Shown here: piece after piece, positions 1 to 64,000 of the stretch
Position numbering within the stretch: the first letter of the stretch is position 1
How the letters are laid out: the number at the start of each line of letters is the position of its first letter
IMG/VR virus record: IMGVR_UViG_3300032242_002717
Span: 1 to 64,000 of that record
DNA: 64,000 nt
Source: a virus
Direction: 5' to 3' (one strand)
The notes under the pieces: generated by a model
What the model was told of the DNA's origin: nothing
Database searches by the model: none
What the model saw: the letters and a program-made list of their open reading frames with translations, nothing else
Translations under genes and position numbers: made by a program

Positions 1-62
1 CGTCCGGAGGACCGGAGGACCGGACGTCCGGAGGACCGGAGGACCGGACGTCCGGAGGACCG
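1..62. repeat. 24-bp tandem repeat CGTCCGGAGGACCGGAGGACCGGA x2.5, truncated by window start
   Basis: Units at 1-24, 25-48, partial 49-62; core GGACCGGAGG is the reverse complement of the CCTCCGGTCC core at 3155-3357. Confidence 0.95.
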
Positions 63-156
63 TAGCTACCAGGAAGGAAACAACCTAATAAGTAACGCAC
101 TATACAATTGAACAGTTTTTACTATTCTGTTCTAGTTTCGCGCTTTCCTTGCAACT

Positions 157-185
157 ATTGTACCAAAATACTAGGAAAATATCAA
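157..185 (-). promoter_or_regulatory. sigma70-type promoter firing leftwards
   Basis: Minus strand TTGATA-17 nt-TACAAT with extended -10 TG. Confidence 0.65.
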
Positions 186-199
186 GATAATTCGGCGCA

Positions 200-233
200 T
201 AAAAAAACAACCTATTTTTTAGGATAGGTTGTT
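200..233 (-). terminator. Intrinsic terminator of the amidoligase gene
   Basis: AACAACCTAT/ATAGGTTGTT stem followed by a T run on the minus strand, just after the stop at 260. Confidence 0.7.
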
Positions 234-259
234 CAAAGAATTCTGGAAAAGACTATTTT

Positions 260-1573
260 TTAGAATAATCTTGAAGGCGTATCTTTAAGCTTGGCTATAT
301 CATCAAAATATTTTGATATTTTGGCCAGTATTACTGGCCATTTATCTTTATTGCTTGCAAGGTAGCCATGGTAGTTCTCCGGAGTAAGCATGCTCCAAGA
401 TACTCCAGAACGCACCCAAGCGCGCAAACTATCGGCAAACTCAGCATACGATATTGCATCATCTAAGGTTAGGCACTGCGCGAATAGTCTTAACTCTACT
501 CTACTTTTATCAGTCAAATTGACCGCACTCGAACGATAGGTTCTACTCTCGAACATCCTTAATCTTCGCGCGCAATAGCCATTTTGCGATCTATTGGCTA
601 TCATATCAATGAAATTGATATGCTTGGAATTGTTTACGAACGAATGAATTTTACCTATTTCATAGGCTTTCAGTGTGGAACGGTCAATACTAACGTGAGT
701 CCCTGCGTTATCTGTATGGTCAAGGTTATCCAATATCGTCCAGAGTTTAGTTAATTTGTCGCGCAGTCTATCTAATGGCATGCGCGCAGACTGGATTTCA
801 AGCCCCGTATCGGAGTCTAAGCTACCATCACGCTCAAAACAGAATGATCGGTTATAGTCAGCTGATATAGCTTCGATAATGTCATCCCTATCATCCGATT
901 CTATCTCAATTTCAATACCTAACCATTGGGATTGCTGGCCATGATGTTTTAACTCCTTCCACGCTTCTCTACCATAAGCTGGTATTGATGCATTATTGCG
1001 CGCGCGCGAATTGGAACATGACGTACAATGCTGGCCAAAATCGCCAAAACTACCCAAATCATCGTCAGAACAGACTTCCCCGCAATCGTCGCAACTAAAA
1101 TAACCATCACCATTACATAAGCATGATTGGCATATATGACCTCCACCGGAGACAGCAATATGATTGTCGTCATGGTGTCTATCTCCGCAAGAGTCACAGT
1201 TAAAACTATGTCGTTCGGCGCAGCGTTCACAGTAAGACTCAGAACTATGTCGCCTATAATGGGACTCATGCGCGTCAACATAAACCTCAACTGCATCATC
1301 ATTTTCAATGATATCGTCACAAGATGAGCAAGTCGAAAAATGATTGTCTATACAATGAGGACACACACGCTGCTCATTAACCTCCGTTAGATCGTCTGAC
1401 GGATAATGCTCACCGCAATAGTCACAAGGCACGATATCGTTATCGGCCAGATATCCATCAATGCAAAACGCGCAGACGGAAGAAACATCATGATGGCTAT
1501 TGACGAAAAGACTATGATTGAACGAAAAATTGTATCGTTCCACCGAACAGGCCGAACATACGATTGAACACAT
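260..1573 (-). CDS. Putative amidoligase (COOH-NH2 ligase fold) with N-terminal CxxC repeats
   Basis: Motifs GIEIEIE, ERDGSL, LEIQS, AGTHVSI, VELRLF; many CxxC pairs; GGAG RBS. Confidence 0.75.
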   Translation of the reverse strand: MCSIVCSACSVERYNFSFNHSLFVNSHHDVSSVCAFCIDGYLADNDIVPCDYCGEHYPSDDLTEVNEQRVCPHCIDNHFSTCSSCDDIIENDDAVEVYVDAHESHYRRHSSESYCERCAERHSFNCDSCGDRHHDDNHIAVSGGGHICQSCLCNGDGYFSCDDCGEVCSDDDLGSFGDFGQHCTSCSNSRARNNASIPAYGREAWKELKHHGQQSQWLGIEIEIESDDRDDIIEAISADYNRSFCFERDGSLDSDTGLEIQSARMPLDRLRDKLTKLWTILDNLDHTDNAGTHVSIDRSTLKAYEIGKIHSFVNNSKHINFIDMIANRSQNGYCARRLRMFESRTYRSSAVNLTDKSRVELRLFAQCLTLDDAISYAEFADSLRAWVRSGVSWSMLTPENYHGYLASNKDKWPVILAKISKYFDDIAKLKDTPSRLF

Positions 1574-1600
1574 AGCTAAGACTCCGTAGTGACGTAGAGT

Positions 1601-1635
1601 AGAGAAGAGAAGAGAAGAGAAGAGAAGAGAAGAGA
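1601..1635. repeat. (AGAGA)7 microsatellite in the amidoligase leader
   Basis: Seven exact copies, intergenic. Confidence 0.95.
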
Positions 1636-1646
1636 ACGGAAGCAGA

Positions 1647-1931
1647 TTAAGAATCTTCAGAGACTAAAACGGAACAATCATCACAATAGTGGAAGCTCCA
1701 AAGATGTCCGCCTATTGCCCTATCAAATACTTGCCATTCGTCGATATAAGACCAACAACTCGCGCATCTTTTTAAGTTTAATGACGCAACGTAGTCTCTG
1801 ACACAACCACAACAAACGTCAGTAAGCTTATGTCGTATTTTGTCGAGACATTCAAACTCATGACGATATTTGCTTGTACGTTTTTTGAGCTTGCAAGAGG
1901 CACACTTCTTAATCGTCTCTTTGATCGGCAT
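1647..1931 (-). CDS. Small CxxC-rich hypothetical protein (start MPIKET)
   Basis: GGAG RBS before ATG at 1931; several CxxC pairs. Confidence 0.65.
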   Translation of the reverse strand: MPIKETIKKCASCKLKKRTSKYRHEFECLDKIRHKLTDVCCGCVRDYVASLNLKRCASCWSYIDEWQVFDRAIGGHLWSFHYCDDCSVLVSEDS

Positions 1932-1940
1932 GGTGACTCC

Positions 1941-1970
1941 AAAAAAAATGGGAGTCTTTTTAGACTCCCA
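1941..1970 (-). terminator. Intrinsic terminator/attenuator hairpin abutting the next RBS
   Basis: Minus strand TGGGAGTCT-AAAA-AGACTCCCA-T8, then GGAGTCACCATG. Confidence 0.65.
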
Positions 1971-1999
1971 ATGGGAAGGAAGGAATGAAGGAAGACAGA

Positions 2000-2284
2000 T
2001 TAGTCTACTGTCAACATAACGGCGCATTTAAGGCAAAAATCATCCTCTCCAGTTACACTTTCTGGGCTTTCTACGGTCACCCACTCCGTTGTCTCCATTT
2101 TGCAGTAAGTGCAAGGTAGCATTCTGTTGCGCATTAGATAGTCTTCTATGCAATTTCGGCAAACCTTAGATAGGTCACGCGCCTCTTCATTTGACTGTTT
2201 GCCATGGTCGAAAAACGAGAGATATTTGAGATCAGAGCAGCATTGGCATCTTTTGAGCGGCGGAACGTAGACACCGTCGATCAT
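2000..2284 (-). CDS. Small CxxC-rich hypothetical protein (start MIDGVY)
   Basis: GGAG RBS before ATG at 2284; CxxC pairs. Confidence 0.65.
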   Translation of the reverse strand: MIDGVYVPPLKRCQCCSDLKYLSFFDHGKQSNEEARDLSKVCRNCIEDYLMRNRMLPCTYCKMETTEWVTVESPESVTGEDDFCLKCAVMLTVD

Positions 2285-2330
2285 GGTAAATACTCCGGAA
2301 AAAGAGAGAAGGAAGTCGGTAACGTCATAC

Positions 2331-2360
2331 ATACTATAGTCTAATTTCTGAGGTAGTCAA
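2331..2360 (-). promoter_or_regulatory. sigma70-type promoter of the leftward early cassette
   Basis: Minus strand TTGACT with TATAGT at 16 nt or TAGTAT at 18 nt. Confidence 0.55.
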
Positions 2361-2943
2361 TACCATGCTCTCATTTTGTTTCCAGTTTGTTCCCGTTTTG
2401 TTTCCAAGCCTAGATATTATGTAGGCGCGCGTAGCAATAAGCATGCCAATGCATACAAAATACCAAAAAATTGCCGAAAAATTACCTAAAACTCTAGACC
2501 CTAAAATCGCCCAGAATCGACGATTGAACCATGGGTGGATAGATTCTACCTCTTTTCCTAGACAATCGATTCTAGGGCACTTTACGGCCACTACACGAAA
2601 TATCGAATATTGTTTATGCCGGAAAAATGGTTCCATGGTACGTTATAGAATAGACCTATTTTTTCGCCAATAGTCAAACGATAGTAAAATTAAACAATAT
2701 TGCGCATGATCGACCTAGTATTGGTTATCCTAGTACTACTACAAGCATAGTATCTAATTTCCTAATACTAGGAATACGATACCATACTATAACGATAGGG
2801 ATAGTATGGATTAAAACTAGATAATACGATCCGATTATCCAATTATAGCCAATAGGTAAGTAAAGCTTTATATAAGCAATTACCTATCAAACATAGTGGC
2901 ATAACGTACACTAACGGACAATAGGTATACGATAGTACAGGTA

Positions 2944-3078
2944 AGACACAAGACTCAAGACACAAGAGGAGAGACACAAGGATACAAGAGATACAAGACT
3001 CAAGACTCAAGAGACACAAGGATGCAAGATACAAGAGATACAAGGATACAAGAGGAGAGACACAAGGATACAAGGATA
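2944..3078 (+). repeat. Purine-rich degenerate 7-9 bp tandem array (GACACAAG/GATACAAG/GACTCAA)
   Basis: Five ACAAGGAT copies at 2976, 3016, 3040, 3062, 3070. Confidence 0.95.
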
Positions 3079-3154
3079 GTGGTAGTGATAGTGGTAGAAT
3101 TGTTTAACATCATGACGATTAAAATAAGACAATATTGTCCTGTTTTCAGAAAAT

Positions 3155-3357
3155 TACTCTCGGCCTCCATGGCCTCCATGGCCTCCATGGCCTCCGGTCC
3201 TCCATGGCCTCCATGGCCTCCATGGCCTCCGGTCTTCTCGGCCTCCGGTCCTCCATGGCCTCCGGTCTTCTCGGCCTCCGGTCTTCCTGTACTCTCGGCC
3301 TCCGGTCCTCCGGTCTTCTCGGCCTCCGGTCTTCCTGTACTCTCGGCCTCCGGTCCT
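3155..3357 (-). repeat. GC-rich tandem array of GGCCTCCAT / CCTCCGGTC / CTTCTCGG units
   Basis: Seven CCTCCATGG and about nine CCTCCGGT copies. Confidence 0.95.
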
Positions 3358-3694
3358 TATTCGCCTATTTTCTAGTGCGATTAAGCAACCTACTATCGAC
3401 GGATTGCAGATTGATTACGATTCTGGGGATAGTCCCCGCCCCCCCTACCATCGGCAATGGCGCGCCATGCCATGGGGGCGGCGTAGTCTCCCCTCCGCGA
3501 TAGCAGGTAAAGTGAAATCTGCAATGGTCTTTGGTAGTATGTACTAAACGTATGTACCGTTTTTGGCGACTCGGTAGTAAAGAGCGTGCTGTATATTGGC
3601 ATGCTCTTATGCGGTCGCTGTGGCTCTGTAGCGAGCCTTAAGGATGCGTACTGGCTATTAGGACGGGTACGCCTTAGGTGGCCTTGTAGGGGCT

Positions 3695-4213
3695 TTATTG
3701 ACCTTGTGGGACATCGTATCCGAGTTCGGTCATCTTGGTGGACAGATCGATAGCTCCATCTTGGTTGACGGAGTAGACTCTTCCGACATGTCGGTTGAAT
3801 GATACGTTGCCTGTGAGCTTGACCCAGACCTGTCCTTTGTCGAGCAGGTCGCTGAGAGTCTTTGTTGCTTGTGTTGCCTTTTGTTTGTTTGGTCCGCTGA
3901 GTTCGGGTGCGTTGAACGACTCGAAGCGTACCCAGGCGTCTACGGAGACCCCGGCTTCGAGGTTGATGCGGAAGAGTGCGGTATCGCCGTCATGGATACG
4001 GATGACGGTTGCCTTGTGTGCCGGGTGCGGATCGAACTCGGGGGTGTCTGGTGGCATCGAGGCCGATACGGGCGATGGCGTGATTTGTTGGTTGGGCTTA
4101 TCTTGGGGACCGAATACGATTACGAGGATCAAGATCACCGAGACAAGGCATACCAGAAACAGGGCAGGGGCCTTCAGGTGATCGGTGAAACGAGCGCGGT
4201 CGGTGGCATCCAT
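3695..4213 (-). CDS. Thermonuclease (SNase-like) with N-terminal membrane anchor
   Basis: VIRIHDGDT, VRFESFNAPEL, FNRHVGRV motifs; hydrophobic N-terminal helix. Confidence 0.8.
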   Translation of the reverse strand: MDATDRARFTDHLKAPALFLVCLVSVILILVIVFGPQDKPNQQITPSPVSASMPPDTPEFDPHPAHKATVIRIHDGDTALFRINLEAGVSVDAWVRFESFNAPELSGPNKQKATQATKTLSDLLDKGQVWVKLTGNVSFNRHVGRVYSVNQDGAIDLSTKMTELGYDVPQGQ

Positions 4214-4338
4214 TGTTTGCCTTTATTTGAGTTGTGAAATTGCGGACTTTTCCTAGCATTATAGGCTAATCCCCTATCCAGAAAAAAAGGACTTTTGTGT
4301 CCACAATGGTCTTTTGTTACTATTTTGTTTCCAGGGTA

Positions 4339-4367
4339 TTGCCAAGTTCGTGCCGCTCTATTAGTAT
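4339..4367 (+). promoter_or_regulatory. sigma70-type promoter of the rightward accessory operon
   Basis: TTGCCA-17 nt-TAGTAT upstream of 4420. Confidence 0.65.
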
Positions 4368-4419
4368 GGGTTCGAGTTAAACGGTTCTGTCAGTTGCTTT
4401 TATTGGACTGGAGTGAGAG

Positions 4420-4749
4420 ATGCTTACAAACGAAGAAGACGAGTCCAAGAACGTGTGCGATAACTGCGGTGACGAGATGACTCTTCTTGAATCAGAAGAG
4501 GGCGGCACAACTTGCGAAGAGTGTGTTGTCTTGATGTGCAGTGACGAACAAGACTACGACGATGAAGACGACTACGAAGATGACGATGAAGACGACGACG
4601 ATGACTATGAAGACTACGATGATGAAGATGAAGACGACGAAGACGAAGATGACGACATGGAAATGTGCGACGACTGCGGGCATAGCCTCTGGACGTGCAA
4701 CTGCACATGGGCAATCTCTGATCGATTGGAGCCTGTGCTAAATGGGTGA
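4420..4749 (+). CDS. Highly acidic small protein with Cys motifs flanking a D/E tract
   Basis: GGAG RBS; ~38-residue D/E/Y tract between CxxC motifs. Confidence 0.7.
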   Translation: MLTNEEDESKNVCDNCGDEMTLLESEEGGTTCEECVVLMCSDEQDYDDEDDYEDDDEDDDDDYEDYDDEDEDDEDEDDDMEMCDDCGHSLWTCNCTWAISDRLEPVLNG

Positions 4750-4993
4750 CGACTACGAAGAGGAGACCAAAGAGAACGCAACGGCCATGTATCTTCAGTC
4801 GTGGCAATTCGTTGCCATTGTCTGGATAACAATGATTAGTTGTTCTTACGGTGTTCTCAGCATCTACTCTTGGGCGTCAGGCTCGGAGTCGCCGCCAAGC
4901 ATATTCCAGGCGTTCGCCCTGATCTGCGTTGTCATGATGTTGCTCGACGTTAAGGAAGAGATCGAAAAGATCTTGGCCCCTAACGAGAGATAG
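4742..4993 (+). CDS. Small two-TM membrane protein
   Basis: Two hydrophobic stretches; overlaps upstream stop. Confidence 0.6.
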   Translation: MGDDYEEETKENATAMYLQSWQFVAIVWITMISCSYGVLSIYSWASGSESPPSIFQAFALICVVMMLLDVKEEIEKILAPNER

Positions 4994-5000
4994 TCGCCAA

Positions 5001-5024
5001 AAAGGTCTCCGCGCGGAGACCTTT
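5001..5024. promoter_or_regulatory. 24-bp perfect palindrome AAAGGTCTCCGCGCGGAGACCTTT (dispersed motif copy)
   Basis: Direct reading; related copies at 5183, 15272, 15820, 28439, 36328, 52344. Confidence 0.8.
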
Positions 5025-5234
5025 GCAGATCTGAGCCAGGGTATGGACGCAGCGTTCGTTTAAACGAACGTAAATGGGCCTTCCTGCGACTTTGGAGGCT
5101 GTCGCCTCCTTATCATCGGGTTGAGCTTGGAGCCTCTTAAATCGAAGATTTGGGGCTTGCGTAAATTTTGAGACGATCAAAGAAACGGTCTCCGCGCTTT
5201 TGTGGAGACCGTTTGTAAGTCGAGAGGCTGAAAA

Positions 5235-5780
5235 GTGATGTCACGTGAATGCAATGATAGGTGCCAATGTTCCGTATGCAAAGAACTTGACATTGTAGAA
5301 TTAGAGGCTGAGAACACAAGACTCAAATGGGAAGCAGAAAGGCTGCGAGAAGAGAATCGCAAACTTAGAGATGCATGGCCAGAAAGCAAGACAATTAAAG
5401 AGTGGTCTTCCGTTGAGAATTCCATTTACGTCACAACGATAGGCAACTTTTTTTCTTACCCTGATTGCCGGTTGTATGGCACTTGGGATGAAGCGGTTAA
5501 TGCAGCAGCAGAGATTACTCCAAGCAAAGAAGAGGCGGGAATATCGAGCGTAGCCGATAAGCTTCGAGAAGAATTGGTCGCTGCACATAAAGAAATAGGA
5601 CTTGTCCGCCAAAGCGCAGGGCAACTCATACTTTATGTGGCGTTGGCACGTTTGGATATGAATGACATGCGTGAGGACATAAGCAACATGTACAACGAAA
5701 ACAAGGAACTTGCTGCAAGGTGTGAGCGTCTTGAGACTGAAAACAAAATTCTTAGGGATGCATTCGAGTGCGTTGGCTAA
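5235..5780 (+). CDS. Modular coiled-coil hypothetical protein (RKLRDAWP module)
   Basis: N-terminal CxCxxC; module shared with 12031-12342. Confidence 0.7.
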   Translation: MMSRECNDRCQCSVCKELDIVELEAENTRLKWEAERLREENRKLRDAWPESKTIKEWSSVENSIYVTTIGNFFSYPDCRLYGTWDEAVNAAAEITPSKEEAGISSVADKLREELVAAHKEIGLVRQSAGQLILYVALARLDMNDMREDISNMYNENKELAARCERLETENKILRDAFECVG

Positions 5781-5798
5781 AACTGAGAAGGGCATGCA

Positions 5799-6083
5799 AT
5801 GCTTGGAACAAGTGCGGTGCGAGACGCGATGAGTACGATGGAAGGCGTTTGTCGGAGTTCTGGAACAGGAGAATCTCTTGACGTTATTCGTCGATACATT
5901 GAAAAGCTTGAGTCTGAGTCTTTTGACGCAAGAGACGAAATTGCTGAGATGGACTCGGTTTTAGAGTCCATTGCATCGTGTCTTGCAAGTAGTGCAGACG
6001 GGACGACCAGTCAAGCGAGATGCATATTGGACAATTGGCGTCTCAATAATGCATTCTGGAAGTCAAGTACGCCTAAGCCGTGA
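5799..6083 (+). CDS. Hypothetical protein
   Basis: ORF in operon orientation. Confidence 0.55.
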   Translation: MLGTSAVRDAMSTMEGVCRSSGTGESLDVIRRYIEKLESESFDARDEIAEMDSVLESIASCLASSADGTTSQARCILDNWRLNNAFWKSSTPKP

Positions 6084-6104
6084 TTCAGTCTATAGTCACG
6101 ACTC

Positions 6105-6623
6105 ATGAGAGAACCTGGACAGTCATCACTCCGAACAATGAGAGGCAAAAGCATGACCGGCGATAAGGGTATGACCCTCGAACAAGTCTACAAGAAACTT
6201 TGCGTTTACGACAAGCGAAGCCCTTATTGTTTGGAATGGTCGTGTGATTTTGGGGCAAACCAAAAACCCAGAGATGGGTGTTTCTGCGACAATTGCTCCC
6301 AGGGGCGTGATCGATTGGCTTTGGAGATATTGCGACTAAAAGAACTTGTAGAAGAAAAAGAGCGACGACTTCTATGCGTCGATGCAGACAAGGCACTCCG
6401 CCAACGTGCCGAGCGTGCGGAAGCCGCACCGCAATGGAGGCCGATAGAGACGGCACCAAGGGACGGGACCGAAGTTTTGACTTGCAATCAGGATAGACAC
6501 ATCTATTTAGATTGGCGTGACGACACTTCAAATTTTCCATTCAACCGAAAATGGTATGGCAATCCAACTCACTGGATGCCGCTACCGCTAGCACAAGCCG
6601 CCGATGCGGCAGAGGACAAGTGA
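6105..6623 (+). CDS. Modular protein with C-terminal DUF551-like domain
   Basis: WRPIETAPRDGT...PTHWMPLP; LRQRAERAE linker; true start may lie downstream. Confidence 0.7.
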   Translation: MREPGQSSLRTMRGKSMTGDKGMTLEQVYKKLCVYDKRSPYCLEWSCDFGANQKPRDGCFCDNCSQGRDRLALEILRLKELVEEKERRLLCVDADKALRQRAERAEAAPQWRPIETAPRDGTEVLTCNQDRHIYLDWRDDTSNFPFNRKWYGNPTHWMPLPLAQAADAAEDK

Positions 6624-6919
6624 TGACTCACGAGTACGATCGAACGTGTTATTGCTCTACATGCCAAGACACGGAAATCGCAGGGCTTAAGGCCGAGATT
6701 GACGCACTTCGCCAGCGTGCTAATCATGCGGAGGTGGCAATAGATTTATACGCGCGATCCTGCGGATGGGACACGCACTGCGAATATTGGGTTCTGCCTC
6801 ACGGTAAAGTCAAAGTCCAGATTTGGCCAGGTCAATTTTACTATTTCCAGACAGACATTGGTCTGGCCGTGATTGCAATTCGAGCCAGACAAGCCGCCGA
6901 TGCGGCAAAGGAGGAATGA
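6623..6919 (+). CDS. Modular hypothetical protein, paralog of 11401-11718
   Basis: TGATG coupling; shared AIDxYARSCGWxxHCEYWV...AVIAIR. Confidence 0.7.
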   Translation: MTHEYDRTCYCSTCQDTEIAGLKAEIDALRQRANHAEVAIDLYARSCGWDTHCEYWVLPHGKVKVQIWPGQFYYFQTDIGLAVIAIRARQAADAAKEE

Positions 6920-7269
6920 TGAGTGATTTTCGACACTCGGTAGGTGCCAAAAATTCAGAAACCTACATGCCGGTTTATTACTCGTGCCCGCATGGTCGAG
7001 CAGCTCAAATTGGAATTGGCTTCAAATGTGAAATCTGCAGTTTGGCAGCGGAAAACAAAGCGTTGAAACATCTACTTAGAAGAGTTTTCGACATTGTTTT
7101 TCAAAACGAGTCGGGACTTTATCGGATTGCCAAACTCAAAGCCTTACTGCAAGAAGATGCTAAAGAGGGGGAATCATGGGTGATTACTGTTGGGAATGCG
7201 GAATGCCTGAGTACAACCCGGAAAAATCTCGGGGAACGCATCTCCCAGTATGCGAGCGAGGTCAATTGA
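6916..7269 (+). CDS. Hypothetical protein
   Basis: GGAGG RBS and ATGA coupling. Confidence 0.5.
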   Translation: MMSDFRHSVGAKNSETYMPVYYSCPHGRAAQIGIGFKCEICSLAAENKALKHLLRRVFDIVFQNESGLYRIAKLKALLQEDAKEGESWVITVGNAECLSTTRKNLGERISQYASEVN

Positions 7270-7478
7270 TTTCAGGACTTGCTGCGGCACGCGATGAGAT
7301 CACCGCACTCCGCCAACGTGCCGAGCGTGCGGAGAATGAACTCGCAGTAACAAACGACATTATTCATCGTGTGGATGAGCTTCTTCGGCGTCATGAAATC
7401 GAATTCCCTGATGTGCGGGAAGAATTAAACAGGTGGTATGACGAACCACCAACCGCCGATGCGGCAGAGGGGGAGTGA
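7176..7478 (+). CDS. Modular hypothetical protein with LRQRAERAE linker
   Basis: GAGGGG RBS; 29-bp identity with 6393-6421. Confidence 0.65.
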   Translation: MGDYCWECGMPEYNPEKSRGTHLPVCERGQLISGLAAARDEITALRQRAERAENELAVTNDIIHRVDELLRRHEIEFPDVREELNRWYDEPPTADAAEGE

Positions 7479-7786
7479 TGAGCGTTTGTTTTACAGGCAA
7501 ATTGGTTAAAACTCGCAAGCCACATCGATGCTTTGGTTGTGCAAAGACCTATCCCGCAGCATCGTTGCTACACTATAGCTCGGGCGTCAACGAGGACGGA
7601 ATGTGGTCAACGTACTTTTGCCAAGTCTGCAAAGACATTTGGGACGCCATGCATAAAGAAGATCCTTTCGCATACGAATCCATCTTTGAAGGCGATTTGT
7701 TTTCTGAATGCCCTGAAGAGTGGCTATCCGTACAAGCCAGGCTCGCGTCCAATTGTTCAAAAGACGAGAACAATCGTGACTCGTAA
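7475..7786 (+). CDS. Zn-ribbon hypothetical protein
   Basis: KTRKPHRCFGC...YFCQVC, a common phage family pattern. Confidence 0.65.
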   Translation: MMSVCFTGKLVKTRKPHRCFGCAKTYPAASLLHYSSGVNEDGMWSTYFCQVCKDIWDAMHKEDPFAYESIFEGDLFSECPEEWLSVQARLASNCSKDENNRDS

Positions 7787-7789
7787 GAT

Positions 7790-8242
7790 TTGAGGTCAAT
7801 CCAAATGTCACAAGATGAGCAAGTCGCAATAATAAAATGTTTTGAGTGTGGACACAACAAAGACATTCAGCATCATCACGTTGTGCCAAAATCGAGGGGA
7901 GGCAAAACAACTTTACCTCTTTGCTCTTCCTGCCATAGCCTTGTCCACAACAAAAAAATGACGAGCGTTTCTTTCTTAACTAAGCAAGCCTTGGGACTGA
8001 GGAAAGCGAACCGTCAAAGAGCAGGCCAAATTCCTTTTGGTTATCGGTTGAGTGAAGACAGAAAAACGCTGATTCCAGATCATGCAATGAGTCAACCGAT
8101 TGAGAGTGTTCGAGCTTTGCGAGAAAGCGGACATACGATCCGCAAGATCGTTGAGATAATGAACGCATCTCAGGGCTTGTCTGCCGAACCTCGAAAATGG
8201 CACATTTCAACCGTGCAAAAAGCCATAGCGTTTTACTCCTAA
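7790..8242 (+). CDS. HNH endonuclease fused to a recombinase-type DNA-binding domain
   Basis: CFECG..HHVVPKSRGG..LCSSCHSLVH then PFGY...IVEIMN...KWHISTV. Confidence 0.7.
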   Translation: MRSIQMSQDEQVAIIKCFECGHNKDIQHHHVVPKSRGGKTTLPLCSSCHSLVHNKKMTSVSFLTKQALGLRKANRQRAGQIPFGYRLSEDRKTLIPDHAMSQPIESVRALRESGHTIRKIVEIMNASQGLSAEPRKWHISTVQKAIAFYS

Positions 8243-8284
8243 AATCATTTCGTTTGAATGTGACAATAGGCGGAGGAGCGAAAC

Positions 8285-8800
8285 ATTATTACTTTCGACT
8301 TAGTGATGTCTTGGGGGCCTTGCTACCATTCAGAGAGAATACAAAGAATATTTGGAAACAGGAAGTCGTTCGAGGTCCACGAACTTTTTGATATCGCAAT
8401 CCCCGCACATGATCGTCTTTGGGTTCTCTTGAGAGAAGAATGCGTCGAGCCAAACATACTGCATGAATTTGCTTGCATTGTCGCAGAAATGTCGCTCAAC
8501 GCCTGGAATAATCCAGATCCAAGAGGTTCGCTTGCCTTGGATAGCAAGAAAAAATGGATGGCTGGTGAAATCGACACTGTGAAATTGGTGTCGGATTGCA
8601 GTTCTGTATGGGATTACGCAAGACACTACGGGTCAAACGCAGCGTGGGCGGCAGCGTGGGCGACAGAATTTAACCCTCAGTCCTGTTCTAGGAACGTAAG
8701 CCAATACGGCTTCTCTTATCCGAACACAAGACCACAGGACCAGATAGAGATTTTGCGAAAACTTCTTGATAATCAGAAGCTTGGCATGGCCGATGGTTGA
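8285..8800 (+). CDS. Phage hypothetical protein (Imm5-like/AAWAA family), probable ATT start
   Basis: LHEFAC..AE, DPR, AAWAAAWA; GGAGGAG 6 nt before an in-frame ATT. Confidence 0.55.
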   Translation: MITFDLVMSWGPCYHSERIQRIFGNRKSFEVHELFDIAIPAHDRLWVLLREECVEPNILHEFACIVAEMSLNAWNNPDPRGSLALDSKKKWMAGEIDTVKLVSDCSSVWDYARHYGSNAAWAAAWATEFNPQSCSRNVSQYGFSYPNTRPQDQIEILRKLLDNQKLGMADG

Positions 8801-9240
8801 CATATAATTTGAGGGAATTGTCCATTTTTTGGATTAAATTTTTTTATAGCAAGATAACAGCAAGACAAATGAGAAGCATGGCAATAAATATCTTGATTGA
8901 AATGAACATTATGGTAACATTGAATTAAACCAAAGGGATTGATTTAGACTAGCTGGGAATCTTTATCCCGGAAAGCAATTTCCTGGATTTTTGAAATTCT
9001 CTCAAATTAAATTGAGGTTCAAATGAGACAATTAAAAGCATCAAGGAAAGATCGGACGCAATCTCAGGTTTGCGCAATTGTTTTGCGATGGGTCACAAGA
9101 GAATCTGACAACGAAGCAAGAAGGAAACTTGAGGCAACCGTCCCCGACAACTGCAATCTTATGGAAGATTCATGGGACGGCACTGTGCATGGTATTTACA
9201 ATCATTAACAAAGGCTAGCATCTTAGGAAATTGAAAGCAA

Positions 9241-10002
9241 ATGTCGAGAATTCCTATCAATAGCTACGACAAAGAAAGCGTAGAGTTAATTGTAAAGCAT
9301 AGGTCTGGCGATCCCAATGCATTTAACGACATTTGCGAGTTGCACTCAGGATTGATAGAGACGGTTATCAATTCTGAGATAGGAACGGAGACGCCGAAGT
9401 CTCACCACTGGCGAAAAGATTTAAGACAGGAGATCAGTCTGACTTTGTTTTTAGCTGTAAATCATGGAGGTTACGACCCTTCAGTTGGACCTTTTTCCTC
9501 ATATTTCTTTAAGTCTGCCAAAAGGCGAATCAAAAGATATAAAAACAAGTTTGGAAGCTTGATTAGCACGCCGCAAGATCGGAAAGCCGGTCGCTATAGC
9601 TCACAGGCGGACATGGTTAGAAGGATTGCCGTTTCAGTAGGAAACGCAGACGAACAGGGTGATCAATTTTATTTGACGCCCTACGAAGACACTGGAATTG
9701 CTGATTTAATCGAAAAAGAAGAGCAATCCTTACTAATGCCAATCCTTGACAAATGCTTAGATCTTCTGAATGAAAAACAGAAAGATATATTGATTTCTGT
9801 TTGCAGCGGAGAAAGTTACGCAAGCATTGGAAGGAAATATAAAATGTCAAGGGAAGCGGCTCAGCAAATGTACATGGTAAGCCTTAGAAGCATGCAAATT
9901 CGATTTCAAAGAGAAGGTTATGATTTGAAAGTGCTAGAAAACAGAAAATCTTCTTACAAGAGAGCTAGCCAGCAAATCAAAAGGCGTTCTTTAAGTGCGT
10001 AG
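9241..10002 (+). CDS. sigma70-family sigma factor-like protein 1
   Basis: DLRQE...YDPSVGPFSSY region 2; LNEKQKDIL...SYASIGRKYKMSREAA region 4 HTH. Confidence 0.75.
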   Translation: MSRIPINSYDKESVELIVKHRSGDPNAFNDICELHSGLIETVINSEIGTETPKSHHWRKDLRQEISLTLFLAVNHGGYDPSVGPFSSYFFKSAKRRIKRYKNKFGSLISTPQDRKAGRYSSQADMVRRIAVSVGNADEQGDQFYLTPYEDTGIADLIEKEEQSLLMPILDKCLDLLNEKQKDILISVCSGESYASIGRKYKMSREAAQQMYMVSLRSMQIRFQREGYDLKVLENRKSSYKRASQQIKRRSLSA

Positions 10003-10037
10003 CTTTACATGCAGGTTGTTACTTGCATGTAAAGCTA
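10000..10037. terminator. Hairpin between convergent genes, probable bidirectional terminator
   Basis: TAGCTTTACATGCAGG / CTTGCATGTAAAGCTA stem. Confidence 0.7.
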
Positions 10038-10049
10038 GTGGTAACGCTA

Positions 10050-10340
10050 TTATCCAATAACTCTGACAGAAGTAATCTTGCAGCCTGAATACTGAAATTC
10101 GATTACATGGAAGGCTTCGTCTACGGTGTATGCAGGTATATCAAGATCAAAAACGCGATCCCGATAAATAAAAATCACTTTGTAAAGTCGGAGCTTACTG
10201 ACTTGCGCGAAACTTGTTAGTCTTGGCTCTTCTTGGTGAATGACTATTGCGGGCTTTGCTTCGTACTGCATCTCGGTCTCCAATCGCATTGGGGTCAGCA
10301 ATGTTCTTTCAAGGTAATAACAACACTTTGGTGTTGCCAT
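10050..10340 (-). CDS. Hypothetical protein
   Basis: ORF converging on the hairpin. Confidence 0.5.
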   Translation of the reverse strand: MATPKCCYYLERTLLTPMRLETEMQYEAKPAIVIHQEEPRLTSFAQVSKLRLYKVIFIYRDRVFDLDIPAYTVDEAFHVIEFQYSGCKITSVRVIG

Positions 10341-10458
10341 TCCATTGCCATTGTATTGCCAGTTAGTGAATGGTCAACAGGTCTTACATTTCCAGCAGTA
10401 CGCCATTCATAAGTTTTGGCAATAAGCCAAAAAAAGCCTTAGATAGTTGCAAATTTCC

Positions 10459-10701
10459 TTATTTCATCTTTGATCCATCGGGCCAAACAAAATTGGGTAT
10501 TGGCATCCAGGCTACGAACTCCTTATAGTACTCAAGAGAATTCCATCCTCTTCTGGAGAATTCGGTTCCTCCCCAGAACCAAATATAAGTGGTGACGCAC
10601 AACGACAAATCGTTGAACTTCACAATTGCTATAACCTCAACCATCTGGCCTGGCTCGCAGTCCGGCTCTTCGCTTGGCCTTCTCCAGCAATTGTCGCTCA
10701 T
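10459..10701 (-). CDS. DUF551-like small protein
   Basis: GAGG RBS; WRRPSEEP...VAWMPIP. Confidence 0.6.
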   Translation of the reverse strand: MSDNCWRRPSEEPDCEPGQMVEVIAIVKFNDLSLCVTTYIWFWGGTEFSRRGWNSLEYYKEFVAWMPIPNFVWPDGSKMK

Positions 10702-10908
10702 TGGCTATCCTCTATCCAAGAGATGATTGTGCCTAAAATAAGGACAATCAATATAAAAAAGACTACAACCGAAATAGAAAAAATCGCACCAGATATTACC
10801 TGCATTCAAGGCCACCAGTCTGCTAAAGTTCGATTGCTTGCGAATTGGCTTTGCCTTATAATTATAGGAACAAAAGACGTTTTCAGCACGCATTTAAGAA
10901 GGAATAAA

Positions 10909-11319
10909 ATGATTGTCTATGAGCTTTCTCTTCCTTTTCAGTTTTTCATTGAACGAGACAATAAAGGAACTCAATGCTTTCCGACTTACGTCCTTTATTA
11001 CCCAACACTCACAGAAGCCTACTCGGCGGCAAAAGGGCTAGCTAAGTCACATGGGCACGACTCAAAGCCCGATGAAGACGGTTTTTTTACATTCGTCATC
11101 TCAAAGATTGTCACCAAAGACATCTCAAAGACCGTGCTGTGCGCCTTAATGACTGAGGCCGTTTCAGGTTTCGCAACCTCTGGTTTTGGAGTGTCTCAAG
11201 TTTTCTCAAAAGAAATAATCGATAAGGTGTGTGTAAAATCTTCTGATTTTACCGGAAATACAAAGGTGTTTGATTTTAATGAAGAGCAGCCTCAAGAAGA
11301 AGTTTCATCTTCCGGGTGA
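10909..11319 (+). CDS. Hypothetical protein (start MIVYEL)
   Basis: AAGGA RBS before ATG 10909. Confidence 0.55.
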   Translation: MIVYELSLPFQFFIERDNKGTQCFPTYVLYYPTLTEAYSAAKGLAKSHGHDSKPDEDGFFTFVISKIVTKDISKTVLCALMTEAVSGFATSGFGVSQVFSKEIIDKVCVKSSDFTGNTKVFDFNEEQPQEEVSSSG

Positions 11320-11400
11320 TGGTTCATGTCATTGGCTTTTGCGTTTGAATGGAATCGCATTTTAGATTACCAAGCTTGAGTTCCCGAACAATGAAGAGAA

Positions 11401-11718
11401 GTGGCAATGACCGAGCGTGTTGAAACTCTCGTATCTTCAAAAGATTACATAAAACTTGAAAACGAGAACATCAAGCTTAAGGATGAGATCCTCGCACTTC
11501 GCCAACGTGCTAAGTATGTGGAGGCTGCAATAGACTCGTACGCTCGCTCATGCGGGTGGAACAACCACTGTGAATACTGGGTCGGTTCCAACGGCTTTAT
11601 AAAAGTTCAAATTAGGCTAAACACTTTTTATGTGTTTCAGCCAGAGATTGGGCAAGCCGTAATTGCGATTAGGTCTGGAAAATCTGTTGAAAATCAGGGG
11701 CCAAGTGATGTCCAGTAA
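11401..11718 (+). CDS. Modular hypothetical protein, paralog of 6623-6919
   Basis: LRQRA linker plus shared C-terminal module. Confidence 0.7.
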   Translation: MAMTERVETLVSSKDYIKLENENIKLKDEILALRQRAKYVEAAIDSYARSCGWNNHCEYWVGSNGFIKVQIRLNTFYVFQPEIGQAVIAIRSGKSVENQGPSDVQ

Positions 11719-12034
11719 TAAATACTGCTTGAAATGTCGTAGTCGGCATTTTTTTCCGTCCATCGGTCCTGCTGTTTGCGGTATGACAGATGAGGTTTCT
11801 CCAGCAATATCCAGGTTAGAGTCCGATTTGTTGGACTCGCTAACGAAAATCAAGCGTCTCGAACTTGAAAACAAAGCACTCAACCAGCGTTTGGAGCGTT
11901 ACGAATCAGCATTATGGTCCGTTTCCGTTTCCGTGAGCATGTTGGGCCAACTGAAGGACACTGATAGCGTGTGGTATAAGGTTTTGCAGACATTAAATTC
12001 AAACGTCGTCGATGCGGAAGAGGTTCAGGCATGA
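11708..12034 (+). CDS. Modular hypothetical protein
   Basis: CLKC N-terminus, ALNQRLER linker, DAEE end. Confidence 0.55.
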   Translation: MSSNKYCLKCRSRHFFPSIGPAVCGMTDEVSPAISRLESDLLDSLTKIKRLELENKALNQRLERYESALWSVSVSVSMLGQLKDTDSVWYKVLQTLNSNVVDAEEVQA

Positions 12035-12342
12035 GCATGGAAACGCTTAGTAAGCTTTGTAAGCTTTATCTTGAATTGTCAAAAGTTGTCTCGCCGACAA
12101 CCGAAAAAGAAATTGTGTTAAGCGCGGAAATTAACGTGCTTCGTCATCAGGTGTTGGAGTTGCAAATTCAAAACCGTAAACTGAGGGACGCATGGCCCGC
12201 AGACGATTTTCGAAAAAATGCCATTTGCAAAACAATTGCGGGCAGGTTCTTTTCATGGAACGATGGTTGCAAGTTGTATGATACGCGAGATGAAGCTATT
12301 GATGCGGCGGCAGGCATTTCTTGTGACAAAGAGGATGAATAA
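12031..12342 (+). CDS. Modular hypothetical protein (RKLRDAWP module)
   Basis: Paralogy to 5235-5780. Confidence 0.65.
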   Translation: MSMETLSKLCKLYLELSKVVSPTTEKEIVLSAEINVLRHQVLELQIQNRKLRDAWPADDFRKNAICKTIAGRFFSWNDGCKLYDTRDEAIDAAAGISCDKEDE

Positions 12343-12348
12343 CGTCAA

Positions 12349-13167
12349 ATGAAAGACAAAATCAAGGTAGTCACTGAGCCTCAAGTTTTTTTGATTGGAG
12401 ACCAGTCGATTGACCATGTAGAGTTAGACAGGTTTTTCGAGGGTGTAATGGCCGGGGAGATGTTCCCGCTAACAGGAATGAGTGAAAGCGAGGTTATCGT
12501 TGAGTTAGCAGGACGACTTTGCTATATGTCGTTCAAGAAACCCAGACCTGGAGGAAACAAGGCATACCTGAAACACATCCTTGAAGTCGGCCATGGATCA
12601 GTTCTTGAACATGCTGTCTATAGCATGATAATCACTGGAGTAAGCAGATCTCTTACTCACGAATTCATCCGACATCGAGCAGGATTTGGCTATTCTGAGC
12701 TTTCGCAACGCTATGTAAACATGGAAGACGTTTCGTTCGTAGTTCCACCGGCTTTGTTTCCTGCTTTCGGCTCTTTTCCATTGAGCGAACAAAAGTCAAT
12801 GGACAATTTTAGGAAAGCCAGAAAAGATTGGGAAAAGTCTTGCATTGAATCGCTAAACGCCTACTCTTCTATTGTGAATCTGTTGACATCGTCGTCGAAC
12901 GATGATGCCTCCACCATGAAAAACAAGCGTATTAGAGAAGCAGCAAGATCAGTATTGCCAAACTGCACTGAAACCAAAATTTTTGTTACGGGGAACGCAC
13001 GAGCGTGGAGGCATTTTATTGAGCTTCGCGCAGACGTTAATGCAGACGTAGAAATCCAAAGATTGGCAATTTTGATTTGCAGGACTCTTGCAGAACATAG
13101 CCCTCACATGTTTGAAGACATTGAGATTGAAAAAGATGGCGTAAAAAGCATAAACAAGAAAGTGTAA
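12349..13167 (+). CDS. thyX: FAD-dependent thymidylate synthase
   Basis: GHGSVLEH; RHR-x8-SQRY signature (RHRAGFGYSELSQRY); EAARSVLP; NARAWRHFIELR. Confidence 0.95.
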   Translation: MKDKIKVVTEPQVFLIGDQSIDHVELDRFFEGVMAGEMFPLTGMSESEVIVELAGRLCYMSFKKPRPGGNKAYLKHILEVGHGSVLEHAVYSMIITGVSRSLTHEFIRHRAGFGYSELSQRYVNMEDVSFVVPPALFPAFGSFPLSEQKSMDNFRKARKDWEKSCIESLNAYSSIVNLLTSSSNDDASTMKNKRIREAARSVLPNCTETKIFVTGNARAWRHFIELRADVNADVEIQRLAILICRTLAEHSPHMFEDIEIEKDGVKSINKKV

Positions 13168-13169
13168 AA

Positions 13170-13862
13170 ATGTCAAAAGTCAGTTTGACTAGAGATGAAA
13201 TAATCAAACTTATCGATTTACATAAAAACAATGACAAATCTGCAATTCAAGAAATTGTCGATTGCAACATGGGTTTAATTAGAAAGATAGCATCAAATTA
13301 CGCTTGTCTTTTTAAAATTCTGCCAAGAGATCAGTTCTACGATGACCTTCTTCAAGAGGGGGTAATCGGCGTGATTGAGGCGGCTGAAAGATTTGACTCA
13401 GGCAAAGGCACAACATTTTCTACCTACGCATACAAGCTAATAAGAGGTCGAATTGCGAGTCACTGCATGCAAACTTGCGGACAAATGTCTTTGCCTTTTA
13501 CGACGATAAAGAAAGCTGTGCAATCTCATCATGGAAAAGCAGTCGTGGACAACATGAGGTCAAGCGTTCGCATATTTCCTGGAACTGAACTTGGAATATG
13601 TTTTGAAGAAAGCATGGCACTTGAAGAAAAAGACGAGCTAAATTGGATGGAAAATAAGGTTTCTCAAGTGGTTGGCAATATGAGTAGAAGAGATAGGGAG
13701 GTCATGTCGATGAGACTTGGACTCAATGGAAATCAATCCATGAGTCCACTGGAAATCAGCAGGAAAACAGGGGTTAATTATGGTCTTTCGAAAATGATTG
13801 TTAGTAAAGAGTTGAGACGAATGAAAATGCTTTTCAAGGGATGCGTGCAATCATGGACATAG
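13170..13862 (+). CDS. sigma70-family sigma factor 2
   Basis: NMGLIRKIA, DLLQEGVIGVIEAAERFDSGKGTTFSTYA; region 4 HTH. Confidence 0.88.
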   Translation: MSKVSLTRDEIIKLIDLHKNNDKSAIQEIVDCNMGLIRKIASNYACLFKILPRDQFYDDLLQEGVIGVIEAAERFDSGKGTTFSTYAYKLIRGRIASHCMQTCGQMSLPFTTIKKAVQSHHGKAVVDNMRSSVRIFPGTELGICFEESMALEEKDELNWMENKVSQVVGNMSRRDREVMSMRLGLNGNQSMSPLEISRKTGVNYGLSKMIVSKELRRMKMLFKGCVQSWT

Positions 13863-14492
13863 AGAAAGCAATAGAAAACCTAAAGAATCTTGGCTTCGCC
13901 ATGTCAGCAAGTGGCGACAAAGAGTATGCAGATTCCGTCTTCGCCGTATTGAGAGAACTTTACAATTTGAGGACGGCCCTTGTCATAAACAGGAATTCGA
14001 AAGAAATAGCTGAGCTTAATTGATCTCTTGATGCAAAGGGCAAAAAACCGATGGAAAAACACAGGTCCGCTTACGTCATGAAATTAAATGGCAATCCTTT
14101 AATTTCAAAAGCAAGGAATTCCATTGAGAAATGTTGGGAACATCATTTGGAAGTGCTTGGAGTAAGCATGGAAATCGCCAAAGCGAGAGGGTGGCAGGCA
14201 GCAAAGATGTCTTGGTATCTAGATGAAAGCGAGCCAGTCAATTAAGCTTAAAATACAAAAGCCGAAGTCTGAAATTTTGCGAAATATTGACGATTGCTGC
14301 TTGGACTTTTTGATCAAAGTCGAATCTATTGACCATCCATTAAAACCAAGCGTGGACGCAATAAAAGGATTGCTTTGGAGCCATCTCAGGATGAAGCTTT
14401 TCATAGAAAGGATTTATTGCGACGGATTTCTTTATGGGGACAACGCAGAAAGAGCCAAGAAAATACTGTCTGACCTTGGAGAAAAAGTCTAG
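13841..14492 (+). CDS. Three small hypothetical ORFs (13841-14023, 14051-14245, 14223-14492)
   Basis: Consecutive same-strand ORFs. Confidence 0.5.
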
Positions 14493-14506
14493 CATTATAA
14501 AGCTTC

Positions 14507-15103
14507 ATGCTGATAATATTGCAATATCTCTGTTTTGTTGCTATCATTATGATAGCAACTAATCGGAGAAGTCGCATGAGTTCAGTTTCTGCTATTTCAT
14601 TGTTTTCTGGGCCAATACGGAAAGCATTTGAAAAGAAAATGGCAAGAAAAGATGCTGTCTTGCCTCCTGTTAAATATAAGCAAGGCGTTTTTAAATGGTT
14701 TGAACAAGACCCTATCATAGAAATCAACGAAAATTTTAACAATAGTCAAACAATTGTTAAACATTCGTTGGACACACAAGAAAAATCAGAGATATTGGCT
14801 CCATGGGAAGGCGAAAACCTTTTTGCCTGCAAGGATTACGTTGCAAGCATTATTCAGCCAGAGACTTGTGGACAGGATGATTTCATAAATAAAACCAAAA
14901 GAACATCACGTCGAAAATGGTCTATGCAAAGGCCGGACTGTGTAGGTTGGTGGAGGCGTAGGGATGTTGGAAGGAAAGGGTGGGGGCTGCTGGCCAAGAT
15001 GGAAATGCATAACGGAAAACTTGCCTGGATGAAATACAATACCTTGGTTTCGTATGTTGATGAAATCGAGGAAGGTAAGTTTTTTTGGCTTCCGTGGAAA
15101 TAA
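14507..15103 (+). CDS. Hypothetical protein with N-terminal TM
   Basis: ORF with hydrophobic N-terminus. Confidence 0.55.
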   Translation: MLIILQYLCFVAIIMIATNRRSRMSSVSAISLFSGPIRKAFEKKMARKDAVLPPVKYKQGVFKWFEQDPIIEINENFNNSQTIVKHSLDTQEKSEILAPWEGENLFACKDYVASIIQPETCGQDDFINKTKRTSRRKWSMQRPDCVGWWRRRDVGRKGWGLLAKMEMHNGKLAWMKYNTLVSYVDEIEEGKFFWLPWK

Positions 15104-15117
15104 ATTCCTTTGTGTTG

Positions 15118-15146
15118 TTGCCTTGTTATGGTTTTGTTGCTACTAT
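15118..15146 (+). promoter_or_regulatory. sigma70-type promoter upstream of the non-coding region
   Basis: TTGCCT-17 nt-TACTAT with extended -10 TG. Confidence 0.7.
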
Positions 15147-15152
15147 GTTGTT

Positions 15153-15700
15153 GGTAGGCTCGATTGGCCTACTTGCGTATTTTCGATTTTCGATTCAAGC
15201 GGTCGCCATACGCCACGAAAAATAGACTAATAAATCTGCCAGCGAGCTATCACAAGGGCTTTTAAGGCAGAAAAGGTCTCCAATTGGAGACCTTTGGTTT
15301 TCACGATGTTCTTTTCCCTGTGGCAAAACGACCAATGCTTGAAACCTGACACCTCCCTGATAAGAGGTGGAGCTAGGGGTGAGGCGAAAGCCAAAAGACT
15401 CAACCGGCGATTCTAGCCAAACCCGGTCCCCCGAACGATCCGCATGCCATTCGTGATCACAAAAAAATTCCAGGCAATGTCCTCAATCTGACAACCTGGG
15501 GGTCATGACCTACGCAAGTAGGTTCGCAAAACTTACTGGCCAGAAGGGCCAGGGTGGCAACAGGACGAGTTTGCAGGTCTGAGACTATCGGTGACGTTAC
15601 GGCAATCGCTAGTGATGTTTGTTCTTCAGTGTTGTACGGGTCTATGTCCAGGAAACTCAGGGTAATAGTTTTCTGTTCGTAGGAAGTACAGTCAGGCAAA
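15153..15700 (+). ncRNA. Putative large structured non-coding RNA, family not recognised
   Basis: No plus-strand ORF of 60 aa or more; nested helices, GAAA and GCAA tetraloops, long-range pairing CCTGAC/GTCAGG; dedicated promoter. Confidence 0.65.
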
Positions 15701-15856
15701 AAGTAAAAATACTTTTAGTCAGACAGACAAGGAAGAGACGCAGGCAGCACTAGATATAACATGACCCATAAAGATATGCTATGCGCTGAGCTAATTGTGC
15801 TTTTTTGAGTTGTTTTATGGTCTCCGCGCGGAGACGTTTTCTGTCAGGAGACGCCT

Positions 15857-16489
15857 GTGAAAATCATGTTCAACGGAACCTCTGGTGGAGTTGTTGAGTT
15901 TGTTGTTCAGTTGGATGAAGGGCTTATCGATTCTCATGGATCAAGCTGCGGATACGTCGAATCCTTTTGGAGATGCCTTGATTCTTATCTTCAACTGACG
16001 CGAGTTGCTTCCGGGTACGGAGAAACACCGGATGCAATCAAATCTTGGCTACTCGAAAAGATCTGCGTGATGAAAACTAGGCACGAAGGCCGAATGGCTT
16101 ACAACGACGCCTGTATTGACCTTGAGTCAATGATTAAGTCTGAGTGGGACGAAACTGCCAGGCGAATCCAAAACGGCTCTGTGCCTTCCCTGGGGCTTCC
16201 TGGAGGCCCGCGAGTGCTTGAGCCTAAAGATGACGTTCCGTTGACTCATGGCGACATCGCAGCAGAAACTAAAGCCACAGACCTTCAAAGTCTTAATGAC
16301 AACCCATTAGAGGGACTGTTGCTTATTGCCGATGGTTTGGAAGCCGCATTGAGTCACAGGCTAGCAGAAAAGATCAGGTCTTGCGTGTTAAGCATTCAAA
16401 AAACCGACAAGTCGCAAGGATTACAAAAGTTAAATCCTATCGATCACGATCACGAAGCGACAGTTGTTGTCAATCAAGCTTCAAGTTAA
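15857..16489 (+). CDS. Hypothetical protein
   Basis: AGGAG RBS, GTG start; palindrome copy at 15820-15835 in its leader. Confidence 0.65.
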   Translation: MKIMFNGTSGGVVEFVVQLDEGLIDSHGSSCGYVESFWRCLDSYLQLTRVASGYGETPDAIKSWLLEKICVMKTRHEGRMAYNDACIDLESMIKSEWDETARRIQNGSVPSLGLPGGPRVLEPKDDVPLTHGDIAAETKATDLQSLNDNPLEGLLLIADGLEAALSHRLAEKIRSCVLSIQKTDKSQGLQKLNPIDHDHEATVVVNQASS

Positions 16490-16743
16490 TAGTTCCGCGC
16501 AATCTCTGTGTTTTTTTAAGTCGTTTGATTGAAAGAATTTACAGACATTATTTTTTGTTTGCGCGAAAAAAGTGCCAGTCCATTAGATAGAGTCATTTCT
16601 GTTTAATGCGAAACAAAAATGTCCAAGCTTTTGTTGAGGGGGCCTGGAAGGCGGAGAAGGGGTGACGACCTCATAATCTGGATCGTTCAATTCCATCTTC
16701 CCTCGTTTGCGATGACGCAAGTAACTGACTGGCCTGTTAATAA

Positions 16744-17256
16744 TTGGCAATATTGAGCGAGGGTCACATGTATTCTGGACTTGATATTCCTGTCGCGCAT
16801 CACGGTACTGGAAACTTTGGGTACGCGCTCTATGCCTCGACAGCAACTTCGCAGTTGCTGGCATCGTTTCTTCCTCAGACCCTTGGTGAGACCATCACCG
16901 TAGTAAATCTTGGGTTGATTAGCGTTGGTACAACGTACCTTGCCTTTCGTCAAAAGAAAGCCGAGCAGGACCGTCAAGAACGAGTTCGAGACGAGCAGGC
17001 AGAGCGTCAGATTGTTTCTGACAGAATGATTGCGTTACATGACAAACTTGATGAGGCAAATTCCGCAACCGCAAGCTCCAGAATGCAGGCAGAAAAAGAG
17101 CGAGAAGATCTTAAGCAGCAGATACTTATGCTTTCCGAGTCGATTAAATTGAAAGAAGCACAAATGGCTGAGGTGCTTGAAAGAGTTGGGAAGCCGGAAA
17201 ATTGCCCACATTCACCTGAAATCAAATGCATTAAAATTCCAGGAGTTGCGAAGTGA
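16744..17256 (+). CDS. Membrane/coiled-coil protein, possibly holin-like
   Basis: Hydrophobic segment followed by long coiled coil. Confidence 0.45.
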   Translation: MAILSEGHMYSGLDIPVAHHGTGNFGYALYASTATSQLLASFLPQTLGETITVVNLGLISVGTTYLAFRQKKAEQDRQERVRDEQAERQIVSDRMIALHDKLDEANSATASSRMQAEKEREDLKQQILMLSESIKLKEAQMAEVLERVGKPENCPHSPEIKCIKIPGVAK

Positions 17257-17798
17257 AAGCCAACAAAGAAGTCATCGAAGTTTTGCAGTCCAGCTTTCAA
17301 TACCACTTATTGGCTATTGAGACATACATGGGACAGGCCGGGCATTTTGCCAGGTGGGGATACCCTGTTCTTGCTGAAAGGGCCAGGTGCGCCCTTAAGC
17401 ATAAAAAGCATCAACTTTGGCTTTTGATGGAACGTCTCGAATTTTTCAATGTGGCTCCAGAGTATGAACACGATTCTCCAGAGTGGCCAAGGCAGGACTA
17501 TGTCGGGATTCTTAAGGCCAATCTTGAGATGGAAGAAGAATGCGTAAAGATGGATCAGGCCGCTATCGAAGTTTGCCGTGGCACAGATTCCGTCACTTCT
17601 TACCTGTTTATGAATCAAATCGTGGCTGGCGAAAAAGAAATTGAAGAGATCACTTCCATTCAGAAAATCATTGATTCTGTTGGAATTAGCGAATATCTAA
17701 GCGAGATGGCTTGGAAGAGCGGCGACTGGAAGATGAGGCATCACGGAAAGCATCACGACAGTTTATACGAAAAAAACAATCACAGCCTCAATAAATAG
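17253..17798 (+). CDS. Bacterioferritin homologue with degenerate ferroxidase centre
   Basis: Ungapped match to the Bfr N-terminus (MK..KEVI..L, AI..Y, WG, ER..F) and C-terminal G...YL motif. Confidence 0.75.
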   Translation: MKANKEVIEVLQSSFQYHLLAIETYMGQAGHFARWGYPVLAERARCALKHKKHQLWLLMERLEFFNVAPEYEHDSPEWPRQDYVGILKANLEMEEECVKMDQAAIEVCRGTDSVTSYLFMNQIVAGEKEIEEITSIQKIIDSVGISEYLSEMAWKSGDWKMRHHGKHHDSLYEKNNHSLNK

Positions 17799-17810
17799 GG
17801 GTGCGAAGGA

Positions 17811-18155
17811 GTGAGAATGGAACGTGTTTTGTTGGTTCTTGCTATTGCCATCGTTACTATCTCTGCAATTACAGCAATAGCTTTTTTGGTCACTTCACAT
17901 AAAGAGGTGCTAGAAGTGTCAAAGTTTTCTTCGATTATTTCTCAGTTGAATTCGACTCACGAAGCGTATTGTTTGTCAATGACAAAAAAGCTTGATGAGA
18001 TCGTAAGCCAGAACTCTTCTCTTTCTTCGCAGATCGAAGAGCTTAAGGCGAAACTTGCGGAAGCTCCAAACGAGTCAGACTATGCAGTGCTTCAGTCTTT
18101 GGTTGACAAGATGAACGCTGCAATATCGGGTTCAAACTTACCACCGTCTCCATGA
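17811..18155 (+). CDS. Membrane-anchored coiled-coil protein
   Basis: N-terminal TM and coiled coil. Confidence 0.55.
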   Translation: MRMERVLLVLAIAIVTISAITAIAFLVTSHKEVLEVSKFSSIISQLNSTHEAYCLSMTKKLDEIVSQNSSLSSQIEELKAKLAEAPNESDYAVLQSLVDKMNAAISGSNLPPSP

Positions 18156-18189
18156 CGTTCGGCAGCGTATCTCGTAATGCTCTAATGGC

Positions 18190-18987
18190 TTGAGCCTCCT
18201 TTGCGAGTTGTTACCTCAAAGGTTGAGTTTAATGTGGGTTCGACTCCCATCGCTGCCATTGCGGTTTGCCGATTCTCATGGCCGTAGGATTTATTTTAAC
18301 TTGATTACCATGTATGGCACTCAAGAGGGATGGAGCTTTCCAACTCTTGATATTAATATGGCGGCAAGGCCAAGCGACATCGTTTTGCCTTGGATTAAAT
18401 GGGGAGAAAACAGGTCTCAAATTAAATATCCTGGGAGATCTGCCCATTTCTATGCCTGGGACTTTATTTTCAGGGCGTTGCAAAAACATCCAGAAAAATT
18501 GATTTCAAGCCAATTTTCAGTTGCGATTGAACCAAACTTTTCTACTTGGGATAGACAACCTTCGATTGAAGCCTTGTGGACAATATACAGAAAACGAAAA
18601 ATAGCAAAATGGTGGCAGTCCAAGGGGTGCAAGCTAATCGTTGATCTGAATGTGTCTGACTGGCTACTTAAGTCCGGGATTGGATTGTGGGGAGTTCCGA
18701 AAGGCTGGCCATGCTACGCGACCAGATTTCATGGCGATTCAACAATTGATGAGATTGAAGCGAAATACGGATTTGCTGAAAAGCATTCTGATTCAAAGCC
18801 TGAAATGTTTTGGGTGTTTGGTGGAGGGCCAGCGGTTAAGTCGCACTGCCAAGCCAGGGGCTGGCTATGGAGCAAAGCTAGATGTTCTTGGAGAAACAGG
18901 GACGAACTGTTTGAAACAAAGAAGCTTGAAAAGATCAGTTCAGAGTTGAGTTGCGACTGGGCCGAACTTCCATGGAGTCCTCAGTAA
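18190..18987 (+). CDS. DUF4417-like protein
   Basis: HFYAWDFIF, EPNFS, WTIYRKR...WWQSKG; likely start downstream at MYGTQ. Confidence 0.7.
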   Translation: MSLLCELLPQRLSLMWVRLPSLPLRFADSHGRRIYFNLITMYGTQEGWSFPTLDINMAARPSDIVLPWIKWGENRSQIKYPGRSAHFYAWDFIFRALQKHPEKLISSQFSVAIEPNFSTWDRQPSIEALWTIYRKRKIAKWWQSKGCKLIVDLNVSDWLLKSGIGLWGVPKGWPCYATRFHGDSTIDEIEAKYGFAEKHSDSKPEMFWVFGGGPAVKSHCQARGWLWSKARCSWRNRDELFETKKLEKISSELSCDWAELPWSPQ

Positions 18988-19610
18988 TGGGAAGCGGAGG
19001 ATCTGGCAGCAAATCCAAACGCACTGGGCTAAAGGCTCAGCAAAGGCCAACTCCTGAAAGCGGAAGCCCAAACAGTTGGGACGATTCAAGTCGCGTTCCT
19101 TTGTCGAAAATGAAAGAAATCTACAAAAACAGGTTAAATACAGACATACTCGGAAGACTTGGGCACGAAAGCACGCCTAAATACAAGGAAGTAGCCGCAA
19201 GAATTGAAAAGATAGCTCGGGAACAAAAGCAATGGAATTCGAAAATAAAGACTAATGTTGTTCCTATTTCGAAAATTAGGATCGAATTAGCAAAAGAAGG
19301 AATTGTTTTAAGTAAAAAGCAATTTGACAGAATCGTTTTAGACTCGATACACAATAAAAGATATGGTGCTTCTTCGTTGTATTTAGTTAAAACAAAAACA
19401 AAACCAAAGCTTTTTAGTTCAAGATCGCAAATGGTCAGAAATGTTCAAGCAACAGGAAAGAATAAATACATATCGCGTCTTGAAGAAGAAAAGTCTAGAG
19501 CTATCATGAGATTAGATTCGAAGAGATATGAACAAACCTCCAAAGAGATTAGAAATTGGAAGCAAAGTGGAAACACTGAAGTCTCTTATTATTCCCATGT
19601 AGCTTTTTGA
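18987..19610 (+). CDS. Basic hypothetical protein (MGSGGSG start)
   Basis: TAATG coupling with the DUF4417-like gene. Confidence 0.6.
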   Translation: MGSGGSGSKSKRTGLKAQQRPTPESGSPNSWDDSSRVPLSKMKEIYKNRLNTDILGRLGHESTPKYKEVAARIEKIAREQKQWNSKIKTNVVPISKIRIELAKEGIVLSKKQFDRIVLDSIHNKRYGASSLYLVKTKTKPKLFSSRSQMVRNVQATGKNKYISRLEEEKSRAIMRLDSKRYEQTSKEIRNWKQSGNTEVSYYSHVAF

Positions 19611-19637
19611 AAATTGAGCATATAGCGCAAGCAAAAA

Positions 19638-22600
19638 ATGGCAGACGACCAACTAACGCAAAAACAGAGAGCATTAGCAGAACTTGAGCTTCGTCGTCGG
19701 GAGACGATCAAGAATCTCGGTCCTGTTTTTGATTGGTATGGAAAACCGTGTTTTTGCAAAGAGTATGATGCGGAAAAGCAGAATTGCAAAAAGCATCCAA
19801 GAGCATTGCCTCATCAAAGGCCACCTGATGGAATTGATTGGCTAACATGGATGATGCTTGCCGGTCGATCAAGCGGAAAAACCCGAGCGTCCGCTGAGTG
19901 GATTCGCTACAAGGTTGAATCTCATGCAGCAAAAGGCGAGCAGATAAGAATTGCGCTGGTGAACGAGACGGTTAGTGAAGTTCGTCGAGTGCAAATCGAG
20001 GGTGCATCGGGATTGTTGGCGGTATCTCCGCCTTGGTTTATGCCCGTCTATATACCTTCAAAAGCTGAAGTTGTATGGCCCAACGGATCTGTGGCTTACA
20101 TATTTTCAGGCGAACAGCCAGACCAACTCCGAGGACCGCAACATCACTATGCATGGTGCTTGCCTGGGTGGACTCAAGTCCTTATGGGCGATGGCACGGA
20201 AAAGCCAATCTCTGACGTTGCCATCGGCGATAAGGTGATGACAAGAGCCGGTGCAAGGACGGTTACGGCATCAATGATGACTCGTCGTTCGGCTCAATGT
20301 CTGACTATGACTTTATCAGATGGAAGAACCCTGACGGCGACCGCAGAACATCCTGTTTACATCGAAGGTCGTGGATTTGTTCCTCTTGGGCAATTAAAAC
20401 CAGGAATGCTTGTATGTGCGATAGATGCATCGTTCACGATGGAGTCTCTTATCACGTCTGGGCAAAAGGATACTACGAGACAAGAATCCGACTTCATCGT
20501 GTCATATGGCAGCAAGCATTTGGGCCAATCCCCAAGGGATTTGACGTCCACCACAAGAACGGCAACAAACTCGACAATCGAATTGAAAACCTTGAATTGC
20601 TTCTCAAGGCAGAGCATAGCAGATACCACTTTGCCATTCATATCACGCCCAACGTCAGAAAAAAAGCGGCAGAAAGATCAGTTGCCAAAATGCATCAAAG
20701 GCGGAATGCCAACGAACAAGTCGTTCGTATTTGTGCGATGTGCAAAGGCGAGTACACTAGCAGGTCTTTTACGCCATCTGCTTTCTGCTCGTCGCCATGC
20801 GTGGAAAAAGCAAGGTCTGGTGGATTCGCAGGCGAAAGCAGGATTTGCTCGCATTGCGGAGCGACTTATACAGCATACAGGAGATGCCACAAGTATTGCT
20901 CAAAGAATTGCAACAACCGTGCATCGCAAGTGCGATATGCGAATAAGGAATCGCTTCTCAAGACAGTTAAATGCGAACAATGCAGCAAAGAGTTTGACAG
21001 CAGGCGAATTAACGCAAGGTTCTGCTCAAGACCTTGTTCCCTTAACTACCACGCTCGAAATTCAAAGCGTACAACCTTGTCGGACGCTACTAGACGTCTA
21101 CGATCTAACGGTTGACAAAGAACACGAATTTTTCGCAAACCGTTTACTGGTAAGGAATTGCGATGAATTGTGCCTAACTCCAGACACCATAATAACTTGC
21201 GCCGATTTTGATAAGCCGATATCTCAAGTAGTTCCAGGCGACATGGTGTTGACTCGTGCTGGTTATCGGCCAGTTGTTGCAGCCTGGAAAACAACAGATT
21301 TAGCCGTTGTGTATCGCCTGACAGCAGACGATGGAAGTTTCATTGTTGGCACTGCCGGGCATCCTGTGTGGGTTGAGGGTGAAGGATGGGTTCCATTAGC
21401 GAATGTGAAGCCGGGCAGCAGACTGAGAAGCCTGACCTCATGCCGTGCGTTGTCTGGGGAGGTCGTCGATGGTGGCTCAATGGCCCATACTACATGTCAC
21501 GAGAAGGAAAATTGCTTCATAGGGCGATTTACGCAGAACATCATGGGCCAATCCCGAAGAACATGGACATTCACCATAAAGACTTTTGCAAAACTAATAA
21601 CGCAATTGAAAACCTTGAGGCGCTTACGAGAAGTGATCACCTCAAGTCTCATAGGATCGTTGGCTGGCCAGGTCCACCAAAGAAAGAGCTTGAACGCAGG
21701 TTCCGGCCTTGGCATTGCCGAGAGCCTGTTTCGTATACATGTAAGTGGTGCAACAAACAGTTTGTCAGCAAAGCTACATATGCATACTACTGCTCCAAAG
21801 AATGCAGAAATAGGTACGTCTGGCACATTGGCACAGATAGCGGGCCTTCAGCCAAGTCAAAGCGAATTCGAGGCAAGATATCTGAGGGAACTCGAAAGCC
21901 ATACAAAACAAAGAAACCAGAAGGCTGGAAGCCAAAAGAGAGGCCGGTCAAGCCTTTGCCTGAGTGCGTTATCTGCAAAACACAGTTTGCGGCCAAAGAC
22001 AGTCGCGGCGTTACATGCGGTTTTGAATGCGGGTGGTCACTACGAAAAAAGCGTTGGGCCGAGAAGCGTGAGCGTGGAGAGGCTTCCCGAAAGAAGTCCG
22101 GTGTATAACATTGAGGTCGAAGGGGAACACGAGTATTTCGCCAACGGTATCCTAACTCATAATTGCAAATGGTCAAAAGCCCAAGCGCAGGTTTGGGATA
22201 ATCTTCTTCTGGGCATGCGTCTTGGCAATAATCCTCAAATTGTTGTGTCTACTACGCCCCAGCCAACGCCAACCCTCCGGGCCATAATTGCAGACAAATT
22301 TACTAAAATATCGAAAGCTTCTACCTATGCCAACCGAAACAATCTTCCAGAAAAGTTCTTTGAAAGCGTAGTAAACAAATACGAGGGTACGAGAATCGGT
22401 CGCCAGGAGTTACATGCTGAGGTTTTGCTTCAGAATCAGAATGCTCTTTGGAATCAAGCTCAAATCGATTCTTTGCGAGTCAGGTCTGTTCCCTATGGGG
22501 TCGAACTTAAAAGGATAGCGGTTGGAGTAGACCCTGCTGGCAAAATATCGGAGATGGCAAAGTTTGTTCATGGCATGCCAACGGAGTCTGGATCGGGCGA

Positions 22601-23066
22601 CGAGGCGGGTGTCGTGGTAGCTGGACTTGGCACTGATGGGCACGGATATATTTTGGGCGACCATTCTACAGGCGGGTCTCCTTCGTCTTGGGGAAAGGCT
22701 GTAGGCGAAGCTTACCATAGGCATCAGGCCAACGTGGTTGTCTGGGAGTCTAATCACGGTGGCGATACGGTGCGAGATGTGATTCTAACGGTCGATCCGA
22801 ACATTGTTCAAAAGCGAGTTCATGCTAGTCGGTCCAAGTACGTTCGGGCCGAGCCTATTGGAGCATTATCTGAGCAAGGCAAAATTCACATAGTCGGCGA
22901 ACTACCACAACTCGAATCTGAAATGTGCGAGTTTGAGCCAGGTGGACCGTCTCCAAACAGGCTCGATGCAATGGTGTTTGCTCTTACAGACCTCATGATT
23001 CAGATCGAAGAAGAAGACAAACAAGAGCTTCCATTTAACAGAATTAGCATCAAGGGGCTTTTTTAA
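19638..23066 (+). CDS. terL: Terminase large subunit precursor with two inteins (mature ~477 aa)
   Basis: Walker A GRSSGKT; spliced Walker B AW-CDEL-CKW; coupling STTP; nuclease VGVDPA...SPNRLDA. Confidence 0.95.
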   Translation: MADDQLTQKQRALAELELRRRETIKNLGPVFDWYGKPCFCKEYDAEKQNCKKHPRALPHQRPPDGIDWLTWMMLAGRSSGKTRASAEWIRYKVESHAAKGEQIRIALVNETVSEVRRVQIEGASGLLAVSPPWFMPVYIPSKAEVVWPNGSVAYIFSGEQPDQLRGPQHHYAWCLPGWTQVLMGDGTEKPISDVAIGDKVMTRAGARTVTASMMTRRSAQCLTMTLSDGRTLTATAEHPVYIEGRGFVPLGQLKPGMLVCAIDASFTMESLITSGQKDTTRQESDFIVSYGSKHLGQSPRDLTSTTRTATNSTIELKTLNCFSRQSIADTTLPFISRPTSEKKRQKDQLPKCIKGGMPTNKSFVFVRCAKASTLAGLLRHLLSARRHAWKKQGLVDSQAKAGFARIAERLIQHTGDATSIAQRIATTVHRKCDMRIRNRFSRQLNANNAAKSLTAGELTQGSAQDLVPLTTTLEIQSVQPCRTLLDVYDLTVDKEHEFFANRLLVRNCDELCLTPDTIITCADFDKPISQVVPGDMVLTRAGYRPVVAAWKTTDLAVVYRLTADDGSFIVGTAGHPVWVEGEGWVPLANVKPGSRLRSLTSCRALSGEVVDGGSMAHTTCHEKENCFIGRFTQNIMGQSRRTWTFTIKTFAKLITQLKTLRRLREVITSSLIGSLAGQVHQRKSLNAGSGLGIAESLFRIHVSGATNSLSAKLHMHTTAPKNAEIGTSGTLAQIAGLQPSQSEFEARYLRELESHTKQRNQKAGSQKRGRSSLCLSALSAKHSLRPKTVAALHAVLNAGGHYEKSVGPRSVSVERLPERSPVYNIEVEGEHEYFANGILTHNCKWSKAQAQVWDNLLLGMRLGNNPQIVVSTTPQPTPTLRAIIADKFTKISKASTYANRNNLPEKFFESVVNKYEGTRIGRQELHAEVLLQNQNALWNQAQIDSLRVRSVPYGVELKRIAVGVDPAGKISEMAKFVHGMPTESGSGDEAGVVVAGLGTDGHGYILGDHSTGGSPSSWGKAVGEAYHRHQANVVVWESNHGGDTVRDVILTVDPNIVQKRVHASRSKYVRAEPIGALSEQGKIHIVGELPQLESEMCEFEPGGPSPNRLDAMVFALTDLMIQIEEEDKQELPFNRISIKGLF
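20157..21158 (+). mobile_element. Intein 1 (334 aa)
   Basis: Block A CLPGWTQV, block B TAEHPV, block F VYDLTV..HEFFAN, ends LVRN before Cys+1. Confidence 0.92.
20414..21115 (+). CDS. HNH endonuclease with three Zn-finger repeats, overlapping intein 1 in the -1 frame
   Basis: RLHRVIW...DVHHKNGNKLDNRIENL; CxxC..F/YCS..C x3; AGGA 8 nt before ATG 20414 (ORF open from 20297). Confidence 0.88.
   Translation: MCDRCIVHDGVSYHVWAKGYYETRIRLHRVIWQQAFGPIPKGFDVHHKNGNKLDNRIENLELLLKAEHSRYHFAIHITPNVRKKAAERSVAKMHQRRNANEQVVRICAMCKGEYTSRSFTPSAFCSSPCVEKARSGGFAGESRICSHCGATYTAYRRCHKYCSKNCNNRASQVRYANKESLLKTVKCEQCSKEFDSRRINARFCSRPCSLNYHARNSKRTTLSDATRRLRSNG
21171..22163 (+). mobile_element. Intein 2 (331 aa)
   Basis: Block A CLTPDT, block B TAGHPV, block F VYNIEV..HEYFAN, ends THN before Cys+1. 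Confidence 0.93.
21386..22108 (+). CDS. HNH endonuclease with Zn-finger repeats, overlapping intein 2 in the -1 frame
   Basis: LLHRAIY...DIHHKDFCKTNNAIENL; two CxxC..C..C fingers; GAGG 7 nt before ATG 21386. Confidence 0.88.
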   Translation: MGSISECEAGQQTEKPDLMPCVVWGGRRWWLNGPYYMSREGKLLHRAIYAEHHGPIPKNMDIHHKDFCKTNNAIENLEALTRSDHLKSHRIVGWPGPPKKELERRFRPWHCREPVSYTCKWCNKQFVSKATYAYYCSKECRNRYVWHIGTDSGPSAKSKRIRGKISEGTRKPYKTKKPEGWKPKERPVKPLPECVICKTQFAAKDSRGVTCGFECGWSLRKKRWAEKRERGEASRKKSGV

Positions 23067-24854
23067 ATGCCAGCGAACACGCCTTCGGCAACAACCAATG
23101 CTTTAAAAGAAAACCTTGAAATTATTCAAAGGCGTTCTCGGGAATATCTTGAGCATGTTGACAGATGGAATTTTCTTCTTGATTCTCTAGAGGGTGGCAA
23201 TCGTTACAGGTTTGCGACCTATGGTGAATTCCCATACGAATACAGTTATCAGAGAGTGGTCCCAGGTGCTGCTGCTGCCAGACCTGAAAGAACAATTGCA
23301 AACGTCTATAGGATTCAGCTTCGACGATACAATCTGATCCGTCACCCAAGAGAATATCCCGATCCACGCGACGACGCTCCGGCTGTAGACCCATTTGAGC
23401 TTCGCAGGGAAAGAACTCCGGTCCCAATTTATGTGCAAAGATCTGTTGAGAAGCATCTTAGCCGAATCTATGCGCAGGAAGTCGGAAGAGACGGTCCTGA
23501 TAACATAAAACTCTGGTGGAAGAATGTCGATGGATGCGGATCAAACATCGATCATTGGATGGCGAACGAATTCGCTCCAATGTTCCTTGTTTTGGGGCAA
23601 CTAGACTTAGTATTCGATCATCCTCAAGCTCCTGCTGGAGTAAAAATCAGAACTAAGGCCGATGAGAAGAAGTACGGGTTAGACAAGTGTGTAGTTTCTT
23701 ACTACTTGCCTGAGAACGTGCTTTGGTGGAAGCTTTATCCAAATCGACAATATCAGGAAGTGGTTGTAAGGGAGCTTGTTGATCAAGATGCTACGATTCA
23801 GCAGTCGTATGTAAGGCTGCAATTCAAGTGGAATTATCGACATTGGAGAGAAGACGGATGGACTTTGTATTCGGACGAGGGTCTTGAGCTTGATTCCGGC
23901 ACATATTCCTATGGAAGACCTCCGATGGTTCGGATCTTCGATAGAAAGAAGCCAAGGTGCAAGAATGTTGGTCAAAGTAGATATGAGTCAATAGCTGAGC
24001 GACAAAGAGAAGTCTATAACTTAAGCTCAGAGTTGATTCTCGCAAATACTACGCAAGCTTTTCCCATGCTCCAGGGACCAGAAAAGTATTTGGCTGGAGA
24101 CAATACGATTCCCGTTGGACCAGAACGTATACTTCCAATTTGGTCAAACAAAGATGGTAGCAACCACCACGGTTGGTCGGTTGTGGATTTTCCTAAAACT
24201 GGCGTTGATTTCATACAGAAGACAATAGAAGACCAGAGAAGAGAGGCCGACCGCGAAGCGGCACTTTCTGGATCATCTGACAACGCAGTTTCTGCTGCTG
24301 CAAAAGCTTTCGACTTTAGAGAAGGAAATGACTTACTGTCCAGCATTGCTGGAGTATTGGGTAAGGCAGAGCAAACAATATCGCAATATGCATTGTGGGT
24401 TCTCTCTAATGGAGAGCAGACCCCAATGGGAGATCAGGGTGAAGACGAAATCAATATCACCTACCCAAGAAAGTTTGATTTGCAGACAGCCGACCAAATT
24501 ATTCAGGTAATGAGCAGGCTTCAGCAAGTTGTCATGGGTGCTGGATGCCTTCCAAAAGCGGAAGCCGATTATCTAAAAACATCTGTAAGGCTTTCTCTTC
24601 CAGGTCGAACAGATGAAGAATACGAAGTGTTTAACAATGAGATAGACGAGTGGATTGACTACAAACACAATGTAATGCCAACAATCATTCTTCCGCCTGG
24701 ATCTCCAGGAGTAATTGGTCCAGGAGGCGGAGGCATTGCAGATAAAGGCGGAACCGATAAGCTTTTGGCACCTTCAGCACCTGCTGCACAAATACCAACA
24801 AGAAGTCTGGACATCGAAGACATTATTGATGGTCCTTCGGGTCCATCGATGTAA
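23067..24854 (+). CDS. Portal protein
   Basis: Directly after terL, 595 aa, synteny. Confidence 0.75.
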   Translation: MPANTPSATTNALKENLEIIQRRSREYLEHVDRWNFLLDSLEGGNRYRFATYGEFPYEYSYQRVVPGAAAARPERTIANVYRIQLRRYNLIRHPREYPDPRDDAPAVDPFELRRERTPVPIYVQRSVEKHLSRIYAQEVGRDGPDNIKLWWKNVDGCGSNIDHWMANEFAPMFLVLGQLDLVFDHPQAPAGVKIRTKADEKKYGLDKCVVSYYLPENVLWWKLYPNRQYQEVVVRELVDQDATIQQSYVRLQFKWNYRHWREDGWTLYSDEGLELDSGTYSYGRPPMVRIFDRKKPRCKNVGQSRYESIAERQREVYNLSSELILANTTQAFPMLQGPEKYLAGDNTIPVGPERILPIWSNKDGSNHHGWSVVDFPKTGVDFIQKTIEDQRREADREAALSGSSDNAVSAAAKAFDFREGNDLLSSIAGVLGKAEQTISQYALWVLSNGEQTPMGDQGEDEINITYPRKFDLQTADQIIQVMSRLQQVVMGAGCLPKAEADYLKTSVRLSLPGRTDEEYEVFNNEIDEWIDYKHNVMPTIILPPGSPGVIGPGGGGIADKGGTDKLLAPSAPAAQIPTRSLDIEDIIDGPSGPSM

Positions 24855-24927
24855 TGTTCCGTTTTGAGTTCACTGTCGATGGCGAGGTTCTGTTACCACG
24901 CCATTCCTTTTTCGTTATGTTTAACAT

Positions 24928-25755
24928 GTGAGGATAGCCTTGACAACCGGCGAAACAAAGCAAAATATGCCAGAACAACCTTCTCAGACGGCAACCGCAA
25001 GTCAGTCCGCACCGACTTTTGAAACGAATACAAACACTGGAGGAACTCAGCTTAAAGCCGAGTTTGATCCGGTGCAAATTGCGAAGCTTGCTCAAGAAAA
25101 CAAGATGTTGCAGGAGCAAATCGCAAAATTCGAGTCCGAGAAGGCTGTTGCAATTGAGCGAGAACGCAAGTCTGCTCTTGAACAGATCGCTGCAAAAGAT
25201 GGTGCCGCCAAGGCAATTGAAGAGCAGTTCCGAGTGTTCAAGGAAGAGCAAGAAAACAACAAAGTTAAGATGGAAGAGATTCTTCGCAAGGCTCAAGAAG
25301 AGTCTACTGCGAAGTGGAAAACCGAAGCTGAGCGTGCCGACAAGATTGAGCAAGTTTACCTTTCTGAAAAGAAGGAAAACGTCATCAATCGAGCGATTGA
25401 CGGGAAAGAGTTTGTTTCCGCTGCTGCCGAACGGCAGGTTCGCAAGCTTCTTGAAGACAGGTTTGATGTATCGCGCGATGATAAGGGTTCTGTGACCGTC
25501 AGAGACAGGGTCAATGGAAAATACGCATCAGACGTAATTCCAGAACTTCTTGCCACGGAAGATTTTGAACATTTCTTGAAGCCATCGACTCGCGGTGGTG
25601 CCGGTGTCTCCAACAATGGGGCCGGTAGAGAGCCTTCCAATTCGGCGTCTTACGCGAAAGATGATCCGCTGGCTTCCTTGTGGGAAGCAGCTAGAGAATC
25701 GATGAATCGCACTGACAGCGCAATTGGCTTTGGTTTTAGGCCGAAGGCAAATTGA
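24928..25755 (+). CDS. Capsid scaffolding protein
   Basis: Coiled coil with C-terminal GGAG motif, between portal and capsid. Confidence 0.7.
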   Translation: MRIALTTGETKQNMPEQPSQTATASQSAPTFETNTNTGGTQLKAEFDPVQIAKLAQENKMLQEQIAKFESEKAVAIERERKSALEQIAAKDGAAKAIEEQFRVFKEEQENNKVKMEEILRKAQEESTAKWKTEAERADKIEQVYLSEKKENVINRAIDGKEFVSAAAERQVRKLLEDRFDVSRDDKGSVTVRDRVNGKYASDVIPELLATEDFEHFLKPSTRGGAGVSNNGAGREPSNSASYAKDDPLASLWEAARESMNRTDSAIGFGFRPKAN

Positions 25756-25795
25756 TTTGCCTGTAATGTCGGATATTTCAAACAGGAGACTTTAA

Positions 25796-26932
25796 ATGGC
25801 TGTTGCTTATCAGGGTCTATTTGGACCCGTTGGGTTTGGGACTGAAACCCAAACCGTGCTGCACCCCTTCTTGCGTGAAATTTTCATTCAAGAAGCACCA
25901 CTCGTGAATCGCTTGCCTCGGCTACAGTCCGAAGGCGAAGTTTTCCAGATGATCACTTATGACGTTCGCCAGCGAACAGGCATGACGCTGACGACCGCAC
26001 TGAGTGACACTACTACCACCACGCTGGTCTTGAACGACGACAGTCGTCTCTTGACTGGCGACGTACTCATGATCGACTCTGAGCGATTTGAGGTCACTAG
26101 CATCACGGCAAACGGTACCAACGTGACTGTGGTTCGTGGTGCTGAAAGCACCACCGCTGCCACGCACAGTTCCGGTGCCCCAGTTACTCTGCTCTACAAT
26201 AGCCGAACTGGTGCTGAAGTTAATCAGGACACCACTCGAAGTCTGAGAAGCGTTACTGAGCAGTACGTCCAGACCTTCCAGTTCCCAGTGCAGATCTCTG
26301 GCAAGGCAAACGCAGTGACGGCAGTGCGTCTTCCTCAAGGCGTGCCAGACATTCTGACTTACGAGCAGAGGACCAAGGCAATCGAGATGCTCCGTGATAT
26401 GGAGTATGCTTGCTATTATGCCGGTGGCCAGAAGCCATATAACATTGGCGACCGAGCAAAAATGAAGGGTCTCAAGACCCTGATCGACTCCGGCAATGTG
26501 ACCACAAACACGGTGTCGAGCTACACGAAGTTCAACTTTATCTCTGATACGTTGAACAAAGCTTTCGCTGGTGGTGGCAACCCAGACATTCTCATCGTTT
26601 CTTCGGACTTTATGACCGGAGTTGCGACCTGGGGATATCCAGTTCAGTTGGACATGAATTATACGCCCACTCTCGGAATTGCATTCAATCAGATTGCTGT
26701 TCCTTTCCTTGGTGCGCCGGTCATGATGATTCCCAGTTACCAGCTTAAGTCTGGTACTGCAATCGCTTTGACTTCAAGCGATGTGAAGATTCGATACCTG
26801 CGTCAAGAAACCTGGATTCCACGAGGTCGTCGCGGTGATGCTTACGAAGGCGATTGGGTAGCTGATATCGCCGTTGAAATCGGCCATCCCAAGTGGCACG
26901 CCTGGCGAGAAGGCATCTCTTCTTTTGCCTGA
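25796..26932 (+). CDS. Major capsid protein (SU10/DUF5309-like) with inserted beta domain
   Basis: AGGAG RBS; QTFQFPVQISG, LRDMEYA, RAKMKGL; followed by terminator. Confidence 0.8.
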   Translation: MAVAYQGLFGPVGFGTETQTVLHPFLREIFIQEAPLVNRLPRLQSEGEVFQMITYDVRQRTGMTLTTALSDTTTTTLVLNDDSRLLTGDVLMIDSERFEVTSITANGTNVTVVRGAESTTAATHSSGAPVTLLYNSRTGAEVNQDTTRSLRSVTEQYVQTFQFPVQISGKANAVTAVRLPQGVPDILTYEQRTKAIEMLRDMEYACYYAGGQKPYNIGDRAKMKGLKTLIDSGNVTTNTVSSYTKFNFISDTLNKAFAGGGNPDILIVSSDFMTGVATWGYPVQLDMNYTPTLGIAFNQIAVPFLGAPVMMIPSYQLKSGTAIALTSSDVKIRYLRQETWIPRGRRGDAYEGDWVADIAVEIGHPKWHAWREGISSFA

Positions 26933-26938
26933 TTTACA

Positions 26939-26976
26939 AAGCACGCAGGAGTATTTCTCCTGCGTGCTTATCTTTT
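26939..26976 (+). terminator. Intrinsic terminator after the capsid gene
   Basis: AAGCACGCAGGAG-TATTT-CTCCTGCGTGCTT then T-rich tail. Confidence 0.8.
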
Positions 26977-26990
26977 ACTTTTGGAATACT

Positions 26991-27383
26991 ATGATCGATC
27001 CAGATAAAGTGTACGACAACGAATTAGTGAATCCTCTCTGGGATTCATTTTTTGTTCCACAAGACTACGATCACAGGCCAGAAGCATTTGCAATGATGCA
27101 GCATCTGGACGTAATCAAAAAAGTTAAAGTTAATCTATCGACTGCAATTGGAAGAATGAATAGCGATATCGTGACCAGTAATCGCATTCATCGTGAGACA
27201 GCAGTCATGACTCAATCGGAGATTGACTCTGCTCTTGCAATCGCAGAAGCCATGAAGATAGCCGAGTATGCAATTCGTGGATGGGTTGACAAAATTGTTT
27301 CTCAACTTGACCAGAAAGATTTGCGAAACAATCAGAACTCAATTCCAGTTAAACCTGCGATTCAGGCTAAGAGAACTTCATGA
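26991..27383 (+). CDS. Hypothetical protein
   Basis: ATG after terminator; coupled to the next gene. Confidence 0.55.
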   Translation: MIDPDKVYDNELVNPLWDSFFVPQDYDHRPEAFAMMQHLDVIKKVKVNLSTAIGRMNSDIVTSNRIHRETAVMTQSEIDSALAIAEAMKIAEYAIRGWVDKIVSQLDQKDLRNNQNSIPVKPAIQAKRTS

Positions 27384-28102
27384 GCAGCATGAATTCGGCG
27401 GGAACTACATACTGGGCAAATCCGACCCCACTGGCAGTATACAACTTTTGCCTGGATGAGCATATTGCGCTAAGGGTTATGGACGATTTTGTTAGAGTTA
27501 CCCCAGACTCAAACAAGCTATCGTCTGGGTATGACGGTTTTATGACGGACTCTTCGCCTTGGACCATGACTAGCCAGTCAAATAATTTTCAGTCGCTAGG
27601 TGTTGCTTCTGGTCATGTTATCTGGCTTCAAAAGCCAACAAATATTTTTGGCGCGAATGGCGATCTGTTTGCGATTGACAGCGTATCTGGCAACACGCTT
27701 ACGATGAGGGGTATAGGTAGAAAGCTTTCGGTGGGCAAGCCTCCTTGCCCTCCTGGATCGCTTTCTGCTGTTCAGTTCATTATAAAGACATTGGACCCCC
27801 AAATCGAGGAAGTCAGCTATGAGGTAATGCAAGAATATGGAATGACAATTAACCTTCCTAATCATCAACCTAGTCAGTTGATGGATCAGAGGCAACTAAG
27901 AAAATATTGCATTGAACGTGTTTTGTACTATCGCTATTTAGATATGAGCAAGCAGGCAGATTCCAACGATCTCTGGCTGCATAAGAGTAAGGTTTATGGC
28001 GAGTTTGCGGAAGAGACCGTGCGAAAGATTGAGGTAAGGTGGGGTCCAGAGGGCAACGATGAACCTCCGACCGGAAAGTATATTGGTCGCTTATCCAGGT
28101 AG
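27380..28102 (+). CDS. Probable head completion/connector protein
   Basis: Synteny only. Confidence 0.5.
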   Translation: MSSMNSAGTTYWANPTPLAVYNFCLDEHIALRVMDDFVRVTPDSNKLSSGYDGFMTDSSPWTMTSQSNNFQSLGVASGHVIWLQKPTNIFGANGDLFAIDSVSGNTLTMRGIGRKLSVGKPPCPPGSLSAVQFIIKTLDPQIEEVSYEVMQEYGMTINLPNHQPSQLMDQRQLRKYCIERVLYYRYLDMSKQADSNDLWLHKSKVYGEFAEETVRKIEVRWGPEGNDEPPTGKYIGRLSR

Positions 28103-28783
28103 AAGGTACAATCCATTGAAAGATAGTGCCAGATTCGATTCTTTGAATAGCAACCTTGATTTCTCTGAATCCTTTCTTGTCGAGTCTAGGCTTTTCCCGT
28201 TCCATAACAAACATGTCGTTGGATTGATTTTTAAGGATATTGAGACTTCAGTCGAGCGAGCTATCCACATTTCAGTAGAAGAAGCTGGACGTGTTGTAGA
28301 GTTGCTATCCGTCCTGACAGGAAACAAGCATTTGTCAAGCACAAAAGACTTGAAAATCAATAAGTCGTGCTGCGGATCTGGCCCTGACTGCAATGAGTGC
28401 AATTAGTCTTTGATTGATTACGCATGTCTTCGCAAAACTTCTCCGCGCGGATACCTTTACGGAGGATTGTCATGTCAGCATCCAAATCGAGCGGTGGCAA
28501 CCCTGTACCTAAAAGCAAAAAACATGCGAACGTAGACGCCAGGTCAAAAACTTCTCCTGCTCCATTCCACAGACGAGTTCCTTACGTTCAGCAAACCGAG
28601 CGATTAGAGGTTCTGTCGAATTTTGTTTCTGCGTTTGCTCCTGCCTTTCTTGAAGACATGCCAGCTTCCCTGGAGTGCCTTGATCCGCTTCTGGTTGTTG
28701 ACGACGATGATGTCACATCGGCCAGAAATCTCGCGTTGATTGAAGCCTTCAAGGCAATTCAAAAGATTTCGGAAGACCGATAA
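28059..28783 (+). CDS. Two hypothetical proteins (28059-28406; ~28472-28783)
   Basis: Second has GGAGGA RBS preceded by a palindrome variant. Confidence 0.5.
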
Positions 28784-28787
28784 TCTT

Positions 28788-30095
28788 ATGAGGCAACAAC
28801 TGACTGAGCAGCAGAAAAAGTCGATCATAGAAGCTGTCGAGAAGTTTGACGGAAACAAGACGCATGCCGCAAAGCATCTTGGACTTCACAGGCAGGTAAT
28901 AATAGATGTTTGCAAAGAATTGGGACAGTATTGCGAAAAATGCAACATGAAGTCAGAGTGCGATGTCTCGGAGAATGGCGACAATCGCACCGTTAGTTAT
29001 GTTTCGGATAAGATAATAAGGACCGAAAAGGAAGCAATAGAATACGCTGAAGTTGATTTGTCCATATGGCATGTCGAGAAGTGGGAGTGTAGCGGGTGGA
29101 CCGTCCCCATGAAAATAAGCATGGGGTTTGACAAAAATGGAAAGAAAAGACCGGACAAGCCAATAGTAAAACAGCAATGGAAGGTCAAGCTTTATCTCAA
29201 AAGGATTTTTCCTAAAGCTTTCATTGAAGCATCCCAGATTCTTTTTGACAGGCTTTCAAAAAAGTCGCCCAGATATCAAACTCCGGCTTTTTCTATAAGC
29301 AAAAACCACATGATGGTTTTTGATCCTTATGACGTTCATTTCGGCAAGCTTGCCTGGGCACCAGAGACTAGCAGCGAATACAATATTGGGATTGCAAGAG
29401 AATCCTTGATTAGCTCCGCCAAAACATTTGTGGATAGGTGTAAGGCTTTCCCTCTAGATATGGTTGTAATATTTATAGGACAGGATTTCTTTCACGTTGA
29501 CAACAATTTCAATACGACCACGGCAGGAACTCCGCAAGATGTTGATGGTAGGTACGCTCAAATAATCGTTGCTGGCGAAGAAGCAATGATTGAGTCCGTA
29601 GAAATATTCAGAAAGATATCGCTCGTCAAATTGTATACAATTCCTGGAAACCATGACTGTTTATCGAGTTTCCATTTGACAAGAACCCTGAAGGCTTATT
29701 TCAGAAATTCGGAGAATGTCATAGTAGATGATTCTCCTTGTCCTAGAAAATATGTCAGATATGGAACAAACTTGATTGGCTGCACTCATGGTAATGAAGA
29801 AAAGCATTCAGACCTACCGATCATTATGGCTGTAGAAAGAAATGATTTCGGCTCAGCGACATGTCGAGAATGGCATCTTGGTCATTTGCACAAAAGCAAA
29901 AGAACACAGACTACTAATGTGGATCAATTCAACGGCGTAACAGTAAGGATACTTCAATCCCTCTCTGGTACTGACGCCTGGCATCACAGAAAAGGATATG
30001 TTGGCGGAACCAGAGCGGCGGAAGCTCTCGTGTACAGCAAAGATGGCGGACACGAAGCAACATTTGTGGCAAGAGCAAAAGATTTTAGGTCTTAG
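28788..30095 (+). CDS. Calcineurin-like metallophosphoesterase with N-terminal HTH
   Basis: DVHFG, GQDFFH, GNHD, THG, GHLH; GNKTHAAKHLGL HTH. Confidence 0.85.
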   Translation: MRQQLTEQQKKSIIEAVEKFDGNKTHAAKHLGLHRQVIIDVCKELGQYCEKCNMKSECDVSENGDNRTVSYVSDKIIRTEKEAIEYAEVDLSIWHVEKWECSGWTVPMKISMGFDKNGKKRPDKPIVKQQWKVKLYLKRIFPKAFIEASQILFDRLSKKSPRYQTPAFSISKNHMMVFDPYDVHFGKLAWAPETSSEYNIGIARESLISSAKTFVDRCKAFPLDMVVIFIGQDFFHVDNNFNTTTAGTPQDVDGRYAQIIVAGEEAMIESVEIFRKISLVKLYTIPGNHDCLSSFHLTRTLKAYFRNSENVIVDDSPCPRKYVRYGTNLIGCTHGNEEKHSDLPIIMAVERNDFGSATCREWHLGHLHKSKRTQTTNVDQFNGVTVRILQSLSGTDAWHHRKGYVGGTRAAEALVYSKDGGHEATFVARAKDFRS

Positions 30096-30113
30096 ATATA
30101 AGGAAAATGATCA

Positions 30114-31280
30114 ATGGCTCTCTTGTCTCCTCAGCAGGGCGAACAGCAGTTGATGAATGACCTGCTTTCGTCTGGCGAGAACTGGATTTTGAAGCTTTAC
30201 ACTAGCGGACAAACTCCAAGTTCAACCGATACTCCGGCTACATATACTGAAGTTAATTCCACCACAAACTCATGGTACTCCTCGAAAACCATAACCAGAA
30301 CTGTCACGGCTTCCACTTGGAGCAGCCCGACACTGGCAACGCCATCTGTTTCTTATTACAACTCGGGGTCTGGGGTTGTGTGGAGCGCGACCACTGCTGT
30401 GACTTTGACTGGGTATTTTGTGGTCGGAAACACAAGCGGAAAGCTGATTTTTGCTGAAAAGTTTGCAAGCAGCATTGGGCTTGTTAATCCTTCAACTTTT
30501 ACTCTCTATCCACAGTTCTCTTTGACTTGAGGCTTGACATGCGTCTTAAATCTGGCGACTGGGTTTCTTTTCTTCCTCCCATGGAAGGATCTCACGTTGT
30601 TGACGGAAGGACAGTAGGCATTTACGTCCATGGATACACAGATTCTCTTGGGCAAGAAGTTCAAGAGCATGTCCAGGTGGTTCAGGACGATGGAACAGAC
30701 CTTGTTGTTCTTAAAGAAAAACGTGCTGTGTCTGTTGCAGTCAGAGTCGAAGACGCCATCGACCTTCAGATGGTTACTGACATTAAGTTTGTTCCAGAGC
30801 CAAGGCGACCTGCTGCTGATTTTGTTTTTCGTTCAGTCTGACATTTCACTTTCACACCAAAAGATGTGTTGCGATTTGGTTTGACATCTAGCCGCTGCTG
30901 ACCAAGCCACAGGATGTCGCAAAATTAAGGAGAGCGAAGTGGCAGATGCAGTTAATCCGCAACTTGTGACGTGGGCGAACGGCAGGGTCAGAACCCTCGC
31001 GGACGCACTTAAGTCTTTAGAACTGACCATAGCGTCATATCAGGCTGATTACAACTCCCAGGGCCTGGCCGCTGTCATTACGGCAGCAGGGCCAGCCAAC
31101 AACATCGCCGATGGCTACACCGTCGATGGGCGGCAACCTATCACCGGAAATCAAATTTTGAGTTTTAACGCTTGTCTGACTCAAATCCAGACAGCGATTA
31201 CAACGACCGTGGTTTCAGGCGTAGGAAGTCCGCCTTCTCCAATTGTGTCGGCAATTCAGGTTAATGGAAGCAAGAGGTGA
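30114..31280 (+). CDS. Three small probable virion genes (30114-30530, 30527-30841, 30939-31280)
   Basis: S/T-rich beta proteins in the structural region. Confidence 0.55.
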
Positions 31281-31287
31281 CATCTAG

Positions 31288-32646
31288 ATGGCCTACCTCG
31301 ACCTCTACGTTCGCACCGGTGGCAGCAACCTGAACGCCGGGACCACGGACACAGACAGCCCCAGCATCACGGCCACGTGTACCTACAATGACTCCGGCTC
31401 TGGCCAGGTGACGTTTACGGCCAGCAGTGGTACGCCGTTTAGCGGGGCATCCGTGGGCCAATGGGCGTCGATCCTGAGCGGGGGCGAAACACTCCCAAGC
31501 GGCACCTCGTTTATCAGCCAAATATCCGCAATTGGTGGCAGCGGCGCATCAATTACCGTTTATACCGAAAACGGCCAAAGCGCGGTTAAGACATTTTTCG
31601 GTCAGTTTTCTAACACCAATAACGGAGTCTTCGGGCCATCCGGCACCGTCACAGTGCGAGTGGGCGGGGCGTGGGGTTCAATTGTGCCGCTAACCACAGG
31701 AGCGAGTGGCGGCAGTACAGGCCCCAACACGCTCTCCTACGCCGGATCTATCTACAGCATTCGCGTGAACGTCAAGAGCGGGACGTACAGCAGCTCGACA
31801 TCGCTCACGCTGGCGACACCTCCCACCGCTGGCAAGCCTCTGTTCATTCGTGGCTACGCCACCACAGCGGGCGACCTCGACAACGTCGCCAACCCTGGCA
31901 CGCATCCAGTCCTATCATTCAGCAGCACGGCAAATCTAACCATTCCAAACTACACACGATTAGAAAATATCGATATCACGGCAACTGGCACGGCAAATCC
32001 TTTGATATCTGTGACTTCGTTAGGCGTAATGATGACTCGCTGTCGAGTCACAGCGACCGGTGCGGCACTTACAATATCGGGCACTGCTCCTGGCTTTAAT
32101 GCGTGGGCCTGTTATTTTACTACTACATCAACAACAGTGGCTCTAGTCAACTGTAACACCAATAATAATCTTCCGACATTTAATCAGTGTGTGTTCCAAG
32201 GCGGTTTGTATAACGTATCTATGGCTTACAACGGAAGCTTCAATGAATGCTTGTTTAGAAACTCGTCTTCGCATCTGGTGTATTGCACTCAAATTGGAAT
32301 GATATCTCAGTTCTACAGATGTACGTTCTATAACAGCGGAGCATCGTCTGATGCCATCAATTTGGGCGGAACAAATGCTCAGTATCTTACAGTTGCGTAT
32401 TGTATATTTGCCAATATTTCACGTTACGCAATAAACGTAACGGACACGGCTTTTGTGGGATGTCGGATCATAGGCCCAGACTATTACAGTATTACAAGCG
32501 GTCAGCTTAATGGAGTCTACGAAAGCTACCAGCACGCTGCCACTACCGAAACCGCAAGCCCGTTTACTTCTGCCAGCGGAAACGACTTTACGCTTGTGAC
32601 TAATTCCTCTGCTGCCTCGCAGAGCTTTACGTTCGAGATGCCATAA
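31288..32646 (+). CDS. Beta-helix (pectin lyase-like) virion/receptor-binding protein
   Basis: YVRTGGSNLNAG start; CxF..N repeats; S/T/G-rich. Confidence 0.65.
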   Translation: MAYLDLYVRTGGSNLNAGTTDTDSPSITATCTYNDSGSGQVTFTASSGTPFSGASVGQWASILSGGETLPSGTSFISQISAIGGSGASITVYTENGQSAVKTFFGQFSNTNNGVFGPSGTVTVRVGGAWGSIVPLTTGASGGSTGPNTLSYAGSIYSIRVNVKSGTYSSSTSLTLATPPTAGKPLFIRGYATTAGDLDNVANPGTHPVLSFSSTANLTIPNYTRLENIDITATGTANPLISVTSLGVMMTRCRVTATGAALTISGTAPGFNAWACYFTTTSTTVALVNCNTNNNLPTFNQCVFQGGLYNVSMAYNGSFNECLFRNSSSHLVYCTQIGMISQFYRCTFYNSGASSDAINLGGTNAQYLTVAYCIFANISRYAINVTDTAFVGCRIIGPDYYSITSGQLNGVYESYQHAATTETASPFTSASGNDFTLVTNSSAASQSFTFEMP

Positions 32647-34122
32647 GTGCCAACGCTGACAAGCTATCGATCTTCTGGTTGCTTTCAGCTTGGTTCAAGC
32701 TCAAGGATGCGTGTTTCCTACGCGAGTCCAGGGCCAATACAGCCAGCAATAGTTTTGGCTTTTAGTGCAAACGCGAGCGGTGGCATTTCCGTGTCTGGTT
32801 CCGCGAGTGGACTTCTTGGCCTAAGCGTAGCCGGGACCGGAGGCGTAGTATCTAGTGGCTTGGCTTCGACTTCTTTTGGTTTTATCGTAAGCGCAACTGG
32901 CGGACTGCAAGCATCAGGATTGTCTTCTTATTTGTTCGATGCTAGCGTGTCGAGTGTCGGAGGATTGACGACCGGAGGATCGAGTTCGACGCTATTCGGA
33001 ATTATCGCAAACTCAAGCGGTGGCGTGCAAGTATCCGGTTCTTCTAATGCTATCTTGGGTCTTGCTTACTCGACGACCGGAGGATTAACCACTGGGGGGT
33101 CTTCTTCATATTTTGCGACGTTCATCGCAAACTCAAGCGGTGGCGTGCAAGTATCCGGTTCTAGCACAGGCATTTTTGGAATTGCTTACTCGGGAGTTGG
33201 TGGAGTAACAGCCGGAGGATTATCGGCAGCGATTGCGGTTATTGGGTACACTGGAATCGGCGGATTAAAGGTCTCGGGTTCTTCTGGTTACTCAATCCAG
33301 TTAGCGGCAATCTCATCTGGAGGCGTATCGGCATCAGGAACTGCATCCTACTTGGTAACTTTTTCATTTCTTGCTACTGGAAATTTGACGGTTTCTGGAT
33401 ATGGAATACCATTATTGTCGTTTTATCAAAGTTGCGGAGGAGGGGTTTACGTCTCTGGTTCTGCAAACAACTCTATAGGATTTAAAAACTACTCAACGGG
33501 ATCTATTGTAGTATCTGGTACGAGCAAAGCATTTTCCGCAAATCTGTATTTCCAGTATTATTCTTCGTACGCAAAACCTGCTGTCGGAGGCATTCCATTG
33601 GTCCGTAGAAATCAACAGATAACAAACCTGCCAATTGGCAGGTTTATATCGACATCGACTGGACAAGAGGTGACTGCCGGAGTTGTCGCCGCGACATTTT
33701 ATTCTGGAGGCAACTCTGGACCGATCACCGGCCTGGCTTCTTACAATTCAAGCGGTGGGACATGGGTGTGGAACACTATTGATGCGTCAGTTATGAACTC
33801 TGAATTAGTTGGTCTTTCATTTACACTTCAAGGCTGCATCCCAATTTTCCATTTGCTTTCTACAGAAGTAAATACTTATGTTTCGTCACAAGTGTCATCT
33901 GGATTGATAAATACTACCTCATTTGCAGGCGACTCTCTGCTTTCAACGCAGGCGGGCTTCTACGCAGGATCTGTTTTGCTCTTTACGAGCGGGAATCTTT
34001 CAGGAATATCTAGACGAATTACAAATTACGATGGGATAACAAAGACTTTTACCTTTGCAACATCTTGGCCTTCAATTCCCTCATTGCAAGACCAATTTAT
34101 TATAATGGGGCGAATAGAATGA
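32647..34122 (+). CDS. Gly/Ser-rich 20-aa-repeat virion protein
   Basis: Periodic GG..(V/T)SG.S; 39-bp exact repeat at 33004 and 33124. Confidence 0.65.
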   Translation: MPTLTSYRSSGCFQLGSSSRMRVSYASPGPIQPAIVLAFSANASGGISVSGSASGLLGLSVAGTGGVVSSGLASTSFGFIVSATGGLQASGLSSYLFDASVSSVGGLTTGGSSSTLFGIIANSSGGVQVSGSSNAILGLAYSTTGGLTTGGSSSYFATFIANSSGGVQVSGSSTGIFGIAYSGVGGVTAGGLSAAIAVIGYTGIGGLKVSGSSGYSIQLAAISSGGVSASGTASYLVTFSFLATGNLTVSGYGIPLLSFYQSCGGGVYVSGSANNSIGFKNYSTGSIVVSGTSKAFSANLYFQYYSSYAKPAVGGIPLVRRNQQITNLPIGRFISTSTGQEVTAGVVAATFYSGGNSGPITGLASYNSSGGTWVWNTIDASVMNSELVGLSFTLQGCIPIFHLLSTEVNTYVSSQVSSGLINTTSFAGDSLLSTQAGFYAGSVLLFTSGNLSGISRRITNYDGITKTFTFATSWPSIPSLQDQFIIMGRIE

Positions 34123-36318
34123 TAAGGCCGACAAACCCAAACTTTTGGAATATTTCCAGGAAATTGAAGGGGCCGTTTAAAGACACCGATGCTTTTTATG
34201 GCACTGACTATGGGTTTGGTTTGGTTGAGTTGTTGAGCCTAACTGGAGAGTTCGATTCTATTGCAGTAGGAAGAAAAGAGCAGCAGTCTTGGCTGTCTTC
34301 GGAGCATCGCATTTCTGCCGTGTTTGAAATCAAAGGTTGTTCTTATCGAAATGACGGTAGTCAAGACACAAGAATACGAGTTGTTCCTTATTCGTTAGCA
34401 ATAGAGTATCACGAGAATTGGCAGGATGCCGCTTACAGGAAACTGGATATGCTGGAAAGTTTGGTAATGAACATACTTATGGACAAATCAAACAGATCTT
34501 ATGGCGGATTCACATTGGAGTGGATGTCAAGAATTGGCAGCGGGAAACAAATAAGATATTCGGTTCCATCGAAAATAAGACAGTTGGATGGCGAGTTTGG
34601 CTATAGAGTACCAAAAACAATTTCGGAAGTGTCGTTGTCATACTCTTGAGAGGTGAAAATGTCTCTTTACAGGAATGTAGCAGGCCAGATGGCGGTCGTT
34701 TACGCTTCAGACAGTTCTGGGCCAAAGCTTGGCGACGCTGCAAACATTTCGCTCTATATTAGCAAGGATGCGGGAGTTCCTCAGCTTGCTTCGACTCCAT
34801 CTCCGACCGAGATCGGTGGCGGCTACTACGCACTAACTTTTAGTCAAAACGAGAGTAACGCATCTATTGTGGTTTTTTATGGCTCATCAACAACTTCTGG
34901 CGTTAAAGTGCAGGGCGGCAAAGAATACACAGTTGATCCCATATCTCCAATCTCTGGAACCATATCGACATCATCAATAAGCACTTTTAGCTTTTGTGGA
35001 AACTCTGGACTTCAGCAGATAGATCAATTTTATCAGGGAATGTGCCTTGTGTTTACTTCTGGACTTTTGGCTGGAGTCGCAAGAAGGATTACGGCATACG
35101 CTGGACTCACAAGGACGTTCACGTTCGCAAAGCCTTGGCCAGCAACAGCCTCGCCTGGAGATTCTTTTGCTATTGTCGGACTGATAGACTTGCCATAATA
35201 AAGAGCAATTCAATGCTTTACGGAACGAACAAGTCGTTGCTATGGTTCTTAGGAAGGCAGTCGTCTCCATTGCCTTCCAAGGTTGATGCTAGGTGGTTAT
35301 TTAAGTCTTGCTGGTACTACGGAAAACACCCGTCTTCTCTTCAATGGAAATACTCAGATAGAGACGCATTCTATGGGACAGACATTGGACTTGGCATTAT
35401 AAAGATTCTGGAACTTACTGGCCAATTTGATGAAGTGATTCTTACGCCAAAGCCAGTAGTGTCTCGTTCGACATTGGACAATTATGTTGTCGCAATGGTA
35501 ATACCTATGCCTGTGAAACAAGTACAAGACGGATCTCCTCAAGTTTCTCTAAGATCTGTTTCGTATTCAATTGTAATTGAAGCGATAATTCCTACTCCAG
35601 AAGATTCTGCACAAGAGCTTGATAGACTTGAGAGTGTTGTCCTGAATTCTTTGCTTGGAGGTATTTCTTATGGAGGATTTACTTACTCTTGGAAATCTAC
35701 AATTCAAAGAAACGACTATGCTTCGGGATTAGATCCAGCCAGGCAAAGATGGCTATCTGGTGTTTTTTCTTATACTTATTATTCTAAAGAAGGGCAATCT
35801 GAGAAAATAACATGGCAACGCTAAACGAACTCCCTGTGGCACCAGAAGAGACTGTATTCAACGGTTTGCTGTCAATCTTAAGAAGCAACCCAGATTTACA
35901 GAAAGCAAACGTAAAGATATTTTCTCTTTCTAATGGAGCAGAGAATACTCCTGCTGTTCAGCCGATCCCGTCTCCAGACCTAATGCCGGTGATTCGAGTT
36001 CGATGCGGCTCTTATCCAATGGCACAATGGACCGAACACCAGCATCGTGGCGTATGGACAATTTACCTTGAAATGTTTGTTGCGGGATTGGATGAAACGG
36101 ACATGCTTAGGCTGTTCAGTGCAGTGAGGCACGCATTAAGGCCAGCCGTAAAGTACGGAACCGATGACGTTAGGCCAAGAATGGACCCAAATTCCAGCAT
36201 TGTTCAACATGCTGAATTCGGCGGAGGCAGCAACGATATCGTTGCAGTCGGAGAGGGTGTTTATGCGATCAAATCGATTGCAACCTTCAGGATAAAGATT
36301 CAAGTCAATGCGGCTTGA
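34119..36318 (+). CDS. Four tail/neck completion-type genes (34119-34649, 34653-35198, ~35213-35824, 35812-36318)
   Basis: Synteny before the tail tube; internal paralogy. Confidence 0.55.
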
Positions 36319-36360
36319 TTTTAAGCTGTCTCCGCGCGGAGACCTTCAAGGAGATTTAAA

Positions 36361-37284
36361 ATGGCAGTTGTAGGAAGTTGCATTTATGCGAGGTGGTATC
36401 TTGAGGGTGCTTCTTACTGGGGTTCGTATCCAAGCCCAGTGACATCTTCATTCTATACGGTGTTCACTGAAGCCGGTTCAATGACGATGGATACAAACCC
36501 ACAGCCTTTTACAATCAATACGGCAGGCTGTGGCATTTTAACTCACAAGTGGAAAAAGTTTGTCAAGCGAAAGTCCGTTGCAGGTTCGCTAAAAACTCCC
36601 ATTTGGCCGAGCCAGTCTCAATTGATCGCGTTTGCTACTACTCCACAGTTAGTTGGTGGTCGCTATCAGCTTCCTTCCTATACTGTTGACATGTTTGACG
36701 GATTTGAGATTCGTCGTTTTACTGGCGTTAGAGTAACAAGTGCTACTTTTACGTCTGACGACTCGTCAGACATGCTAATGGGTTCATTTACCTTGATTGG
36801 AAAGCAGGAAGTGACACCTCCTGGAACCTTGACGGCTCCCAACCCAGGCACGGATTTCCCTATTGAGATCCCATACACGCATTATGACTCGTCTGGCTAC
36901 ATTACAGTGGGCGGCACTGTGATTAGCGGATACAAGAGCGTAGAACTAAAGGTTGACAACACGCTCCATATGCCCTTTCTTGATGGCGTGTGGATCAATC
37001 GAGCCAATCTAGCGCAGAGGGCAACGTCATGGCAAGTCGTGCTTTCAAAAGAAAACACGACTTATCGTCAAGCGTTTACAAACCAGACTGTCACCGCATC
37101 TTGCCTTCTGAAGTACACTCATCCGAACGGCACAAATAGTGTCACGTTCAACCTTCAGAACGCAGATTACCTCGAAAGTTATTCTGTTGATCGAAACTGG
37201 GACAGCGACCAGTATGAAACGCTTTCGTTCCAAAGCTTCCTTGACCCGACCTCGGCTACAGATCTTGCCGTTACTATCGTTTGA
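36361..37284 (+). CDS. Major tail tube protein
   Basis: AAGGAG RBS; RRFTGVRVTSATF beta pattern; terminator follows; upstream of tape measure. Confidence 0.7.
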   Translation: MAVVGSCIYARWYLEGASYWGSYPSPVTSSFYTVFTEAGSMTMDTNPQPFTINTAGCGILTHKWKKFVKRKSVAGSLKTPIWPSQSQLIAFATTPQLVGGRYQLPSYTVDMFDGFEIRRFTGVRVTSATFTSDDSSDMLMGSFTLIGKQEVTPPGTLTAPNPGTDFPIEIPYTHYDSSGYITVGGTVISGYKSVELKVDNTLHMPFLDGVWINRANLAQRATSWQVVLSKENTTYRQAFTNQTVTASCLLKYTHPNGTNSVTFNLQNADYLESYSVDRNWDSDQYETLSFQSFLDPTSATDLAVTIV

Positions 37285-37312
37285 CGGTGGATTCTCGCAA
37301 TAGCATTCCTTC

Positions 37313-37364
37313 GCGGGGTTCTTTGGGGTCTTTGGCCAGAACCCAAGGAACCCCGCTTTATTTT
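37313..37364 (+). terminator. Terminator hairpin after the tail tube gene
   Basis: GCGGGGTTCTTTGGG / CCCAAGGAACCCCGC then TTTATTTT. Confidence 0.7.
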
Positions 37365-37377
37365 AAGGAGGTGCAAA

Positions 37378-37932
37378 TTGATAAATTTCAGTCTTCATTA
37401 CGACAAGCAATTGTCTGCTCTGTCTGTTGGAATAGCTAGTGCTGACTTTGATCTGTTGTCGCTTGCTAACAAGCTTGCAGTAATCATGATAGAGGAAAAC
37501 AAAAACGCAAGACTTGCAAGTATAGACAAAGATGGAAATCCTCTTAGTGAAATTGTTTTATCCACGATTGCCAGAAGAAAAAGAGCCAACAAAGGCAACG
37601 GTCCTCCTTTGATACCTGATTACATGAAGTCTAGGCTAATAGATACTGCCGAACCTGAAATCAATTTAATTTCAGATGACCATATTCAAATAATACTGCA
37701 TTGGCCTGGAGCGGAACCTTGGCTAAAATACCATAAGACCGAATGTAAGACTCGAAATGGTATTCCATTTAAATCTGGCCAGCCAAGACCAGTTAGAGAT
37801 ATTGTCGGCATGGACAAAGGGTGGATCGAAAAGATTCGCCAAGAGGCCATCAAAGAAATTCAAAGCAGTGCCGCCAGCGGTTCTCCCGCACACGCCGGAC
37901 TTCCTAATGGGCTGATCGAGGAGTTGATTTAA
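37378..37932 (+). CDS. Virion morphogenesis/neck-type protein
   Basis: AAGGAGG RBS; STIARRK...KYH...PVRDIVG. Confidence 0.55.
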   Translation: MINFSLHYDKQLSALSVGIASADFDLLSLANKLAVIMIEENKNARLASIDKDGNPLSEIVLSTIARRKRANKGNGPPLIPDYMKSRLIDTAEPEINLISDDHIQIILHWPGAEPWLKYHKTECKTRNGIPFKSGQPRPVRDIVGMDKGWIEKIRQEAIKEIQSSAASGSPAHAGLPNGLIEELI

Positions 37933-40900
37933 TGTCTATACGCGAAGAGATCGTCCTTGATATTCAAAGGCAAGGCGGGGACATACTCAATGAGATGATT
38001 GCCGAGTTGGCAAAAGCAAAAGACGAGATGAATGTATTGACAGGATCTTTCTCTGGAGGAAAAAAGAATTTAGACGATTGGGTCAAGGCTCTTAACGAAG
38101 CAATCAAAAAAACAAAAGATTATAGCACCGTAGTCGAGGCAGCAAAAAAAATAGAAGACGATGCAAGAAGGAAAAGAGAAAAGGATGCGGCAAAACTTAA
38201 AGCTGATCAAAAAGAAGCCGAAAGAATAAACAACGCATTGATTAAAGATGCGAAAGCTTTGGCAGATGCTGAATCGCAAAAAGCTTCCGCAGTCGTAAAA
38301 TCCGAATCTGATATTGCTAAGGCGAAAAATGCCGCTGCGTCTGGAGATTTAGCGACAACGAAAAAGCTTTTAGATCAAGCAAAGAACGAAAAGCTTAAGA
38401 TCGAAGCTGAAATTAAAGCAAACAAGATAGCATCAAATTCAATTTCTTCGGGGTCTTCTGGAAACCCTTCCAATGCTAGCCAGCAGGCTCAGAATGAATT
38501 GGCCAGGAAGGCGATAGAGCTTCATAACAAACTCTTAGACGCTAAATTGAAGCTGACGGAGATTGAAGACGAACACACTCGTGCGATGGCTGCCAACGCT
38601 GTAACTACCGATCAAGCTATTAAAAAATCCGAAGAGTTGGCAACAAAAGAAGAGAATCTTAAAAAGGCTGTCATAGAACACGAGAAAGCAAAAGCGGAAT
38701 ATGCAAAAGACCCTAGTGCTGCAAACAAGTCAGCAGTAGACAGTGCCTACAAGGTCAAGATAGCTGAAGCCAGAGAGTATAAGAAGACACGCGATGAATT
38801 AGAGGAAATCGCAAGGAAGGCGATAGCCACGGACAACGAAGAGGCTCAGGTTGTATTAGAGAATGGTACAAAGCGAAAGAACTCAAACACGGTAGCAAAA
38901 GAAGCGGTAATAGGAAACAACAAGCAAATTGCCGAGAGCGCGAAAGCAAAAGCTAAAGCAGATCAAGAAGCATTGGATGAACAAAAAAGAATCGAGAAAG
39001 AGGCAGCACAGGCAGCTGCCGAATCTGTTCAGCAAAAAAAGAAAGAAGAAGCAGATCTTGAATCTTTAGTCTCAGCAAGGGCCGGAAATGTAAAACGCGC
39101 GCAGAAAGAAATGGATGATGCAAAGCGAAAGTCTGCTTCGATTGAAAAAGAAATAAATTTGATTGATGATGCTCTGTATGAGGAAAGAGCAAAGCTTGGA
39201 AATGCTGATCTCGAAAAGATTAAAGCACTCCAGGGAGAAAAAAAGAAGCTTGCCACAAGCTATATTGAGCAACAAAAGGAAGTAGCTAGAACAACCGACA
39301 ATGTTGCGACAGCAGAAAAAAATGCAGTCGTTACAACCCGTTCAATAATGGAAGCTGTAAAAGAGCTAAACCTTGCCAGAAAAGAGCAGCAGCAAAAACT
39401 AAAAGATCTCGCTAATGCGCAAGATCAATATAACAAAAACAGCACTCCAGAAAACGAAAAGAAACTCGAAAGTGCGTATAACGCAGTAGCGGCTTCTGTC
39501 GAGAGAATGAAAAATGCAACCAATGGCATGAATGATTTGAACGACAGAGCCGGAGGCTCTTTGTCTGGAGTTGCCGATGCCGCATTTAAAACTGGCGAAG
39601 GACTTGAAAATGTTTCTTTGCGTTCAGGGCACTTGTCTAGGGCTATATATTATACGGCACAAGCGGCACAAGATTTAAATTATGGGTTTGTCGCAATTAT
39701 CAACAATCTTCCACTCATTACTGAGGCTTTCGCAAAAGCGGCTGGAGCGGATCACCAGAAGGCTATGGCGTGGGCGGCTGGAGTTGGGTTTGTTACAGCG
39801 GCCTTTCAAGCACTTATAACACTCGGTCCAAAGGTATACGATTTCTTTAAGGCTATAGACCTGACAACGCTTGAAGGTCAAATGACGAGCGTTAAAAATG
39901 AGCTAACAATTCTCAACGGAATGAGCTATGTGTTTAATGTCGATCAAAGTCAGCTTTTTAAGCTTGAGTCAAAGCTTAAGGATCTTGAGGACAGGGAAAA
40001 ACTTTTAAAGGCTAACCTTGAAAAGAAAAGCGTTGACGAAGTCGCAGCGGAGGAAGCCGCATCCAAAGTGCTTTCTGAGCATGGAGGTGAAAGGACTATC
40101 GTTGATAAAGACGGAAAGAAAGTACAGGTAAAGGGTGGAGAAAACATTAAAAATGTCTTGATGTCTGACGATTCTTTTTTGACTAAAAATGAAAAAGAAG
40201 AAGTAGAACAGCTAAGATTAAAACTTGAGAAAGCAAAGGAAATGCTTGATGAGATGCATGAGAATGGCGATCATTCATACACCCTGGCAAACTTAACAAT
40301 ACCCTACATCGAAAGTCAAATCAAAGGGATTGAAGGTAAACGAGCAAAAAGAGTCGATGAAAAACTTGGAAATTTTTCTGGAGCAGTGCCAGGATCGGAA
40401 GCCGAATTTTCTGATATTGTCAAAAGGAACAGAAAGGCACTTGAGGAGTCTGGAGTCGATGTAGACAAAATTCTTAAGTATGCTCCCGAGGTAAATAAGG
40501 AAAAGGCCAAGCAACATAGGTTGGATGGCACTAAACCTCAGTACGAGCAAGACGAGGAGATTGAGCAGGAGGTTAGGAAATCTCTAGACCCAGAAGGCGC
40601 AAGAAAGATTGCCAAAAACTCATTGAATCCACTTCAGGACGTTCAGAAGTTTAACAAGAACCTTAAAGAGAAGGCTGATAAAGAAGAGAAAGCTCCAGAG
40701 CAAGTCGAAAAGGCAATCGAAAACAGATCGGTGTCAAAGACTTTACAGGAAGCCAAAAAAGAGCTTGATAAGTTTTCCGAAGAAATGGTGACTGATGCCA
40801 AAGGAAGCGATCACGCTACCGCATATAAGAAAATGACAGAAAAAGTAAATGCCTTAATAAATAACGCAGTTACAAACAACAAGTCGATACCTGATAATCT

Positions 40901-41840
40901 TAAGTCAAAAGTTGCAGAAGATGTAATCGATAAAGCTATTTCAAGCGTAGAGTCCGACTACGTTGGAGGCGGAGCAGATGAAAGAATAGCCAAAGCAGAG
41001 GCGAAATCTAAGGCTAGGCAGGACAGAGAGAAAAGAATTGAAGATAACAAAGATAAGAGAATCGCGCAGAGTCATGAGAAGGCATTAGCTCCGCAGTTAG
41101 ACATGATGGTGACAGAAAGCCTTCTGAATGGAAAAAGTGAAGAAGACATGGCCAAAGAGATTGGGCCTAAGATTGAGCAATATTTGCAAGGCATTGGAAT
41201 GCAAGACCAAGAAGCCATAGAAAAAGAAGTTGCCGCAATTATCGATATTGCTATTCAAGACAATGAAAAAAGAGGCATGGCCAAGCCTGGCGGTCTTCAA
41301 GAACATCTTCAGGATGTATCGAAGATTGCCAACAAAAAGCAAATCGAAGAGCAGAAGGCAGCACAAAGCCAGGCCAATAGCCAGATGAGTCATTATCAAA
41401 GCCAGGTCGAAAAGCATGCCAACGAACTCGACCGTTCCTTTGGTGGACAAATTCACGCAAGCGTAGCCAGAGGAAGAATAAATGGCATGGATGAGGCATC
41501 GATCATGCAAAATCTAATGCCTCATGTGTATCAATCGGCCAGGCAGTCATTGAACGAAAACTACTCCGATCAAGACGCGATGGCGATTGCGCAGAGGATG
41601 ATTGGCAAGCACCTGGACCAAAACAGGGCCTCCTCTGTTGCGCACGGGGCTAGAAACGATCTGAATCAAGCATTGATTAACAATTCAAACGCACAAGCTA
41701 ATTATGCAGAAAACAACCAGAAGGTCCAGGAAATCAACGGCCAGAGGCTGAACCAGAATACAAAGAATCTTAAGAGAGCTACTAGGGGCCTTCGTAATGG
41801 CGTGACTCAGATGCAGACATTCTATCCGGGAATAAACTGA
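37932..41840 (+). CDS. Tape measure protein
   Basis: 1302 aa helical A/K/E-rich protein with central hydrophobic segment. Confidence 0.75.
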   Translation: MSIREEIVLDIQRQGGDILNEMIAELAKAKDEMNVLTGSFSGGKKNLDDWVKALNEAIKKTKDYSTVVEAAKKIEDDARRKREKDAAKLKADQKEAERINNALIKDAKALADAESQKASAVVKSESDIAKAKNAAASGDLATTKKLLDQAKNEKLKIEAEIKANKIASNSISSGSSGNPSNASQQAQNELARKAIELHNKLLDAKLKLTEIEDEHTRAMAANAVTTDQAIKKSEELATKEENLKKAVIEHEKAKAEYAKDPSAANKSAVDSAYKVKIAEAREYKKTRDELEEIARKAIATDNEEAQVVLENGTKRKNSNTVAKEAVIGNNKQIAESAKAKAKADQEALDEQKRIEKEAAQAAAESVQQKKKEEADLESLVSARAGNVKRAQKEMDDAKRKSASIEKEINLIDDALYEERAKLGNADLEKIKALQGEKKKLATSYIEQQKEVARTTDNVATAEKNAVVTTRSIMEAVKELNLARKEQQQKLKDLANAQDQYNKNSTPENEKKLESAYNAVAASVERMKNATNGMNDLNDRAGGSLSGVADAAFKTGEGLENVSLRSGHLSRAIYYTAQAAQDLNYGFVAIINNLPLITEAFAKAAGADHQKAMAWAAGVGFVTAAFQALITLGPKVYDFFKAIDLTTLEGQMTSVKNELTILNGMSYVFNVDQSQLFKLESKLKDLEDREKLLKANLEKKSVDEVAAEEAASKVLSEHGGERTIVDKDGKKVQVKGGENIKNVLMSDDSFLTKNEKEEVEQLRLKLEKAKEMLDEMHENGDHSYTLANLTIPYIESQIKGIEGKRAKRVDEKLGNFSGAVPGSEAEFSDIVKRNRKALEESGVDVDKILKYAPEVNKEKAKQHRLDGTKPQYEQDEEIEQEVRKSLDPEGARKIAKNSLNPLQDVQKFNKNLKEKADKEEKAPEQVEKAIENRSVSKTLQEAKKELDKFSEEMVTDAKGSDHATAYKKMTEKVNALINNAVTNNKSIPDNLKSKVAEDVIDKAISSVESDYVGGGADERIAKAEAKSKARQDREKRIEDNKDKRIAQSHEKALAPQLDMMVTESLLNGKSEEDMAKEIGPKIEQYLQGIGMQDQEAIEKEVAAIIDIAIQDNEKRGMAKPGGLQEHLQDVSKIANKKQIEEQKAAQSQANSQMSHYQSQVEKHANELDRSFGGQIHASVARGRINGMDEASIMQNLMPHVYQSARQSLNENYSDQDAMAIAQRMIGKHLDQNRASSVAHGARNDLNQALINNSNAQANYAENNQKVQEINGQRLNQNTKNLKRATRGLRNGVTQMQTFYPGIN

Positions 41841-44806
41841 TGAGATTTTCTATACAGGTGAACGGCCAGGCTATAGACTTATCGTCTGGCTACAGTTCAT
41901 TTCTTCCTGCATTTCTTGAATACACAACGGACGAATTTGACACGTTTGTATTCAGCGAGATAAACACTTGCCCTCCCGGATCTTATTCTTTTGGTATGCC
42001 AGTAAAGCTTTTTCTAGATTCAAATCAATACCCATGCTTTGTTGGCAAGATATCTGATATCAGTTACGATTACTCGGAGGACATGCAATGGACTGTGAGC
42101 TATACGGTTCATGGTCTGAAATATTGGTTAAATTTTATTCCTGTTATCAGCAATTACGATACTGCTGACTACAACTTCAATCTTCCATCTAACGATCCAG
42201 GGTACAATCCTTATTTCTCTGGATTGACAGTCGGCCAAATGTTCAAGATTGTCCTCGACAATCACATGTCAAAACTTGTTGCTGCTGGCATCACAGGCTA
42301 TGTCCAGTCTGATCTTGATGCAATGACGATAGTACCGCCAGCTCCAGTCAATATTGGTGGACCAAAAATACTTGACGCTCTTCAAGGCGTATTGAGTTCG
42401 TGGCAAGCCAGGTACTGCATTCGTGTCAAATATGATACAACGAATGGACTTGCTTATTTGCGATTTGAGAATCCGTTTAATTATTCGTCGAGTACACTTA
42501 CTTTCGGAGTTGACCCAATAGATCCTTCCTCTTTTTCATGCAAGCCCGATAGCAAAGATTGCTATGGAAGAGTTGAGTATAGGGGATATGCCAAGGTCGA
42601 GGCGGCAATTCTTTCGGTAAAAGAAGGTACTTTGCTTCAAAGCTGGACAAGCACTCAGCAGACAAACTGGAACTGGAACCAGTTTGCTAATCCTAGCGGA
42701 ATGATTTCGATTGGTACTGTTTCGAATCTTTCTACGGTTGATTGTTATTGCAAGCCAGATAATCCTTCAGAGACATGGACTGCTAACCAGTGGAACGCAA
42801 CGGGAACGTGGATCTACCTTCAGTATGCAGCTGGAACAAATGCAGGCAACATAACATTTGCCGAGTACAGAAGGCTCAACTCAAATCAAGCACTTACCGC
42901 AGGAGGGACCGCAAACGTCTCCTGGGCGGGTGATATTCCTGTGACTGGAACAAACTACAACAGGTATCGAATTGTTGGATCAAATAGCTCGACTTCTGAC
43001 GTTTGGAGAAAATACACGATAGCAAATAGCTATGTGGCAACTCATCTCGTGAATAGCTTTCCTATTCCAGTGCCTTGGGCTGTATCTACAACCGTCTCTC
43101 TTATCAAGTATCCATCGGCACTCGTTTTTTGGGGTAATGCTGGTTCCACATACGGAAACAACACATACAATGTCGCTTGTGGTCCAGTTCTCTTCGAGAT
43201 TGACAAGATCAATGGGGTTATTCGATTCAGAGAACCGACCGTCAAGCCATTTAATACTCAGGCGAACTTGAATACTGGCGGGTCCAGTGTGACGCCTCCT
43301 TGGGATGTTCAAATCATTGTGCCATACAGTCTGGGTACGCTTGTCGCTTCCTATCCTCCTGACTCATACGGCAACCAAAATTATTCCGGTACGTTTTATA
43401 CTGCTACGGGAATTCAAAGAACTTTGACGTTCACCGACGATAATTGGATCGACCCTCGGCAGGCAAGCCAATATCAAAACGTATGTCAAATGCTTCAGGA
43501 GTGCTACAAGGACGTGAAGTACGATGGCGAGGTTTCGTACATGGGCCTTTATACGTCCGCACTTTATCCTCAATTCAAATTGAATTTTGCCGTCAATGAA
43601 CTTGTTGGCGTATCTCAAAGTTTGGGTCTTGAAGGGATTAACTGCCCTGTGCGAGTTGCTAGAATAACCTGGAATGCGAACGGAGGTGCGGACGATTTCA
43701 CGACAACGCTTCAGTTCAACAATCGCAAGCAGCCAGTGACCGGCCAGAACTATTTCATTCACCCTGCCTTCGCAAGCGTCGAGAATGCCTTCCACGCGAC
43801 TTCTGTCGAGCAAGCCCTGTCTTCTATGTCTGGGTCTTCTCCGTTCAATGAGGGGGCATTTAACGGCACTGGAGTGGGCTTCCTGGGCATGAACACCGGA
43901 GAAGGAATCAATGTCGATCAGGGCGGCAATCTTCCTGTTCCTAAAATGGGATTTGAGTCTGGTCTTGGCATGGGCGTCGATCCATCGCTAGGTGGTGACG
44001 CACGGGGTTTAGCAGATCAGTTGTTTGCGCCGGATGGCTTTAGCGGAGCAGATAGATTCCAAGGGAATGGCAATCGTGGCAATCTTCCAAAAGCTGAAGA
44101 CATGGAAGGATTCGTGGGTCCACCAAGGCCCAAGCCAGAAGACATGGAAGCGGCACAGGGACCACAGAACCCTAACGATATTGCAAAGCCTATGGGTATG
44201 GTCGGTCCTCCTCGACCGGCTGTTGGGCCAATGGGAGAATACTTGCCAACCGAACCCAGGAAATCCACGTTTGTTCCAGAGACTCCGGCCTCAAAGTTCG
44301 TTGGGCCACCAGACCCAAGGACCGCATTACAGAGAACTGGGAGGTCTGGCGAAGACTCGTCTTCAAAGCCGTCCTCTCAAGACGTATTGAAAGACAGGAA
44401 TTCTAGACTTGTTGAACAGGGAAAGATTTTCCCAACAACAGAAGCACAAACAAACAGAAAAAGCACTCCTAAGCAAAGCACTGAAGACATTCTTGATAAG
44501 CGAGACGCGAGAATCGCAAGGGACGGAGACAATAAAAAAGAACAGTCTGTGGAGATGGGCAGAGGTCTTGGTGGAAGGGAGTATATGACTACACCATCCA
44601 AAACTAATGCCTATTCGCCTATTCAGTACTCATCTCCCATGGTCGGACCTCCTGACATGAGATCTCAGGATCGCAAGAGGGAAGATCAAAAAGATAGTGA
44701 TCTTGATAGGTTTCCTGGACCAAGTACTGAAGATTATGAGAATGTCAAGAAGCTAAAATCGACGTACAATTACTTGCCGCCTTCGATTGGCCAGTACGGC
44801 CAATAG
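41840..44806 (+). CDS. Tail tip/hub protein with disordered C-terminal third
   Basis: Directly after tape measure; beta-rich N-terminal part. Confidence 0.65.
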   Translation: MRFSIQVNGQAIDLSSGYSSFLPAFLEYTTDEFDTFVFSEINTCPPGSYSFGMPVKLFLDSNQYPCFVGKISDISYDYSEDMQWTVSYTVHGLKYWLNFIPVISNYDTADYNFNLPSNDPGYNPYFSGLTVGQMFKIVLDNHMSKLVAAGITGYVQSDLDAMTIVPPAPVNIGGPKILDALQGVLSSWQARYCIRVKYDTTNGLAYLRFENPFNYSSSTLTFGVDPIDPSSFSCKPDSKDCYGRVEYRGYAKVEAAILSVKEGTLLQSWTSTQQTNWNWNQFANPSGMISIGTVSNLSTVDCYCKPDNPSETWTANQWNATGTWIYLQYAAGTNAGNITFAEYRRLNSNQALTAGGTANVSWAGDIPVTGTNYNRYRIVGSNSSTSDVWRKYTIANSYVATHLVNSFPIPVPWAVSTTVSLIKYPSALVFWGNAGSTYGNNTYNVACGPVLFEIDKINGVIRFREPTVKPFNTQANLNTGGSSVTPPWDVQIIVPYSLGTLVASYPPDSYGNQNYSGTFYTATGIQRTLTFTDDNWIDPRQASQYQNVCQMLQECYKDVKYDGEVSYMGLYTSALYPQFKLNFAVNELVGVSQSLGLEGINCPVRVARITWNANGGADDFTTTLQFNNRKQPVTGQNYFIHPAFASVENAFHATSVEQALSSMSGSSPFNEGAFNGTGVGFLGMNTGEGINVDQGGNLPVPKMGFESGLGMGVDPSLGGDARGLADQLFAPDGFSGADRFQGNGNRGNLPKAEDMEGFVGPPRPKPEDMEAAQGPQNPNDIAKPMGMVGPPRPAVGPMGEYLPTEPRKSTFVPETPASKFVGPPDPRTALQRTGRSGEDSSSKPSSQDVLKDRNSRLVEQGKIFPTTEAQTNRKSTPKQSTEDILDKRDARIARDGDNKKEQSVEMGRGLGGREYMTTPSKTNAYSPIQYSSPMVGPPDMRSQDRKREDQKDSDLDRFPGPSTEDYENVKKLKSTYNYLPPSIGQYGQ

Positions 44807-44826
44807 AAAATGAGAGGTTTTGAATC

Positions 44827-44976
44827 ATGGTATCAGACATTGAGGCGAGACTTAGATTCCTTGAGCAAAAGCTTGCCAGGATCGAGAATCTTCTTAAGAG
44901 CCTACAGTCTCAGCACGAGCAGGCTAACACCATGCTTCAAATGACAACTTCGGTCAATCAGAGCAGCGCATCATGA
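44827..44976 (+). CDS. 49-aa mini protein duplicating the N-terminus of the next gene
   Basis: Hand translation MVSDIEARLRFLEQKLARIENLL...; GAGG RBS; ATGA coupling. Confidence 0.7.
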   Translation: MVSDIEARLRFLEQKLARIENLLKSLQSQHEQANTMLQMTTSVNQSSAS

Positions 44977-47720
44977 TTAACGATATTGAAGCCAGGTTAA
45001 GATTTCTGGAACAGAAGTCGTTTGGGATTCAGAGAAAATCCGACTTGCTAAAAGGGGAAATAGGCAAGTTCGCGCAGGATGTCATGATGACATTAAGTGG
45101 ATTTCAAAACGGAGGAAACGGAAAAGTAGATTTTATTATTTTATTGACAGGTTGCAATGGGTTGCCTTTGGATAACGAATACATTTCCGTTGTTCCAGTT
45201 TTAGATAATCGATATACCTCTGGATGGCCAACAGACGATTATGCGATACTTTACATCGATTCAACTCACGTTCAAAAGACCGATAGGAATGGATACGCTA
45301 AGTTCAGCCTAAGTTGGCCTATGTACTACGATAGGGACGGAAACGGATTTGACATTTCGAGCGGAAATTCCTGTCATTTTATAAAAAATTCTGATGGTTT
45401 TTGGGTAATAGATAAAACTCAGTCTAGCCAAACCACTGGCATTATAAAATACTTTGCATCGGTAGTTATGAATAAAGTATTTTCTTATTACTTAGATACC
45501 AATGAAATTAGAAACTATTACTGGATTTTTAATGATTTCTTATCTGTAACTCCTAAGGTAAACACAAACTCGGACACAAGTGATCGTCCAGGTTTTTTCG
45601 TTTCTACTACACAATGGTCGAGTGCAATAGCAAATAGCCCCAGGCCAAGGAAATTAAGAAAAGTTATTATTCCTGACGGAAACGGAAATAACGCAATTAT
45701 TGATTATGACTATTTGGATAACCCGGAAATATGGGGAGATACTCTTAGGTATGGGCTAGTATACACAGACATTTACAAAGAAACAACCGCCTACGGATTA
45801 TATGCCATTCAGTGGGTCATTCAATCGGACAGTTATCAGCAAAGGTCGTCTGTTTCGAGATTGACTGCTAGAGTTCCGTCCTACACGTCAAGATCCGGCG
45901 GATTAACCCTTCCGGTTGCCTATGGAGTTCAAACTACATCGTGTGACAGCGGTGCGGCAACGGCATCATTTTCAGGAAATCCCATTCAGGTTAAATTCGA
46001 CTTTTCATCGACCCGTATTTATTCTTTGACTGGAATAGACCATGTAACAATGGAGGATTGCGGAGATCCTCCGTACGCTTATTTTGCATATCAGTACTAT
46101 AATGCAAACAATTTATCTAATCCATGGATTGACAAAAATGGGTATTACGCATATCTATCGGACAGCAACACCTTATCTTACGGATATGTCAACGTCAGCA
46201 GGCGTCTTGACCTAACTTTTTCTTATGATAGAACGATAGTTTACCCTGGAGCAAGTGATTACATTATTAGCAAGACCAAATTGCAAACAGTTTCATTTAG
46301 TTTTCAGTCAAATCCTGGGTCTTATGTTTTAAATAAAACACCTACTGGAGTTACCTATTGGTATAATTTTTCTTTTGATATTTTTAACCAAAAGCCAACA
46401 TTAACTGTGAACGCAAAAACTGTTAATGGATTCTATATATACGGAGGATATTATAAAACAAGTCAGACTGTTGTAGACGTTCAAGAGTCGGCTGTATCTT
46501 ACATTGGGACAGGGTACGGTCAATCGTTTGAATTTATTTTTAATGGCAACCTTTCTAAAGACCTTGGCGTAGGAAGCGTCTCTATAATTTTTAAGGAATT
46601 TGACGCAGCAAGACTTTTTTCTACCACTGGGAAAAGAGTATTGTCTAGCGTGATGGACCCGATCATAATCACGGACAACAATAATGTTATAAGTTCTTCA
46701 CTTGTGGCATTGAGGTACGATTACTACAAGACCAATACCAACAGAAAGTTTTTTGTTAGCTCAAAGATTCAGCCTTGCATGGCTTATAATCAAAGCAAGG
46801 ATGTTTTTGAAAAAGTAATGGGATACCCTGTTTATTGGTATCAATCATATTATGCTTACGATGAATTTCTTAACTCGCAAAATGCATGTAGCTTGCAAAT
46901 AATCTACAGGACGATATACGGTCTTCCGCAATGCGCATCATCAAATGGTAACACCTTTCCTTGTGGAAACATATATGGAAAAGAAAATAATGGTCAAATC
47001 TTCGATTCCGTGTATGGAAATGATTCTGGGGTAAGGCAAAGCTTAACTTTCGTTTCGCATAATAATTCCACGCACACTGATACTTATTCTGTTCCAACTT
47101 CTGTGTCCGACTTATTGGGAATAACATCGGTAACTATATCGCACGGAGATCGAAAAGATTATTTAATTTTTGATGTGAGTTTCGGGTTCGACAACAACAG
47201 CCAAGGGTGGTATGGATATCCGAGCTACAGTGCGTCCAGAGGTGCATTTTGGGACAATTCGCATGGATCTGCTGTCGGATGCCTTTCGGGGTTTGCAAGC
47301 ACAGGATATGGTGGCGACCTGCCTTTTTCTTTCACTTATTCTGGGACTTGGCAAAGCTTAGGGGTTCCAGCAAATGCCATGGTTCAGTCGATTGGTCTTC
47401 ATTTGAAGGAAAACGGACGAGGCGGAGTTACTTCAAGTACTTTTGGGCCGCATGTTCTCGCCGACGCGAATGGCGCGACTCGTGAAATAATGAGGATGCC
47501 TGAGCAGATCCAGCCTGTATTCCCAGACTCTTGGAGGCAGGTTGTTTGCGAAAATGTCGTGGTTCCTCTTGATATGCAATCGTCATCATCTTCAATCAAA
47601 TTGATCTTGAATGGTGTTGCTGCCGGAGGAGACACCAGCGACACATATGTAAGTTTTGACGATGTAGTTTTTACGATATTCTACAAAGCTCAATCAAATA
47701 ACGGTCCACCGCTTTCATGA
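44973..47720 (+). CDS. Tail fibre/receptor-binding protein
   Basis: 915 aa, Y/S/N-rich, AT-richer DNA, end of tail module. Confidence 0.6.
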   Translation: MINDIEARLRFLEQKSFGIQRKSDLLKGEIGKFAQDVMMTLSGFQNGGNGKVDFIILLTGCNGLPLDNEYISVVPVLDNRYTSGWPTDDYAILYIDSTHVQKTDRNGYAKFSLSWPMYYDRDGNGFDISSGNSCHFIKNSDGFWVIDKTQSSQTTGIIKYFASVVMNKVFSYYLDTNEIRNYYWIFNDFLSVTPKVNTNSDTSDRPGFFVSTTQWSSAIANSPRPRKLRKVIIPDGNGNNAIIDYDYLDNPEIWGDTLRYGLVYTDIYKETTAYGLYAIQWVIQSDSYQQRSSVSRLTARVPSYTSRSGGLTLPVAYGVQTTSCDSGAATASFSGNPIQVKFDFSSTRIYSLTGIDHVTMEDCGDPPYAYFAYQYYNANNLSNPWIDKNGYYAYLSDSNTLSYGYVNVSRRLDLTFSYDRTIVYPGASDYIISKTKLQTVSFSFQSNPGSYVLNKTPTGVTYWYNFSFDIFNQKPTLTVNAKTVNGFYIYGGYYKTSQTVVDVQESAVSYIGTGYGQSFEFIFNGNLSKDLGVGSVSIIFKEFDAARLFSTTGKRVLSSVMDPIIITDNNNVISSSLVALRYDYYKTNTNRKFFVSSKIQPCMAYNQSKDVFEKVMGYPVYWYQSYYAYDEFLNSQNACSLQIIYRTIYGLPQCASSNGNTFPCGNIYGKENNGQIFDSVYGNDSGVRQSLTFVSHNNSTHTDTYSVPTSVSDLLGITSVTISHGDRKDYLIFDVSFGFDNNSQGWYGYPSYSASRGAFWDNSHGSAVGCLSGFASTGYGGDLPFSFTYSGTWQSLGVPANAMVQSIGLHLKENGRGGVTSSTFGPHVLADANGATREIMRMPEQIQPVFPDSWRQVVCENVVVPLDMQSSSSSIKLILNGVAAGGDTSDTYVSFDDVVFTIFYKAQSNNGPPLS

Positions 47721-48331
47721 TCAATCAATTGCAGGCAAACTCGATAAAAGTTGAATTTGAAGTGCTGCGAAAGCATCATATGGCGGCTTTCGATATGGAC
47801 GGAGTTTTGTGTGAAGAGCCAACTCCGGGAACATTTGATCCATCAAATGCCGTTCCTTTCTACATTCCCGACCACCCTATTCATCTGATAATTACAGCCA
47901 GAAATGAAAAATATAGACAGCAAACCCTGGATTGGCTCGCTAAGCACTCCGTCACGGCCTACCGAGTCGCCATGCCGACCTGGGAAGAATATCCAGGATT
48001 GGAAGCGGTCGCCCGATGGAAGGCCGAGGAGTACCGAAAGAGCCGACTTCCGATGTTTGTTGAGTCAAACATCGACATAGCCAGGATCGTCGCCAGGGAG
48101 GCTTGTATGCCTGTCTATTGCCCATCGGCCAGAAAGACTATAGAGCCTGAAAGTCCAGTTCTTGGAAACTCGGACGCCATAGGGAGAAGGGTCAGGGTTT
48201 GCCCTCATCGCCTCGACCTGTGTTGCGGGTCAGCGAGATGTGCAAAAAGGGATCATGTCATTGTCTATCGTGACGATTGCCGTTCTTGCCCGGACTTGCC
48301 TTTGCCTGAATACGCGACTGTACATGGCTAA
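47717..48331 (+). CDS. HAD-superfamily hydrolase-like protein
   Basis: FDMDGVL, ITAR, WKAE, FVES. Confidence 0.75.
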   Translation: MINQLQANSIKVEFEVLRKHHMAAFDMDGVLCEEPTPGTFDPSNAVPFYIPDHPIHLIITARNEKYRQQTLDWLAKHSVTAYRVAMPTWEEYPGLEAVARWKAEEYRKSRLPMFVESNIDIARIVAREACMPVYCPSARKTIEPESPVLGNSDAIGRRVRVCPHRLDLCCGSARCAKRDHVIVYRDDCRSCPDLPLPEYATVHG

Positions 48332-48384
48332 TTTTTTTTGCTATAATAGTGTACATTTGAATATTACTTTTCAAAGGAAGATTT

Positions 48385-49572
48385 ATGGACTCGCATGACC
48401 CAAGAAGCCCAAACAGGATAGCCTGGCTTCAGAGCCTGAACCAATGCGCGGATCGCAGAGATAACCCGGTCCCAGTCGGCGGAATCGTAAGTCGATATCA
48501 GACGCCAAATAAGAGAATTGTGATCAGAGCTAACCTGTATGGTCACGGCGGCTACGGGCAGCTTGCAGAATGGACTGGCAGGGAACTTGAGTCGCATGGA
48601 ATCCCTGTAGCGTACGACCCGATAGCAGTTATCGAAGAATTTATTCCTTTGCAAGCTTTTGTGCGAGACCGACTTATCGTTTCGCCGGTCGATAATTGGG
48701 AGCTTTTGCTCTCTACGCCATCAACCAAACCTATGCCCAACAAAAATAGCGTGTTTTTTTCAATGTGGGAGACTACTGGCATAAATCGGACATCTGTGTC
48801 CAATTTAAATCAGTCAAAGTTTGTTATTGTGCCATGCAAATTCAACAGAGACACCTTTTTTGATTGTGGAGTGAATGTTCCTATCGATATCGTGCCTTTG
48901 GGAGTCGATGGAGATAAATGGACTTGCACGGACATGCCAAGGTATCCGTCTGGAGACACGGTGTTTGTGACAGCCGCGAGGCATTCCCATGGTGGCGTAA
49001 GAAAAAATACTATTGATATGGCGAGAGCGTTTTGCGAGGCATTCCCTAAAGGTGACGAGCCTGTTCAATTCAGAATCAAGTGCTTTACGGACTGTCAATC
49101 GCATCTTGATAATCTGCCAAGAGATAAAAGAATCAGAGTCTACAAAAACACCATGACCGATGACCAGTTAGTCGATTGGTGCAAAGAATCCACGGTTGGA
49201 GTTTTTTGTTCAAGGGGAGAGGGTTGGGGCATGCACATACACCAATTCCTTTCAATTGGGAGGCCGGTGATTACATGCTTTGGTTCGGCGATGAACGATT
49301 ATTGCAACCGCGATGTTGCTTTCCCTGTTGAGTTCAAGTGGGAAAAAGCGAGAGACTGTTATGAAGACAGTGGATCTTGGATGGTCCCATTGAGGGAAAG
49401 CATGATAAGCACTTTTCAATATGTATTTAATAATAGATGCGAGGTTCAGAAAATGTCTGGTTTATGCGCGGTGAAAGCGAGGGAGTTTACCTGGAAAACA
49501 ATGGGAAACAAGCTTGTAGAAACACTGAAGATGCGTGGACTACTAAAAGAAATTGGATTTCCAGATGTATAA
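48385..49572 (+). CDS. GT-B (family 4-like) glycosyltransferase
   Basis: GGYG, MWETT, VPLGVD, RKN, SRGEGWGM. Confidence 0.85.
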   Translation: MDSHDPRSPNRIAWLQSLNQCADRRDNPVPVGGIVSRYQTPNKRIVIRANLYGHGGYGQLAEWTGRELESHGIPVAYDPIAVIEEFIPLQAFVRDRLIVSPVDNWELLLSTPSTKPMPNKNSVFFSMWETTGINRTSVSNLNQSKFVIVPCKFNRDTFFDCGVNVPIDIVPLGVDGDKWTCTDMPRYPSGDTVFVTAARHSHGGVRKNTIDMARAFCEAFPKGDEPVQFRIKCFTDCQSHLDNLPRDKRIRVYKNTMTDDQLVDWCKESTVGVFCSRGEGWGMHIHQFLSIGRPVITCFGSAMNDYCNRDVAFPVEFKWEKARDCYEDSGSWMVPLRESMISTFQYVFNNRCEVQKMSGLCAVKAREFTWKTMGNKLVETLKMRGLLKEIGFPDV

Positions 49573-50266
49573 TAACGACGAAAAAAACAGAGAAATGATT
49601 GCCGAGATTCAACTTGGCGATAATCAGGCTCTGGAAGAACTTATCAACTTGAACATGCCGATGGTAAAGGCAGTTGTTAGAGACGTTCTGAAAGGGTGGT
49701 CCAAGTCAAGAAGGTCGAATTTCTCAAGCGATCTGCAACAAGAAGGCGTGATAGCCCTTATTGAGTCATCTCGCAAGTTCAACCTTGAGTCAAAGACTAT
49801 TTTTTATTCTTATGCAAAGAAAGCGATATATCGACGGGTTGTCAGAAAAACGAGAGACATGCTGATAGTCTCGATTCCAAGCACTGTACTCGATTGCAAT
49901 ATGGAAGCATCGAAAGCCGCATTTAGTCTTGAGGCGATAGGCAATAGCAATGGTGGCTTCGAGGGAATGATCGAGAGAGAATGTTGCTTGACGAGCGATG
50001 GTGGAATGAGTCAGATTGAAAACGTAGAAGACATGGAATTTGTGGACTCAATATCAGACATGGTCGATGCTATGCCAGAGATGCTCGCCAGGTGCGTCAA
50101 GCTCAGGCACGGTTACGAGAAAGGCAAATGGTGCTGCGAGAACAGCATGTCTTATCGAGAGATGGGCCATGAGCTAGGAATCTCTCATGTGTGGGCAAGG
50201 GTTGTTTATACTCTCGCCCAACAAGAGTTAAAAATGATGGTTTGCGACATGAGGAACAAAATTTAG
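49553..50266 (+). CDS. sigma70-family sigma factor 3
   Basis: LINLNMPMV, DLQQEGVIALIESSRKFN...FYSYA; MSYREMGHELGIS. Confidence 0.85.
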   Translation: MDFQMYNNDEKNREMIAEIQLGDNQALEELINLNMPMVKAVVRDVLKGWSKSRRSNFSSDLQQEGVIALIESSRKFNLESKTIFYSYAKKAIYRRVVRKTRDMLIVSIPSTVLDCNMEASKAAFSLEAIGNSNGGFEGMIERECCLTSDGGMSQIENVEDMEFVDSISDMVDAMPEMLARCVKLRHGYEKGKWCCENSMSYREMGHELGISHVWARVVYTLAQQELKMMVCDMRNKI

Positions 50267-51021
50267 GAACAGACAGAAATTCGATAAATGGCGACGTTGT
50301 CCTCAAACTGAATTAGTTCTGCTTCAATGCGAATTACATCCCCATCGCTAGGTGGATGGAATGGGCACACTGAGTACTCGTAAACTAACCCGATCACTTT
50401 TAGTCCGGCGACATCGATATTGACGATGTCATATTCGACCGAATACTTGAGTTTTGAGTGGTTTCTTTCTTTGACCTGATGAGCCACTAAAGAAGTAGCC
50501 TCTATCAGCTTGTCTTTAATTAAATGCGTATCATTTATGATCTCGCTGATTTCTGTTGTCATCTTGCGTTGTGACCTTCTTCGGAAATGATGACAAAAAT
50601 GCCTTTTTCTCGAAGAGATTTAAGTTCTTCTAAAGCCTTTGTTCCTTCGTCCATGAACGGTTTCAACGGTTTTTTCTTTTTCCATGATTCGATCATGCCA
50701 GACAATGAGAGTTCCATCGAAATCATTGCATTCTTGTACCGTTCCATATCAGCTTGCATAAATTGGCTCCTCGCACTTTAGCACTATTTCTCGGATCTCT
50801 TTGATTGCGTCCGTAAAGTTTTGCAACTCTTCTTCCGTATCAACCCTGCAAACAAGCTTTTTGGCAACATCATACAAATCCACGGCATTTGCTATGATTT
50901 GCGAGTCGAAAGGATCGGGAAGCCTGTCTCCCAATGCCTTGGATTTTTGCAGAAGATCGTAAATCTCGGTTGCACTCACTTTGACTGGCAAAGTATTCTC
51001 CTTCCGTATTCGGCCATGCAC
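50263..51021 (-). CDS. Three small hypothetical ORFs (50263-50562, 50559-50759, 50749-51021)
   Basis: Overlapping stop/start chain. Confidence 0.55.
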
Positions 51022-51524
51022 AGAGCGTCTGCAATTCCATCGTGAGACTTTCTTGATCTTTCGGTGGCCTTTAAATCAAATCCCGGCCACCGCCGATTGC
51101 AATATGCGATAGAGTCGTTCTTGTCCTTATTTGCAAATCCATCAAGCACGACCTTCTTCCATCTTTGCGGTGTCACGAACTGATAGGGAAGGCCAAGCGT
51201 TCCAACGACTCCTTCGATAATTCCAAGAGATCTTCCGAACGAAAACACGGAAGCCACTCCTTGTTTTGGCATACTGTGAACTTGTTCTATGATGACAAGT
51301 AAAACAACATATACTTTTTCATCGCAAACATATCCCCCATCGTATTGAGAGAGCAAAGACGCTAGGCCGTTGGGATCAATCGAGTTCTTTTTTGATTTTG
51401 TTACTGGCATCGGTTTGCCAGATATTGGAATTCCTGTGTCTTTGTCAATTACGCTTATGCCGCCACTGATCCCAGGATCAATTCCAATCACTACGTCTTT
51501 TGCAAATTCATTTCTGTAAAGCAT
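50976..51524 (-). CDS. RuvC-like Holliday junction resolvase
   Basis: IGIDPG, IIEQV..MPKQG, FSFGRSLG, PQRWKK, DGIADAL. Confidence 0.88.
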   Translation of the reverse strand: MLYRNEFAKDVVIGIDPGISGGISVIDKDTGIPISGKPMPVTKSKKNSIDPNGLASLLSQYDGGYVCDEKVYVVLLVIIEQVHSMPKQGVASVFSFGRSLGIIEGVVGTLGLPYQFVTPQRWKKVVLDGFANKDKNDSIAYCNRRWPGFDLKATERSRKSHDGIADALCMAEYGRRILCQSK

Positions 51525-52327
51525 TAGATTTGCTCATCCTGTTCTTCCCACAAGAAAGCCAAGGCTTCTTCTTTGGTCAAGAAAAAACTGACACCTGGAC
51601 CTTCGTCGCTCTTGTCTTCCGAGAACTCTTCGCTCGAAATACAATCTCCCGGCTTGAATTGCTTCCCGTCCGTCAGGCGCTCGTAAACTGCCTCCCCTGG
51701 GTTCGACGGAGACAGAAGGACTTCTGAGGCTCGGCACCATCTAAATGGCCCGTTGGTGCGTTTAGCGTAGTCAGGAACAACGATCAGGCCGACCACTCCG
51801 TTTCTGAACGCCTTGAAGGCAACGAAAGATCCAGATTGAGGGACGATAGACTGAGACGCGATGGCTACCTCAATTCCTCGGCATTCGTCAGCGTGGCTGT
51901 TCGCAGTAGAGCATCCTGACATGATAGCCTTAAAAAAATCAGATCTTACAAAAACAGACTCAGACCACGACGACATGGAGAAGTCGGCAAACCCGAACTG
52001 AGAGTCAAAGACCATGCCGTTTATCTGAGAGTATCCAAAATCTGCACCGTAGAACTTGGTGTTTTTGATGAGTGTATCGGACAGGTCAGCGAAAAGAAAA
52101 AGCGAGTCAGAGAAGTCGCACCCTATGAAGGTCGATCCAGTAAAGTCGGCATGACAAAAGTCTGACCTTTTAAGATCGGCTTTATACAGCTTCGAGCCTC
52201 TCAAGTTTGCGTAGGAAAGGCTAATACCTCTCTCGGTCGCCATCTCCAGGGCTTCACGTCTTGTATTTGCTTCAGGAATCTCGCAGATGCATGTTCCATG
52301 CACGCTCATAATTGTGATGGCCATGAT
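51524..52327 (-). CDS. Pentapeptide-repeat protein with DUF5758-like C-terminus
   Basis: ANLRG/ADLKR/ADFTG repeats; GSFVAFK...CRASEV...GVSFFLTKEEA; start approximate. Confidence 0.75.
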   Translation of the reverse strand: MMAITIMSVHGTCICEIPEANTRREALEMATERGISLSYANLRGSKLYKADLKRSDFCHADFTGSTFIGCDFSDSLFLFADLSDTLIKNTKFYGADFGYSQINGMVFDSQFGFADFSMSSWSESVFVRSDFFKAIMSGCSTANSHADECRGIEVAIASQSIVPQSGSFVAFKAFRNGVVGLIVVPDYAKRTNGPFRWCRASEVLLSPSNPGEAVYERLTDGKQFKPGDCISSEEFSEDKSDEGPGVSFFLTKEEALAFLWEEQDEQI

Positions 52328-52433
52328 TTGACCTTTCTTTTTGGTCTCCGCGCGGAGACAAGTCTTCTCTTGTGCCGACACATTCTAGGTTTGCTCTCGT
52401 TGCCTGGCAACCTTATGGCAACTAGAATACGGC

Positions 52434-53240
52434 ATGGCAACCACTTGCTTAAAGAAGGTCATCAATTCAGGCAGGCCGGGAGCTTGCCAAGAGGTGATTG
52501 TTGCTGCGCGTCGGTATGGACTAGAGACGGGGGGATGGAGTCGTCCCTTTTTTTGGAATGGGCATTGGGGTGCTGTCTGGCTGAGAGCATACGGACTGAA
52601 GGAACTCCAAAGAGGCCCAGGCAAAATGTTTTTTCGAGTGCCTTTTGCCAACGTAAGGGATTCGGATGGGACCGCATGGTTTGGCAGCGTTAAGAATGAT
52701 GGTTGCGTCAGAGTAAGAGAGGCGATACATCGTTTTCGCAGGCCGATTATGTTTGTGACTCAGTCAAAGAAAATTGGAGATGATCCCAAAAGGATGGCCG
52801 ATTGGATAGAAAAAAATGCAATCGAGGTTCTGAACGTCGAGTCTTACGCCGGTACTGACATGGGTCTGGGCATGCCTTACTTCGCAAAAAGGTTTATGGT
52901 CAAGGTTTTTCTGGAGCTTGGGCTGAAGGCGTTGCAGGTAGAACATGATTTTTGGACTCCAACTCACTTCTTGCATAGCGAGTGCTGGTGCAATTACGGC
53001 CCCCAGCGCAATCTTAATAACAATGTTCATCATAAAATTGAATTTTTGACTTTGGACGTTTCGAGTTATGAGAAACTCAAATCCCTAAATCATTTTCAGC
53101 GTTCACACTCTTGTCATTCAAGTGACGAAATCGTTGATTTCAAAGAAGTTCCAGAATATCCCTCAATGCCTTTCGTGAGGCATTGGGGCGTGTACAAAGA
53201 AGGTCGAATGGGCATCCAAGCAATCGAGTGGATCAAATGA
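52434..53240 (+). CDS. SLOG-superfamily (MoCo-carrier-like) protein
   Basis: KVINSG..GA...GLETGGW, NVRDSDGT, IEVLNV. Confidence 0.7.
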   Translation: MATTCLKKVINSGRPGACQEVIVAARRYGLETGGWSRPFFWNGHWGAVWLRAYGLKELQRGPGKMFFRVPFANVRDSDGTAWFGSVKNDGCVRVREAIHRFRRPIMFVTQSKKIGDDPKRMADWIEKNAIEVLNVESYAGTDMGLGMPYFAKRFMVKVFLELGLKALQVEHDFWTPTHFLHSECWCNYGPQRNLNNNVHHKIEFLTLDVSSYEKLKSLNHFQRSHSCHSSDEIVDFKEVPEYPSMPFVRHWGVYKEGRMGIQAIEWIK

Positions 53241-54350
53241 AAAATGCTTCTGCGGTCGCTGTTAGTCTTACTGCAAATATCTTCCCGATTGTATCCAGAT
53301 GCACGCGCGTCGATTCCGATGACAAGAGCGACGAAAAGACCAAAACGGAAATTGTTGCGGTCAGGCTGTTTGATGGCGAACCTGCGGAAGAAATCGTCCT
53401 TTCAGAAGTTTCTGACGATGTTGCAATGGCGTGCCTTTCCTTGCATCATCAATTTGAACTGAAGTGCCTTCGTGACATCGACCTTAATCTTGGTCGAGCG
53501 ATCCCTAAAGACGGCAATACTTTTTGGGATGTCTTACGCGAAGTTGTCGATGATAACCCTTTAATTGACACTGTGATTTTGCCAGCGACGTTCCTTAGTA
53601 TTTATCCTCGCTCGCTAGTTACTCAAACTGAAAATAAGACTCTTATGGGCGAGGAGGTCTTGTATTTCAGATCTGCCGAATTTCCAGAGCTATTTTTTTC
53701 TATCGACGCAGCACTTAGCGGACAAGCAATATGTATGGTTTCTAGTGATTTTCGGATCAAGATAATTTGCTGCGAGACACTTCTGGACGATGCTTGTTTT
53801 ATGTCGGCTTGGATCGAAATTGCAAGTGTGCAAAGTGGGATCGTCATAATGATTCCAGAAGATCCGGGCAGCATATGGGGTGAAGAAAAGGAGTCAGCCG
53901 ATGACGAGTGATGTCGTTTCTGATCCTCCCTGGGTTGAATATGCGAGATGGCTGATTCTTAACAAGTACGAATCTGCGTACACTCGTTTTTGCGAAAGAG
54001 CATGGGCTATCTATCTTTCTCAACCCGAGAAGATAAGATCCCTGGAGTACTCGTATACGCAAGCGTGGATCGAGCTTCGTCTTGTCAGTCCCGAATGCAA
54101 TTATCAACCTCAAGGCGTTGCAAGCAACTCACACGAAAACATACGGCCAGGCAAGCCAACTTTTGGATACACGAAATCTGGTCATTTGATAAGTATAGAA
54201 GAAGGGAGGAGCGAGTCAGATCAAGAATCTGATCCGGTTTTGATGGTCAGTGGAGAAGGATGGCTTTTTTGGGATGCGTGCAAGAAACATGACATCCTTG
54301 TGAAAAAATCAGCAAGGTCAAAAGTCAAACAGAAGTCGGTTTATTCTTAA
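53237..54350 (+). CDS. Two hypothetical proteins (53237-53911, ~53901-54350)
   Basis: Coupled ORFs. Confidence 0.55.
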
Positions 54351-54360
54351 GGAGCATGAA

Positions 54361-54522
54361 ATGCCAAGCAAGAGCAAGAAGCAGCACGACATGATGGAAG
54401 GCGCATCTCACGACAAGAAATACGCCAAAGAGATGGGAGTTCCTCAGAAGGTCGCCAAAGACTACACCGATGCCGACAAAAAGTCTGGCAAGTACAAATC
54501 AAAGAAAAACAAGTCCAAGTGA
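54361..54522 (+). CDS. 53-aa basic phage protein MPSKSKKQH...GVPQKVAKD
   Basis: Hand translation; AAGGAG RBS; below the ORF track cut-off. Confidence 0.7.
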   Translation: MPSKSKKQHDMMEGASHDKKYAKEMGVPQKVAKDYTDADKKSGKYKSKKNKSK

Positions 54523-54539
54523 AGTCAACAGGAGTTTAA

Positions 54540-55037
54540 ATGCTTAAGCTTTATGAGATTCCTGAAGAATATAGAAAGCTCATGGCTCAGGTGGACGAGG
54601 CCAACGGCGAGCTAACTTCAGAGATGGAAGAATCGCTCAATGCAATTGAGGCGAACATTGAAGCCAAGGTTGACGGTGTCGTCACGCTGATAAAGGAAGC
54701 TGAAGGGGAATCTGCTTCATTCGCTGCCGAAATCAAGAGACTGCAAGAGCGAAAAAAGGCTTGCGACAACAGAGCCAAAAACCTGGCTTCCTATGTGATC
54801 AAAACCATGGATCAGATAGGCATGGACAAGGTCAAGACAACACGCTTCACAGTCGCTCCTCAATTCGCAGGCAGGCCGTCCATTTCTTGGACAGGACTAC
54901 CGGAAGAGATTCCAGATGAGTTCAAGCGAACAAAGCACGAACTTGATGGCAATGCCGCTTTTGAAGCGTGGAAACTAGGCGTTCTGAATTCAGAGCGTTT
55001 TGAAGTTCAAAAAAGCCGATTCCTATCAATCCGATAG
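54540..55037 (+). CDS. Siphovirus Gp157-family protein
   Basis: KLYEI, EAKVDG...EIKRLQERKK, C-terminal LSIR. Confidence 0.85.
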   Translation: MLKLYEIPEEYRKLMAQVDEANGELTSEMEESLNAIEANIEAKVDGVVTLIKEAEGESASFAAEIKRLQERKKACDNRAKNLASYVIKTMDQIGMDKVKTTRFTVAPQFAGRPSISWTGLPEEIPDEFKRTKHELDGNAAFEAWKLGVLNSERFEVQKSRFLSIR

Positions 55038-55045
55038 GATTTATC

Positions 55046-55264
55046 ATGCCAAGCCTAGAATTCAATAAAACGCTGCAAGAAATTGCGTTTTCCTACGATC
55101 AAATCCTCAATGCAATCGATATGCTTGCCGTTCGGCCCGTCTGTCGAGGTTGTGGCACTGACATACTTCCGACAATCGAGGCTGCGAGGTCGGCTATAGA
55201 CAAGTTCTTGTCAACACCAAATCCTTGCGATAGTCCTGGGATGTGTCCAAGAAGACTTTGGTGA
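55046..55264 (+). CDS. Hypothetical protein
   Basis: Last ORF of the operon. Confidence 0.5.
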   Translation: MPSLEFNKTLQEIAFSYDQILNAIDMLAVRPVCRGCGTDILPTIEAARSAIDKFLSTPNPCDSPGMCPRRLW

Positions 55265-55290
55265 GAACTTGGGATTGACAAACAGGTAAA

Positions 55291-55330
55291 CACTAACGGC
55301 CACTCTGGTTTCCCAGAGTGGCCGTTAGTG
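55291..55330. terminator. 18-bp-stem hairpin between convergent units
   Basis: CACTAACGGCCACTCTGG-TTTC-CCAGAGTGGCCGTTAGTG. Confidence 0.75.
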
Positions 55331-55421
55331 CCACCACAAACAAGAGACTGCTTGCACAATGTATTGCGAGGCGGAATCCGTTCCGCCTTCAACATAATCA
55401 TAGGCAGTAGTGTACGGATGG

Positions 55422-56555
55422 TCAAGACTGTCTATCAATTGCAACTTTGCACGCAAGGTCCAAGTCAGGCTCCGGCTTTGCGTAATTCAAGGTCGTGGTA
55501 ACGTCGGAATGGCCCAACACGGCCCTGGCGGCATCGACGCCATATTTCCTCCTGATCTCTGTCGCGGCCAGGTGACGAAGGGCATGCGGCGACCAGATTG
55601 GGATCTTGTTTTTTTGGCATGCAAACCTGATGACTCCGCGATAATTTTCAGGCGTGTATTTTGTCCTGTACTGGTTCTGAAAGATCTCCTGACTGTCAAG
55701 TCGCATGGGAAGGTATTTGCTTATTATGGCTTTTGCCTTTTCTCCTAGAGCGACTTTCCTGATTTTATTTCGATGGGAAGTTTTGTTGAATTCGGGCGGG
55801 ACAACGTACACCCAGATTTCGTTTGAGCGGTCAATGTCTTGAGGTCGCATCGCGCAAATCTCACACGACCTCATGCCGGTCATGATCTGAAGATCGATCA
55901 TGTCTTTGACTCTTTCGCAGGTATACTCGCGTACAGTCTGAATGTCTTCTGAAGGCGGAGGTTTTCTTTCTGGCCTGTCTGGAGCTTTTGACCTTCCAAT
56001 TCTTTGGGTATCAACAATTTTTGATTTCATCCATGCGTCAACCTGGCAATAACCTCTGACTCCGGCCCAACGCAAGAACACCGTAGTTATCCTGTGCCTA
56101 TCATTTACTGAACGCCTGACCAGTCCATCGTTGATCCACTTTTCAATGAGCATCAGAAGACTTTTGGGTTGAAACTGATCCATCGGCAGTGAGCCAAATA
56201 GCTCAACAAGATCCTCAAGTGCCGCCTTGATGTTTTTGACCTGCGAGGTCGGCTTTCCTCTCTTCACATAGTAGATGGAGCAATAGTCCAGGTATTGCTT
56301 GACAGTCCATTCAATCGTCGACTTTGTGTCCGATGATTCATAGACGGTTGTTCGTCCTTTGGCTTCCCACTGGCCAATCAGTTCCCCGTATTTTTGTTTG
56401 GCCGCTTTGAGATCGTGGCCGAGGTAATGGTCAAATCCCGAAAGCCGAACAACATACTGTCCGCTAGCATGCGTTCTCAACATCGGTATTTTGTTTTTAG
56501 TAAGCCGAGGCATGGCGTTCTCCCCAAAAATAGTAAGTACCATTTTCAGGTTCAT
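55422..56555 (-). CDS. int: Tyrosine integrase
   Basis: TGMR, K, HALRH, LGH, Y catalytic residues; likely start MPRLTK. Confidence 0.93.
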   Translation of the reverse strand: MNLKMVLTIFGENAMPRLTKNKIPMLRTHASGQYVVRLSGFDHYLGHDLKAAKQKYGELIGQWEAKGRTTVYESSDTKSTIEWTVKQYLDYCSIYYVKRGKPTSQVKNIKAALEDLVELFGSLPMDQFQPKSLLMLIEKWINDGLVRRSVNDRHRITTVFLRWAGVRGYCQVDAWMKSKIVDTQRIGRSKAPDRPERKPPPSEDIQTVREYTCERVKDMIDLQIMTGMRSCEICAMRPQDIDRSNEIWVYVVPPEFNKTSHRNKIRKVALGEKAKAIISKYLPMRLDSQEIFQNQYRTKYTPENYRGVIRFACQKNKIPIWSPHALRHLAATEIRRKYGVDAARAVLGHSDVTTTLNYAKPEPDLDLACKVAIDRQS

Positions 56556-56920
56556 TGTAAACGCCTTTATTTAAGAGTCAAACACAATATGTTTGGCTCA
56601 TAGTTTCAGATTCATGTAAAAGACGCAAGGCATTGCATTGCAATAACTTGCGTCTTTGCATGTACGAACGAATACTATTTTTATAGTGGTCACAACGTGG
56701 TAATTTACTATTTTTATTATGGCAACATCTTGATCATTACTTTAAAAGTGGTATTTACTTTTTTGAGCCGACAAACAAAGATTTGACATCGTTCCGAGCC
56801 TGTTTTATTGAGAACAACATGGAAAACGAACAAAAGCTCAAAGTTCCTGTAAAGCTTGAATCTTTGAGGCAGGTATCCGTGCGAGTTGGGAAAAACTTGG
56901 CTCCTGAAACGGCACGGAGG

Positions 56921-57445
56921 TCATGGCATCTTCGTCTCAGTGATGGGCAGATTGTTGAACTGAGCATCGTCTTCGCAAGGCGAAGCGTTTGGTTCAATCG
57001 AGTTCTCGATAGAGACTGGACTACCTGGGGCGTTGGGCCTTTTGTGATTGCGTTTCGACTCAGGTAAATTTTTCTCAAGGTGGGTTTCGTCTCTAGATCG
57101 GATGACCTTTGCAACCTCGCTTTTCTTGGTTTGCGTTGTCTCGGAATTGAGAAGTATTCTCAAAGATTCTCGTTCGCCGATTCGCTCGATTTCAATATTG
57201 AGTGTTTGCCGAATTGCAGACGCTCCCTCGACCGGCAAAGAGTCGTTCAGAACAAAACCGACATCAAGATCCGCTAGAGAGCATAGTGTCAGAAGCGTGT
57301 CATAGTCTGGCTGATTAGCTCCACTGAGCCATTTGCTAACCGCGCCATGCGAACACCCCAAATGCTTCGCAATAAATTGCAGCGATATGTTTTTGAGAAG
57401 AATCGCTCTCTTAATCTTGGCGTGCCAGAGATTGGTTGTTGTCAT
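56921..57445 (-). CDS. Xre/Cro-C1 HTH regulator
   Basis: SLQFIAKHLGCSHGAVSKWLSGANQP. Confidence 0.85.
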   Translation of the reverse strand: MTTTNLWHAKIKRAILLKNISLQFIAKHLGCSHGAVSKWLSGANQPDYDTLLTLCSLADLDVGFVLNDSLPVEGASAIRQTLNIEIERIGERESLRILLNSETTQTKKSEVAKVIRSRDETHLEKNLPESKRNHKRPNAPGSPVSIENSIEPNASPCEDDAQFNNLPITETKMP

Positions 57446-57748
57446 TTCTCGTTCTATTGACCGTTACTTGGGTCTAAATGTTGATTTCCAAAAAGTACTT
57501 GATTGTCCTTTAATGGAACGATATTCTTTTTCTCATCAGGATGAGTGCCGACAGGTTCACCGAGGTGGCTCAATGAAAATTGTCAAACCGGATCACACAA
57601 ATAATAGGGAACGAGTCAAAATAAGGATTTCAGAAGACGCATATCTTTTAGCCACAATAAGCGAAACCAGACACCTGGATAAATCTCAAATGTCTGGTTT
57701 TATAATCTCTGGAAGATTTGCGATAGGCGAGATGGAATTGGTTTCGGC

Positions 57749-58210
57749 TCAAGAAGAACGTCGAGACACTTTGTCTCTGCGTTTGTTTTCGTAGGGATCA
57801 ATCGGTCCAGGCTGGACTGCCAGACCGACCAGCCGTTTCATCGCAGTAGATAGTTCTGAGGGATCGTCGTCCGAGGAGGACACGGCGCGGGCCACCATCA
57901 ATAGACGCTCCTCGACTTCAGATAACTGAGGCTTCAGCTCTTCGCCTTTGGCTGGCGGCAACAGTCCAGGTCCGTTAATCAGCCAGTCGACGGTCGTGTT
58001 CATCCCCGCCGCAAGCCTATCGACAACATTTAGACTGACCAGAAATTTTGGATTGGTTCCGACGATTGCAGATATTCGCTCTTTGCCAAGACCGCAGAGT
58101 TGAGCGAAATCGATTTGTTTAATTTTTTTCTGTTTGAGGTATTCTCGGCACACGTCCCTGATTCTGGACCTGTATGCGTCCATGTAAGGATCTTCTGACC
58201 GAAACGTCAT
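57749..58210 (-). CDS. Xre HTH repressor (CI-like)
   Basis: KQIDFAQLCGLGKERISAI...TTVDWLING; divergent from the replication operon. Confidence 0.82.
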   Translation of the reverse strand: MTFRSEDPYMDAYRSRIRDVCREYLKQKKIKQIDFAQLCGLGKERISAIVGTNPKFLVSLNVVDRLAAGMNTTVDWLINGPGLLPPAKGEELKPQLSEVEERLLMVARAVSSSDDDPSELSTAMKRLVGLAVQPGPIDPYENKRRDKVSRRSS

Positions 58211-58226
58211 TTGCTTTTTCCTAAAC

Positions 58227-58255
58227 TTGACCTCTAGTCAAAGTGTTGCCACAAT
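58227..58255 (+). promoter_or_regulatory. Lytic-side promoter overlapped by inverted repeat TTGAC-N5-GTCAA
   Basis: TTGACC-17 nt-CACAAT with extended TG. Confidence 0.6.
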
Positions 58256-58287
58256 GTTGCGGACACCTTGCCACGGAGCGAGATGCT

Positions 58288-58482
58288 ATGGACGAGACAA
58301 AGTACACGTTTACCCAGGCTGCCAGCGAAATCGGTGTTGACCGAAGGTTTTTTGGGGCATTGGTCAATGCGGCCAAAATTCCCCACGAAGACCTTGGGAC
58401 TCTGAAGTTAATTGGGAAAGCCCAATTGCAGAGAATCCGCACCGTATTGCTTATGTTGTCGGCAGAAGGGAATCACAACTGA
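58288..58482 (+). CDS. Small Cro/Xis-like HTH protein
   Basis: YTFTQAASEIGVDRR; position after the switch. Confidence 0.6.
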   Translation: MDETKYTFTQAASEIGVDRRFFGALVNAAKIPHEDLGTLKLIGKAQLQRIRTVLLMLSAEGNHN

Positions 58483-58525
58483 AACGTAGTACACAGGTTG
58501 CACTTGGCAACTTTGTGCAAATTTA

Positions 58526-59629
58526 TTGCAAACGGCTCTTGGTGTCAAACTGTCCGTTTGTTCATTTCACTCAGATGGAGATGATCTTTTGGCCACTAAA
58601 TTTGACAAGGTTTTTCAGGCATTAAGTGAACCTTTCTCTCCAGACCAGATCAAGTATCGTCCCATATTCAGCAAAGGCCAGCGGGCCATGGACGCTGCGT
58701 ATGTCGATGCTAGGAGCTACGAGAACCGGCTGGACCTTGTGTTGGGTCCAGAGAATTGGTGGACCTCGTTTGAGATCCATGAGCGCGGTGTGATCTGCAA
58801 GTTTACGATGCAGCTTGATCAGTCAACCGTAGTGCAAAAAAGTGGATTCGGAGAATACACGGCTGTCGCATCTTGGAAGGGGGCCAGCACTGATGCGTTC
58901 AAACGCGCGGTAAGTCACGCTACCGGCCTTGGTCGGCATCTATACGATCAGGGGATCGTTGATTATGAGGCGGGCGGCATCTGGTATGAAGACGATCAGA
59001 ACCAGCAGCAAGGTCCACCGCCATCGCGTCATGAGTACGCAGAAAATCAAAAATCGAGTCATTCTCCTGCTCCATCCTCGTCAAGTCCCCAGTCGCGTTC
59101 TGCTCAGTCAGGCAACGATAGGCATCCAGACTACGGAAACCTGCCCTCTGCTGGCGGTCCTCTGTTTGGGTGGTGCAAAGACATGAACGCAAAATTCAAT
59201 TGCGATCTAACAAAATACATTTCTACTCAAGGCCAGGTGGCTGGCTACCCGCGCAAATGGGGCGAGTGGAATTCCGAGCAAGTCGGAAGTATGGTGAAAT
59301 TGGCATGTGCAAAGCTTGATGAGTTGAGGGGTGTCGAGCCAGATTATCAGTCTAAGGTTTCGCCCAACACTCAGTTAAATACTCCATCTACGCAAAAAGC
59401 CGAAGAGTTTGCATTGAAAGCGCAGAAGGATCGTCTGAGGTCAGTCATCAATGAGTGGGCAAGGATGAGAGGGGTCGCTACCAAGGAAGGATGTCTTGCC
59501 CTTATGGACGAGACCGGAAAGGCTTGCGGTCGAATGATTGACAGCCTTGATTCCGAGACAGATTCTGCACTGCTTGCCAAGTACATCGAGTACGCAACAC
59601 TTCAAGCAACTGAGGCACCACCCTTCTGA
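58526..59629 (+). CDS. Rad52/22-family single-strand annealing protein
   Basis: LSEPF, AYVDAR..NRLD.V.GPENW, KGASTDAFKRA...GLGRHLY. Confidence 0.88.
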   Translation: MQTALGVKLSVCSFHSDGDDLLATKFDKVFQALSEPFSPDQIKYRPIFSKGQRAMDAAYVDARSYENRLDLVLGPENWWTSFEIHERGVICKFTMQLDQSTVVQKSGFGEYTAVASWKGASTDAFKRAVSHATGLGRHLYDQGIVDYEAGGIWYEDDQNQQQGPPPSRHEYAENQKSSHSPAPSSSSPQSRSAQSGNDRHPDYGNLPSAGGPLFGWCKDMNAKFNCDLTKYISTQGQVAGYPRKWGEWNSEQVGSMVKLACAKLDELRGVEPDYQSKVSPNTQLNTPSTQKAEEFALKAQKDRLRSVINEWARMRGVATKEGCLALMDETGKACGRMIDSLDSETDSALLAKYIEYATLQATEAPPF

Positions 59630-59641
59630 CGAGGAAGCACG

Positions 59642-60598
59642 ATGCTATCAATTGAAGATTGTGTCAGCAGTGCTGACACAATCAGATCTCTTGGCTACAA
59701 CCCAATCGCCTCTTGTCCGGTACACAATCACCCATGCTACGGCTACAAGCAAGACAAACAAGAGGGGCAACCTAAAAGCAAGTTTGATTCGCTTGCGAAA
59801 AGGGCAATGCCTTGCGGCGAAAAGCAAACCAATATTCAGGTAGCAACAGGGCTAGCATGGAAGCTAGTCGTGCTTGACCTGGATGGACCTTCGTCGCTTG
59901 CTATCTGGAAGTATTGGCTTGCCCTGGATGGTCGAATCGACCTATTGACATGGGTTGTCCAGACTCCAAGGGGAGGCCAGCAGTGGTGGTTTCACTGTGA
60001 GGAGTCAGTCCCTTACTCAATAATCTGGAAAGATGAGGAAGGGGGACATTCCTTGATTGAAGTCTTGGGCGAAGACCGACTGGCAAAAATACCGCCAAGC
60101 GTCAAAGAGGTCAACGGAGAGTTTGTTCCATACAAATGGGTGGTTGGTCCTGAAGACACTCCGAGGCCAGCGCAGATGCCTTCATGGTTAATAAGTAAAG
60201 CTATGTCAAGCTTTGCGGCAAAAAAACCTGAAAAGCCTGCATTGTTAGTTCGGAAAGAAGGGCCAATGAAAACATCGAACTTCAGGTATGAGTGGAGGTC
60301 GGTCCTTGACGCAATACCCAGTTCCGAGCGGCTCTCGTTGGCCATGTCTTGGGGATTAAAAACGGCTACAAGTACTGCAAACAGTAGTGGTTTTGTCAAA
60401 TGCCATTCTTTTTGTAGAGAGGACTCTAATCCGAGTGCATATCTAAACTTGAACACTGGGTACTACTCAGATTTTGGGAGCGAAGGGCATAGACTGACGT
60501 TGTTTGAACTTGGCGCGGCACTTGGAGTGTATGCGTCTTGGATGGATGCGGTGAACGACCTGGGACACGTTTACAATGCCGTTGGAGCAAACGCATGA
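59642..60598 (+). CDS. Bifunctional primase/polymerase (Prim-Pol)
   Basis: NIQVATG, VVLDLD, VQTPRGG, IPPS; C-terminal REDSNPS zinc-binding-like part. Confidence 0.8.
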   Translation: MLSIEDCVSSADTIRSLGYNPIASCPVHNHPCYGYKQDKQEGQPKSKFDSLAKRAMPCGEKQTNIQVATGLAWKLVVLDLDGPSSLAIWKYWLALDGRIDLLTWVVQTPRGGQQWWFHCEESVPYSIIWKDEEGGHSLIEVLGEDRLAKIPPSVKEVNGEFVPYKWVVGPEDTPRPAQMPSWLISKAMSSFAAKKPEKPALLVRKEGPMKTSNFRYEWRSVLDAIPSSERLSLAMSWGLKTATSTANSSGFVKCHSFCREDSNPSAYLNLNTGYYSDFGSEGHRLTLFELGAALGVYASWMDAVNDLGHVYNAVGANA

Positions 60599-61539
60599 GC
60601 ATTGCAGAAATAAGGGAAACGCAAGAGGTTCTAACTCACGGCGAGATGGTCACGCTGGAGAGCCTTGAGCAATTCATTACTCTTAACATGAGTACGGCAC
60701 TTCAGGTTGCCGAAGCTCTAAAGAAGATTCACGACGAAAAACTTTATCGGGGAACGCACTCGTCCTTTAATCAATATGTTAAGGACAGGTTCGGAATCCA
60801 GAAGGCACATGCCTATCGCATGATTTATGCCGGTCGAACAATCGAAGACCTGTCTGGGCATCCCGTTGCTCCAGAAAGCGAATTTCAGATTCGCCCACTC
60901 GCAAACCTAGACCCTGGACTCAAGGTTGAGATCTGGGATCAGGCTGTTGCCGAGGCGGGTGGAGAACAGCCCAAACCGGCAGACATTAAAAAGAAAGTCG
61001 AGGAGATCAAAAACAAGAAGCCTACGGCACTTTCGCCTTCTCATGTAGATGCGGCAATAGCTGGCGACGACGACGAGCGTGCGGCTATTAGTGCCGAAGG
61101 TTCCATGTCCGATCCTGTGGTCACAGATGTTGTCGGCGAAGAAGAAAACGAAGAACTCGATATGCATGCGGTATTAGCTTCAATACCAGTCAGGGAAAAG
61201 CTTTCAAGGCGATGCAGGGAAGGTTTTGATATTGACGTACTTGCATATCTTAAGTTCAACGAGACTTCTTCGTCCTCGATCAGAAAGATCTTTCTTGAAT
61301 CTGACAAGTCGAGACCAACAGGAGTCAAGCAGGGAGTGTTTGTTGGCAGGCTCTACTCTATTCATCGATTCCCTCATCCAAGGCCAGGAATCAATTCGGC
61401 TGGAAGGCAAGAGAGTGGCTGGCTTGCATGTCTTGATTGCCTTGATAGGCTTGAGCAGGTAAGCACTGGCTACATGCGTGGGACCACTAATGACTGCTTG
61501 AGTTGCAGAGGTCGCGGATACACGATCCCCGGAGCTTGA
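60595..61539 (+). CDS. Phage DNA-binding protein
   Basis: ALKKIHDEKLYR..HSSFNQYV..RFG...AYRMI, E.QIRPL. Confidence 0.65.
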   Translation: MSIAEIRETQEVLTHGEMVTLESLEQFITLNMSTALQVAEALKKIHDEKLYRGTHSSFNQYVKDRFGIQKAHAYRMIYAGRTIEDLSGHPVAPESEFQIRPLANLDPGLKVEIWDQAVAEAGGEQPKPADIKKKVEEIKNKKPTALSPSHVDAAIAGDDDERAAISAEGSMSDPVVTDVVGEEENEELDMHAVLASIPVREKLSRRCREGFDIDVLAYLKFNETSSSSIRKIFLESDKSRPTGVKQGVFVGRLYSIHRFPHPRPGINSAGRQESGWLACLDCLDRLEQVSTGYMRGTTNDCLSCRGRGYTIPGA

Positions 61540-61540
61540 A

Positions 61541-63229
61541 ATGAAAACCAACCCAACAAGAGACGACATTCAAGCCGAGATGGTTCAGTCGGTGATACGA
61601 GAGTGGCAATCTGGCAAGAAGACGATCATTCACGCTGCCACCGGAACAGGAAAGACTATTACGGCTGCAAAGCTAGTCAAGGAGACCAACAGTCTCGGCA
61701 AGTGCCTTTTTATTGCGGACATGAGAAGGCTTGTGGAGCAAACTGAGGACAAATTTCACCGATGGGGTGTTGTCACAGCTGTCGAAATGGGAGATAGGAA
61801 CGCAAAGGACTCCATGGCCCTATTGGGTGGAGTCGATGCGGTCATCGCCACAAGACAAACTCTTTCTAGCCCAACTCGGCTTGCGAAATGGAACCCTCAT
61901 GAATTTACTCGTGGGATTATCGATGAATGTCAGATGTCTTCATCTGATAGCATTCGCCTTATCATGTCTTATTTCAAAGGCATCACGAACTGGGTGGGAC
62001 TATCGGCAACTCCATACAGGTCTGATGGCAAAGCCCTTGTTCCCGACATATTTGATTCCATCGCCTACCACTATCCACTCAAAGACTATCCTGACGGCAG
62101 GCCGGGAGCTATCTCGAACGGACATCTCGCGCCCGTGAAAATGGTCGAGTGCAATGTTGGAATCAATTTAAAAGGTCTCAAGAAGACCATGACAAAATAC
62201 GGAAAGGACTACAGCCAACAAGAGCTTGAAGACAGAATCTCAAAACATGTCGATAAAATGGCAAATGCCGCAAGAATGGAGATCAAACGCCTGGGAATCA
62301 GGAAGGCACTCCACTTCACCCCAGACGTTAAGACGGCGTTGGCCTTTGAATCGGCTTACACTGCCATCGGGTTGCGTGCAAAGGCTATCTACGGCGACCA
62401 CAAGGAGCCTGAAGAGATATTCAGGCAGTTCGACGAGGACGAACTCGATGTACTGGTGGGATGTCAGATGTTCAACGTGGGAGTGGATTTCCCTTCGTGT
62501 GACTGCGTAATCATGGGTAGGCCAACCAAAAGTCACGTTCTGGCCTGGCAGCAACTTGGTCGAGTCACAAGGGTGTCGCCCGAGACCGGCAAGCAGGTGG
62601 GATATTGCATTGGTTTTGGTTGGGACTGTGATGACGAGGGTCCGGTATCCACCCTTGATTTGTTTTTTGAAGATGAGCCAGATCCACGACTTGGAGAGAT
62701 TGGACGGCAGATCGCCAGGGGCATGGAAGATTTTGACCCTCTGCAAGTTCTTGAACAGGCAAAAAAGATAAGAGAAAAGGAACTAGAGGACGAGGAGCGA
62801 AAGGCAAAGGCGAGAGAAGCAAAGGAAAAGGCTCAAGAAGAAAACCGCATTAAGCTCAGGATCGCCGCGAGAGAAAGGTCAGTGTCTTACCGCAGAAGGG
62901 AGCTAGACCCTCTTGGTGTCGCACTTTCATCAGCTGTTCAACAACCTGCAAACATGGCACCGAGGGAATCTATCGATGGGTCAGTCAAAAAAGTCTTGGA
63001 GCAGTTTGGCATCCATGACACTCGTTCTCTTTCTCCTAGCCAAGCCATGCACGCGATAGAATTTTGGAGTGATAGAGAATTTCGCAAAATGGCCACCTAC
63101 GGTCAGGTCAAGTTCCTGATGAAACAGGGATATAGCGAAAAAGAAGTATTGAAGATGTCTCGTCAAGAAGCCGACCGCGCGGTCGGCATGCGGTTCGCAA
63201 AGTTCAAACAAGATAGGAGCGTTTCGTGA
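61541..63229 (+). CDS. SF2 helicase
   Basis: ATGTGKT, IIDECQ, LSATPYR, GVDFP, QQLGRVTR. Confidence 0.9.
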   Translation: MKTNPTRDDIQAEMVQSVIREWQSGKKTIIHAATGTGKTITAAKLVKETNSLGKCLFIADMRRLVEQTEDKFHRWGVVTAVEMGDRNAKDSMALLGGVDAVIATRQTLSSPTRLAKWNPHEFTRGIIDECQMSSSDSIRLIMSYFKGITNWVGLSATPYRSDGKALVPDIFDSIAYHYPLKDYPDGRPGAISNGHLAPVKMVECNVGINLKGLKKTMTKYGKDYSQQELEDRISKHVDKMANAARMEIKRLGIRKALHFTPDVKTALAFESAYTAIGLRAKAIYGDHKEPEEIFRQFDEDELDVLVGCQMFNVGVDFPSCDCVIMGRPTKSHVLAWQQLGRVTRVSPETGKQVGYCIGFGWDCDDEGPVSTLDLFFEDEPDPRLGEIGRQIARGMEDFDPLQVLEQAKKIREKELEDEERKAKAREAKEKAQEENRIKLRIAARERSVSYRRRELDPLGVALSSAVQQPANMAPRESIDGSVKKVLEQFGIHDTRSLSPSQAMHAIEFWSDREFRKMATYGQVKFLMKQGYSEKEVLKMSRQEADRAVGMRFAKFKQDRSVS

Positions 63230-64000
63230 GGATTTCTGTTGCCAGGAAACTTTTTGAGGAAGCGTTGTCTTCTTCTGGGATGGTAGTCTCTAAGAGTTCG
63301 CCAAGGGTAAGCATTCAGTGTGTCCTGATTGAATGCGAAGATTCATGCATGACGATTACTGGTACAAATTTGAATTACTGGGTAGAAAAAACCATTCCCG
63401 CTGAATGCGAAAATGGGTCATTTCTTGTTCAGCACGATAGGTTACTGGCCGCTGTCAGATCAATAAAGAGTGGGGACGTTGTCACATTAGAATATGACAA
63501 CGATTTACAGTTGCTCAAAGTCAAATGCGGGAAAGCCAAGTGGGAGTTTGCGTGCGTTGACCCTTCCGAGTTTCCCAGGCCAAAACGAATCAACGATGAA
63601 GGGGTTTTTGTTTTAAGCTCGGAGTATCGAAACGCTATCAAGAAAACAGCGTTTGCAGCAGAAATCGAAACGACACAATACGCACTTCAGGCAGTGGCTC
63701 ATTTTGCGGACCATTTTGGAGTCTCTCTTGTCGCCACAGACGGGAGAAGGCTTAGTAAATGCTTTGCAACTTGCGGGTGGAAAACCGAATCACAGGTTCC
63801 AGTTCTTGTCCCGGCTTCAGTAATGAAGACCATAGAAAAGATCTCAGCTTCGATAGACGGATCAGATTTGATATGCGTCTCTTTTGATGCGTCAACAGTA
63901 TGTTTTTCTTTTGCAAGCACCAAGGTAACAAGCAGAACACAGGAAGGAAAGTTTCCGCAAAACTGGAGCCTGATCCTTCCAGGTTCTGATCCGATTGCAA
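63226..64000 (+). CDS. dnaN: DNA polymerase III beta sliding clamp, 3' truncated
   Basis: Hand translation from GTG 63226: MRISVARK...ITGTNL...DPSEFP...TAFAA..TQYAL...VATDGRRL. Confidence 0.85.
   Translation, partial: MRISVARKLFEEALSSSGMVVSKSSPRVSIQCVLIECEDSCMTITGTNLNYWVEKTIPAECENGSFLVQHDRLLAAVRSIKSGDVVTLEYDNDLQLLKVKCGKAKWEFACVDPSEFPRPKRINDEGVFVLSSEYRNAIKKTAFAAEIETTQYALQAVAHFADHFGVSLVATDGRRLSKCFATCGWKTESQVPVLVPASVMKTIEKISASIDGSDLICVSFDASTVCFSFASTKVTSRTQEGKFPQNWSLILPGSDPIA

What the first reader, a model, noticed from the sequence alone, without database searches (positions are those of the whole stretch)
5001..52359. Dispersed palindrome GTCTCC-N4-GGAGAC in gene leaders and in the ncRNA
Seen: exact GTCTCCGCGCGGAGAC at 5005, 15820, 36328 and 52344; AATT-centred copy at 15272-15295; degenerate copy near 28439; extended copy 5183-5214 with a CTTT loop and two G-U pairs. 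All are intergenic or in leaders, most a short way upstream of an RBS (5235, 15857, 28472, tail tube 36361, divergent 52327/52434). Inference: either an operator for a dimeric phage regulator or an RNA hairpin signal. The wobble-paired variant and the copy inside the ncRNA favour RNA; being self-complementary, the ncRNA copy could titrate a binding protein or pair with these leaders.
Basis: partly seen in the sequence, partly recalled or inferred. Interest (0 to 1): 0.72.

Follow-up and report, generated by a model that had tools for sequence, protein, structure and literature searches.

The report
Dispersed 16-bp palindrome in a phage
A temperate tailed phage and one distant relative carry 5 to 8 identical copies of the 16-base palindrome GTCTCCGCGCGGAGAC, mostly in the short gaps between genes; it is almost certainly a signal read by a sequence-specific factor, but whether it is read as DNA or as an RNA hairpin is still open.

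Summary
GTCTCCGCGCGGAGAC occurs exactly at window 5005, 15820, 36328 and 52344 (0 expected), and once more at 68794 of the same 87.4-kb virus record. Arm-conserving variants lie at 15276, 5183-5214 and 78738, and a decayed copy at 28439.

One collinear but very diverged relative has 8 exact copies. Two of them are at orthologous places: upstream of the tail-tube gene, and inside the dUTPase 3' end. There the core is 16/16 identical while the flanks have drifted.

About 12 of 18 copies are intergenic (p about 1e-6 to 2e-5). The motif is not a host REP-like repeat: bacterial genomes hold only scattered single copies, and no RAYT gene is present. An unrelated lambda-like phage fragment carries the 14-bp core three times in a similar layout.

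Invariant sequence rules out a purely structural hairpin, so a sequence-specific reader is implied. I favour duplex-DNA recognition by a dimeric regulator acting as an operator or roadblock (about 0.45). The reasons are the self-complementary centre, the fixed 4-bp spacing, a mid-gene copy and paired sites. An RNA hairpin signal (about 0.3) remains live: there are G-U-compatible variants, and the extended G0 copies sit where terminators are expected.

The closest precedent is the unexplained 17-bp palindrome of Cluster O mycobacteriophages. This is a new member of a known but mechanistically unsolved kind.

The parts
5005..5020 (.). Exact 16-bp palindrome. It extends to a 24-bp palindrome at 5001-5024 (AAAG...CTTT) and starts 11 nt after the stop of ORF 4742-4993.
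   Evidence: RNA fold -15 kcal/mol for the 24-mer
5183..5214 (+). Extended variant AAACGGTCTCCGC-GCTTTT-GTGGAGACCGTTT. The arms are kept but are 10 nt apart, and there is a G-U pair on the + strand. It ends 20 nt before the start at 5235.
   Evidence: -22.3 kcal/mol, z -7.0
15272..15295 (.). AATT-centred variant, a 24-bp perfect palindrome followed by TTTGGTTTTCA. It is in a terminator-like position after ORF 15054-15230.
15820..15835 (.). Exact copy followed by GTTTTCTGT. It ends 21 nt before the GTG at 15857, the first gene of the packaging/structural operon. The Shine-Dalgarno (SD) sequence AGGAGAC repeats the 3' arm.
28439..28454 (.). Decayed copy TTCTCCGCGCGGATAC, ending 17 nt before the ATG at 28472. 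Both changes break pairing. The 5' arm can pair with the real SD GGAGGA instead.
36328..36343 (.). Exact copy in the 42-nt gap before the tail-tube gene (36361-37284). It is orthologous to copy 29055 of the relative.
52344..52359 (.). Exact copy in a divergent control region. It lies about +16 to +31 downstream of the predicted minus-strand sigma-70-like promoter (52410-52382) and 19 nt before the minus-strand ATG at 52324. It is about 80 bp upstream of the plus-strand promoter (52400-52428).
48942..48957 (.). GTATCCGTCTGGAGAC, a one-mismatch match with another centre, inside gene 48385-49572. Probably chance and not counted as a member.

Best explanation
The 16-bp palindrome is a cis-acting recognition site kept by selection for its exact sequence. 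Most likely it is read as duplex DNA by a symmetric (dimeric) DNA-binding protein, probably phage-encoded. Such a protein would act genome-wide on transcription. It could be an operator or roadblock just downstream of start sites and at junctions inside long operons. Paired sites in the long control region before the packaging/structural operon could allow looping. Shown: the existence of the copies, their invariance and turnover, the intergenic enrichment, the absence from host genomes and the positions relative to genes. The binding protein is not identified.
For: (1) There are 5 exact copies in G000 and 8 in the only close relative, G001. Only one other of 2.9 million viral contigs, unrelated and of high GC, holds the exact 16-mer.
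(2) The two genomes are saturated at silent sites (64-72% nt identity in the best genes, proteins 35-85%). Yet at the two orthologous sites the core is 16/16 identical while the flanks are 6-20 of 30. In the dUTPase copy the identical codons for SPRGD are kept although the neighbouring codons differ. This is selection on sequence, not on structure alone.
(3) The dyad symmetry runs through the centre (GCGC; AATT in a variant). This is expected for a symmetric DNA binder. Only 16 of 256 tetraloops would show it by accident in an RNA signal.
(4) Two variants (15276, 78738) keep both arms and the 4-bp spacing while changing the centre.
(5) One exact copy in G001 lies in mid-gene in a poorly conserved stretch. 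A decayed copy lies in an 8-codon insertion. An RNA cleavage or termination signal would be harmful there.
(6) Pairs of sites 180-540 bp apart occur in G000 (5005/5187, 15276/15820) and G001 (3977/4310). They also occur in the unrelated lambda-like fragment G003 (5402/5688), where they sit in the long non-coding region ahead of the terminase operon.
(7) At 52344 the site sits between two strong predicted divergent promoters without overlapping them.
(8) A published precedent of the same kind was interpreted by its authors as probable sites for dimeric regulators (PMC4351075).
Against: No binding protein was found. There is no ParB_N domain, and the Xre-type repressor genes at 56.9-58.2 kb have no copy near them. 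The variant at 5183-5214 has its arms 10 nt apart, which a rigid dimer could not use, and it carries a G-U pair valid only as RNA. The decayed G001 copy at 56755 differs by two C-to-T changes that keep G-U pairing on the sense strand. The extended G0 variants sit where terminators belong: at the orthologous place after the invertase gene, G001 has an ordinary hairpin plus U-run of unrelated sequence. Most copies end 12-23 nt before a start codon, which also fits an mRNA-level role. Only two related genomes exist, so there is no co-variation with a protein and no expression data.
Confidence: 0.45

Rival explanations
1. The motif is an RNA hairpin signal: GUCUCC-GCGC-GGAGAC (6-bp stem, tetraloop, -8.3 kcal/mol) in mRNA leaders and 3' regions. 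It would be recognised sequence-specifically by a phage or host RNA-binding protein or nuclease. Possible modes are nut/boxB-like antitermination, a processing site, or a translational operator in which the 5' arm (anti-SD-like) and 3' arm (SD-like GGAG) control access to the neighbouring ribosome-binding site.
For: In 11 of 18 copies the palindrome ends 12-23 nt before a start codon, directly 5' of the SD. At 52344 it lies at about +16 to +31 of a predicted transcript. In G001 copy 78399 it starts 6 nt after the promoter-like C-run/T-run motif. There are G-U-compatible variants (5183-5214; G001 56755). At 15820 and G001 29055 the real SD is AGGAGAC, identical to the 3' arm. In the decayed 28439 copy the 5' arm is predicted to pair with the SD. 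A full palindrome gives the same RNA whichever strand is transcribed.
Against: A self-complementary loop has no obvious role in an RNA signal. The loop is changed in two variants whose arms are perfect. There are no compensatory changes in any stem. No boxA-like or other conserved flank is present. No N-, Q-, RegA- or coat-like protein was detected by Pfam or PHROGs. A mid-gene copy exists. The short intergenic gaps of a compact genome would put any intergenic element next to an SD.
Confidence: 0.3
2. The copies are ordinary intrinsic terminators or attenuators (structure only) that happen to share a stem.
For: 15276 and 15820 have U-rich tails, and 15820 is picked up by the terminator scan. 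The extended variants are strong hairpins at gene ends. Variant 78738 replaces a canonical terminator seen in G001.
Against: Structure-only hairpins drift with compensatory changes, yet 13 copies in two saturated genomes are identical. G001 copies lack U-runs, and two of them are followed by separate hairpins, the one after 43961 being a canonical terminator with a T-run. A 6-bp stem of -8.3 kcal/mol is weak. Copies occur inside genes.
Confidence: 0.08
3. The motif is a small selfish or recombinogenic palindrome (REP/MITE-like, a recombinase or nuclease target) that spreads or is homogenised at the DNA level, without a regulatory role.
For: Sites turn over between G000 and G001. One decayed copy lies in an 8-codon in-frame insertion. 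A serine recombinase (invertase type) gene ends 40 nt from variant 78738. G000 has 13 perfect 16-bp palindromes against about 1.3 expected. Recombination between copies of the Cluster O palindrome has been described (PMC4351075).
Against: No Y1/RAYT transposase is present in G000, G001 or G003. Bacterial genomes hold only scattered single copies. 16 bp is too short for serine-recombinase sites (established knowledge of hix/gix/res sites of 26-28 bp), and the symmetric central CG gives no polarity. Recombination among 5-9 sites would scramble essential operons. Two sites are stably orthologous.
Confidence: 0.07
4. The motif is an operator or target of a host factor shared by several hosts (a host transcription factor, or a Cas6-type repeat mimic).
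For: The 14-bp core recurs three times, in non-coding positions, in an unrelated lambda-like phage fragment of different G+C.
Against: In 401 Planctomycetota genomes the core is found 25 times against 13 for the reversed control, at most 3 per genome. In 185,579 species genomes the listed stretches each hold one copy, and there are no arrays. The three phages differ widely in G+C (46, 54 and 61%), which suggests different hosts. The host is unknown.
Confidence: 0.1

Closest known systems
17-bp palindromic repeat of Cluster O mycobacteriophages (TGTTCGG-N3-CCGAACA; PMC4351075)
   Same: A lineage-specific short inverted repeat with invariant arms and fixed spacing, dispersed through a siphophage genome. 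It lies partly in short intergenic gaps, partly near gene 5' ends and partly inside genes. It is absent from host genomes and its sites are gained and lost between relatives. Its function is unknown, and its authors suggested dimeric regulators.
   Different: The sequence is different. There are 5-9 copies per genome instead of more than 30. Here the centre is also conserved and self-complementary, some copies have extended stems with U-runs, and the same core occurs in an unrelated phage.
Stoperators of Cluster A mycobacteriophages (L5 gp71; PMC6550527, PMC9283540)
   Same: Many copies of one short repressor site lie in short intergenic gaps across the genome of a temperate phage. They stop elongating RNA polymerase. 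This is the mechanism I consider most likely by analogy.
   Different: Stoperators are asymmetric 13-mers, orientation-dependent and bound by a monomer. The same motif is also the operator at the early promoter next to the repressor gene. Here the site is a perfect palindrome and none lies in the immunity region.
Start-associated sequences (SAS/ESAS) of Cluster K mycobacteriophages (PMC3203893)
   Same: Conserved repeats just upstream of start codons of unrelated genes.
   Different: The SAS is asymmetric, includes the SD itself and lies 3-7 bp from the start, in one orientation. Here the element is palindromic, lies 12-23 nt upstream and is separate from the SD.
KorB O_B / ParB parS sites (from my own knowledge of RK2 and chromosomal ParABS; not checked in a paper here)
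   Same: 13-16-bp perfect palindromes, nearly invariant, with about 4-12 copies dispersed over a replicon. Some are near promoters, some far away or inside genes.
   Different: No ParB_N domain was detected in this phage. The phage integrates through a tyrosine integrase, so partition is not needed.
Lambda nut/boxB hairpins (from my own knowledge)
   Same: Identical small hairpins in operon leaders, read sequence-specifically as RNA by a phage protein.
   Different: boxB has a non-palindromic pentaloop, a neighbouring boxA and two copies per genome. No boxA-like flank or N-like protein was found here.

Membership tests
Intrinsic (Rho-independent) terminator | G+C-rich hairpin immediately followed by a U-run | tested here: not met
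   Only 15820 among the exact copies passes the scan. G001 copies have no U-run, and the one at 43961 is followed by a separate canonical terminator. The variants at 15276 and 5183 do resemble terminators.
Intrinsic (Rho-independent) terminator | Sequence free to drift as long as the stem pairs | tested here: not met
   13 identical copies in two genomes with unalignable flanks. The true terminator after the invertase gene differs completely between the genomes.
REP / RAYT repeats | Many copies in the host chromosome | tested here: not met
   Every listed genome contigs stretch holds a single copy, in unrelated taxa. In 401 Planctomycetota genomes there are 25 hits against 13 for the control, at most 3 per genome. 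The host itself is unknown.
REP / RAYT repeats | Associated Y1 (RAYT) transposase | tested here: not met
   PF01797 is absent from G000, G001 and G003 at E<=1.
Stoperator (Cluster A type) | Asymmetric site in one orientation relative to transcription | tested here: not met
   The site is a perfect palindrome.
Stoperator (Cluster A type) | Same motif serves as operator at the early promoter beside the repressor gene | tested here: not met
   No copy or near-copy lies between 55.4 and 58.6 kb, where the integrase, two Xre genes and the divergent early genes lie.
Stoperator (Cluster A type) | Bound by the immunity repressor; blocks elongation | not testable with these tools
   Needs EMSA/ChIP and transcription assays.
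Cluster O-type dispersed palindromic repeat | Invariant inverted arms at fixed spacing, dispersed, both intergenic and genic, lineage-specific, absent from hosts | tested here: met
   compared with PMC4351075. The sequence and copy number differ, so this is the same kind, not the same element.
Start-associated sequence (Cluster K) | Asymmetric, contains the SD, 3-7 bp from the start codon | tested here: not met
   The element is palindromic and 12-23 nt from the start with a separate SD, compared with PMC3203893.
parS/ParB or KorB operator | Cognate ParB-family protein encoded on the replicon | tested here: not met
   PF02195 is not found in G000 at E<=1. Divergent ParB-like folds are not excluded.
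CRISPR repeat mimic (solitary repeat unit) | Same hairpin present as arrays in a host genome | tested here: not met
   All listed genome hits are one copy per 8-kb stretch. The flanks that would form the repeat handles are not conserved.
Serine-recombinase site (hix/gix/res) | 26-28-bp site with about 12-bp half-sites and an asymmetric central dinucleotide | tested here: not met
   The conserved unit is 16 bp with a symmetric CG centre. Only variant 78733-78758 is 26 bp long.

The most novel reading that the evidence does not exclude
A previously unrecognised genome-wide control system of environmental temperate phages. A single symmetric reader binds an invariant (CG)3-centred 14-16-bp palindrome. 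The palindrome is placed at operon starts, inside long late operons and even inside genes, and the system is shared as a module between phages with unrelated structural genes (G000/G001 and the lambda-like G003). The same sites may be read on both levels: as DNA roadblocks, and as RNA hairpins whose arms mimic SD and anti-SD. One candidate reader is the DUF3102-like HTH/zinc-ribbon protein of the replication module (60595-61539). A homologue of it in a Planctomycetota MAG contig carries the exact 16-mer inside its own gene.
Probability: 0.12. Interest if true: 0.75.

Novelty: new member of a known kind. Interest (0 to 1): 0.55.

Why it matters
Dispersed, invariant, lineage-specific palindromes have been seen in phage genomes for over a decade (Cluster O mycobacteriophages) without a mechanism. 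This case adds three things. First, there is an independent lineage, probably outside the Actinobacteria-infecting phages. Second, selection on the nucleotide sequence itself is clearly visible: the core is identical across saturated divergence, including inside a conserved enzyme motif. Third, natural variants exist that separate DNA symmetry from RNA pairing, which makes the DNA-versus-RNA question directly testable with a handful of reporter mutants. If a single reader is found, it would define a compact global switch for an 87-kb temperate phage that also carries three sigma factors.

Tried and rejected
- Known phages: megablast of 24.5 kb and tblastn of a 452-aa structural-region protein (31288-32646) against 50,697 phage records gave no match.
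- Rfam: there is no family at gathering score in the window. At E<=1 there is only a chance pseudoknot hit near 5131 and nothing in 15050-15900. No tRNA was found.
- Close relatives: the tail-tube and capsid searches found only G001. A profile search of 1.84 billion proteins and capsid-based scans of viral and metagenome contigs found only relatives at 31-50% identity, none with the motif.
The 92-kb contig that holds the G001-like tail tube could therefore not be fetched.
- Expression: no RNA holder was listed for window 28001-38000.
- G002 (high G+C, 2 exact copies in apparently coding, G+C-rich sequence, no similarity to G000) was set aside as chance.
- Most single 14-mer hits in viral contigs lie in long open frames, which points to chance.
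- L054 (the 16-mer inside a 337-aa open frame that resembles, from memory and untested, the DUF1016 nuclease family) is judged chance. L134 (the 16-mer inside a homologue of 60538-61539) is kept only as a weak lead.
- A conserved -35-like element upstream of the palindrome was looked for by eye in 15 aligned flanks, and none was seen. A sigma-type promoter reading was therefore dropped.
- Type IIS site reading (GTCTC/GAGAC): 78 + 102 sites against about 171 expected, so there is neither avoidance nor enrichment.
- The exact motif string is not present in the searchable literature.


Full report
**What is there**

The window is the first 64 kb of an 87,401-bp IMG/VR virus record, G000. The exact 16-mer GTCTCCGCGCGGAGAC occurs at 5005, 15820, 36328 and 52344, and none of 100 dinucleotide-preserving shuffles gives any match. 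A fifth exact copy lies at G000 68794.

Variants that keep both arms:
- 15276 has centre AATT. With its flanks it is a 24-bp perfect palindrome followed by TTTGGTTTTCA.
- G000 78738 has centre ACAT and 11-bp arms with its flanks.
- 5183-5214 has its arms 10 nt apart, a 13-bp stem and one G-U pair.
- 28439 is a decayed copy (TTCTCCGCGCGGATAC).

A one-mismatch site at 48942 inside a gene is probably chance.

**The genome**

It is a temperate siphophage with no close relative among deposited phages. Annotated genes:

| Gene | Coordinates (G000) |
|---|---|
| ThyX | 12349 |
| Sigma factors | 13170-13862, 49553-50266, 65202-65831 |
| Large terminase with two inteins | 19638-23066 |
| SU10-type capsid | 25796-26932 |
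| Tail tube | 36361-37284 |
| Tyrosine integrase | 55422-56555 (-) |
| Xre-type HTH proteins | 56921-57445 (-), 57749-58210 (-) |
| Rad52-like protein, prim-pol, helicase | 58526-63229 |
| DNA methylase | 66244 |
| dUTPase | 68405-68836 |
| Invertase-type serine recombinase | 78793-79587 (-) |

No ParB_N domain and no Y1 transposase are present.

**Relatives**

Among 2.9 million viral contigs, the exact 16-mer occurs in only two others.

G001 (84,755 bp) is collinear with G000 but far diverged. Nucleotide identity is 64-72% only in the best genes, and protein identity is 35-85%. It has 8 exact copies plus one decayed copy.

G002 is an unrelated high-G+C phage with two copies in apparently coding, G+C-rich sequence; I take these as chance.

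Capsid-based searches reach only relatives at 31-50% identity, and none has the motif.

Two G001 copies are orthologous to G000 copies. One pair sits before the tail-tube gene (36328 and G001r 29055). The other sits in the dUTPase 3' end, 23 nt before the overlapping start of a small membrane protein (68794 and G001r 65398). At both pairs the core is 16/16 identical, while ungapped flanks match at 6-20 of 30 positions. In dUTPase the core encodes SPRGD of motif V with identical codons, although the surrounding codons differ.

The other sites are not orthologous, so sites are gained and lost while the sequence stays fixed.

**Distribution**

About 12 of the 18 copies and variants in the two genomes lie outside coding sequence, which makes up at most 8-12% of the DNA. 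The binomial p is 1e-8 to 2e-5, depending on the non-coding fraction assumed.

The exceptions are:
- the two dUTPase copies;
- G001r 4310, in mid-gene in a poorly conserved stretch;
- the decayed G001r 56755, inside an 8-codon insertion relative to G000.

Eleven copies end 12-23 nt before a start codon, just 5' of the SD. However, the intergenic gaps are so short that almost any intergenic element would be placed like that. The gap before the tail-tube gene is 42 nt: 9 nt after the stop, then the palindrome, then the SD.

Other positions:
- G001r 43961 starts inside the stop codon of a sigma-factor gene and is followed 19 nt later by a canonical terminator.
- G001r 51611 is followed by another long hairpin.
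- At 52344 two strong divergent sigma-70-like promoters are predicted (2 found, 0.2 expected). The palindrome lies at about +16 to +31 of the minus-strand transcript and about 80 bp upstream of the plus-strand start.
- In G001r 78399 (minus strand) it begins 6 nt after a copy of the phage's C-run/T-run promoter-like motif.

**Not a host repeat**

The 16-mer gives at least 120 stretches in 185,579 species genomes. Every listed stretch holds a single copy, and the taxa are unrelated and mostly G+C-rich. This is about the number expected by chance (my estimate: 596 Gb divided by 4^16, about 140).

One hit lies in a Planctomycetota MAG, so I searched 401 genomes of that phylum for the 14-bp core. 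There were 25 hits in 21 genomes against 13 for the reversed control, and never more than 3 per genome.

**A third, unrelated carrier**

The 14-bp core TCTCCGCGCGGAGA is single-copy and mostly inside long open frames in 80-odd viral contigs, consistent with chance. The exception is G003, a 19.5-kb, 61% G+C fragment with a lambda-type terminase, portal and S49 protease and no protein similarity to G000 or G001. It has two exact copies and one copy with a single mismatch. Two form a pair 286 bp apart in the roughly 600-nt non-coding region ahead of the terminase operon. The third sits in the 36-nt gap after the portal gene. This mirrors G000, which has the pair 15276/15820 in the 750-nt non-coding region before its packaging operon and single copies in short gaps.

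**What it is**

Invariance across saturated divergence, inside and outside genes, excludes a hairpin selected for structure alone. Where a plain terminator is expected (after the invertase gene), the two genomes have completely different hairpins. Something must therefore read the sequence.

Arguments for duplex DNA:
- The dyad runs through the centre. GCGC and AATT are both self-complementary, which only 16 of 256 tetraloops are.
- The arm spacing is fixed in two variants.
- There is a mid-gene copy.
- Paired sites occur in control regions of three phages.
- One site lies between divergent promoters.
- Most phage regulators read DNA, which sets the prior.

Arguments for RNA:
- The 5183 variant has 10-nt spacing and a G-U pair.
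- The decayed G001 copy has two C-to-T changes that keep pairing on the sense strand.
- The extended G000 variants lie at gene ends with U-rich tails.
- Many copies are close to the SD. Twice the SD, AGGAGAC, is identical to the 3' arm. In the decayed 28439 copy the 5' arm is predicted to pair with the SD.

I put DNA recognition at about 0.45, an RNA-level signal at about 0.3 and everything else at about 0.25. These rivals are not strictly exclusive, because a DNA site is also transcribed.

The immunity region has no copy, so a stoperator-like use of the prophage repressor is not supported.

One weak lead is a Planctomycetota MAG contig that carries the exact 16-mer inside a homologue (37-39% identity) of the DUF3102-like HTH/zinc-ribbon protein 60595-61539. 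G001's decayed copy lies in the same gene family. A comparable hit in an open frame that looks, from memory and untested, like a DUF1016-family nuclease appears to be chance, so this lead may be chance as well.

**The 'ncRNA' part of the finding**

That intergenic region is partly conserved in G001, with 82% identity over 62 nt and further collinear blocks. This is more than in most genes, so a non-coding function is plausible. No Rfam family matches.

G001 has no palindrome there. The G000 copy at 15276 looks like the terminator of the upstream operon. Titration or pairing by an ncRNA copy is unsupported.

The other intergenic stretch, 4994-5240, is bracketed by copies 5005 and 5183 and folds unusually well (z -4.6).

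**Comparison with what is known**

The nearest precedent is the 17-bp palindrome of Cluster O mycobacteriophages. It has invariant 7-bp arms and more than 30 copies, which are intergenic, at gene starts and inside genes. It is absent from hosts, and its function is unknown (PMC4351075). Stoperators and SAS/ESAS are functional analogues, but their defining features are not met. The motif string itself is not in the searchable literature.

**Limits**

- Only two related genomes exist.
- No expression data could be found.
- The host is unknown.
- Gene starts are my own calls, made from open frames and G000/G001 conservation.

Noticed in passing
G000 76477-81799 and 75636, 82581, 87184 (outside the window); G001r 74651-84539: A second dispersed motif reads CCCCCC(C)-N3-ACGATTTTTTGA on the minus strand. 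It has at least 7 exact and several near copies, each 14-60 nt upstream of a minus-strand gene start, and is conserved in G001 as CCCC-N4-6-RNGATTTTTTGA. It looks like a phage-specific promoter of the right-arm gene array.
   Followed up: partly
window 15104-15856: This 750-nt non-coding region before the first packaging/structural gene is partly conserved with G001r 4681-5375, at 82% over 62 nt (15464-15525) plus further collinear blocks. That is more than in most coding genes. It may be an ncRNA or the late control region. There is no Rfam match.
   Followed up: partly
window 52382-52428: Two overlapping divergent sigma-70-like promoters (TTGCCA-17-TAGAAT and TTGCCT-17-TAGAAT) are built on an inverted repeat. 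The plus-strand one would start transcription at about the ATG of 52434, giving a leaderless mRNA.
   Followed up: partly
window 1-60 and G000 87330-87401: Both contig ends are tandem repeats of related units (TCCGGAGGACCG...). The assembly probably broke inside one repeat array, so the record may be a complete circle or a permuted genome despite the 72% completeness estimate. G001 also ends in a tandem array (CCTGGCTTACTGGCCAGTC).
   Followed up: no
window 4994-5240: This intergenic stretch is bracketed by two family members and folds into five hairpins (-98.8 kcal/mol, z -4.6). They include the perfect palindromes GTTCGTTTAAACGAAC (5054) and GGAGGCTGTCGCCTCC.
   Followed up: partly
window 302, 33627, 36230, 63171; G000 64903, 84074: G000 holds 13 perfect 16-bp palindromes against about 1.3 expected, and 7 of them are outside the family. 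One, CCGACCGCGCGGTCGG at 63171, shares the CCGCGCGG centre but is not conserved in G001.
   Followed up: partly
G003 = IMGVR_UViG_3300048930_000276, positions 5402, 5688, 12023: An unrelated lambda-like phage fragment (61% G+C) carries the 14-bp core TCTCCGCGCGGAGA twice exactly and once with one mismatch, all in non-coding positions.
   Followed up: partly
L134 (Planctomycetota MAG contig JAIOPX010000395.1, 27186-27201 of the contig): The exact 16-mer lies inside a homologue of the DUF3102-like protein 60595-61539, in the SPRGD reading frame. This hints at the host phylum or at a link between that protein family and the motif, or it may be chance.
   Followed up: partly
window 19638-23066: The large terminase carries two intein/Hint insertions (1142 aa, against 1031 aa in G001).
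   Followed up: no
window 3166-3263: There is a tandem array of the 9-nt unit TCCATGGCC, with variants, inside or next to ORF 3135-3503.
   Followed up: no
window 28740-30095: This 451-aa protein in the head-tail region matches PHROG 704 'DNA repair exonuclease' (E 4e-69) and has an N-terminal Fis-type HTH. Its position among structural genes is unusual.
   Followed up: no

Follow-up and report, generated by a model that had tools for sequence, protein, structure and literature searches.

A candidate structured RNA family ahead of the packaging and structural genes of an uncultured phage

The phage record under study is an 87.4-kb IMG/VR contig, of which the first 64 kb were analysed (referred to as the window). 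From about 5 kb to 50 kb its genes lie mostly on the + strand, and among them is a gene-free gap of 753 nt (15104-15856) between two orphan genes, ORF-A and ORF-B; every neighbor of the gap is on the + strand. Upstream, the genes for ThyX and a sigma-70-family protein are followed by small ORFs and then by ORF-A, while downstream the order is ORF-B, ferritin-like protein, DUF4417 nuclease, large terminase, portal and major head protein (Table 1). This gene order indicates that the gap is the entrance to the packaging and structural module. What does such a gap contain, and what could it do at this place? The original prediction, made from the nucleotide sequence, proposed a promoter-driven, structured non-coding RNA on the + strand. 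Conservation and compensatory changes in a second phage supported this proposal, and the sequence comparison confirmed that the gap holds a conserved, predicted folded RNA that matches no Rfam 15 family.

Conservation of the gap in a second phage

The lack of a credible gene in these ~750 bp was confirmed by an ORF scan, alternative codes and tblastx. No ORF longer than 80 aa was found in the gap under code 11, and reading TGA as W or TAG as Q produced nothing convincing as a recoded gene. Comparison with the corresponding gap of the related phage described below by tblastx returned short matches only, in all frames and several of them with stops, and therefore the conservation of the gap is non-coding. 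A conserved small ORF starting at AUGACCCAUAA was considered and discarded; the frames of the two phages diverge after three codons. ARAGORN detected no tRNA or tmRNA in the 64-kb window. The G+C content of the gap is 0.50-0.52, compared to ~0.41-0.43 in the adjoining bins.

The only relative found to carry the RNA is the syntenic uncultured phage IMGVR_UViG_3300032236_001100 (locus L005, 15.9 kb), which was retrieved from IMG/VR with an alignment of three ORF-B proteins. The same element sits between the ORF-A and ORF-B orthologs in both phages. The identities between the window and the relative are 83% for the portal, 87% for the terminase extein, 59% for the DUF4417 protein, 47% for ORF-B and 25% for ORF-A. 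Using nhmmer, positions 15297-15797 were aligned to L005:4864-5326, which is the relative's ORF-A/ORF-B gap, with E=1e-18. The most conserved part, the core (15344-15578), is 70% identical across the 195 columns of its alignment; its longest invariant runs reach 14 nt, and its invariant blocks are ACCUGAC, CUAGGG, CCCGAACG, AUGCCAU, AAAAUUCCAGGC, ACCUGGGGGUCAUG, ACGCAAGU and CGAGUUUGCAGGU. The portal genes of the same two phages are 35% identical at third codon positions and 26% at four-fold degenerate sites, i.e., they are saturated. A core identity of 70% against saturated neutral sites excludes a selectively neutral spacer; the core is conserved to about the same degree as codon positions one and two in the portal gene. 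Conserved blocks run further 3' than the extent originally assigned to the RNA, to ~15790, which is 70-90 nt before the ORF-B start.

A cmscan of the whole 64-kb window against Rfam 15 at gathering thresholds gave zero matches, and at E<=10 the gap and the relative's gap had only chance matches to unrelated families. The RNA was thus rightly called unrecognised: neither copy belongs to any of the riboswitch, ribozyme or leader classes in Rfam 15. The searches for further homologs found none. Single-protein IMG/VR scans with ORF-B, ORF-A and the sigma factor identified no more, and 50,697 phage records compared with the gap by blastn had none either. In IMG/VR, three DNA-pattern scans recovered the one relative, the remaining matches being chance ones according to nhmmer, and all 31 matches of a metagenome-contig pattern scan were attributed to chance by nhmmer and the covariance model. 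Neither the RNA nor ORF-A/B was present in 65 loci gathered with a terminase alignment, most of which had matched on intein motifs and three of which are distant terminase relatives. No variants inside the RNA were seen in contigs from three DNA runs of one study, one of which is probably that of the source sample. As far as these sequence searches reach, the RNA family is known from two phages only.

Among 185,579 species genomes the relatives of the portal protein were limited to five prophage-like loci in Planctomycetota MAGs (36-45% identity), none of which had the RNA or ORF-A/B, and the closest cultured relative is the portal of a Rhizobium siphophage (25% identity). The phage lineage, whose only detectable relatives are these prophage-like regions, probably infects Planctomycetota. 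A blastn over 401 Planctomycetota genomes yielded chance-level matches only. The covariance model, run over 121 genomes of one family, gave a single match (24 bits), which was rejected; it lies inside a 772-aa ORF and has none of the invariant blocks.

Predicted fold and compensatory changes

On the + strand, the region 15146-15700 folds with a minimum free energy (MFE) of -190 kcal/mol, compared to -165 +/- 7 for shuffled sequences (z -3.6), and none of 100 shuffles was as good. The - strand reached z -2.6. All the helices listed in the original prediction exist as complementary segments and nearly all of them were recovered in the MFE folds, including the 5' hairpin (15153-15173), the domain 1 helices listed in Table 1, the palindromic hairpin at 15272-15295, CACCUC/GAGGUG, UCCAGG/CCUGGG, ACCUAC-GCAA-GUAGGU and CUGGCC/GGCCAG. 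The comparison with the relative separated those that belong to the shared fold from those that do not. Domain 2, the core, was thought to be closed by CCTGAC/GTCAGG (15345/15691), but the conserved closure is P1. The distal GUCAGG, partly kept in the relative as GUCAAG, may be an alternative partner. GCTAG/CTAGC and GCAAAACTT/GAGTTTGC (in RNA, GCAAAACUU/GAGUUUGC) are complementary in the window but have no counterpart in the relative, and GAGUUUGC forms P4 and P1 instead of pairing with GCAAAACUU. CUGGCC/GGCCAG is present in the MFE fold of the window, but it is a window-specific insertion.

Table 1. Positions of the features of the gap and its surroundings in the 64-kb window
Feature	Positions	Strand	Remarks
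ThyX	12349-13167		upstream of gap
Sigma-70-family protein	13170-13862		upstream of gap
ORF-A	14507-15103	+	orphan, 198 aa; basic, Trp-rich toward C-terminal half; upstream neighbor in both phages
Promoter, sigma-70 type (predicted)	15118-15146	+	TTGCCT-N17-TACTAT; spacer ends in TGC (extended -10); predicted start ~15153
5' terminal hairpin	15153-15173	+	GGUAGGCU-CGAUU-GGCCUACU; in MFE folds; at predicted transcript start
Domain 1, long interrupted hairpin	15194-15343	+	UUCAAGC/GCUUGAA, GGUCG/CGACC, GCCAC/GUGGC, UCUGCC/GGCAGA; 3' end adjoins core
Palindromic hairpin	15272-15295	.	AAAGGUCUCC-AAUU-GGAGACCUUU; inside domain 1; terminator-like in both directions
Conserved core (domain 2)	15344-15578	+	~235 nt; multi-junction fold
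P1	15344-48/15574-78	+	ACCUG/CAGGU; closing helix of core
P2	15350-55/15364-69	+	
P3	15376-79/15428-32	+	
P3a	15383-85/15390-92	+	
P3b	15403-09/15422-27	+	
P4	15433-36/15569-72	+	
P4b	15437-41/15563-66	+	
P5	15445-49/15555-59	+	
P6	15468-74/15495-501	+	
P6a	15478-81/15490-93	+	
Invariant junction	15500-15510	+	GGGUCAUG; between P6 and P7
P7	15508-13/15518-23	+	GCAA loop
P7a	15536-41/15547-52	+	window only
Domain 3, hairpin-rich spacer	15579-15740	+	poorly conserved; shared blocks AGUCARG, AGACAGAC
Conserved 3' blocks	15741-15790	+	AGGCAG; ACAUGACCCAUAA (15759-15771); UGCGCNGAG (15781-15789)
Repeated palindrome	15820-15835	.	GTCTCCGCGCGGAGAC then GTTTTCTG; 21 nt before ORF-B start
ORF-B	15857-16489	+	orphan, 210 aa; first gene downstream of RNA
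Large terminase, T4 type	19638-23066		two inteins; ~4 kb downstream of RNA gap

When the two cores were folded independently, P1, P2, P4, P5, P6, P6a and P7 were recovered in both phages, and 11 helices are shared overall. A covariance model of these 11 helices was built from the relative's sequence alone and then run on the window. Its only match was 15342-15583 on the + strand, with 85.8 bits and E=2e-25, and the model ruled out a second copy of the RNA in either phage. In the alignment fitted to the model, which comprises 57 pairs, 99.1% of the paired cells pair. Eight pairs differ between the phages on both sides and still pair (two each in P2, P3b and P4b, and one each in P3 and P6a), one pair shows a single-side change from A-U to G-U, and no pair is truly broken; the lone unpaired cell reflects a misalignment of P7 because of a window-specific insertion. 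Six controls in which the 3' partners were slid by 1-3 columns had 33-46% of the cells paired and no double changes. Of the eight doubly changed pairs, three (in P2, P3 and P6a, one each) were already visible on a plain MAFFT alignment and the second P2 change lies between invariant flanks, so four of them are independent of the fitted alignment. The compensatory base pairs expected of a structured RNA are thus present, as eight double changes between two sequences on a model-fitted alignment. In a covariation test limited to these two sequences, the observed counts were reached by 11 of 500 shuffles. The collection of homologs advised in the original prediction hence provided one relative with compensatory changes, but this is too few sequences for statistical covariation.

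Consensus folding energies depended on the alignment. The RNAalifold energy of the plain MAFFT alignment was no better than that of column shuffles (z -1.3), and on the model-fitted alignment, which leans towards structure, z was -8.4 on the + strand and -6.7 on the - strand. The cores alone were modestly better than shuffles (z -2.1 and -2.6). The claim that G-U pairs favor the + strand was upheld: the shared structure includes three G-U pairs in the window and six in the relative, and its mirror on the - strand is less stable by 4-8 kcal/mol.

The multi-junction shape is the same in both phages and, taken with the tight conservation, makes the element a strong candidate for a new RNA family, as far as sequence and predicted fold can tell. 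P7 illustrates the pattern; it reads ACCUAC-GCAA-GUAGGU in the window and GCCAC-GCAA-GUGGU in the relative, with the GCAA loop conserved. The 5' hairpin, domain 1, P3a and P3b occupy equivalent positions in the two phages with different sequences. The architecture described for domain 1 was kept, although its sequence was not conserved: L005:4775-4906 is also a long hairpin, with a 13-bp closing helix of unrelated sequence, and ends exactly at ACCUGAC. The segments GCCACR/UGUGGC are complementary in both phages and unused in the L005 MFE fold; domain 1 is otherwise not alignable. The 24-nt palindrome described at 15272 exists and folds, but it represents one version of GTCTCC-NNNN-GGAGAC, a palindrome that recurs in this phage, and its absence from the relative's domain 1 places it outside the conserved RNA. 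Domain 3 forms long hairpins in the full-length MFE folds of both phages and shares only short blocks in the alignment.

Promoter, orphan genes, 3' blocks and repeated palindromes

The predicted promoter at 15118-15146, said in the original prediction to set the transcription start near the 5' hairpin, scored 8/12, which is below the threshold of the promoter scanner, and was not listed by it. The arrangement is nevertheless kept in the relative, where TTGCCG-N17-TATTAT at L005:4697-4725 is directly 5' of a counterpart hairpin at ~4732-4756 (scanner 4731-4757) that has 10 bp and a 5-nt loop, differs in sequence and occupies the equivalent place. The motif common to both phages, TTGCC(T/G)-N17-TA(C/T)TAT, ends 6-7 nt before a stable hairpin. 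In the 1.6 kb of the relative that were scanned there are exactly two + strand promoter sites, one before ORF-A and the other at 4697-4725. A promoter at 15118-15146 is therefore supported, not proven, by its conserved position.

Promoters of the type TTGC...TGCTAnnAT also precede ORF-A in both phages. Since the promoter-like sites lie inside the annotated 5' ends of ORF-A in both phages (14519-14547 in the window), the real start of ORF-A is probably an internal Met downstream of that site. ORF-A and its ortholog (L005:4042-4680) share 25% identity with E=5e-15. ORF-B, which we presume to be the regulated gene, has no Pfam or PHROG match. Two relatives of ORF-B were found among 5.8 billion clustered proteins, and among 1.84 billion representatives there were two clusters at 50% identity, to which HMMER added no further relatives. 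The start Met of the homologs P0002 and P0003 matches that of ORF-B; P0002 is on a 1.5-kb contig. The relative's ortholog, 47% identical, is directly 3' of the RNA. An AlphaFold2 model of ORF-B was unusable (pLDDT 47), and the ESM Atlas had no usable neighbor for the protein side.

The conserved 3' blocks include sequences complementary to the core. The longest complementarity kept in both phages, 8 bp, is between GGGUCAUG (15500-15507) and CAUGACCC (15760-15767); both are invariant, hence covariation between the partners is impossible, and RNAfold assigned this long-range pairing a probability of 0.01-0.02. CGC(U/A)G, from the last block, complements the 5' strand of P3b and includes one pair in which both sides differ between the phages. 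These putative long-range pairings are leads only, with almost no comparative support. The core segment GGUCAUGACC may be a candidate for self-association; as RNA, GGUCAUG(A/G)CC is self-complementary in both phages, with U-G wobbles needed in the relative. A separate candidate, ACATGACCCATAA, was considered as a repeated phage promoter and rejected, as it has a single copy in the window and a single copy in L005.

Between the RNA and ORF-B, the palindrome at 15820-15835 is terminator-like with a U-tract, and its 5' arm is complementary to the ORF-B Shine-Dalgarno sequence GGAGAC (15847-15852). No such palindrome is found between the core and ORF-B in the relative. The sequence GTCTCCGCGCGGAGAC has four exact copies in the window plus a variant at 15276, and three in the 16 kb of the relative, against a chance expectation of about 0.1. 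Copies located elsewhere are directly before operon-internal genes (36328) and, in the relative, inside coding sequence (L005:4310), indicating that the palindrome is not a dependable terminator.

Possible roles and known RNAs

Since only two sequences are available, the function of the RNA is something that we infer, including its transcription, the leader role and the switch. The anatomy seems best explained if the RNA serves ORF-B and the downstream packaging and structural operon as a long, structured 5' leader, with the core as a cis-acting sensor or switch, a tentative reading to which we assign a probability of roughly 45%. Transcription of the + strand from 15118-15146 would produce the 5' hairpin, domain 1, the core and a hairpin-rich tail with the invariant blocks, ~700 nt in all, as the leader of ORF-B and the following genes. 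The folded core would bind a factor, perhaps RNA polymerase, another protein or a small molecule. The P3b strand and GGGUCAUG would then be either held in the core or paired with the invariant 3' blocks CAUGACCC and CGCNG, and through this choice the downstream message would be read through, stabilized or translated to a different extent. This reading is favored because the RNA and the genes are on the same strand, there is no intervening promoter, the relative has no terminator, the conserved blocks are far-reaching and core and 3' blocks are complementary. Specifically, neither phage has a promoter-like site in the stretch from the core to ORF-B, and the relative has no + strand promoter- or terminator-like site from L005:4897 to the ORF-B start at 5371; for a generic leader, the relative is thus free of intervening sites, whereas the window has the terminator-like palindrome at 15820-15835. 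The late-operon leader that was one of two options in the original prediction fits the anatomy best, but its antitermination component found no direct support.

The main rival of the leader is a stand-alone, trans-acting stable RNA that would end or be processed before ORF-B and could be a ribozyme, a scaffold for the orphans ORF-A and ORF-B, or a particle formed by self-association. It would explain why the element has its own promoter and a stabilizing 5' hairpin in both phages, a complexity above that of most leaders (four-way junction, 11-12 helices, invariant junctions and conserved GCAA loop), a segment that in both phages is self-complementary as RNA, and a constant place between two orphan neighbors, of which one is very basic. 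Terminator-like palindromes also flank the core on both sides in the window. However, the one after the core is not dependable as a terminator, the relative has neither a terminator-like site from the core to ORF-B nor a separate promoter for ORF-B, and the conserved blocks run well beyond the core, all of which leaves such an RNA possible but doubtful. Two more specific readings are unlikely: a free catalytic or self-assembling RNA in which GGUCAUG(A/G)CC would link two or more copies to form a particle made of RNA only, as ROOL, GOLLD or OLE do, or the aptamer of an undescribed riboswitch class that would time the packaging genes. The gap could instead be an ordinary intergenic control region with no higher-order fold, the multi-helix model being over-fitted to two sequences. 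The number of sequences, the weak consensus-fold signal on the unfitted alignment (z -1.3) and the terminator-like and promoter-like sites in the gap agree with this. It is nonetheless distinctly unlikely; it explains neither the 235 nt of dense conservation at 70% identity where neutral sites are saturated nor the convergence of independent MFE folds on the same helices with compensated differences, and the terminator-like palindromes are just what the two phages do not share. Action at the DNA level, as a replication origin, packaging signal or set of protein-binding sites with hairpins that are incidental or form in single-stranded DNA, is suggested by the location ~4 kb upstream of the terminase gene, by the invariant 13-15-nt blocks and the palindromes, and by the - strand, which also beats shuffles (z -2.6; z -6.7 on the fitted alignment). 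Yet the helices survive double-sided changes while the sequence between the blocks varies freely, and the conserved helices need G-U pairs, which on the other strand are A-C mismatches. Helices that depend on G-U pairs, together with the compensated pairs, make a DNA-level element very unlikely. Furthermore, both phages keep a promoter and then a 5' hairpin where the element starts, a search of the phage's own genome for direct repeats of the element gave short palindrome matches only, and the gap is G+C-rich rather than A+T-rich.

To our knowledge, almost nothing is known about phage regulation in Planctomycetota. If the leader is a true switch, it would offer a handle on late-gene timing in such phages, and if the RNA is free, it would be an addition to the small set of ornate phage RNAs with open roles.

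Two known groups were set aside. A group I or II intron is at odds with ORF-A and ORF-B being separate genes of the same extents in the relative, and no intron model matched. A phi29-type pRNA, which belongs to phi29-like podoviruses with protein-primed genomes, has no Rfam match here, the phage has a T4-type terminase, and the closest cultured relative of its portal is that of a siphophage. A parallel is the PR'-6S RNA-tR' region of lambda, where a promoter likewise separates the regulatory region from the late genes for packaging and structure and is followed by a non-coding leader with terminator-like hairpins. The late leader of lambda is short and acts via a DNA/RNA site for the Q protein, not by a conserved complex fold. 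The element has such a fold instead, and no Q-like gene was identified in the phage. The put RNA of HK022 is a nascent RNA that acts in cis to make RNA polymerase terminator-resistant (PMC9378689), and consists of ~70 nt with two stem-loops. Like put, which needs no dedicated protein in its model system, the element is a phage RNA just 3' of a promoter and 5' of terminator-like hairpins and a long operon. A promoter-proximal hairpin is present in both phages, but the conserved fold is different and far larger, a 235-nt multi-junction structure that starts ~190 nt after the promoter; in addition, two of the three terminator-like hairpins precede the core and none is conserved in the relative.

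GOLLD and ROOL, two orphan RNAs of large size and ornate structure, are often encoded by phages or prophages (Weinberg et al. 2017, PMC5737381); they are ~600-800 nt long, often lie beside tRNA genes in phages and prophages, and form RNA-only multimers as seen by cryo-EM (bioRxiv 10.1101/2024.12.08.627333). The original prediction placed the element in their size class, which it does not reach, since the core has ~235 nt and the unit from the promoter or predicted start to the end of the core ~430 nt; the likeness is that of an orphan phage RNA. The element belongs to neither family by Rfam model, size or tRNA neighbors. It shares with them the phage location, the lack of ORFs, the many helices and the invariant junctions, and by analogy its self-complementary segment could in principle mediate self-association. 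Unlike them, it is much smaller, is known from two phages only, has no tRNA genes in its window and is probably continuous with the downstream mRNA. As for riboswitches, no known class matches the element, the distance of ~280 nt from the core to the start codon is unusually long, and no ligand suggests itself, the presumed regulated gene being an orphan. The resemblance to riboswitches and other long 5' leaders lies in the position, the strand and the junction-rich conserved core, and the invariant core segments complementary to downstream invariant blocks recall an aptamer with its expression platform.

Proteins flanking the conserved RNA

The conserved structured RNA is always flanked by both ORF-A, located upstream (window 14507-15103), and ORF-B, located downstream (window 15857-16489). 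In the window and in the syntenic locus of the relative phage (L005), extended -10 promoters (TTGCAA/TTTGCA-17-TGcTATCAT/TATGAT in the two phages) were found within the annotated 5′ end of ORF-A. Therefore, the true start is probably an internal methionine, which in the window would begin the sequence MSSVSAISL. The ORF-A protein is basic and rich in tryptophan toward its C-terminal half. Neither ORF-A nor ORF-B matched a family in Pfam or PHROG. A search of 1.84 billion representatives gave just two clusters at 50% identity for ORF-B, which includes the invariant motif NGSVPSLGLPGGPRVLE.

Coordinates of the features in the two phages
Feature	Window	L005
ORF-A extended -10 promoter	14519-14547	4058-4086
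GTCTCCGCGCGGAGAC, exact copies	5005-5020, 15820-15835, 36328-36343, 52344-52359	3977, 4310, 7849
GTCTCCGCGCGGAGAC, variant copy	15276-15291	
Large terminase gene	19638-23066	10068-13160

A palindrome repeated in both phages

Both phages carry multiple exact copies of GTCTCCGCGCGGAGAC, a perfect palindrome of 16 nt for which 0.14 and 0.04 copies are expected by chance, and its sequence is identical between them despite the saturation of their neutral sites. Most copies lie directly before or after genes, some are flanked by runs of A and T, and one is within the ORF-A coding sequence of the relative. The palindrome could act as an intercistronic hairpin or terminator, it could be an operator bound by a dimeric phage protein, or it could be a small mobile element. 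At the copy preceding ORF-B, the 5′ arm GUCUCC (15820-15825) is complementary to the ORF-B Shine-Dalgarno sequence GGAGAC (15847-15852). This pairing would replace that with the palindrome's own 3′ arm and is preferred in the full-length minimum free energy fold; as modeled, it may represent translational control specific to the window.

Terminase interruptions and host

The interruptions of the large terminase gene differ between the phages. The window terminase carries two inteins, while a single intein-like segment could be aligned in that of L005, where the match to residues 1-81 is placed about 1.2 kb upstream of the remainder. The sequence suggests a different insertion near the L005 N-terminus, either an intein, an intron or a homing gene. 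Relatives of the portal (36-45% identity) and of the major head protein were found in five Planctomycetota/Planctomycetaceae MAGs (GTDB genome contigs, L119-L123), and they are the only indication of which phylum hosts this phage lineage.

Follow-up and report, generated by a model that had tools for sequence, protein, structure and literature searches.

Inteins that host a nuclease gene nested within their own DNA, on the same strand and out of frame, have been published for brucellaphages (2012–2015), actinophages (2025) and cyanobacterial dnaX (2026). In the brucellaphages, the terL gene (Perisivirus Tb and Pr; JN939331 ORF_07 and ORF_08; PMC4422536) holds an intein together with an overlapping, same-strand, out-of-frame gene for a zinc-ribbon HNH protein, as does the locus described here. 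In the actinophage inteins, terL included, 'frame 3' of the intein DNA encodes the nuclease and the in-frame linker is predicted to be unstructured; their authors suggest that the intein was invaded by a nuclease gene that had been free-standing. The cyanobacterial dnaX intein, a +2-frame case first noted by Gorbalenya in 1998, is similar in its +2 overlapping ORF, its SD-like motifs and its disordered in-frame linker, as well as in the low dN/dS of the nuclease frame, the raised dN/dS of the host frame, and the mini-intein alleles found alongside (Phillips, DeSimone & Gogarten, bioRxiv 10.64898/2026.09.14.751524). A first-pass annotation of our locus, made from the sequence alone, had mentioned recent reports of out-of-frame endonuclease inteins in actinobacteriophages, and the published cases bear this out.

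The window analyzed here is a stretch of 64,000 nucleotides, positions 1 to 64,000 of an IMG/VR record of 87.4 kb (IMGVR_UViG_3300032242_002717), which is a metagenome assembly of an uncultured phage; all features described below lie on the plus strand. The terL precursor ORF (19638–23066) encodes 1142 residues with two inteins inside, and matches Terminase_6N, Terminase_6C, Intein_splicing and Hint as well as PHROG terminase large subunit families; no match to this terL was found in GenBank phages by blastn. The N-extein (19638–20156, 173 residues) contains the Walker A motif GRSSGKT and ends in HHYAW. It is followed by intein 1 (20157–21158, 334 residues, running from CLPGW to LLVRN and followed by Cys) and intein 2 (21171–22163, 331 residues, running from CLTPDT to ILTHN and followed by Cys), both of the class-1 type and only 12 nt apart. 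The four extein residues between them, CDEL (21159–21170), include the Asp-Glu of Walker B, and the C-extein (22164–23066, 300 residues) provides the remainder of the ATPase domain together with an RNaseH-like nuclease domain. Cutting out both inteins in silico yields a 477-residue TerL with the joined sequence HHYAW-CDEL-CKW, in which the Walker B motif is restored. The first site is uninterrupted in a close relative, L001 (HHFAWCDEL), to which the C-extein is 85% identical in amino-acid sequence, and a second relative without either intein, L002, reads LWADELALW at the corresponding position. The host gene is not broken into separate IntN and IntC ORFs here; it is one continuous ORF of 1142 codons.

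Both inteins possess the class-1 residues, i.e., Cys1, the block B TxxH motif (TAEH and TAGH), the terminal Asn, and Cys+1. The penultimate position of intein 1 is occupied by Arg, the usual His being absent; the penultimate His of inteins is not obligatory. The Hint-fold profiles of Pfam are matched (Intein_splicing at 7.4e-15, and also Vint, Hint, PT-HINT and Hint_2). In an AlphaFold2 (AF2) model of intein 1, residues 1–95 and 296–334 have pLDDT values of 95–98, and the linker residues 100–295, read in the terL frame, have values of 40–78. This linker (20442–21041) is a stop-free spacer with no Pfam match, and Pfam detects no domain in the terL-frame linker of either intein. Each intein has the build of a mini-intein, in which an N-terminal splicing domain of ~95 residues and a C-terminal one of ~40 residues flank a linker of ~200 residues. 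Protein splicing of both inteins is predicted; with only four residues between them, the splicing of one might disturb that of the other.

The linkers contain, in the +2 frame (termed the −1 frame in the first-pass annotation), one nuclease gene each. The HNH1 ORF (20414–21115) encodes 233 residues from ATG 20414, or 272 residues from an alternative upstream ATG at 20297, and comprises an HNH_3 core (20489–20623) plus three CxxC...CSxxC zinc ribbons. The HNH2 ORF (21386–22108) encodes 240 residues from ATG 21386, or 222 residues from ATG 21440, and comprises an HNH_3 core (21509–21640) plus two zinc ribbons, its last 19 codons being supplied by the intein DNA proximal to block F. The +2 frame is free of stops over 20234–21112 and 21383–22105, and the stops at 21113 and 22106 both fall inside block F. 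Pfam HNH_3 is matched at 2.1e-20 (72.5 bits) by HNH1 and at 4.3e-15 (55.5 bits) by HNH2, against a curated cut-off of 24.8 bits, and phrog_15471 at 4e-24 and 1e-17, respectively. Both proteins are rows of a 52-sequence family alignment, and both have the His, Asn and Cys residues that are invariant in it. Compared with each other in the +2 frame by BLASTP, HNH1 and HNH2 score 67 bits (E 3e-18); the same stretches translated in the terL frame give one 38-residue shadow match (22.7 bits, E 0.004). The AF2 model of HNH1 has an overall pLDDT of 81.6, with the core above 90, and its best Foldseek match is I-HmuI (1u3e; probability 1.00, E 7e-3), which a profile search also finds (E 2e-4). The remaining Foldseek matches of the whole HNH1 model are generic zinc fingers, leaving I-HmuI as the only meaningful one; the model agrees with the beta-beta-alpha-metal fold of His-Me finger nucleases. 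By profile and model, then, the +2-frame products are I-HmuI-like HNH_3 nucleases with C-terminal zinc ribbons, whose activity is predicted.

Most of what the first-pass annotation had read from the letters stands. Its overall layout and all of its coordinates are confirmed to the base, including an HNH nuclease with zinc fingers in the alternative frame of each intein, the stops inside block F, and an SD-like motif ahead of each start; the 477-residue spliced length and the ~27 kDa nucleases are likewise correct. Profile searches place HNH_3 in both +2 ORFs and Intein_splicing/Hint in the terL frame, and the empty Pfam result for both linkers agrees with its statement that the terminase frame holds no recognizable domain there.

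The sequences around the starts suggest separate translation of the nucleases. An SD-like AGGA (20402–20405) lies 8 nt upstream of ATG 20414, and an SD-like GAGGG (21375–21379) lies 6 nt upstream of ATG 21386. The latter DNA also occurs in the L001 mini-intein, which has no HNH, so that this motif need not have been selected for HNH translation. Among nested family members, an SD-like motif precedes the in-frame start in 49%, versus 25% at random positions, and it is on this two-fold enrichment, together with the two motifs themselves, that we base the prediction of separate translation. The closest library relatives of HNH1 (~225 residues, 40–49% identity) have their start at the site that corresponds to ATG 20414. 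No promoter-like sites beyond chance were seen upstream of the HNH1 and HNH2 ORFs.

We surveyed the best 80 of at least 248 IMG/VR loci, which contain 81 HNH places. The HNH is nested in a long same-strand ORF, mostly a terL intein, at 60 of these 81 places, making the overlapped state the norm for this HNH clade, at about three-quarters of the loci examined among those best 80. With the two copies of the window, L003 and phage TJE1 added, 64 nested places were counted, and over all 85 places considered the clade is nested at these 64, situated between separate IntN and IntC ORFs at 6, and free-standing at 15; no in-frame HNH fusion was seen among the 85. This distribution fits the suggestion of the first-pass annotation that the architecture is intermediate between contiguous and split inteins. 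An Intein_splicing match is present in 46 of 56 covering ORFs, most of them terminases, and a DNA methylase (L029) conceals two members of this HNH clade. In the cultured phages CL2, BP10 and PAE1, free-standing relatives adjoin terS, terL or portal genes. The nested offset is host+2 in 56 of the 64 places and host+1 in the other eight, which form one clade. In free-standing homologues, stops occur at 0.037 per codon in the HNH+1 frame versus 0.108 in the HNH+2 frame; the +2 offset is usual because the host frame that it sets is about three times less stop-prone for this HNH family. In a broader and improbable reading, the clade of HNH_3 nucleases with zinc ribbons would be an old lineage that lives nearly always overlapped within inteins. 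A recent duplication within terL was considered as the origin of the pair; HNH1 and HNH2 are not sisters in a quick tree with weak deep nodes, and such a duplication is therefore unsupported, though not formally rejected.

With the amino-acid sequence of one frame fixed and the codon usage of the window applied, a terL frame open across the fixed HNH protein has a probability of 2.4e-4 (HNH1) or 3.7e-4 (HNH2), and an HNH frame open across the fixed terL-frame peptide has one of 2e-9 (intein 1) or 5e-8 (intein 2). The longest alternative-frame open run is 293 codons here, and at most 158 codons in the other long genes of the window. The chance of roughly 1e-5 given in the first-pass annotation is somewhat too small per intein, although the joint probability is far smaller; its conclusion that both frames look selected is valid in a limited sense. 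In eight related pairs from other family members, dN/dS is 0.07–0.20 in the HNH frame, 1.2–2.5 in the host frame and 1.0–1.9 in the third frame. These values come from other family members because searches for close relatives of the two HNH-bearing inteins came back empty: metagenome contigs contained no close relatives of HNH2, genome contigs contained none of HNH1, and metagenome contigs gave only distant matches to the latter. In these relatives, purifying selection acts on the HNH frame alone, and the linker as read in the host frame changes in the manner of non-coding DNA. By this measure, all that is maintained in the terL frame is the absence of stops, and the term 'dual coding' used for the inteins was an overstatement.

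The comparison with L001, which has no intein 1, bears on mobility. Its intein 2 is a 132-residue mini-intein at the same site without the HNH module, which in the window is a segment of 602 nt (21448–22049) standing where the mini-intein has 5 nt (AAGGC), a net difference of 597 nt or 199 codons. DNA identity to L001 is 86–89% in the splicing region of intein 2 versus 69–80% in the exteins. Sporadic presence at a conserved site, as for mobile elements, is thus seen with this single relative.

[quoted passage not shown] That, however, takes four precise errors plus a terL frame that is open by chance (P ~3e-4 per intein). We checked integrity against assembled contigs, one possibly from the source sample. 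An independent Logan assembly contig of 24 kb is identical to the locus with no gaps, and a contig from a second sample, which spans 19967–20339 and 20440–20700, has zero indels where it covers the locus. The nested layout also recurs at the 60 of 81 places in the best 80 IMG/VR loci and in the cultured phages TJE1, Highwayman and Brucella phage Tb, while the HNH clade has zero in-frame versions among its 85 places, all of which makes an artefact extremely improbable. Programmed ribosomal frameshifting, which would fuse the HNH to the intein/extein polypeptide with no separate initiation, has in its favor one mRNA with two open frames and an in-phase A_AAA_AAG heptamer at 20660. That heptamer lies 3' of the catalytic motif, however, and no in-phase slippery heptamer exists where the +2 frame opens ahead of the HNH core (20234–20470 and 21383–21480). 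A second, reverse shift would be needed to recover the C-terminal splicing domain, and the SD-preceded ATGs coincide with the start position of stand-alone homologues; the chance that frameshifting is at work is close to nil.

Given that the frames are read correctly, the nuclease genes could still be relics, once free-standing genes which invaded mini-inteins and are now untranslated or inactive, with the inteins persisting as terL must stay open and splice. Mini-intein derivatives do occur, e.g., in L001, and the window's two copies have no close relatives for measuring selection on them directly. On the other hand, the +2 frame is unprotected by selection on the host, yet both ORFs are intact over 233–240 codons and lack none of the catalytic and Cys residues that are invariant in the family, whose HNH frame is under strong purifying selection in relatives. 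The second sample differs by three substitutions inside HNH1, two of which alter the terL-frame peptide but leave the HNH protein unchanged. We consider relics unlikely, while noting that either HNH copy might have lost its function recently. A different function is conceivable, in which the HNHs are terminase packaging cofactors of the HK97 gp74 type, placed inside terL for co-expression, and are not homing enzymes. This was raised for brucellaphages by Farlow et al. 2015 (PMC4422536), and the free-standing relatives beside terS, terL or portal genes (CL2, BP10, PAE1) would accord with it. Yet L001 packages with a terL that has neither intein 1 nor the HNH2 module, the same HNH clade is hidden also in DNA methylase genes (L029), the closest solved structure, I-HmuI, is a homing nickase, and the patchy presence and absence is typical of a selfish element; a packaging role is accordingly very improbable.

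We favor, with a probability of about 80%, the reading that these are self-splicing terL inteins, each hosting a separately translated, out-of-frame HNH nuclease predicted to act in homing. On the terL mRNA, ribosomes in the terL frame would translate the linker into a spacer without a recognizable fold, and internal initiation at the SD-preceded ATGs would make the two ~27 kDa nucleases separately. Both inteins would then self-excise, leaving the 477-residue TerL. In terL alleles that lack the intein, as carried by co-infecting relatives, the nucleases would introduce a nick or a cut, and repair would copy the intein together with its nuclease gene, which amounts to homing. Because the two inteins lie 12 nt apart, the likely recognition site of each nuclease spans the insertion point of the other. 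It is conceivable, though quite unlikely, that the two act as paired nickases, whose opposite-strand nicks around the Walker B codons would produce a double-strand break, so that the 2-kb double-intein cassette homes as a unit. If so, the tandem arrangement would be selected and not accidental.

Nested nuclease genes go unannotated because gene callers forbid long overlaps, and inteins of this type get filed as mini-inteins or 'decaying' inteins. In this HNH clade, the overlap amounts to a fixed frame offset that is inherited, with the nuclease frame alone selected and stop-codon avoidance explaining the offset. Having nested, split and free-standing forms, the clade could show how nuclease genes colonize inteins and how split inteins arise, and the tandem pair around Walker B is suited to testing competition versus cooperation of neighboring homing elements.

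In sum, the layout is real, is kept by selection in relatives, is common in phages and has already been published, so that our locus is a further example which by itself opens no new question. Fractured genes (Dassa et al. 2009, PMC2677866) consist of split inteins around a free-standing endonuclease gene, as do six IMG/VR relatives of the window's HNH clade, whereas the host ORF in the window is contiguous and splicing would occur in cis. The ShiLan-type insertions in phage DNA methylases (Arsenault et al. 2025, PMC11855218) also have an HNH out of frame within an open host frame, but lack a splicing domain, so that the host protein retains the insertion, which splicing would remove here. I-HmuI (1u3e) and the phage zinc-ribbon HNH nicking endonucleases (Xu & Gupta 2013, PMC3592412) share the HNH core fold and sequence profile, zinc-ribbon DNA-binding modules and a gene location near terminase genes, but these enzymes are intron-encoded or free-standing and have no overlapping host frame. 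Among the nested systems, the brucellaphage protein belongs to Pfam HNH (PF01844), has its ribbons N-terminal to the HNH, and resides at offset host+1 (host+2 here) in a terL with one intein (two here). The HNH of Brucella phage Tb does not match HNH1 significantly (E 0.21); it is a precedent for the layout and not for the nuclease family. In the dnaX intein, the nuclease is a LAGLIDADG enzyme and the host gene a cellular one for replication, and the actinophage inteins carry an Endonuclease VII-like nuclease (HNH_3 with zinc ribbons here) in another host range, with no tandem pair described. The one unusual feature of the locus is the arrangement of two such inteins in tandem, 12 nt apart.

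The large terminase subunit gene (terL) of the window, whose IMG/VR source record is 87,401 bp long, is an ORF of 1142 aa (19638-23066) with matches to both domains of the terminase large subunit (N- and C-terminal) and to several Hint/intein-splicing profiles; it is followed by the portal gene (23067-24854). It contains two inteins, intein 1 (20157-21158, 334 aa, CLPGW...LLVRN) and intein 2 (21171-22163, 331 aa, CLTPDT...ILTHN), each with a +1 Cys and separated solely by the four extein residues CDEL (21159-21170); without them, TerL has 477 aa and reads ...HHYAW-CDEL-CKW.... In the relative L001, site 1 is empty and AWCDEL is uninterrupted, and the more distant L002 reads LWADELALW, free of both inteins. 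The two insertions thus bracket the Walker B Asp-Glu. We note that intein 1 ends in Arg-Asn (21153-21158) rather than the usual His-Asn, which is present in intein 2. Upstream of the packaging genes, the ORF at 18190-18987 matches the PHROG nuclease family phrog_940 (E 7e-21), and a 219-aa ORF directly before terL (18951-19610), with no family match, may encode the small terminase subunit.

Both inteins are overlapped by a second ORF in the +2 frame relative to terL (the -1 frame of the first-pass annotation), which is stop-free at 20234-21112 and 21383-22105. These ORFs, HNH1 (20297/20414-21115) and HNH2 (21386/21440-22108), match PHROG 15471 and Pfam HNH_3 (2.1e-20 and 4.3e-15, respectively). 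Read in the terL frame, this DNA yields zero matches to Pfam or PHROG, so that HNH_3 is found in the +2 frame for both and in neither terL-frame linker, the stretch between the splicing domains; ORF and profile re-analysis reproduced all coordinates of the first-pass annotation. Calculated exactly under the codon usage of the window, the probability of an open terL frame, given the HNH protein, is 2.4e-4 (HNH1) or 3.7e-4 (HNH2), and that of an open HNH frame, given the terL-frame peptide, is 2e-9 or 5e-8. The longest alternative-frame open run is 293 codons here versus at most 158 in other long genes of the window. The overlap of two open frames is thus more than chance.

An assembly artefact, in which compensating indels would have created the overlap, is very unlikely: an independently assembled 24-kb Logan contig (possibly of the source sample) covers 19400-23300 without differences or gaps, and another sample of the study contributes two short contigs (19967-20339 and 20440-20700) with four substitutions and zero indels. 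Three of the substitutions fall within HNH1: two are silent in the HNH frame but change the terL-frame residue, and the remaining one does the opposite; this points in the expected direction, albeit in a sample of three.

Which of the two frames carries information is evident from several comparisons. HNH1 and HNH2 share 37% identity across 128 aa (67 bits, E 3e-18), whereas in the terL frame the only similarity between these stretches is a 38-aa shadow of the HNH motif (22.7 bits, E 0.004). The AlphaFold2 model of HNH1, built from an alignment of 52 sequences, has a mean pLDDT of 81.6 (core >90) and contains three beta-hairpin ribbon modules corresponding to the CxxC...CSxxC repeats, an intact and well-folding zinc-ribbon HNH protein whose only meaningful solved relative, by fold and by profile, is the homing nickase I-HmuI. 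In the terL frame, intein 1 retains its splicing residues, as does intein 2, and is modeled at pLDDT 95-98 for residues 1-95 and 296-334, with the linker in between at 40-78. Among related pairs, the HNH frame of the overlap has a dN/dS of 0.07-0.20 (six pairs with estimable dS; two more are saturated). In the host frame, that of the ORF overlying the HNH gene, the value is 1.2-2.5, which is no different from the 1.0-1.9 of the unused third frame (eight pairs). In these relatives the linker thus acts in the host frame as a spacer, kept merely stop-free. The earlier observation is confirmed and its interpretation supported with one correction: of the two frames proposed to be under selection, only the nuclease frame shows, in these pairs, selection for its amino acids. 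On these sequence comparisons, 'dual coding' would apply to translation and not to sequence-level function.

We propose that ribosomes read through the linkers in the terL frame and that both inteins splice in cis to yield TerL. HNH1 would be initiated separately at ATG 20414, which lies 8 nt 3' of AGGA and corresponds to the homologous start position in stand-alone relatives, and HNH2 at ATG 21386, 6 nt 3' of GAGGG, or at ATG 21440. Frameshifting from terL as the route to the HNH products is unlikely, because there is no slippery site where the +2 frame opens; separate initiation is preferred. No internal promoter site stands out for the HNH ORFs. A classical -1 slippery heptamer, A_AAA_AAG, occurs in terL phase in the intein 1 linker (20660-20666), downstream of the HNH catalytic motif, and is probably a by-product of HNH-frame Lys codons. 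The nucleases would then nick empty terL alleles, leading to homing.

The elements are polymorphic among relatives. L001, an 84.7-kb IMG/VR contig with a C-extein protein 85% identical to that of the window, carries a 132-aa mini-intein version of intein 2, in which 5 nt replace the 602-nt HNH module (21448-22049; net 199 codons). DNA identity between the two is 86-89% in the intein 2 splicing-domain flanks, 69-80% in the exteins and 68% in the portal gene. The HNH2 start region and last 19 codons are borrowed intein DNA; ATG 21440, 8 nt ahead of the module junction, differs by one base from a CTG in the mini-intein, a change synonymous in the terL frame (TCA versus TCC). The comparison is compatible with either gain or loss of the module, and in both cases presence/absence among close relatives is mobile-element behavior. 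The L001 terL (L001:3805-6900) also has a third, different intein (~424 aa), absent from the window, which follows GRSAGK in the P-loop and contains a LAGLIDADG-like domain in frame; its first residue is apparently Leu or Ser (the N-terminal boundary being approximate), and it may be of class-3 type.

An HNH-alignment scan of IMG/VR confirmed 248 loci, and in the best 80 of these, 60 of 81 HNH occurrences are spanned from end to end by another open frame on the same strand. The covering ORFs typically have 600-900 codons; 46 of 56 match Intein_splicing, 33 of 56 Hint_2 and most terminase families, and three are DNA methylases. Together with the window's two, locus L003 and Tetrasphaera phage TJE1, this gives 64 nested occurrences, of which 56 lie at host+2, as in the window, and eight at host+1. 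In the HNH tree the latter group as a single clade, so the offset is inherited. Host+2 is commonest because its host frame (HNH+1) is easiest to keep stop-free (0.037 stops per codon in free-standing homologues versus 0.108 in HNH+2). An SD-like motif precedes an in-frame start in 49% of nested members versus 25% for positions picked at random within those ORFs. None of the 85 occurrences is an in-frame HNH fusion, and the 21 non-nested ones comprise 15 free-standing genes and six (L013, L020, L028, L034, L051 and L081) in which the HNH gene lies between an upstream ORF ending in the N-splicing domain and a downstream C-splicing-domain ORF. The two halves share a frame in three of these loci and not in the other three; all six may represent genuine split inteins or nested inteins that have broken.

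Among cultured phages, TJE1 and Acinetobacter phage Highwayman (a 760-aa intein-bearing terL) have a member of this HNH clade nested in terL. In Lactobacillus phage CL2 and Acinetobacter phage BP10 the gene is free-standing beside packaging genes; in BP10 it lies directly upstream of terS, and the neighboring terL (469 aa) is intein-less. An HNH2 relative beneath the annotated portal protein gene of Brevundimonas phage Poludnitsa (GenBank ON529862, 49465-50043) may be nested out of frame in a portal-gene intein.

The out-of-frame nuclease layout is already published. All brucellaphages have an intein-encoded HNH gene out of frame inside terL (Farlow et al. 2015, PMC4422536), and we confirmed the nested ORF in Brucella phage Tb (GenBank JN939331, terL annotated 'intein present') in the record and by Pfam; its HNH, however, belongs to another subfamily without detectable similarity to HNH1. 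The layout has also been described for actinophages (Gosselin et al. 2025). The same frame-specific selection is known for a +2 LAGLIDADG in a cyanobacterial dnaX intein (Phillips et al. 2026, bioRxiv 10.64898/2026.09.14.751524), and hidden out-of-frame HNH insertions occur in methylases without splicing domains (Arsenault et al. 2025, PMC11855218). A case with the window's own HNH clade is a 798-aa DNA methylase with a DPPY motif (L029:1190-3586), which has two hidden out-of-frame HNH ORFs (1819-2289 and 2959-3387) and no splicing domain visible on inspection, and which looks like a double ShiLan-type insertion. The HNH tree, a quick tree with weak deep nodes, does not place HNH1 and HNH2 as sisters, which argues against a recent duplication as the origin of the pair. 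Relative to these known systems, the only unusual feature is the presence of two divergent nested-HNH inteins, 12 nt apart, around Walker B.

Follow-up and report, generated by a model that had tools for sequence, protein, structure and literature searches.

How did two inteins come to lie four residues apart inside one Walker B motif, and what does each mean for the homing and splicing of the other? The question is raised by terL, the gene for the large terminase subunit, of an uncultured phage that is represented by a linear IMG/VR virus record of 87,401 bp (IMGVR_UViG_3300032242_002717, CheckV completeness estimate 72%). Positions 1 to 64,000 of this record form the window, the whole 64,000-nucleotide stretch of DNA that was analyzed here. 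Multi-intein genes are known, and mutual interference in homing has been demonstrated for neighboring inteins. At a spacing of four residues, each intein supplies the immediate flank of the other, in the DNA during homing and in the protein during splicing. Such a locus opens the questions of how much flank an HNH homing nuclease needs, whether neighboring inteins help or block each other, and whether two Hint domains can splice at all when they are tethered to each other. We found that the arrangement of two inteins four residues apart inside the terL Walker B motif is real, rare, and recurrent, and that it is best explained by two independent invasions of an insertion hotspot rather than by a co-adapted pair.

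Two inteins flank a four-residue extein in the terL precursor

The features of the terL precursor and of its two inteins, all on the + strand, are as follows.

19638..23066, + strand: terL precursor, T4-type terminase large subunit with two inteins, 1142 aa
19638..20156, + strand: N-extein, 173 aa; its 3' end encodes the Walker B β-strand residues HHYAW (20142-20156)
19863..19883, + strand: Walker A/P-loop GRSSGKT, which the family profile aligns to gp17 SRQLGKT
20157..21158, + strand: intein a, aa 174-507, 334 aa, CLPGW...LLVRN, then the +1 Cys
20414..21115, + strand: HNH_3 endonuclease ORF 1 in intein a, frame +2, 72.5 bits, three Cys4 fingers
21159..21170, + strand: extein C-D-E-L (TGC GAT GAA TTG), aa 508-511, 12 bp
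21171..22163, + strand: intein b, aa 512-842, 331 aa, CLTPD...ILTHN, with +1 Cys 843
21386..22108, + strand: HNH_3 endonuclease ORF 2 in intein b, frame +2, 55.5 bits, two Cys4 fingers
22164..23066, + strand: C-extein, 300 aa plus stop, CKW at its start, RNaseH-like nuclease domain
22248-22259, + strand: motif C, STTP, in the C-extein, which the family profile aligns to gp17 TTTP

When the precursor was scanned against Pfam, residues 72-174 matched Terminase_6N (PF03237, 50.6 bits) and residues 982-1097 matched Terminase_6C (PF17289, 30.4 bits), with two Hint/Intein_splicing stretches in the intervening part; the terL ORF also matches PHROG families of the terminase large subunit. The gene sits in an intact, normal packaging and head module, with the genes for portal, scaffold, and major head protein downstream. 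Excision of both inteins is predicted to leave a TerL of 477 aa, the usual length for the family.

Each residue of the CDEL extein has a role: the Cys is the +1 residue of intein a, the Asp is that of Walker B, the Glu is catalytic, and the Leu is the -1 residue of intein b. The boundaries of the inteins and of CDEL, as drawn in a first-pass annotation of this DNA, are exact by coordinates and translation, and relatives with a single intein show the same junctions, namely ...AW/C...HN/CDEL-A-x-W at site a and ...CDEL/C...HN/C-[KAS]-W at site b (slashes mark the intein ends). In addition, a 24-kb contig (X1) from the probable source run contains the whole double-intein stretch in identical form, with the allele assembled at 11.6x, and the junction between the N-extein and intein a is bridged also by a contig from a second sample. 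No joint of an empty site was present in these assembled contigs, an absence that carries no weight.

CDEL is the Walker B motif of a T4-type terminase

The first-pass annotation had placed CDEL at Walker B and had named alignment to intein-free terminases as the test of that placement. Of 80 IMG/VR relatives retrieved by C-extein similarity, 79 span the motif and none of these 79 has an intein there; the consensus of the intein-free IMG/VR relatives is RGPQHDxAW-[CAVGTI]DEL-[AC]xW. A profile of 30 intein-free relatives matches T4-type gp17 (3ezk_A, E = 2.6e-6; also 2o0h and 3cpe), pairing the family's "WcDEl" with "YIDEC" of gp17 and thereby D-E with D255/E256, the aspartate of Walker B and the catalytic glutamate, respectively. 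The register was confirmed by the 2o0h chain, which has E-D at the D255/E256 positions. A phmmer search of the PDB with one intein-free relative gave no match, and gp17 was reached by the family profile alone.

By this alignment, the insertion point of intein a is within the Walker B strand, where it separates the equivalents of gp17 Y253 and I254, and intein b is inserted between those of C257 and A258. The features of a T4-type terminase are all present, including Walker A (GRSSGKT), motif C (STTP), the nuclease domain, and, after splicing, Walker B (YAW-CDE), which the family profile pairs with MIYIDE of gp17. Since CDEL is Walker B, packaging would need both splicing reactions, as the annotation had argued: the ..HHYAW strand would have to be joined to the catalytic D-E and to the rest of the ATPase.

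Both inteins have most or all elements of class 1 Hint domains

Intein a contains a nucleophile (Cys174), block B (TAEH, residues 235-238), a terminal Asn, and a +1 Cys, and the corresponding elements of intein b are Cys512, TAGH (residues 572-575), and a C terminus reading ...YFANGILTHN, which gives the junction THN/C. PF14890 (Hint/Intein_splicing) scores 55.5 bits on the precursor, above its cut-off of 35.8; when each intein is scanned alone, the scores of 30.7 and 32.6 bits fall under this cut-off because of the long linker. The Hint assignment of both inteins is supported by an alignment with about 90 family inteins. Judged by these elements, inteins a and b are probably class 1 Hint-domain inteins, for which splicing is predicted. 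They are 28% identical to each other, and their HNH proteins are 37% identical. The GC and GC3 of both inteins are no different from the phage background, which gives no clue to which of them arrived first.

The main doubt about function concerns the C terminus of intein a (21144-21158), which reads ...FFANRLLVRN versus a consensus of FFANGILVHN and keeps the Asn and the +1 Cys (VRN/C). Among the 90 TerL inteins of the family, intein a alone has Arg in place of the penultimate His, and Arg also replaces the conserved Gly. Asn cyclization, and with it the C-terminal step of splicing, may be slow or defective in this intein. Some inteins, however, splice without a penultimate His.

An AF2 model of the precursor was confident over the exteins, the N-lobe of intein a, and the C-lobe of intein b. 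The alignment depth was 0-3 rows over the C-lobe of intein a, CDEL, and the N-lobe of intein b, and the modeled geometry of the junction is uninformative because the alignment is almost empty there. In the MAFFT re-alignments that were made for folding, every single intein was registered on the intein b half.

The putative homing nucleases are encoded by separate ORFs in frame +2

Each HNH nuclease is a separate ORF that lies over the intein linker, outside the intein frame. Both ORFs cover nearly the full length of the HNH_3 profile (PF13392, cut-off 24.8), and PHROG HNH endonuclease families match both of them; a phmmer search of the PDB with HNH1 gave no match. The longest form of HNH ORF 1 begins at 20297, and its likely start is the ATG at 20414, which is preceded by AGGA and 8 nt; the ATG of HNH ORF 2 at 21386 is preceded by GAGG and 7 nt. 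Over the HNH ORFs, the intein frame reads like an out-of-frame translation and contains 0 stops, while the third frame contains 13 and 20. Synonymous resampling yielded an intein frame free of stops in just 0.13 and 0.07% of trials (P = 0.0013 and 0.0007).

A nuclease ORF in frame +2 is also found in related inteins. Among 80 IMG/VR inteins found by their C-terminal motif, 70 have an HNH ORF, always in frame +2 and at many host-gene sites; the remaining 10 are mini or partial inteins, and frame +2 thus holds for 70 of 70 full-size ones. The related HNH ORFs usually start with an ATG 250-290 nt into the intein, just past a stop in that frame, and terminate 43-70 nt before the intein end. In many relatives (loci L084-L159), GGTGAT(ATAAT) is present ∼10-20 nt upstream of the HNH ATG; this GGTGAT is Shine-Dalgarno-like and doubles as the Gly-Asp codons that end the Hint N-lobe. 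For three further relatives (P0013, P0014, and P0002), the frame of the HNH was inferred from the protein "shadow" alone.

After the catalytic domain, HNH1 (20414-21112) has three and HNH2 (21386-22105) has two C-x2-C...C-[SG]-x2-C fingers. These Cys4 fingers are probably DNA-reading modules that determine which target each nuclease recognizes. If the nucleases cut the intein-less allele site-specifically, this would fit, as indirect evidence, both the scattered distribution of the inteins on the extein tree and the lower silent divergence of intein b that are described below. No internal copy of the homing site that might serve as an operator-like element was found at ≥13/16 matches, a level that was reached by chance in 13 of 50 shuffles.

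The Walker B segment is a frequent site of intein insertion, and double occupancy is rare

A total of 278 non-redundant TerL relatives were classed by their break points against the intein-free profile. For a census of occupancy, we used the best 150 cluster representatives at 50% identity, chosen by C-extein alone, of which 127 span the motif. Cluster representatives may over-sample long intein-bearing proteins, and the following occupancy fractions are upper estimates (compare 0 of 79 among the IMG/VR relatives).

No intein at Walker B: 87 of 127 representatives
Site a occupied: 20-21 of 127
Sites just upstream of a occupied: 7-8 of 127
Site b occupied: 8 of 127
Site c (+1 Ser, one residue downstream of b) occupied: 2 of 127
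Unclear state: 1 of 127
Sites a and b both occupied: 1 of 127, the window itself

By the same upper estimate, ∼30% of the cluster representatives carry an intein somewhere in the Walker B segment. Within 13 codons there are at least seven insertion points, which lie after Q, QH, QHD, QHHR, W (site a), DEL (site b), and DELA (site c). Two intein lineages thus make use of at least seven insertion points within a single short ATPase motif. A tabulation of both sites in related terL genes, which the first-pass annotation had proposed as a check, thus shows that singles are common and doubles are rare. The empty, a-only, b-only, and double alleles found in nature constitute a test system for the effects of a neighbor on homing and splicing.

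All searches together yielded four doubles, and the extein between the inteins is four residues long in each.

Window: inteins of 334 + 331 aa, extein CDEL
L105: inteins of 331 + 127 aa, extein CDEI
P0013: inteins of 269 + 239 aa, extein CDEI
P0014: inteins of 240 + 124 aa, extein CDEL, with two more inteins upstream

This CDE[LI] double arrangement was found in three unrelated datasets. P0014 (1244 aa, Logan assemblies) has four inteins, namely a P-loop mini-intein, a second large intein, a, and a mini b; P0193, its cluster mate of equal length, is present on 7 contigs. When IMG/VR and the JGI metagenomes were scanned with the back-translated pattern N-G-x-x-x-H-N-C-D-E-x-C, which cannot match the window's own Arg-Asn junction, the sole double found was the L105 contig again. 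In IMG/VR, the same scan identified three a-only alleles in which the +1 position of site b is already Cys. This Cys (DEL-C-[AK]W) is a common polymorphism where intein b is absent, as in L210, L211, and L212 and in many intein-free loci, among them L011, L030, L047, and L069. In b-less alleles it may be a trace left by inteins since lost, or it may make the allele ready for invasion.

Inteins a and b belong to different lineages

The splicing lobes of 90 TerL inteins gave a tree with a deep split (SH-aLRT 97 for either side), which separates the inteins of site a and the upstream sites from those of site b, site c, and C-terminal-domain sites. All four doubles contain one intein from each side of this split. 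The nearest relatives of the window's inteins a and b on this tree are different, and all of them are singles. The a inteins of P0013 and P0014 are related to each other, and so are their b inteins. On the extein tree, at least 34 changes are needed at site a for 42 occupied rows and at least 18 at site b for 19, and the four doubles lie apart, as four separate events. No association between the states of sites a and b was detected on the extein tree in a test that is low in power.

The nearest relatives of the window, P0046 and P0192 (the same as L162), have ∼87% extein identity to it and lack intein a. In both, intein b is a 132-aa mini-intein with splicing lobes that are 91% identical to those of the window. 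Comparison of L162 (P0192, positions 2528-5623) with positions 21448-22049 of the window shows a 597-nt in-frame deletion that corresponds almost exactly to HNH ORF 2. At third codon positions, the window and L162 have identities of 0.71-0.79 in intein b (segments compared: 21159-21446 and 22050-22163) and of 0.43-0.52 in the flanking exteins. The silent-site identity of intein b is above that of the exteins, which suggests a recent transfer between diverged phages, i.e. that intein b moved between the window and L162 lineages after their exteins had diverged. P0192 also contains a P-loop intein of LAGLIDADG type, which is absent from the window. Three intein sites thus vary between the alleles of a single phage group.

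The double P0013 has a close extein relative, L210 (about 80-85% identity), that is a-only. Since the closest relatives of the window and of P0013 are b-only and a-only, respectively, neither intein is consistently the resident or the newcomer.

Origin of the double-intein Walker B

We consider it likely that terL underwent two independent invasions, by inteins that are distant relatives within one phage intein family. Intein a would have entered the Walker B strand and intein b the position just past the catalytic Glu, leaving CDEL as a 12-bp extein; the homing nuclease of each (HNH_3 plus Cys4 fingers) would be made as a separate protein from its +2-frame ORF, and an active TerL of 477 aa would need both excisions. 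If a double is formed from an a-only and a b-only allele, the exchange would have to resolve inside the 12 bp of CDEL that the two share, and this confinement would explain why doubles are rare though both singles are common. When a double donor meets an empty allele, the nearest homology would lie beyond both inteins, and the pair would be copied together, as linked elements. The first-pass annotation had noted that homing sites are usually longer than 12 bp. This point remains useful, since it implies that a double derived from two singles would need an exchange within the 12 bp and that an existing double would move into empty alleles as a block; it does not extend to an obligate unit. At the protein level, neither intein shares its Cys1, terminal Asn, or +1 Cys with the other, and the two splicing reactions would thus be chemically independent, either order giving the same product. 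Intein a could begin splicing first, since it is fully translated ∼330 codons before intein b.

The annotation had suggested that the pair may home as one block of ∼2 kb or in one fixed order; we judge such a co-adapted pair unlikely. Although the 12-bp spacing means that repair of an empty allele from a double donor would copy both inteins, singles at each site far outnumber doubles (∼20 a and 8 b versus one double among the 127 representatives), and these singles belong to separate lineages. The intein b of two of the four doubles is a mini-intein without a nuclease, which would depend on its neighbor for homing, and the related a and b inteins of P0013 and P0014 make a shared double ancestor possible for those two; the doubles nevertheless appear as four separate events on the extein tree, and the closest kin of the window's two inteins are separate sets of singles. 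A fixed order is contradicted by the b-only state of the window's nearest relative and the a-only state of that of P0013. Co-homing of the inteins of Haloferax MCM, moreover, is inefficient and unsupported by phylogeny (PMC10643990).

That terL is dead or dying, with an intein a that no longer splices and an arrangement that is a frozen remnant, is in our view quite improbable. The penultimate Arg, unique among the 90 family inteins (FFANRLLVRN versus FFANGILVHN), and the estimated completeness of the contig of 72% are compatible with such a remnant; yet the frame of 1142 codons is unbroken, as are both overprinted HNH ORFs, the packaging and head module around terL is intact, and intein a retains Cys1, TxxH, the terminal Asn, and the +1 Cys. 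A His at the penultimate position is, as noted, dispensable in some inteins, and the allele was assembled at 11.6x, with its a junction recurring in a second sample. Tandem duplication of one intein, or an assembly artifact, is hardly credible and was rejected: inteins a and b do belong to one family with the same architecture, but they and their HNH proteins have the low identities given above, they fall in different deep clades, the CDE[LI] arrangement is present in unrelated datasets, and one contig spans the stretch. A speculative reading, which we regard as rather doubtful, treats the 13-codon Walker B segment as a landing pad shared by two lineages, whose separately translated HNHs would read opposite flanks, i.e. 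N-extein DNA for inteins of site a and the upstream sites and C-extein DNA for those of sites b and c. Either nuclease could then attack an allele occupied by the other intein, stacking the inteins 12 bp apart, and the tethering of two Hint active sites by four residues would sterically enforce an order of splicing.

Comparison with known intein systems

In an archaeal helicase with two inteins, phylogeny gave no support for co-homing, and the doubles are thought to result from invasion of singly occupied alleles (PMC10643990). Like this helicase, terL has two nuclease-bearing inteins in one essential ATPase gene, and in both genes each site is also found singly occupied. Unlike terL, the archaeal helicase contains LAGLIDADG inteins, the nucleases of which are in frame and the sites of which belong to distinct motifs, whereas the sites in the phage gene are 12 bp apart in one motif and its HNHs are separately translated. 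Among mycobacteriophage TerL inteins (Kelley et al. 2016, PMC5050341), TerL1-e lies in Walker B, and TerL1-a and TerL1-b occupy P-loop sites separated by one residue. Inteins in ATPase motifs that include Walker B, and very close alternative insertion points, are therefore common to those phages and to the window. The close sites in mycobacteriophages, however, are described as alternatives in a Terminase_1 protein (PMC5050341), and we found no mention of a gene with both occupied, whereas both sites are filled in the window, in a Terminase_6 protein. In the openly accessible literature that was searched, we found no report of two nuclease-bearing inteins only four residues apart.

The encoding of the nucleases also has parallels. 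In non-canonical inteins of actinophages, the homing endonuclease is encoded in another frame (Gosselin, Arsenault & Gogarten, bioRxiv 10.1101/2025.01.02.630785), and ShiLan has an out-of-frame HNH insertion without a splicing domain (PMC11855218). As in these cases, the nucleases of the window lie in another frame of the same strand, inside an in-frame insertion that leaves the host frame open. The same-strand case of Gosselin et al., though, is endonuclease VII-like, and HNH was reported there in frame only, whereas the inteins of the window contain HNH_3 nucleases in frame +2. In fractured genes, including a phage terminase, a free-standing endonuclease gene lies between the halves of a split intein (Dassa et al. 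2009, PMC2677866), and the window resembles these in having an independently translated nuclease gene in the endonuclease slot of the intein. The host gene of a fractured locus is divided into two ORFs, the products of which are trans-spliced (PMC2677866), whereas the terL precursor of the window is one continuous ORF.
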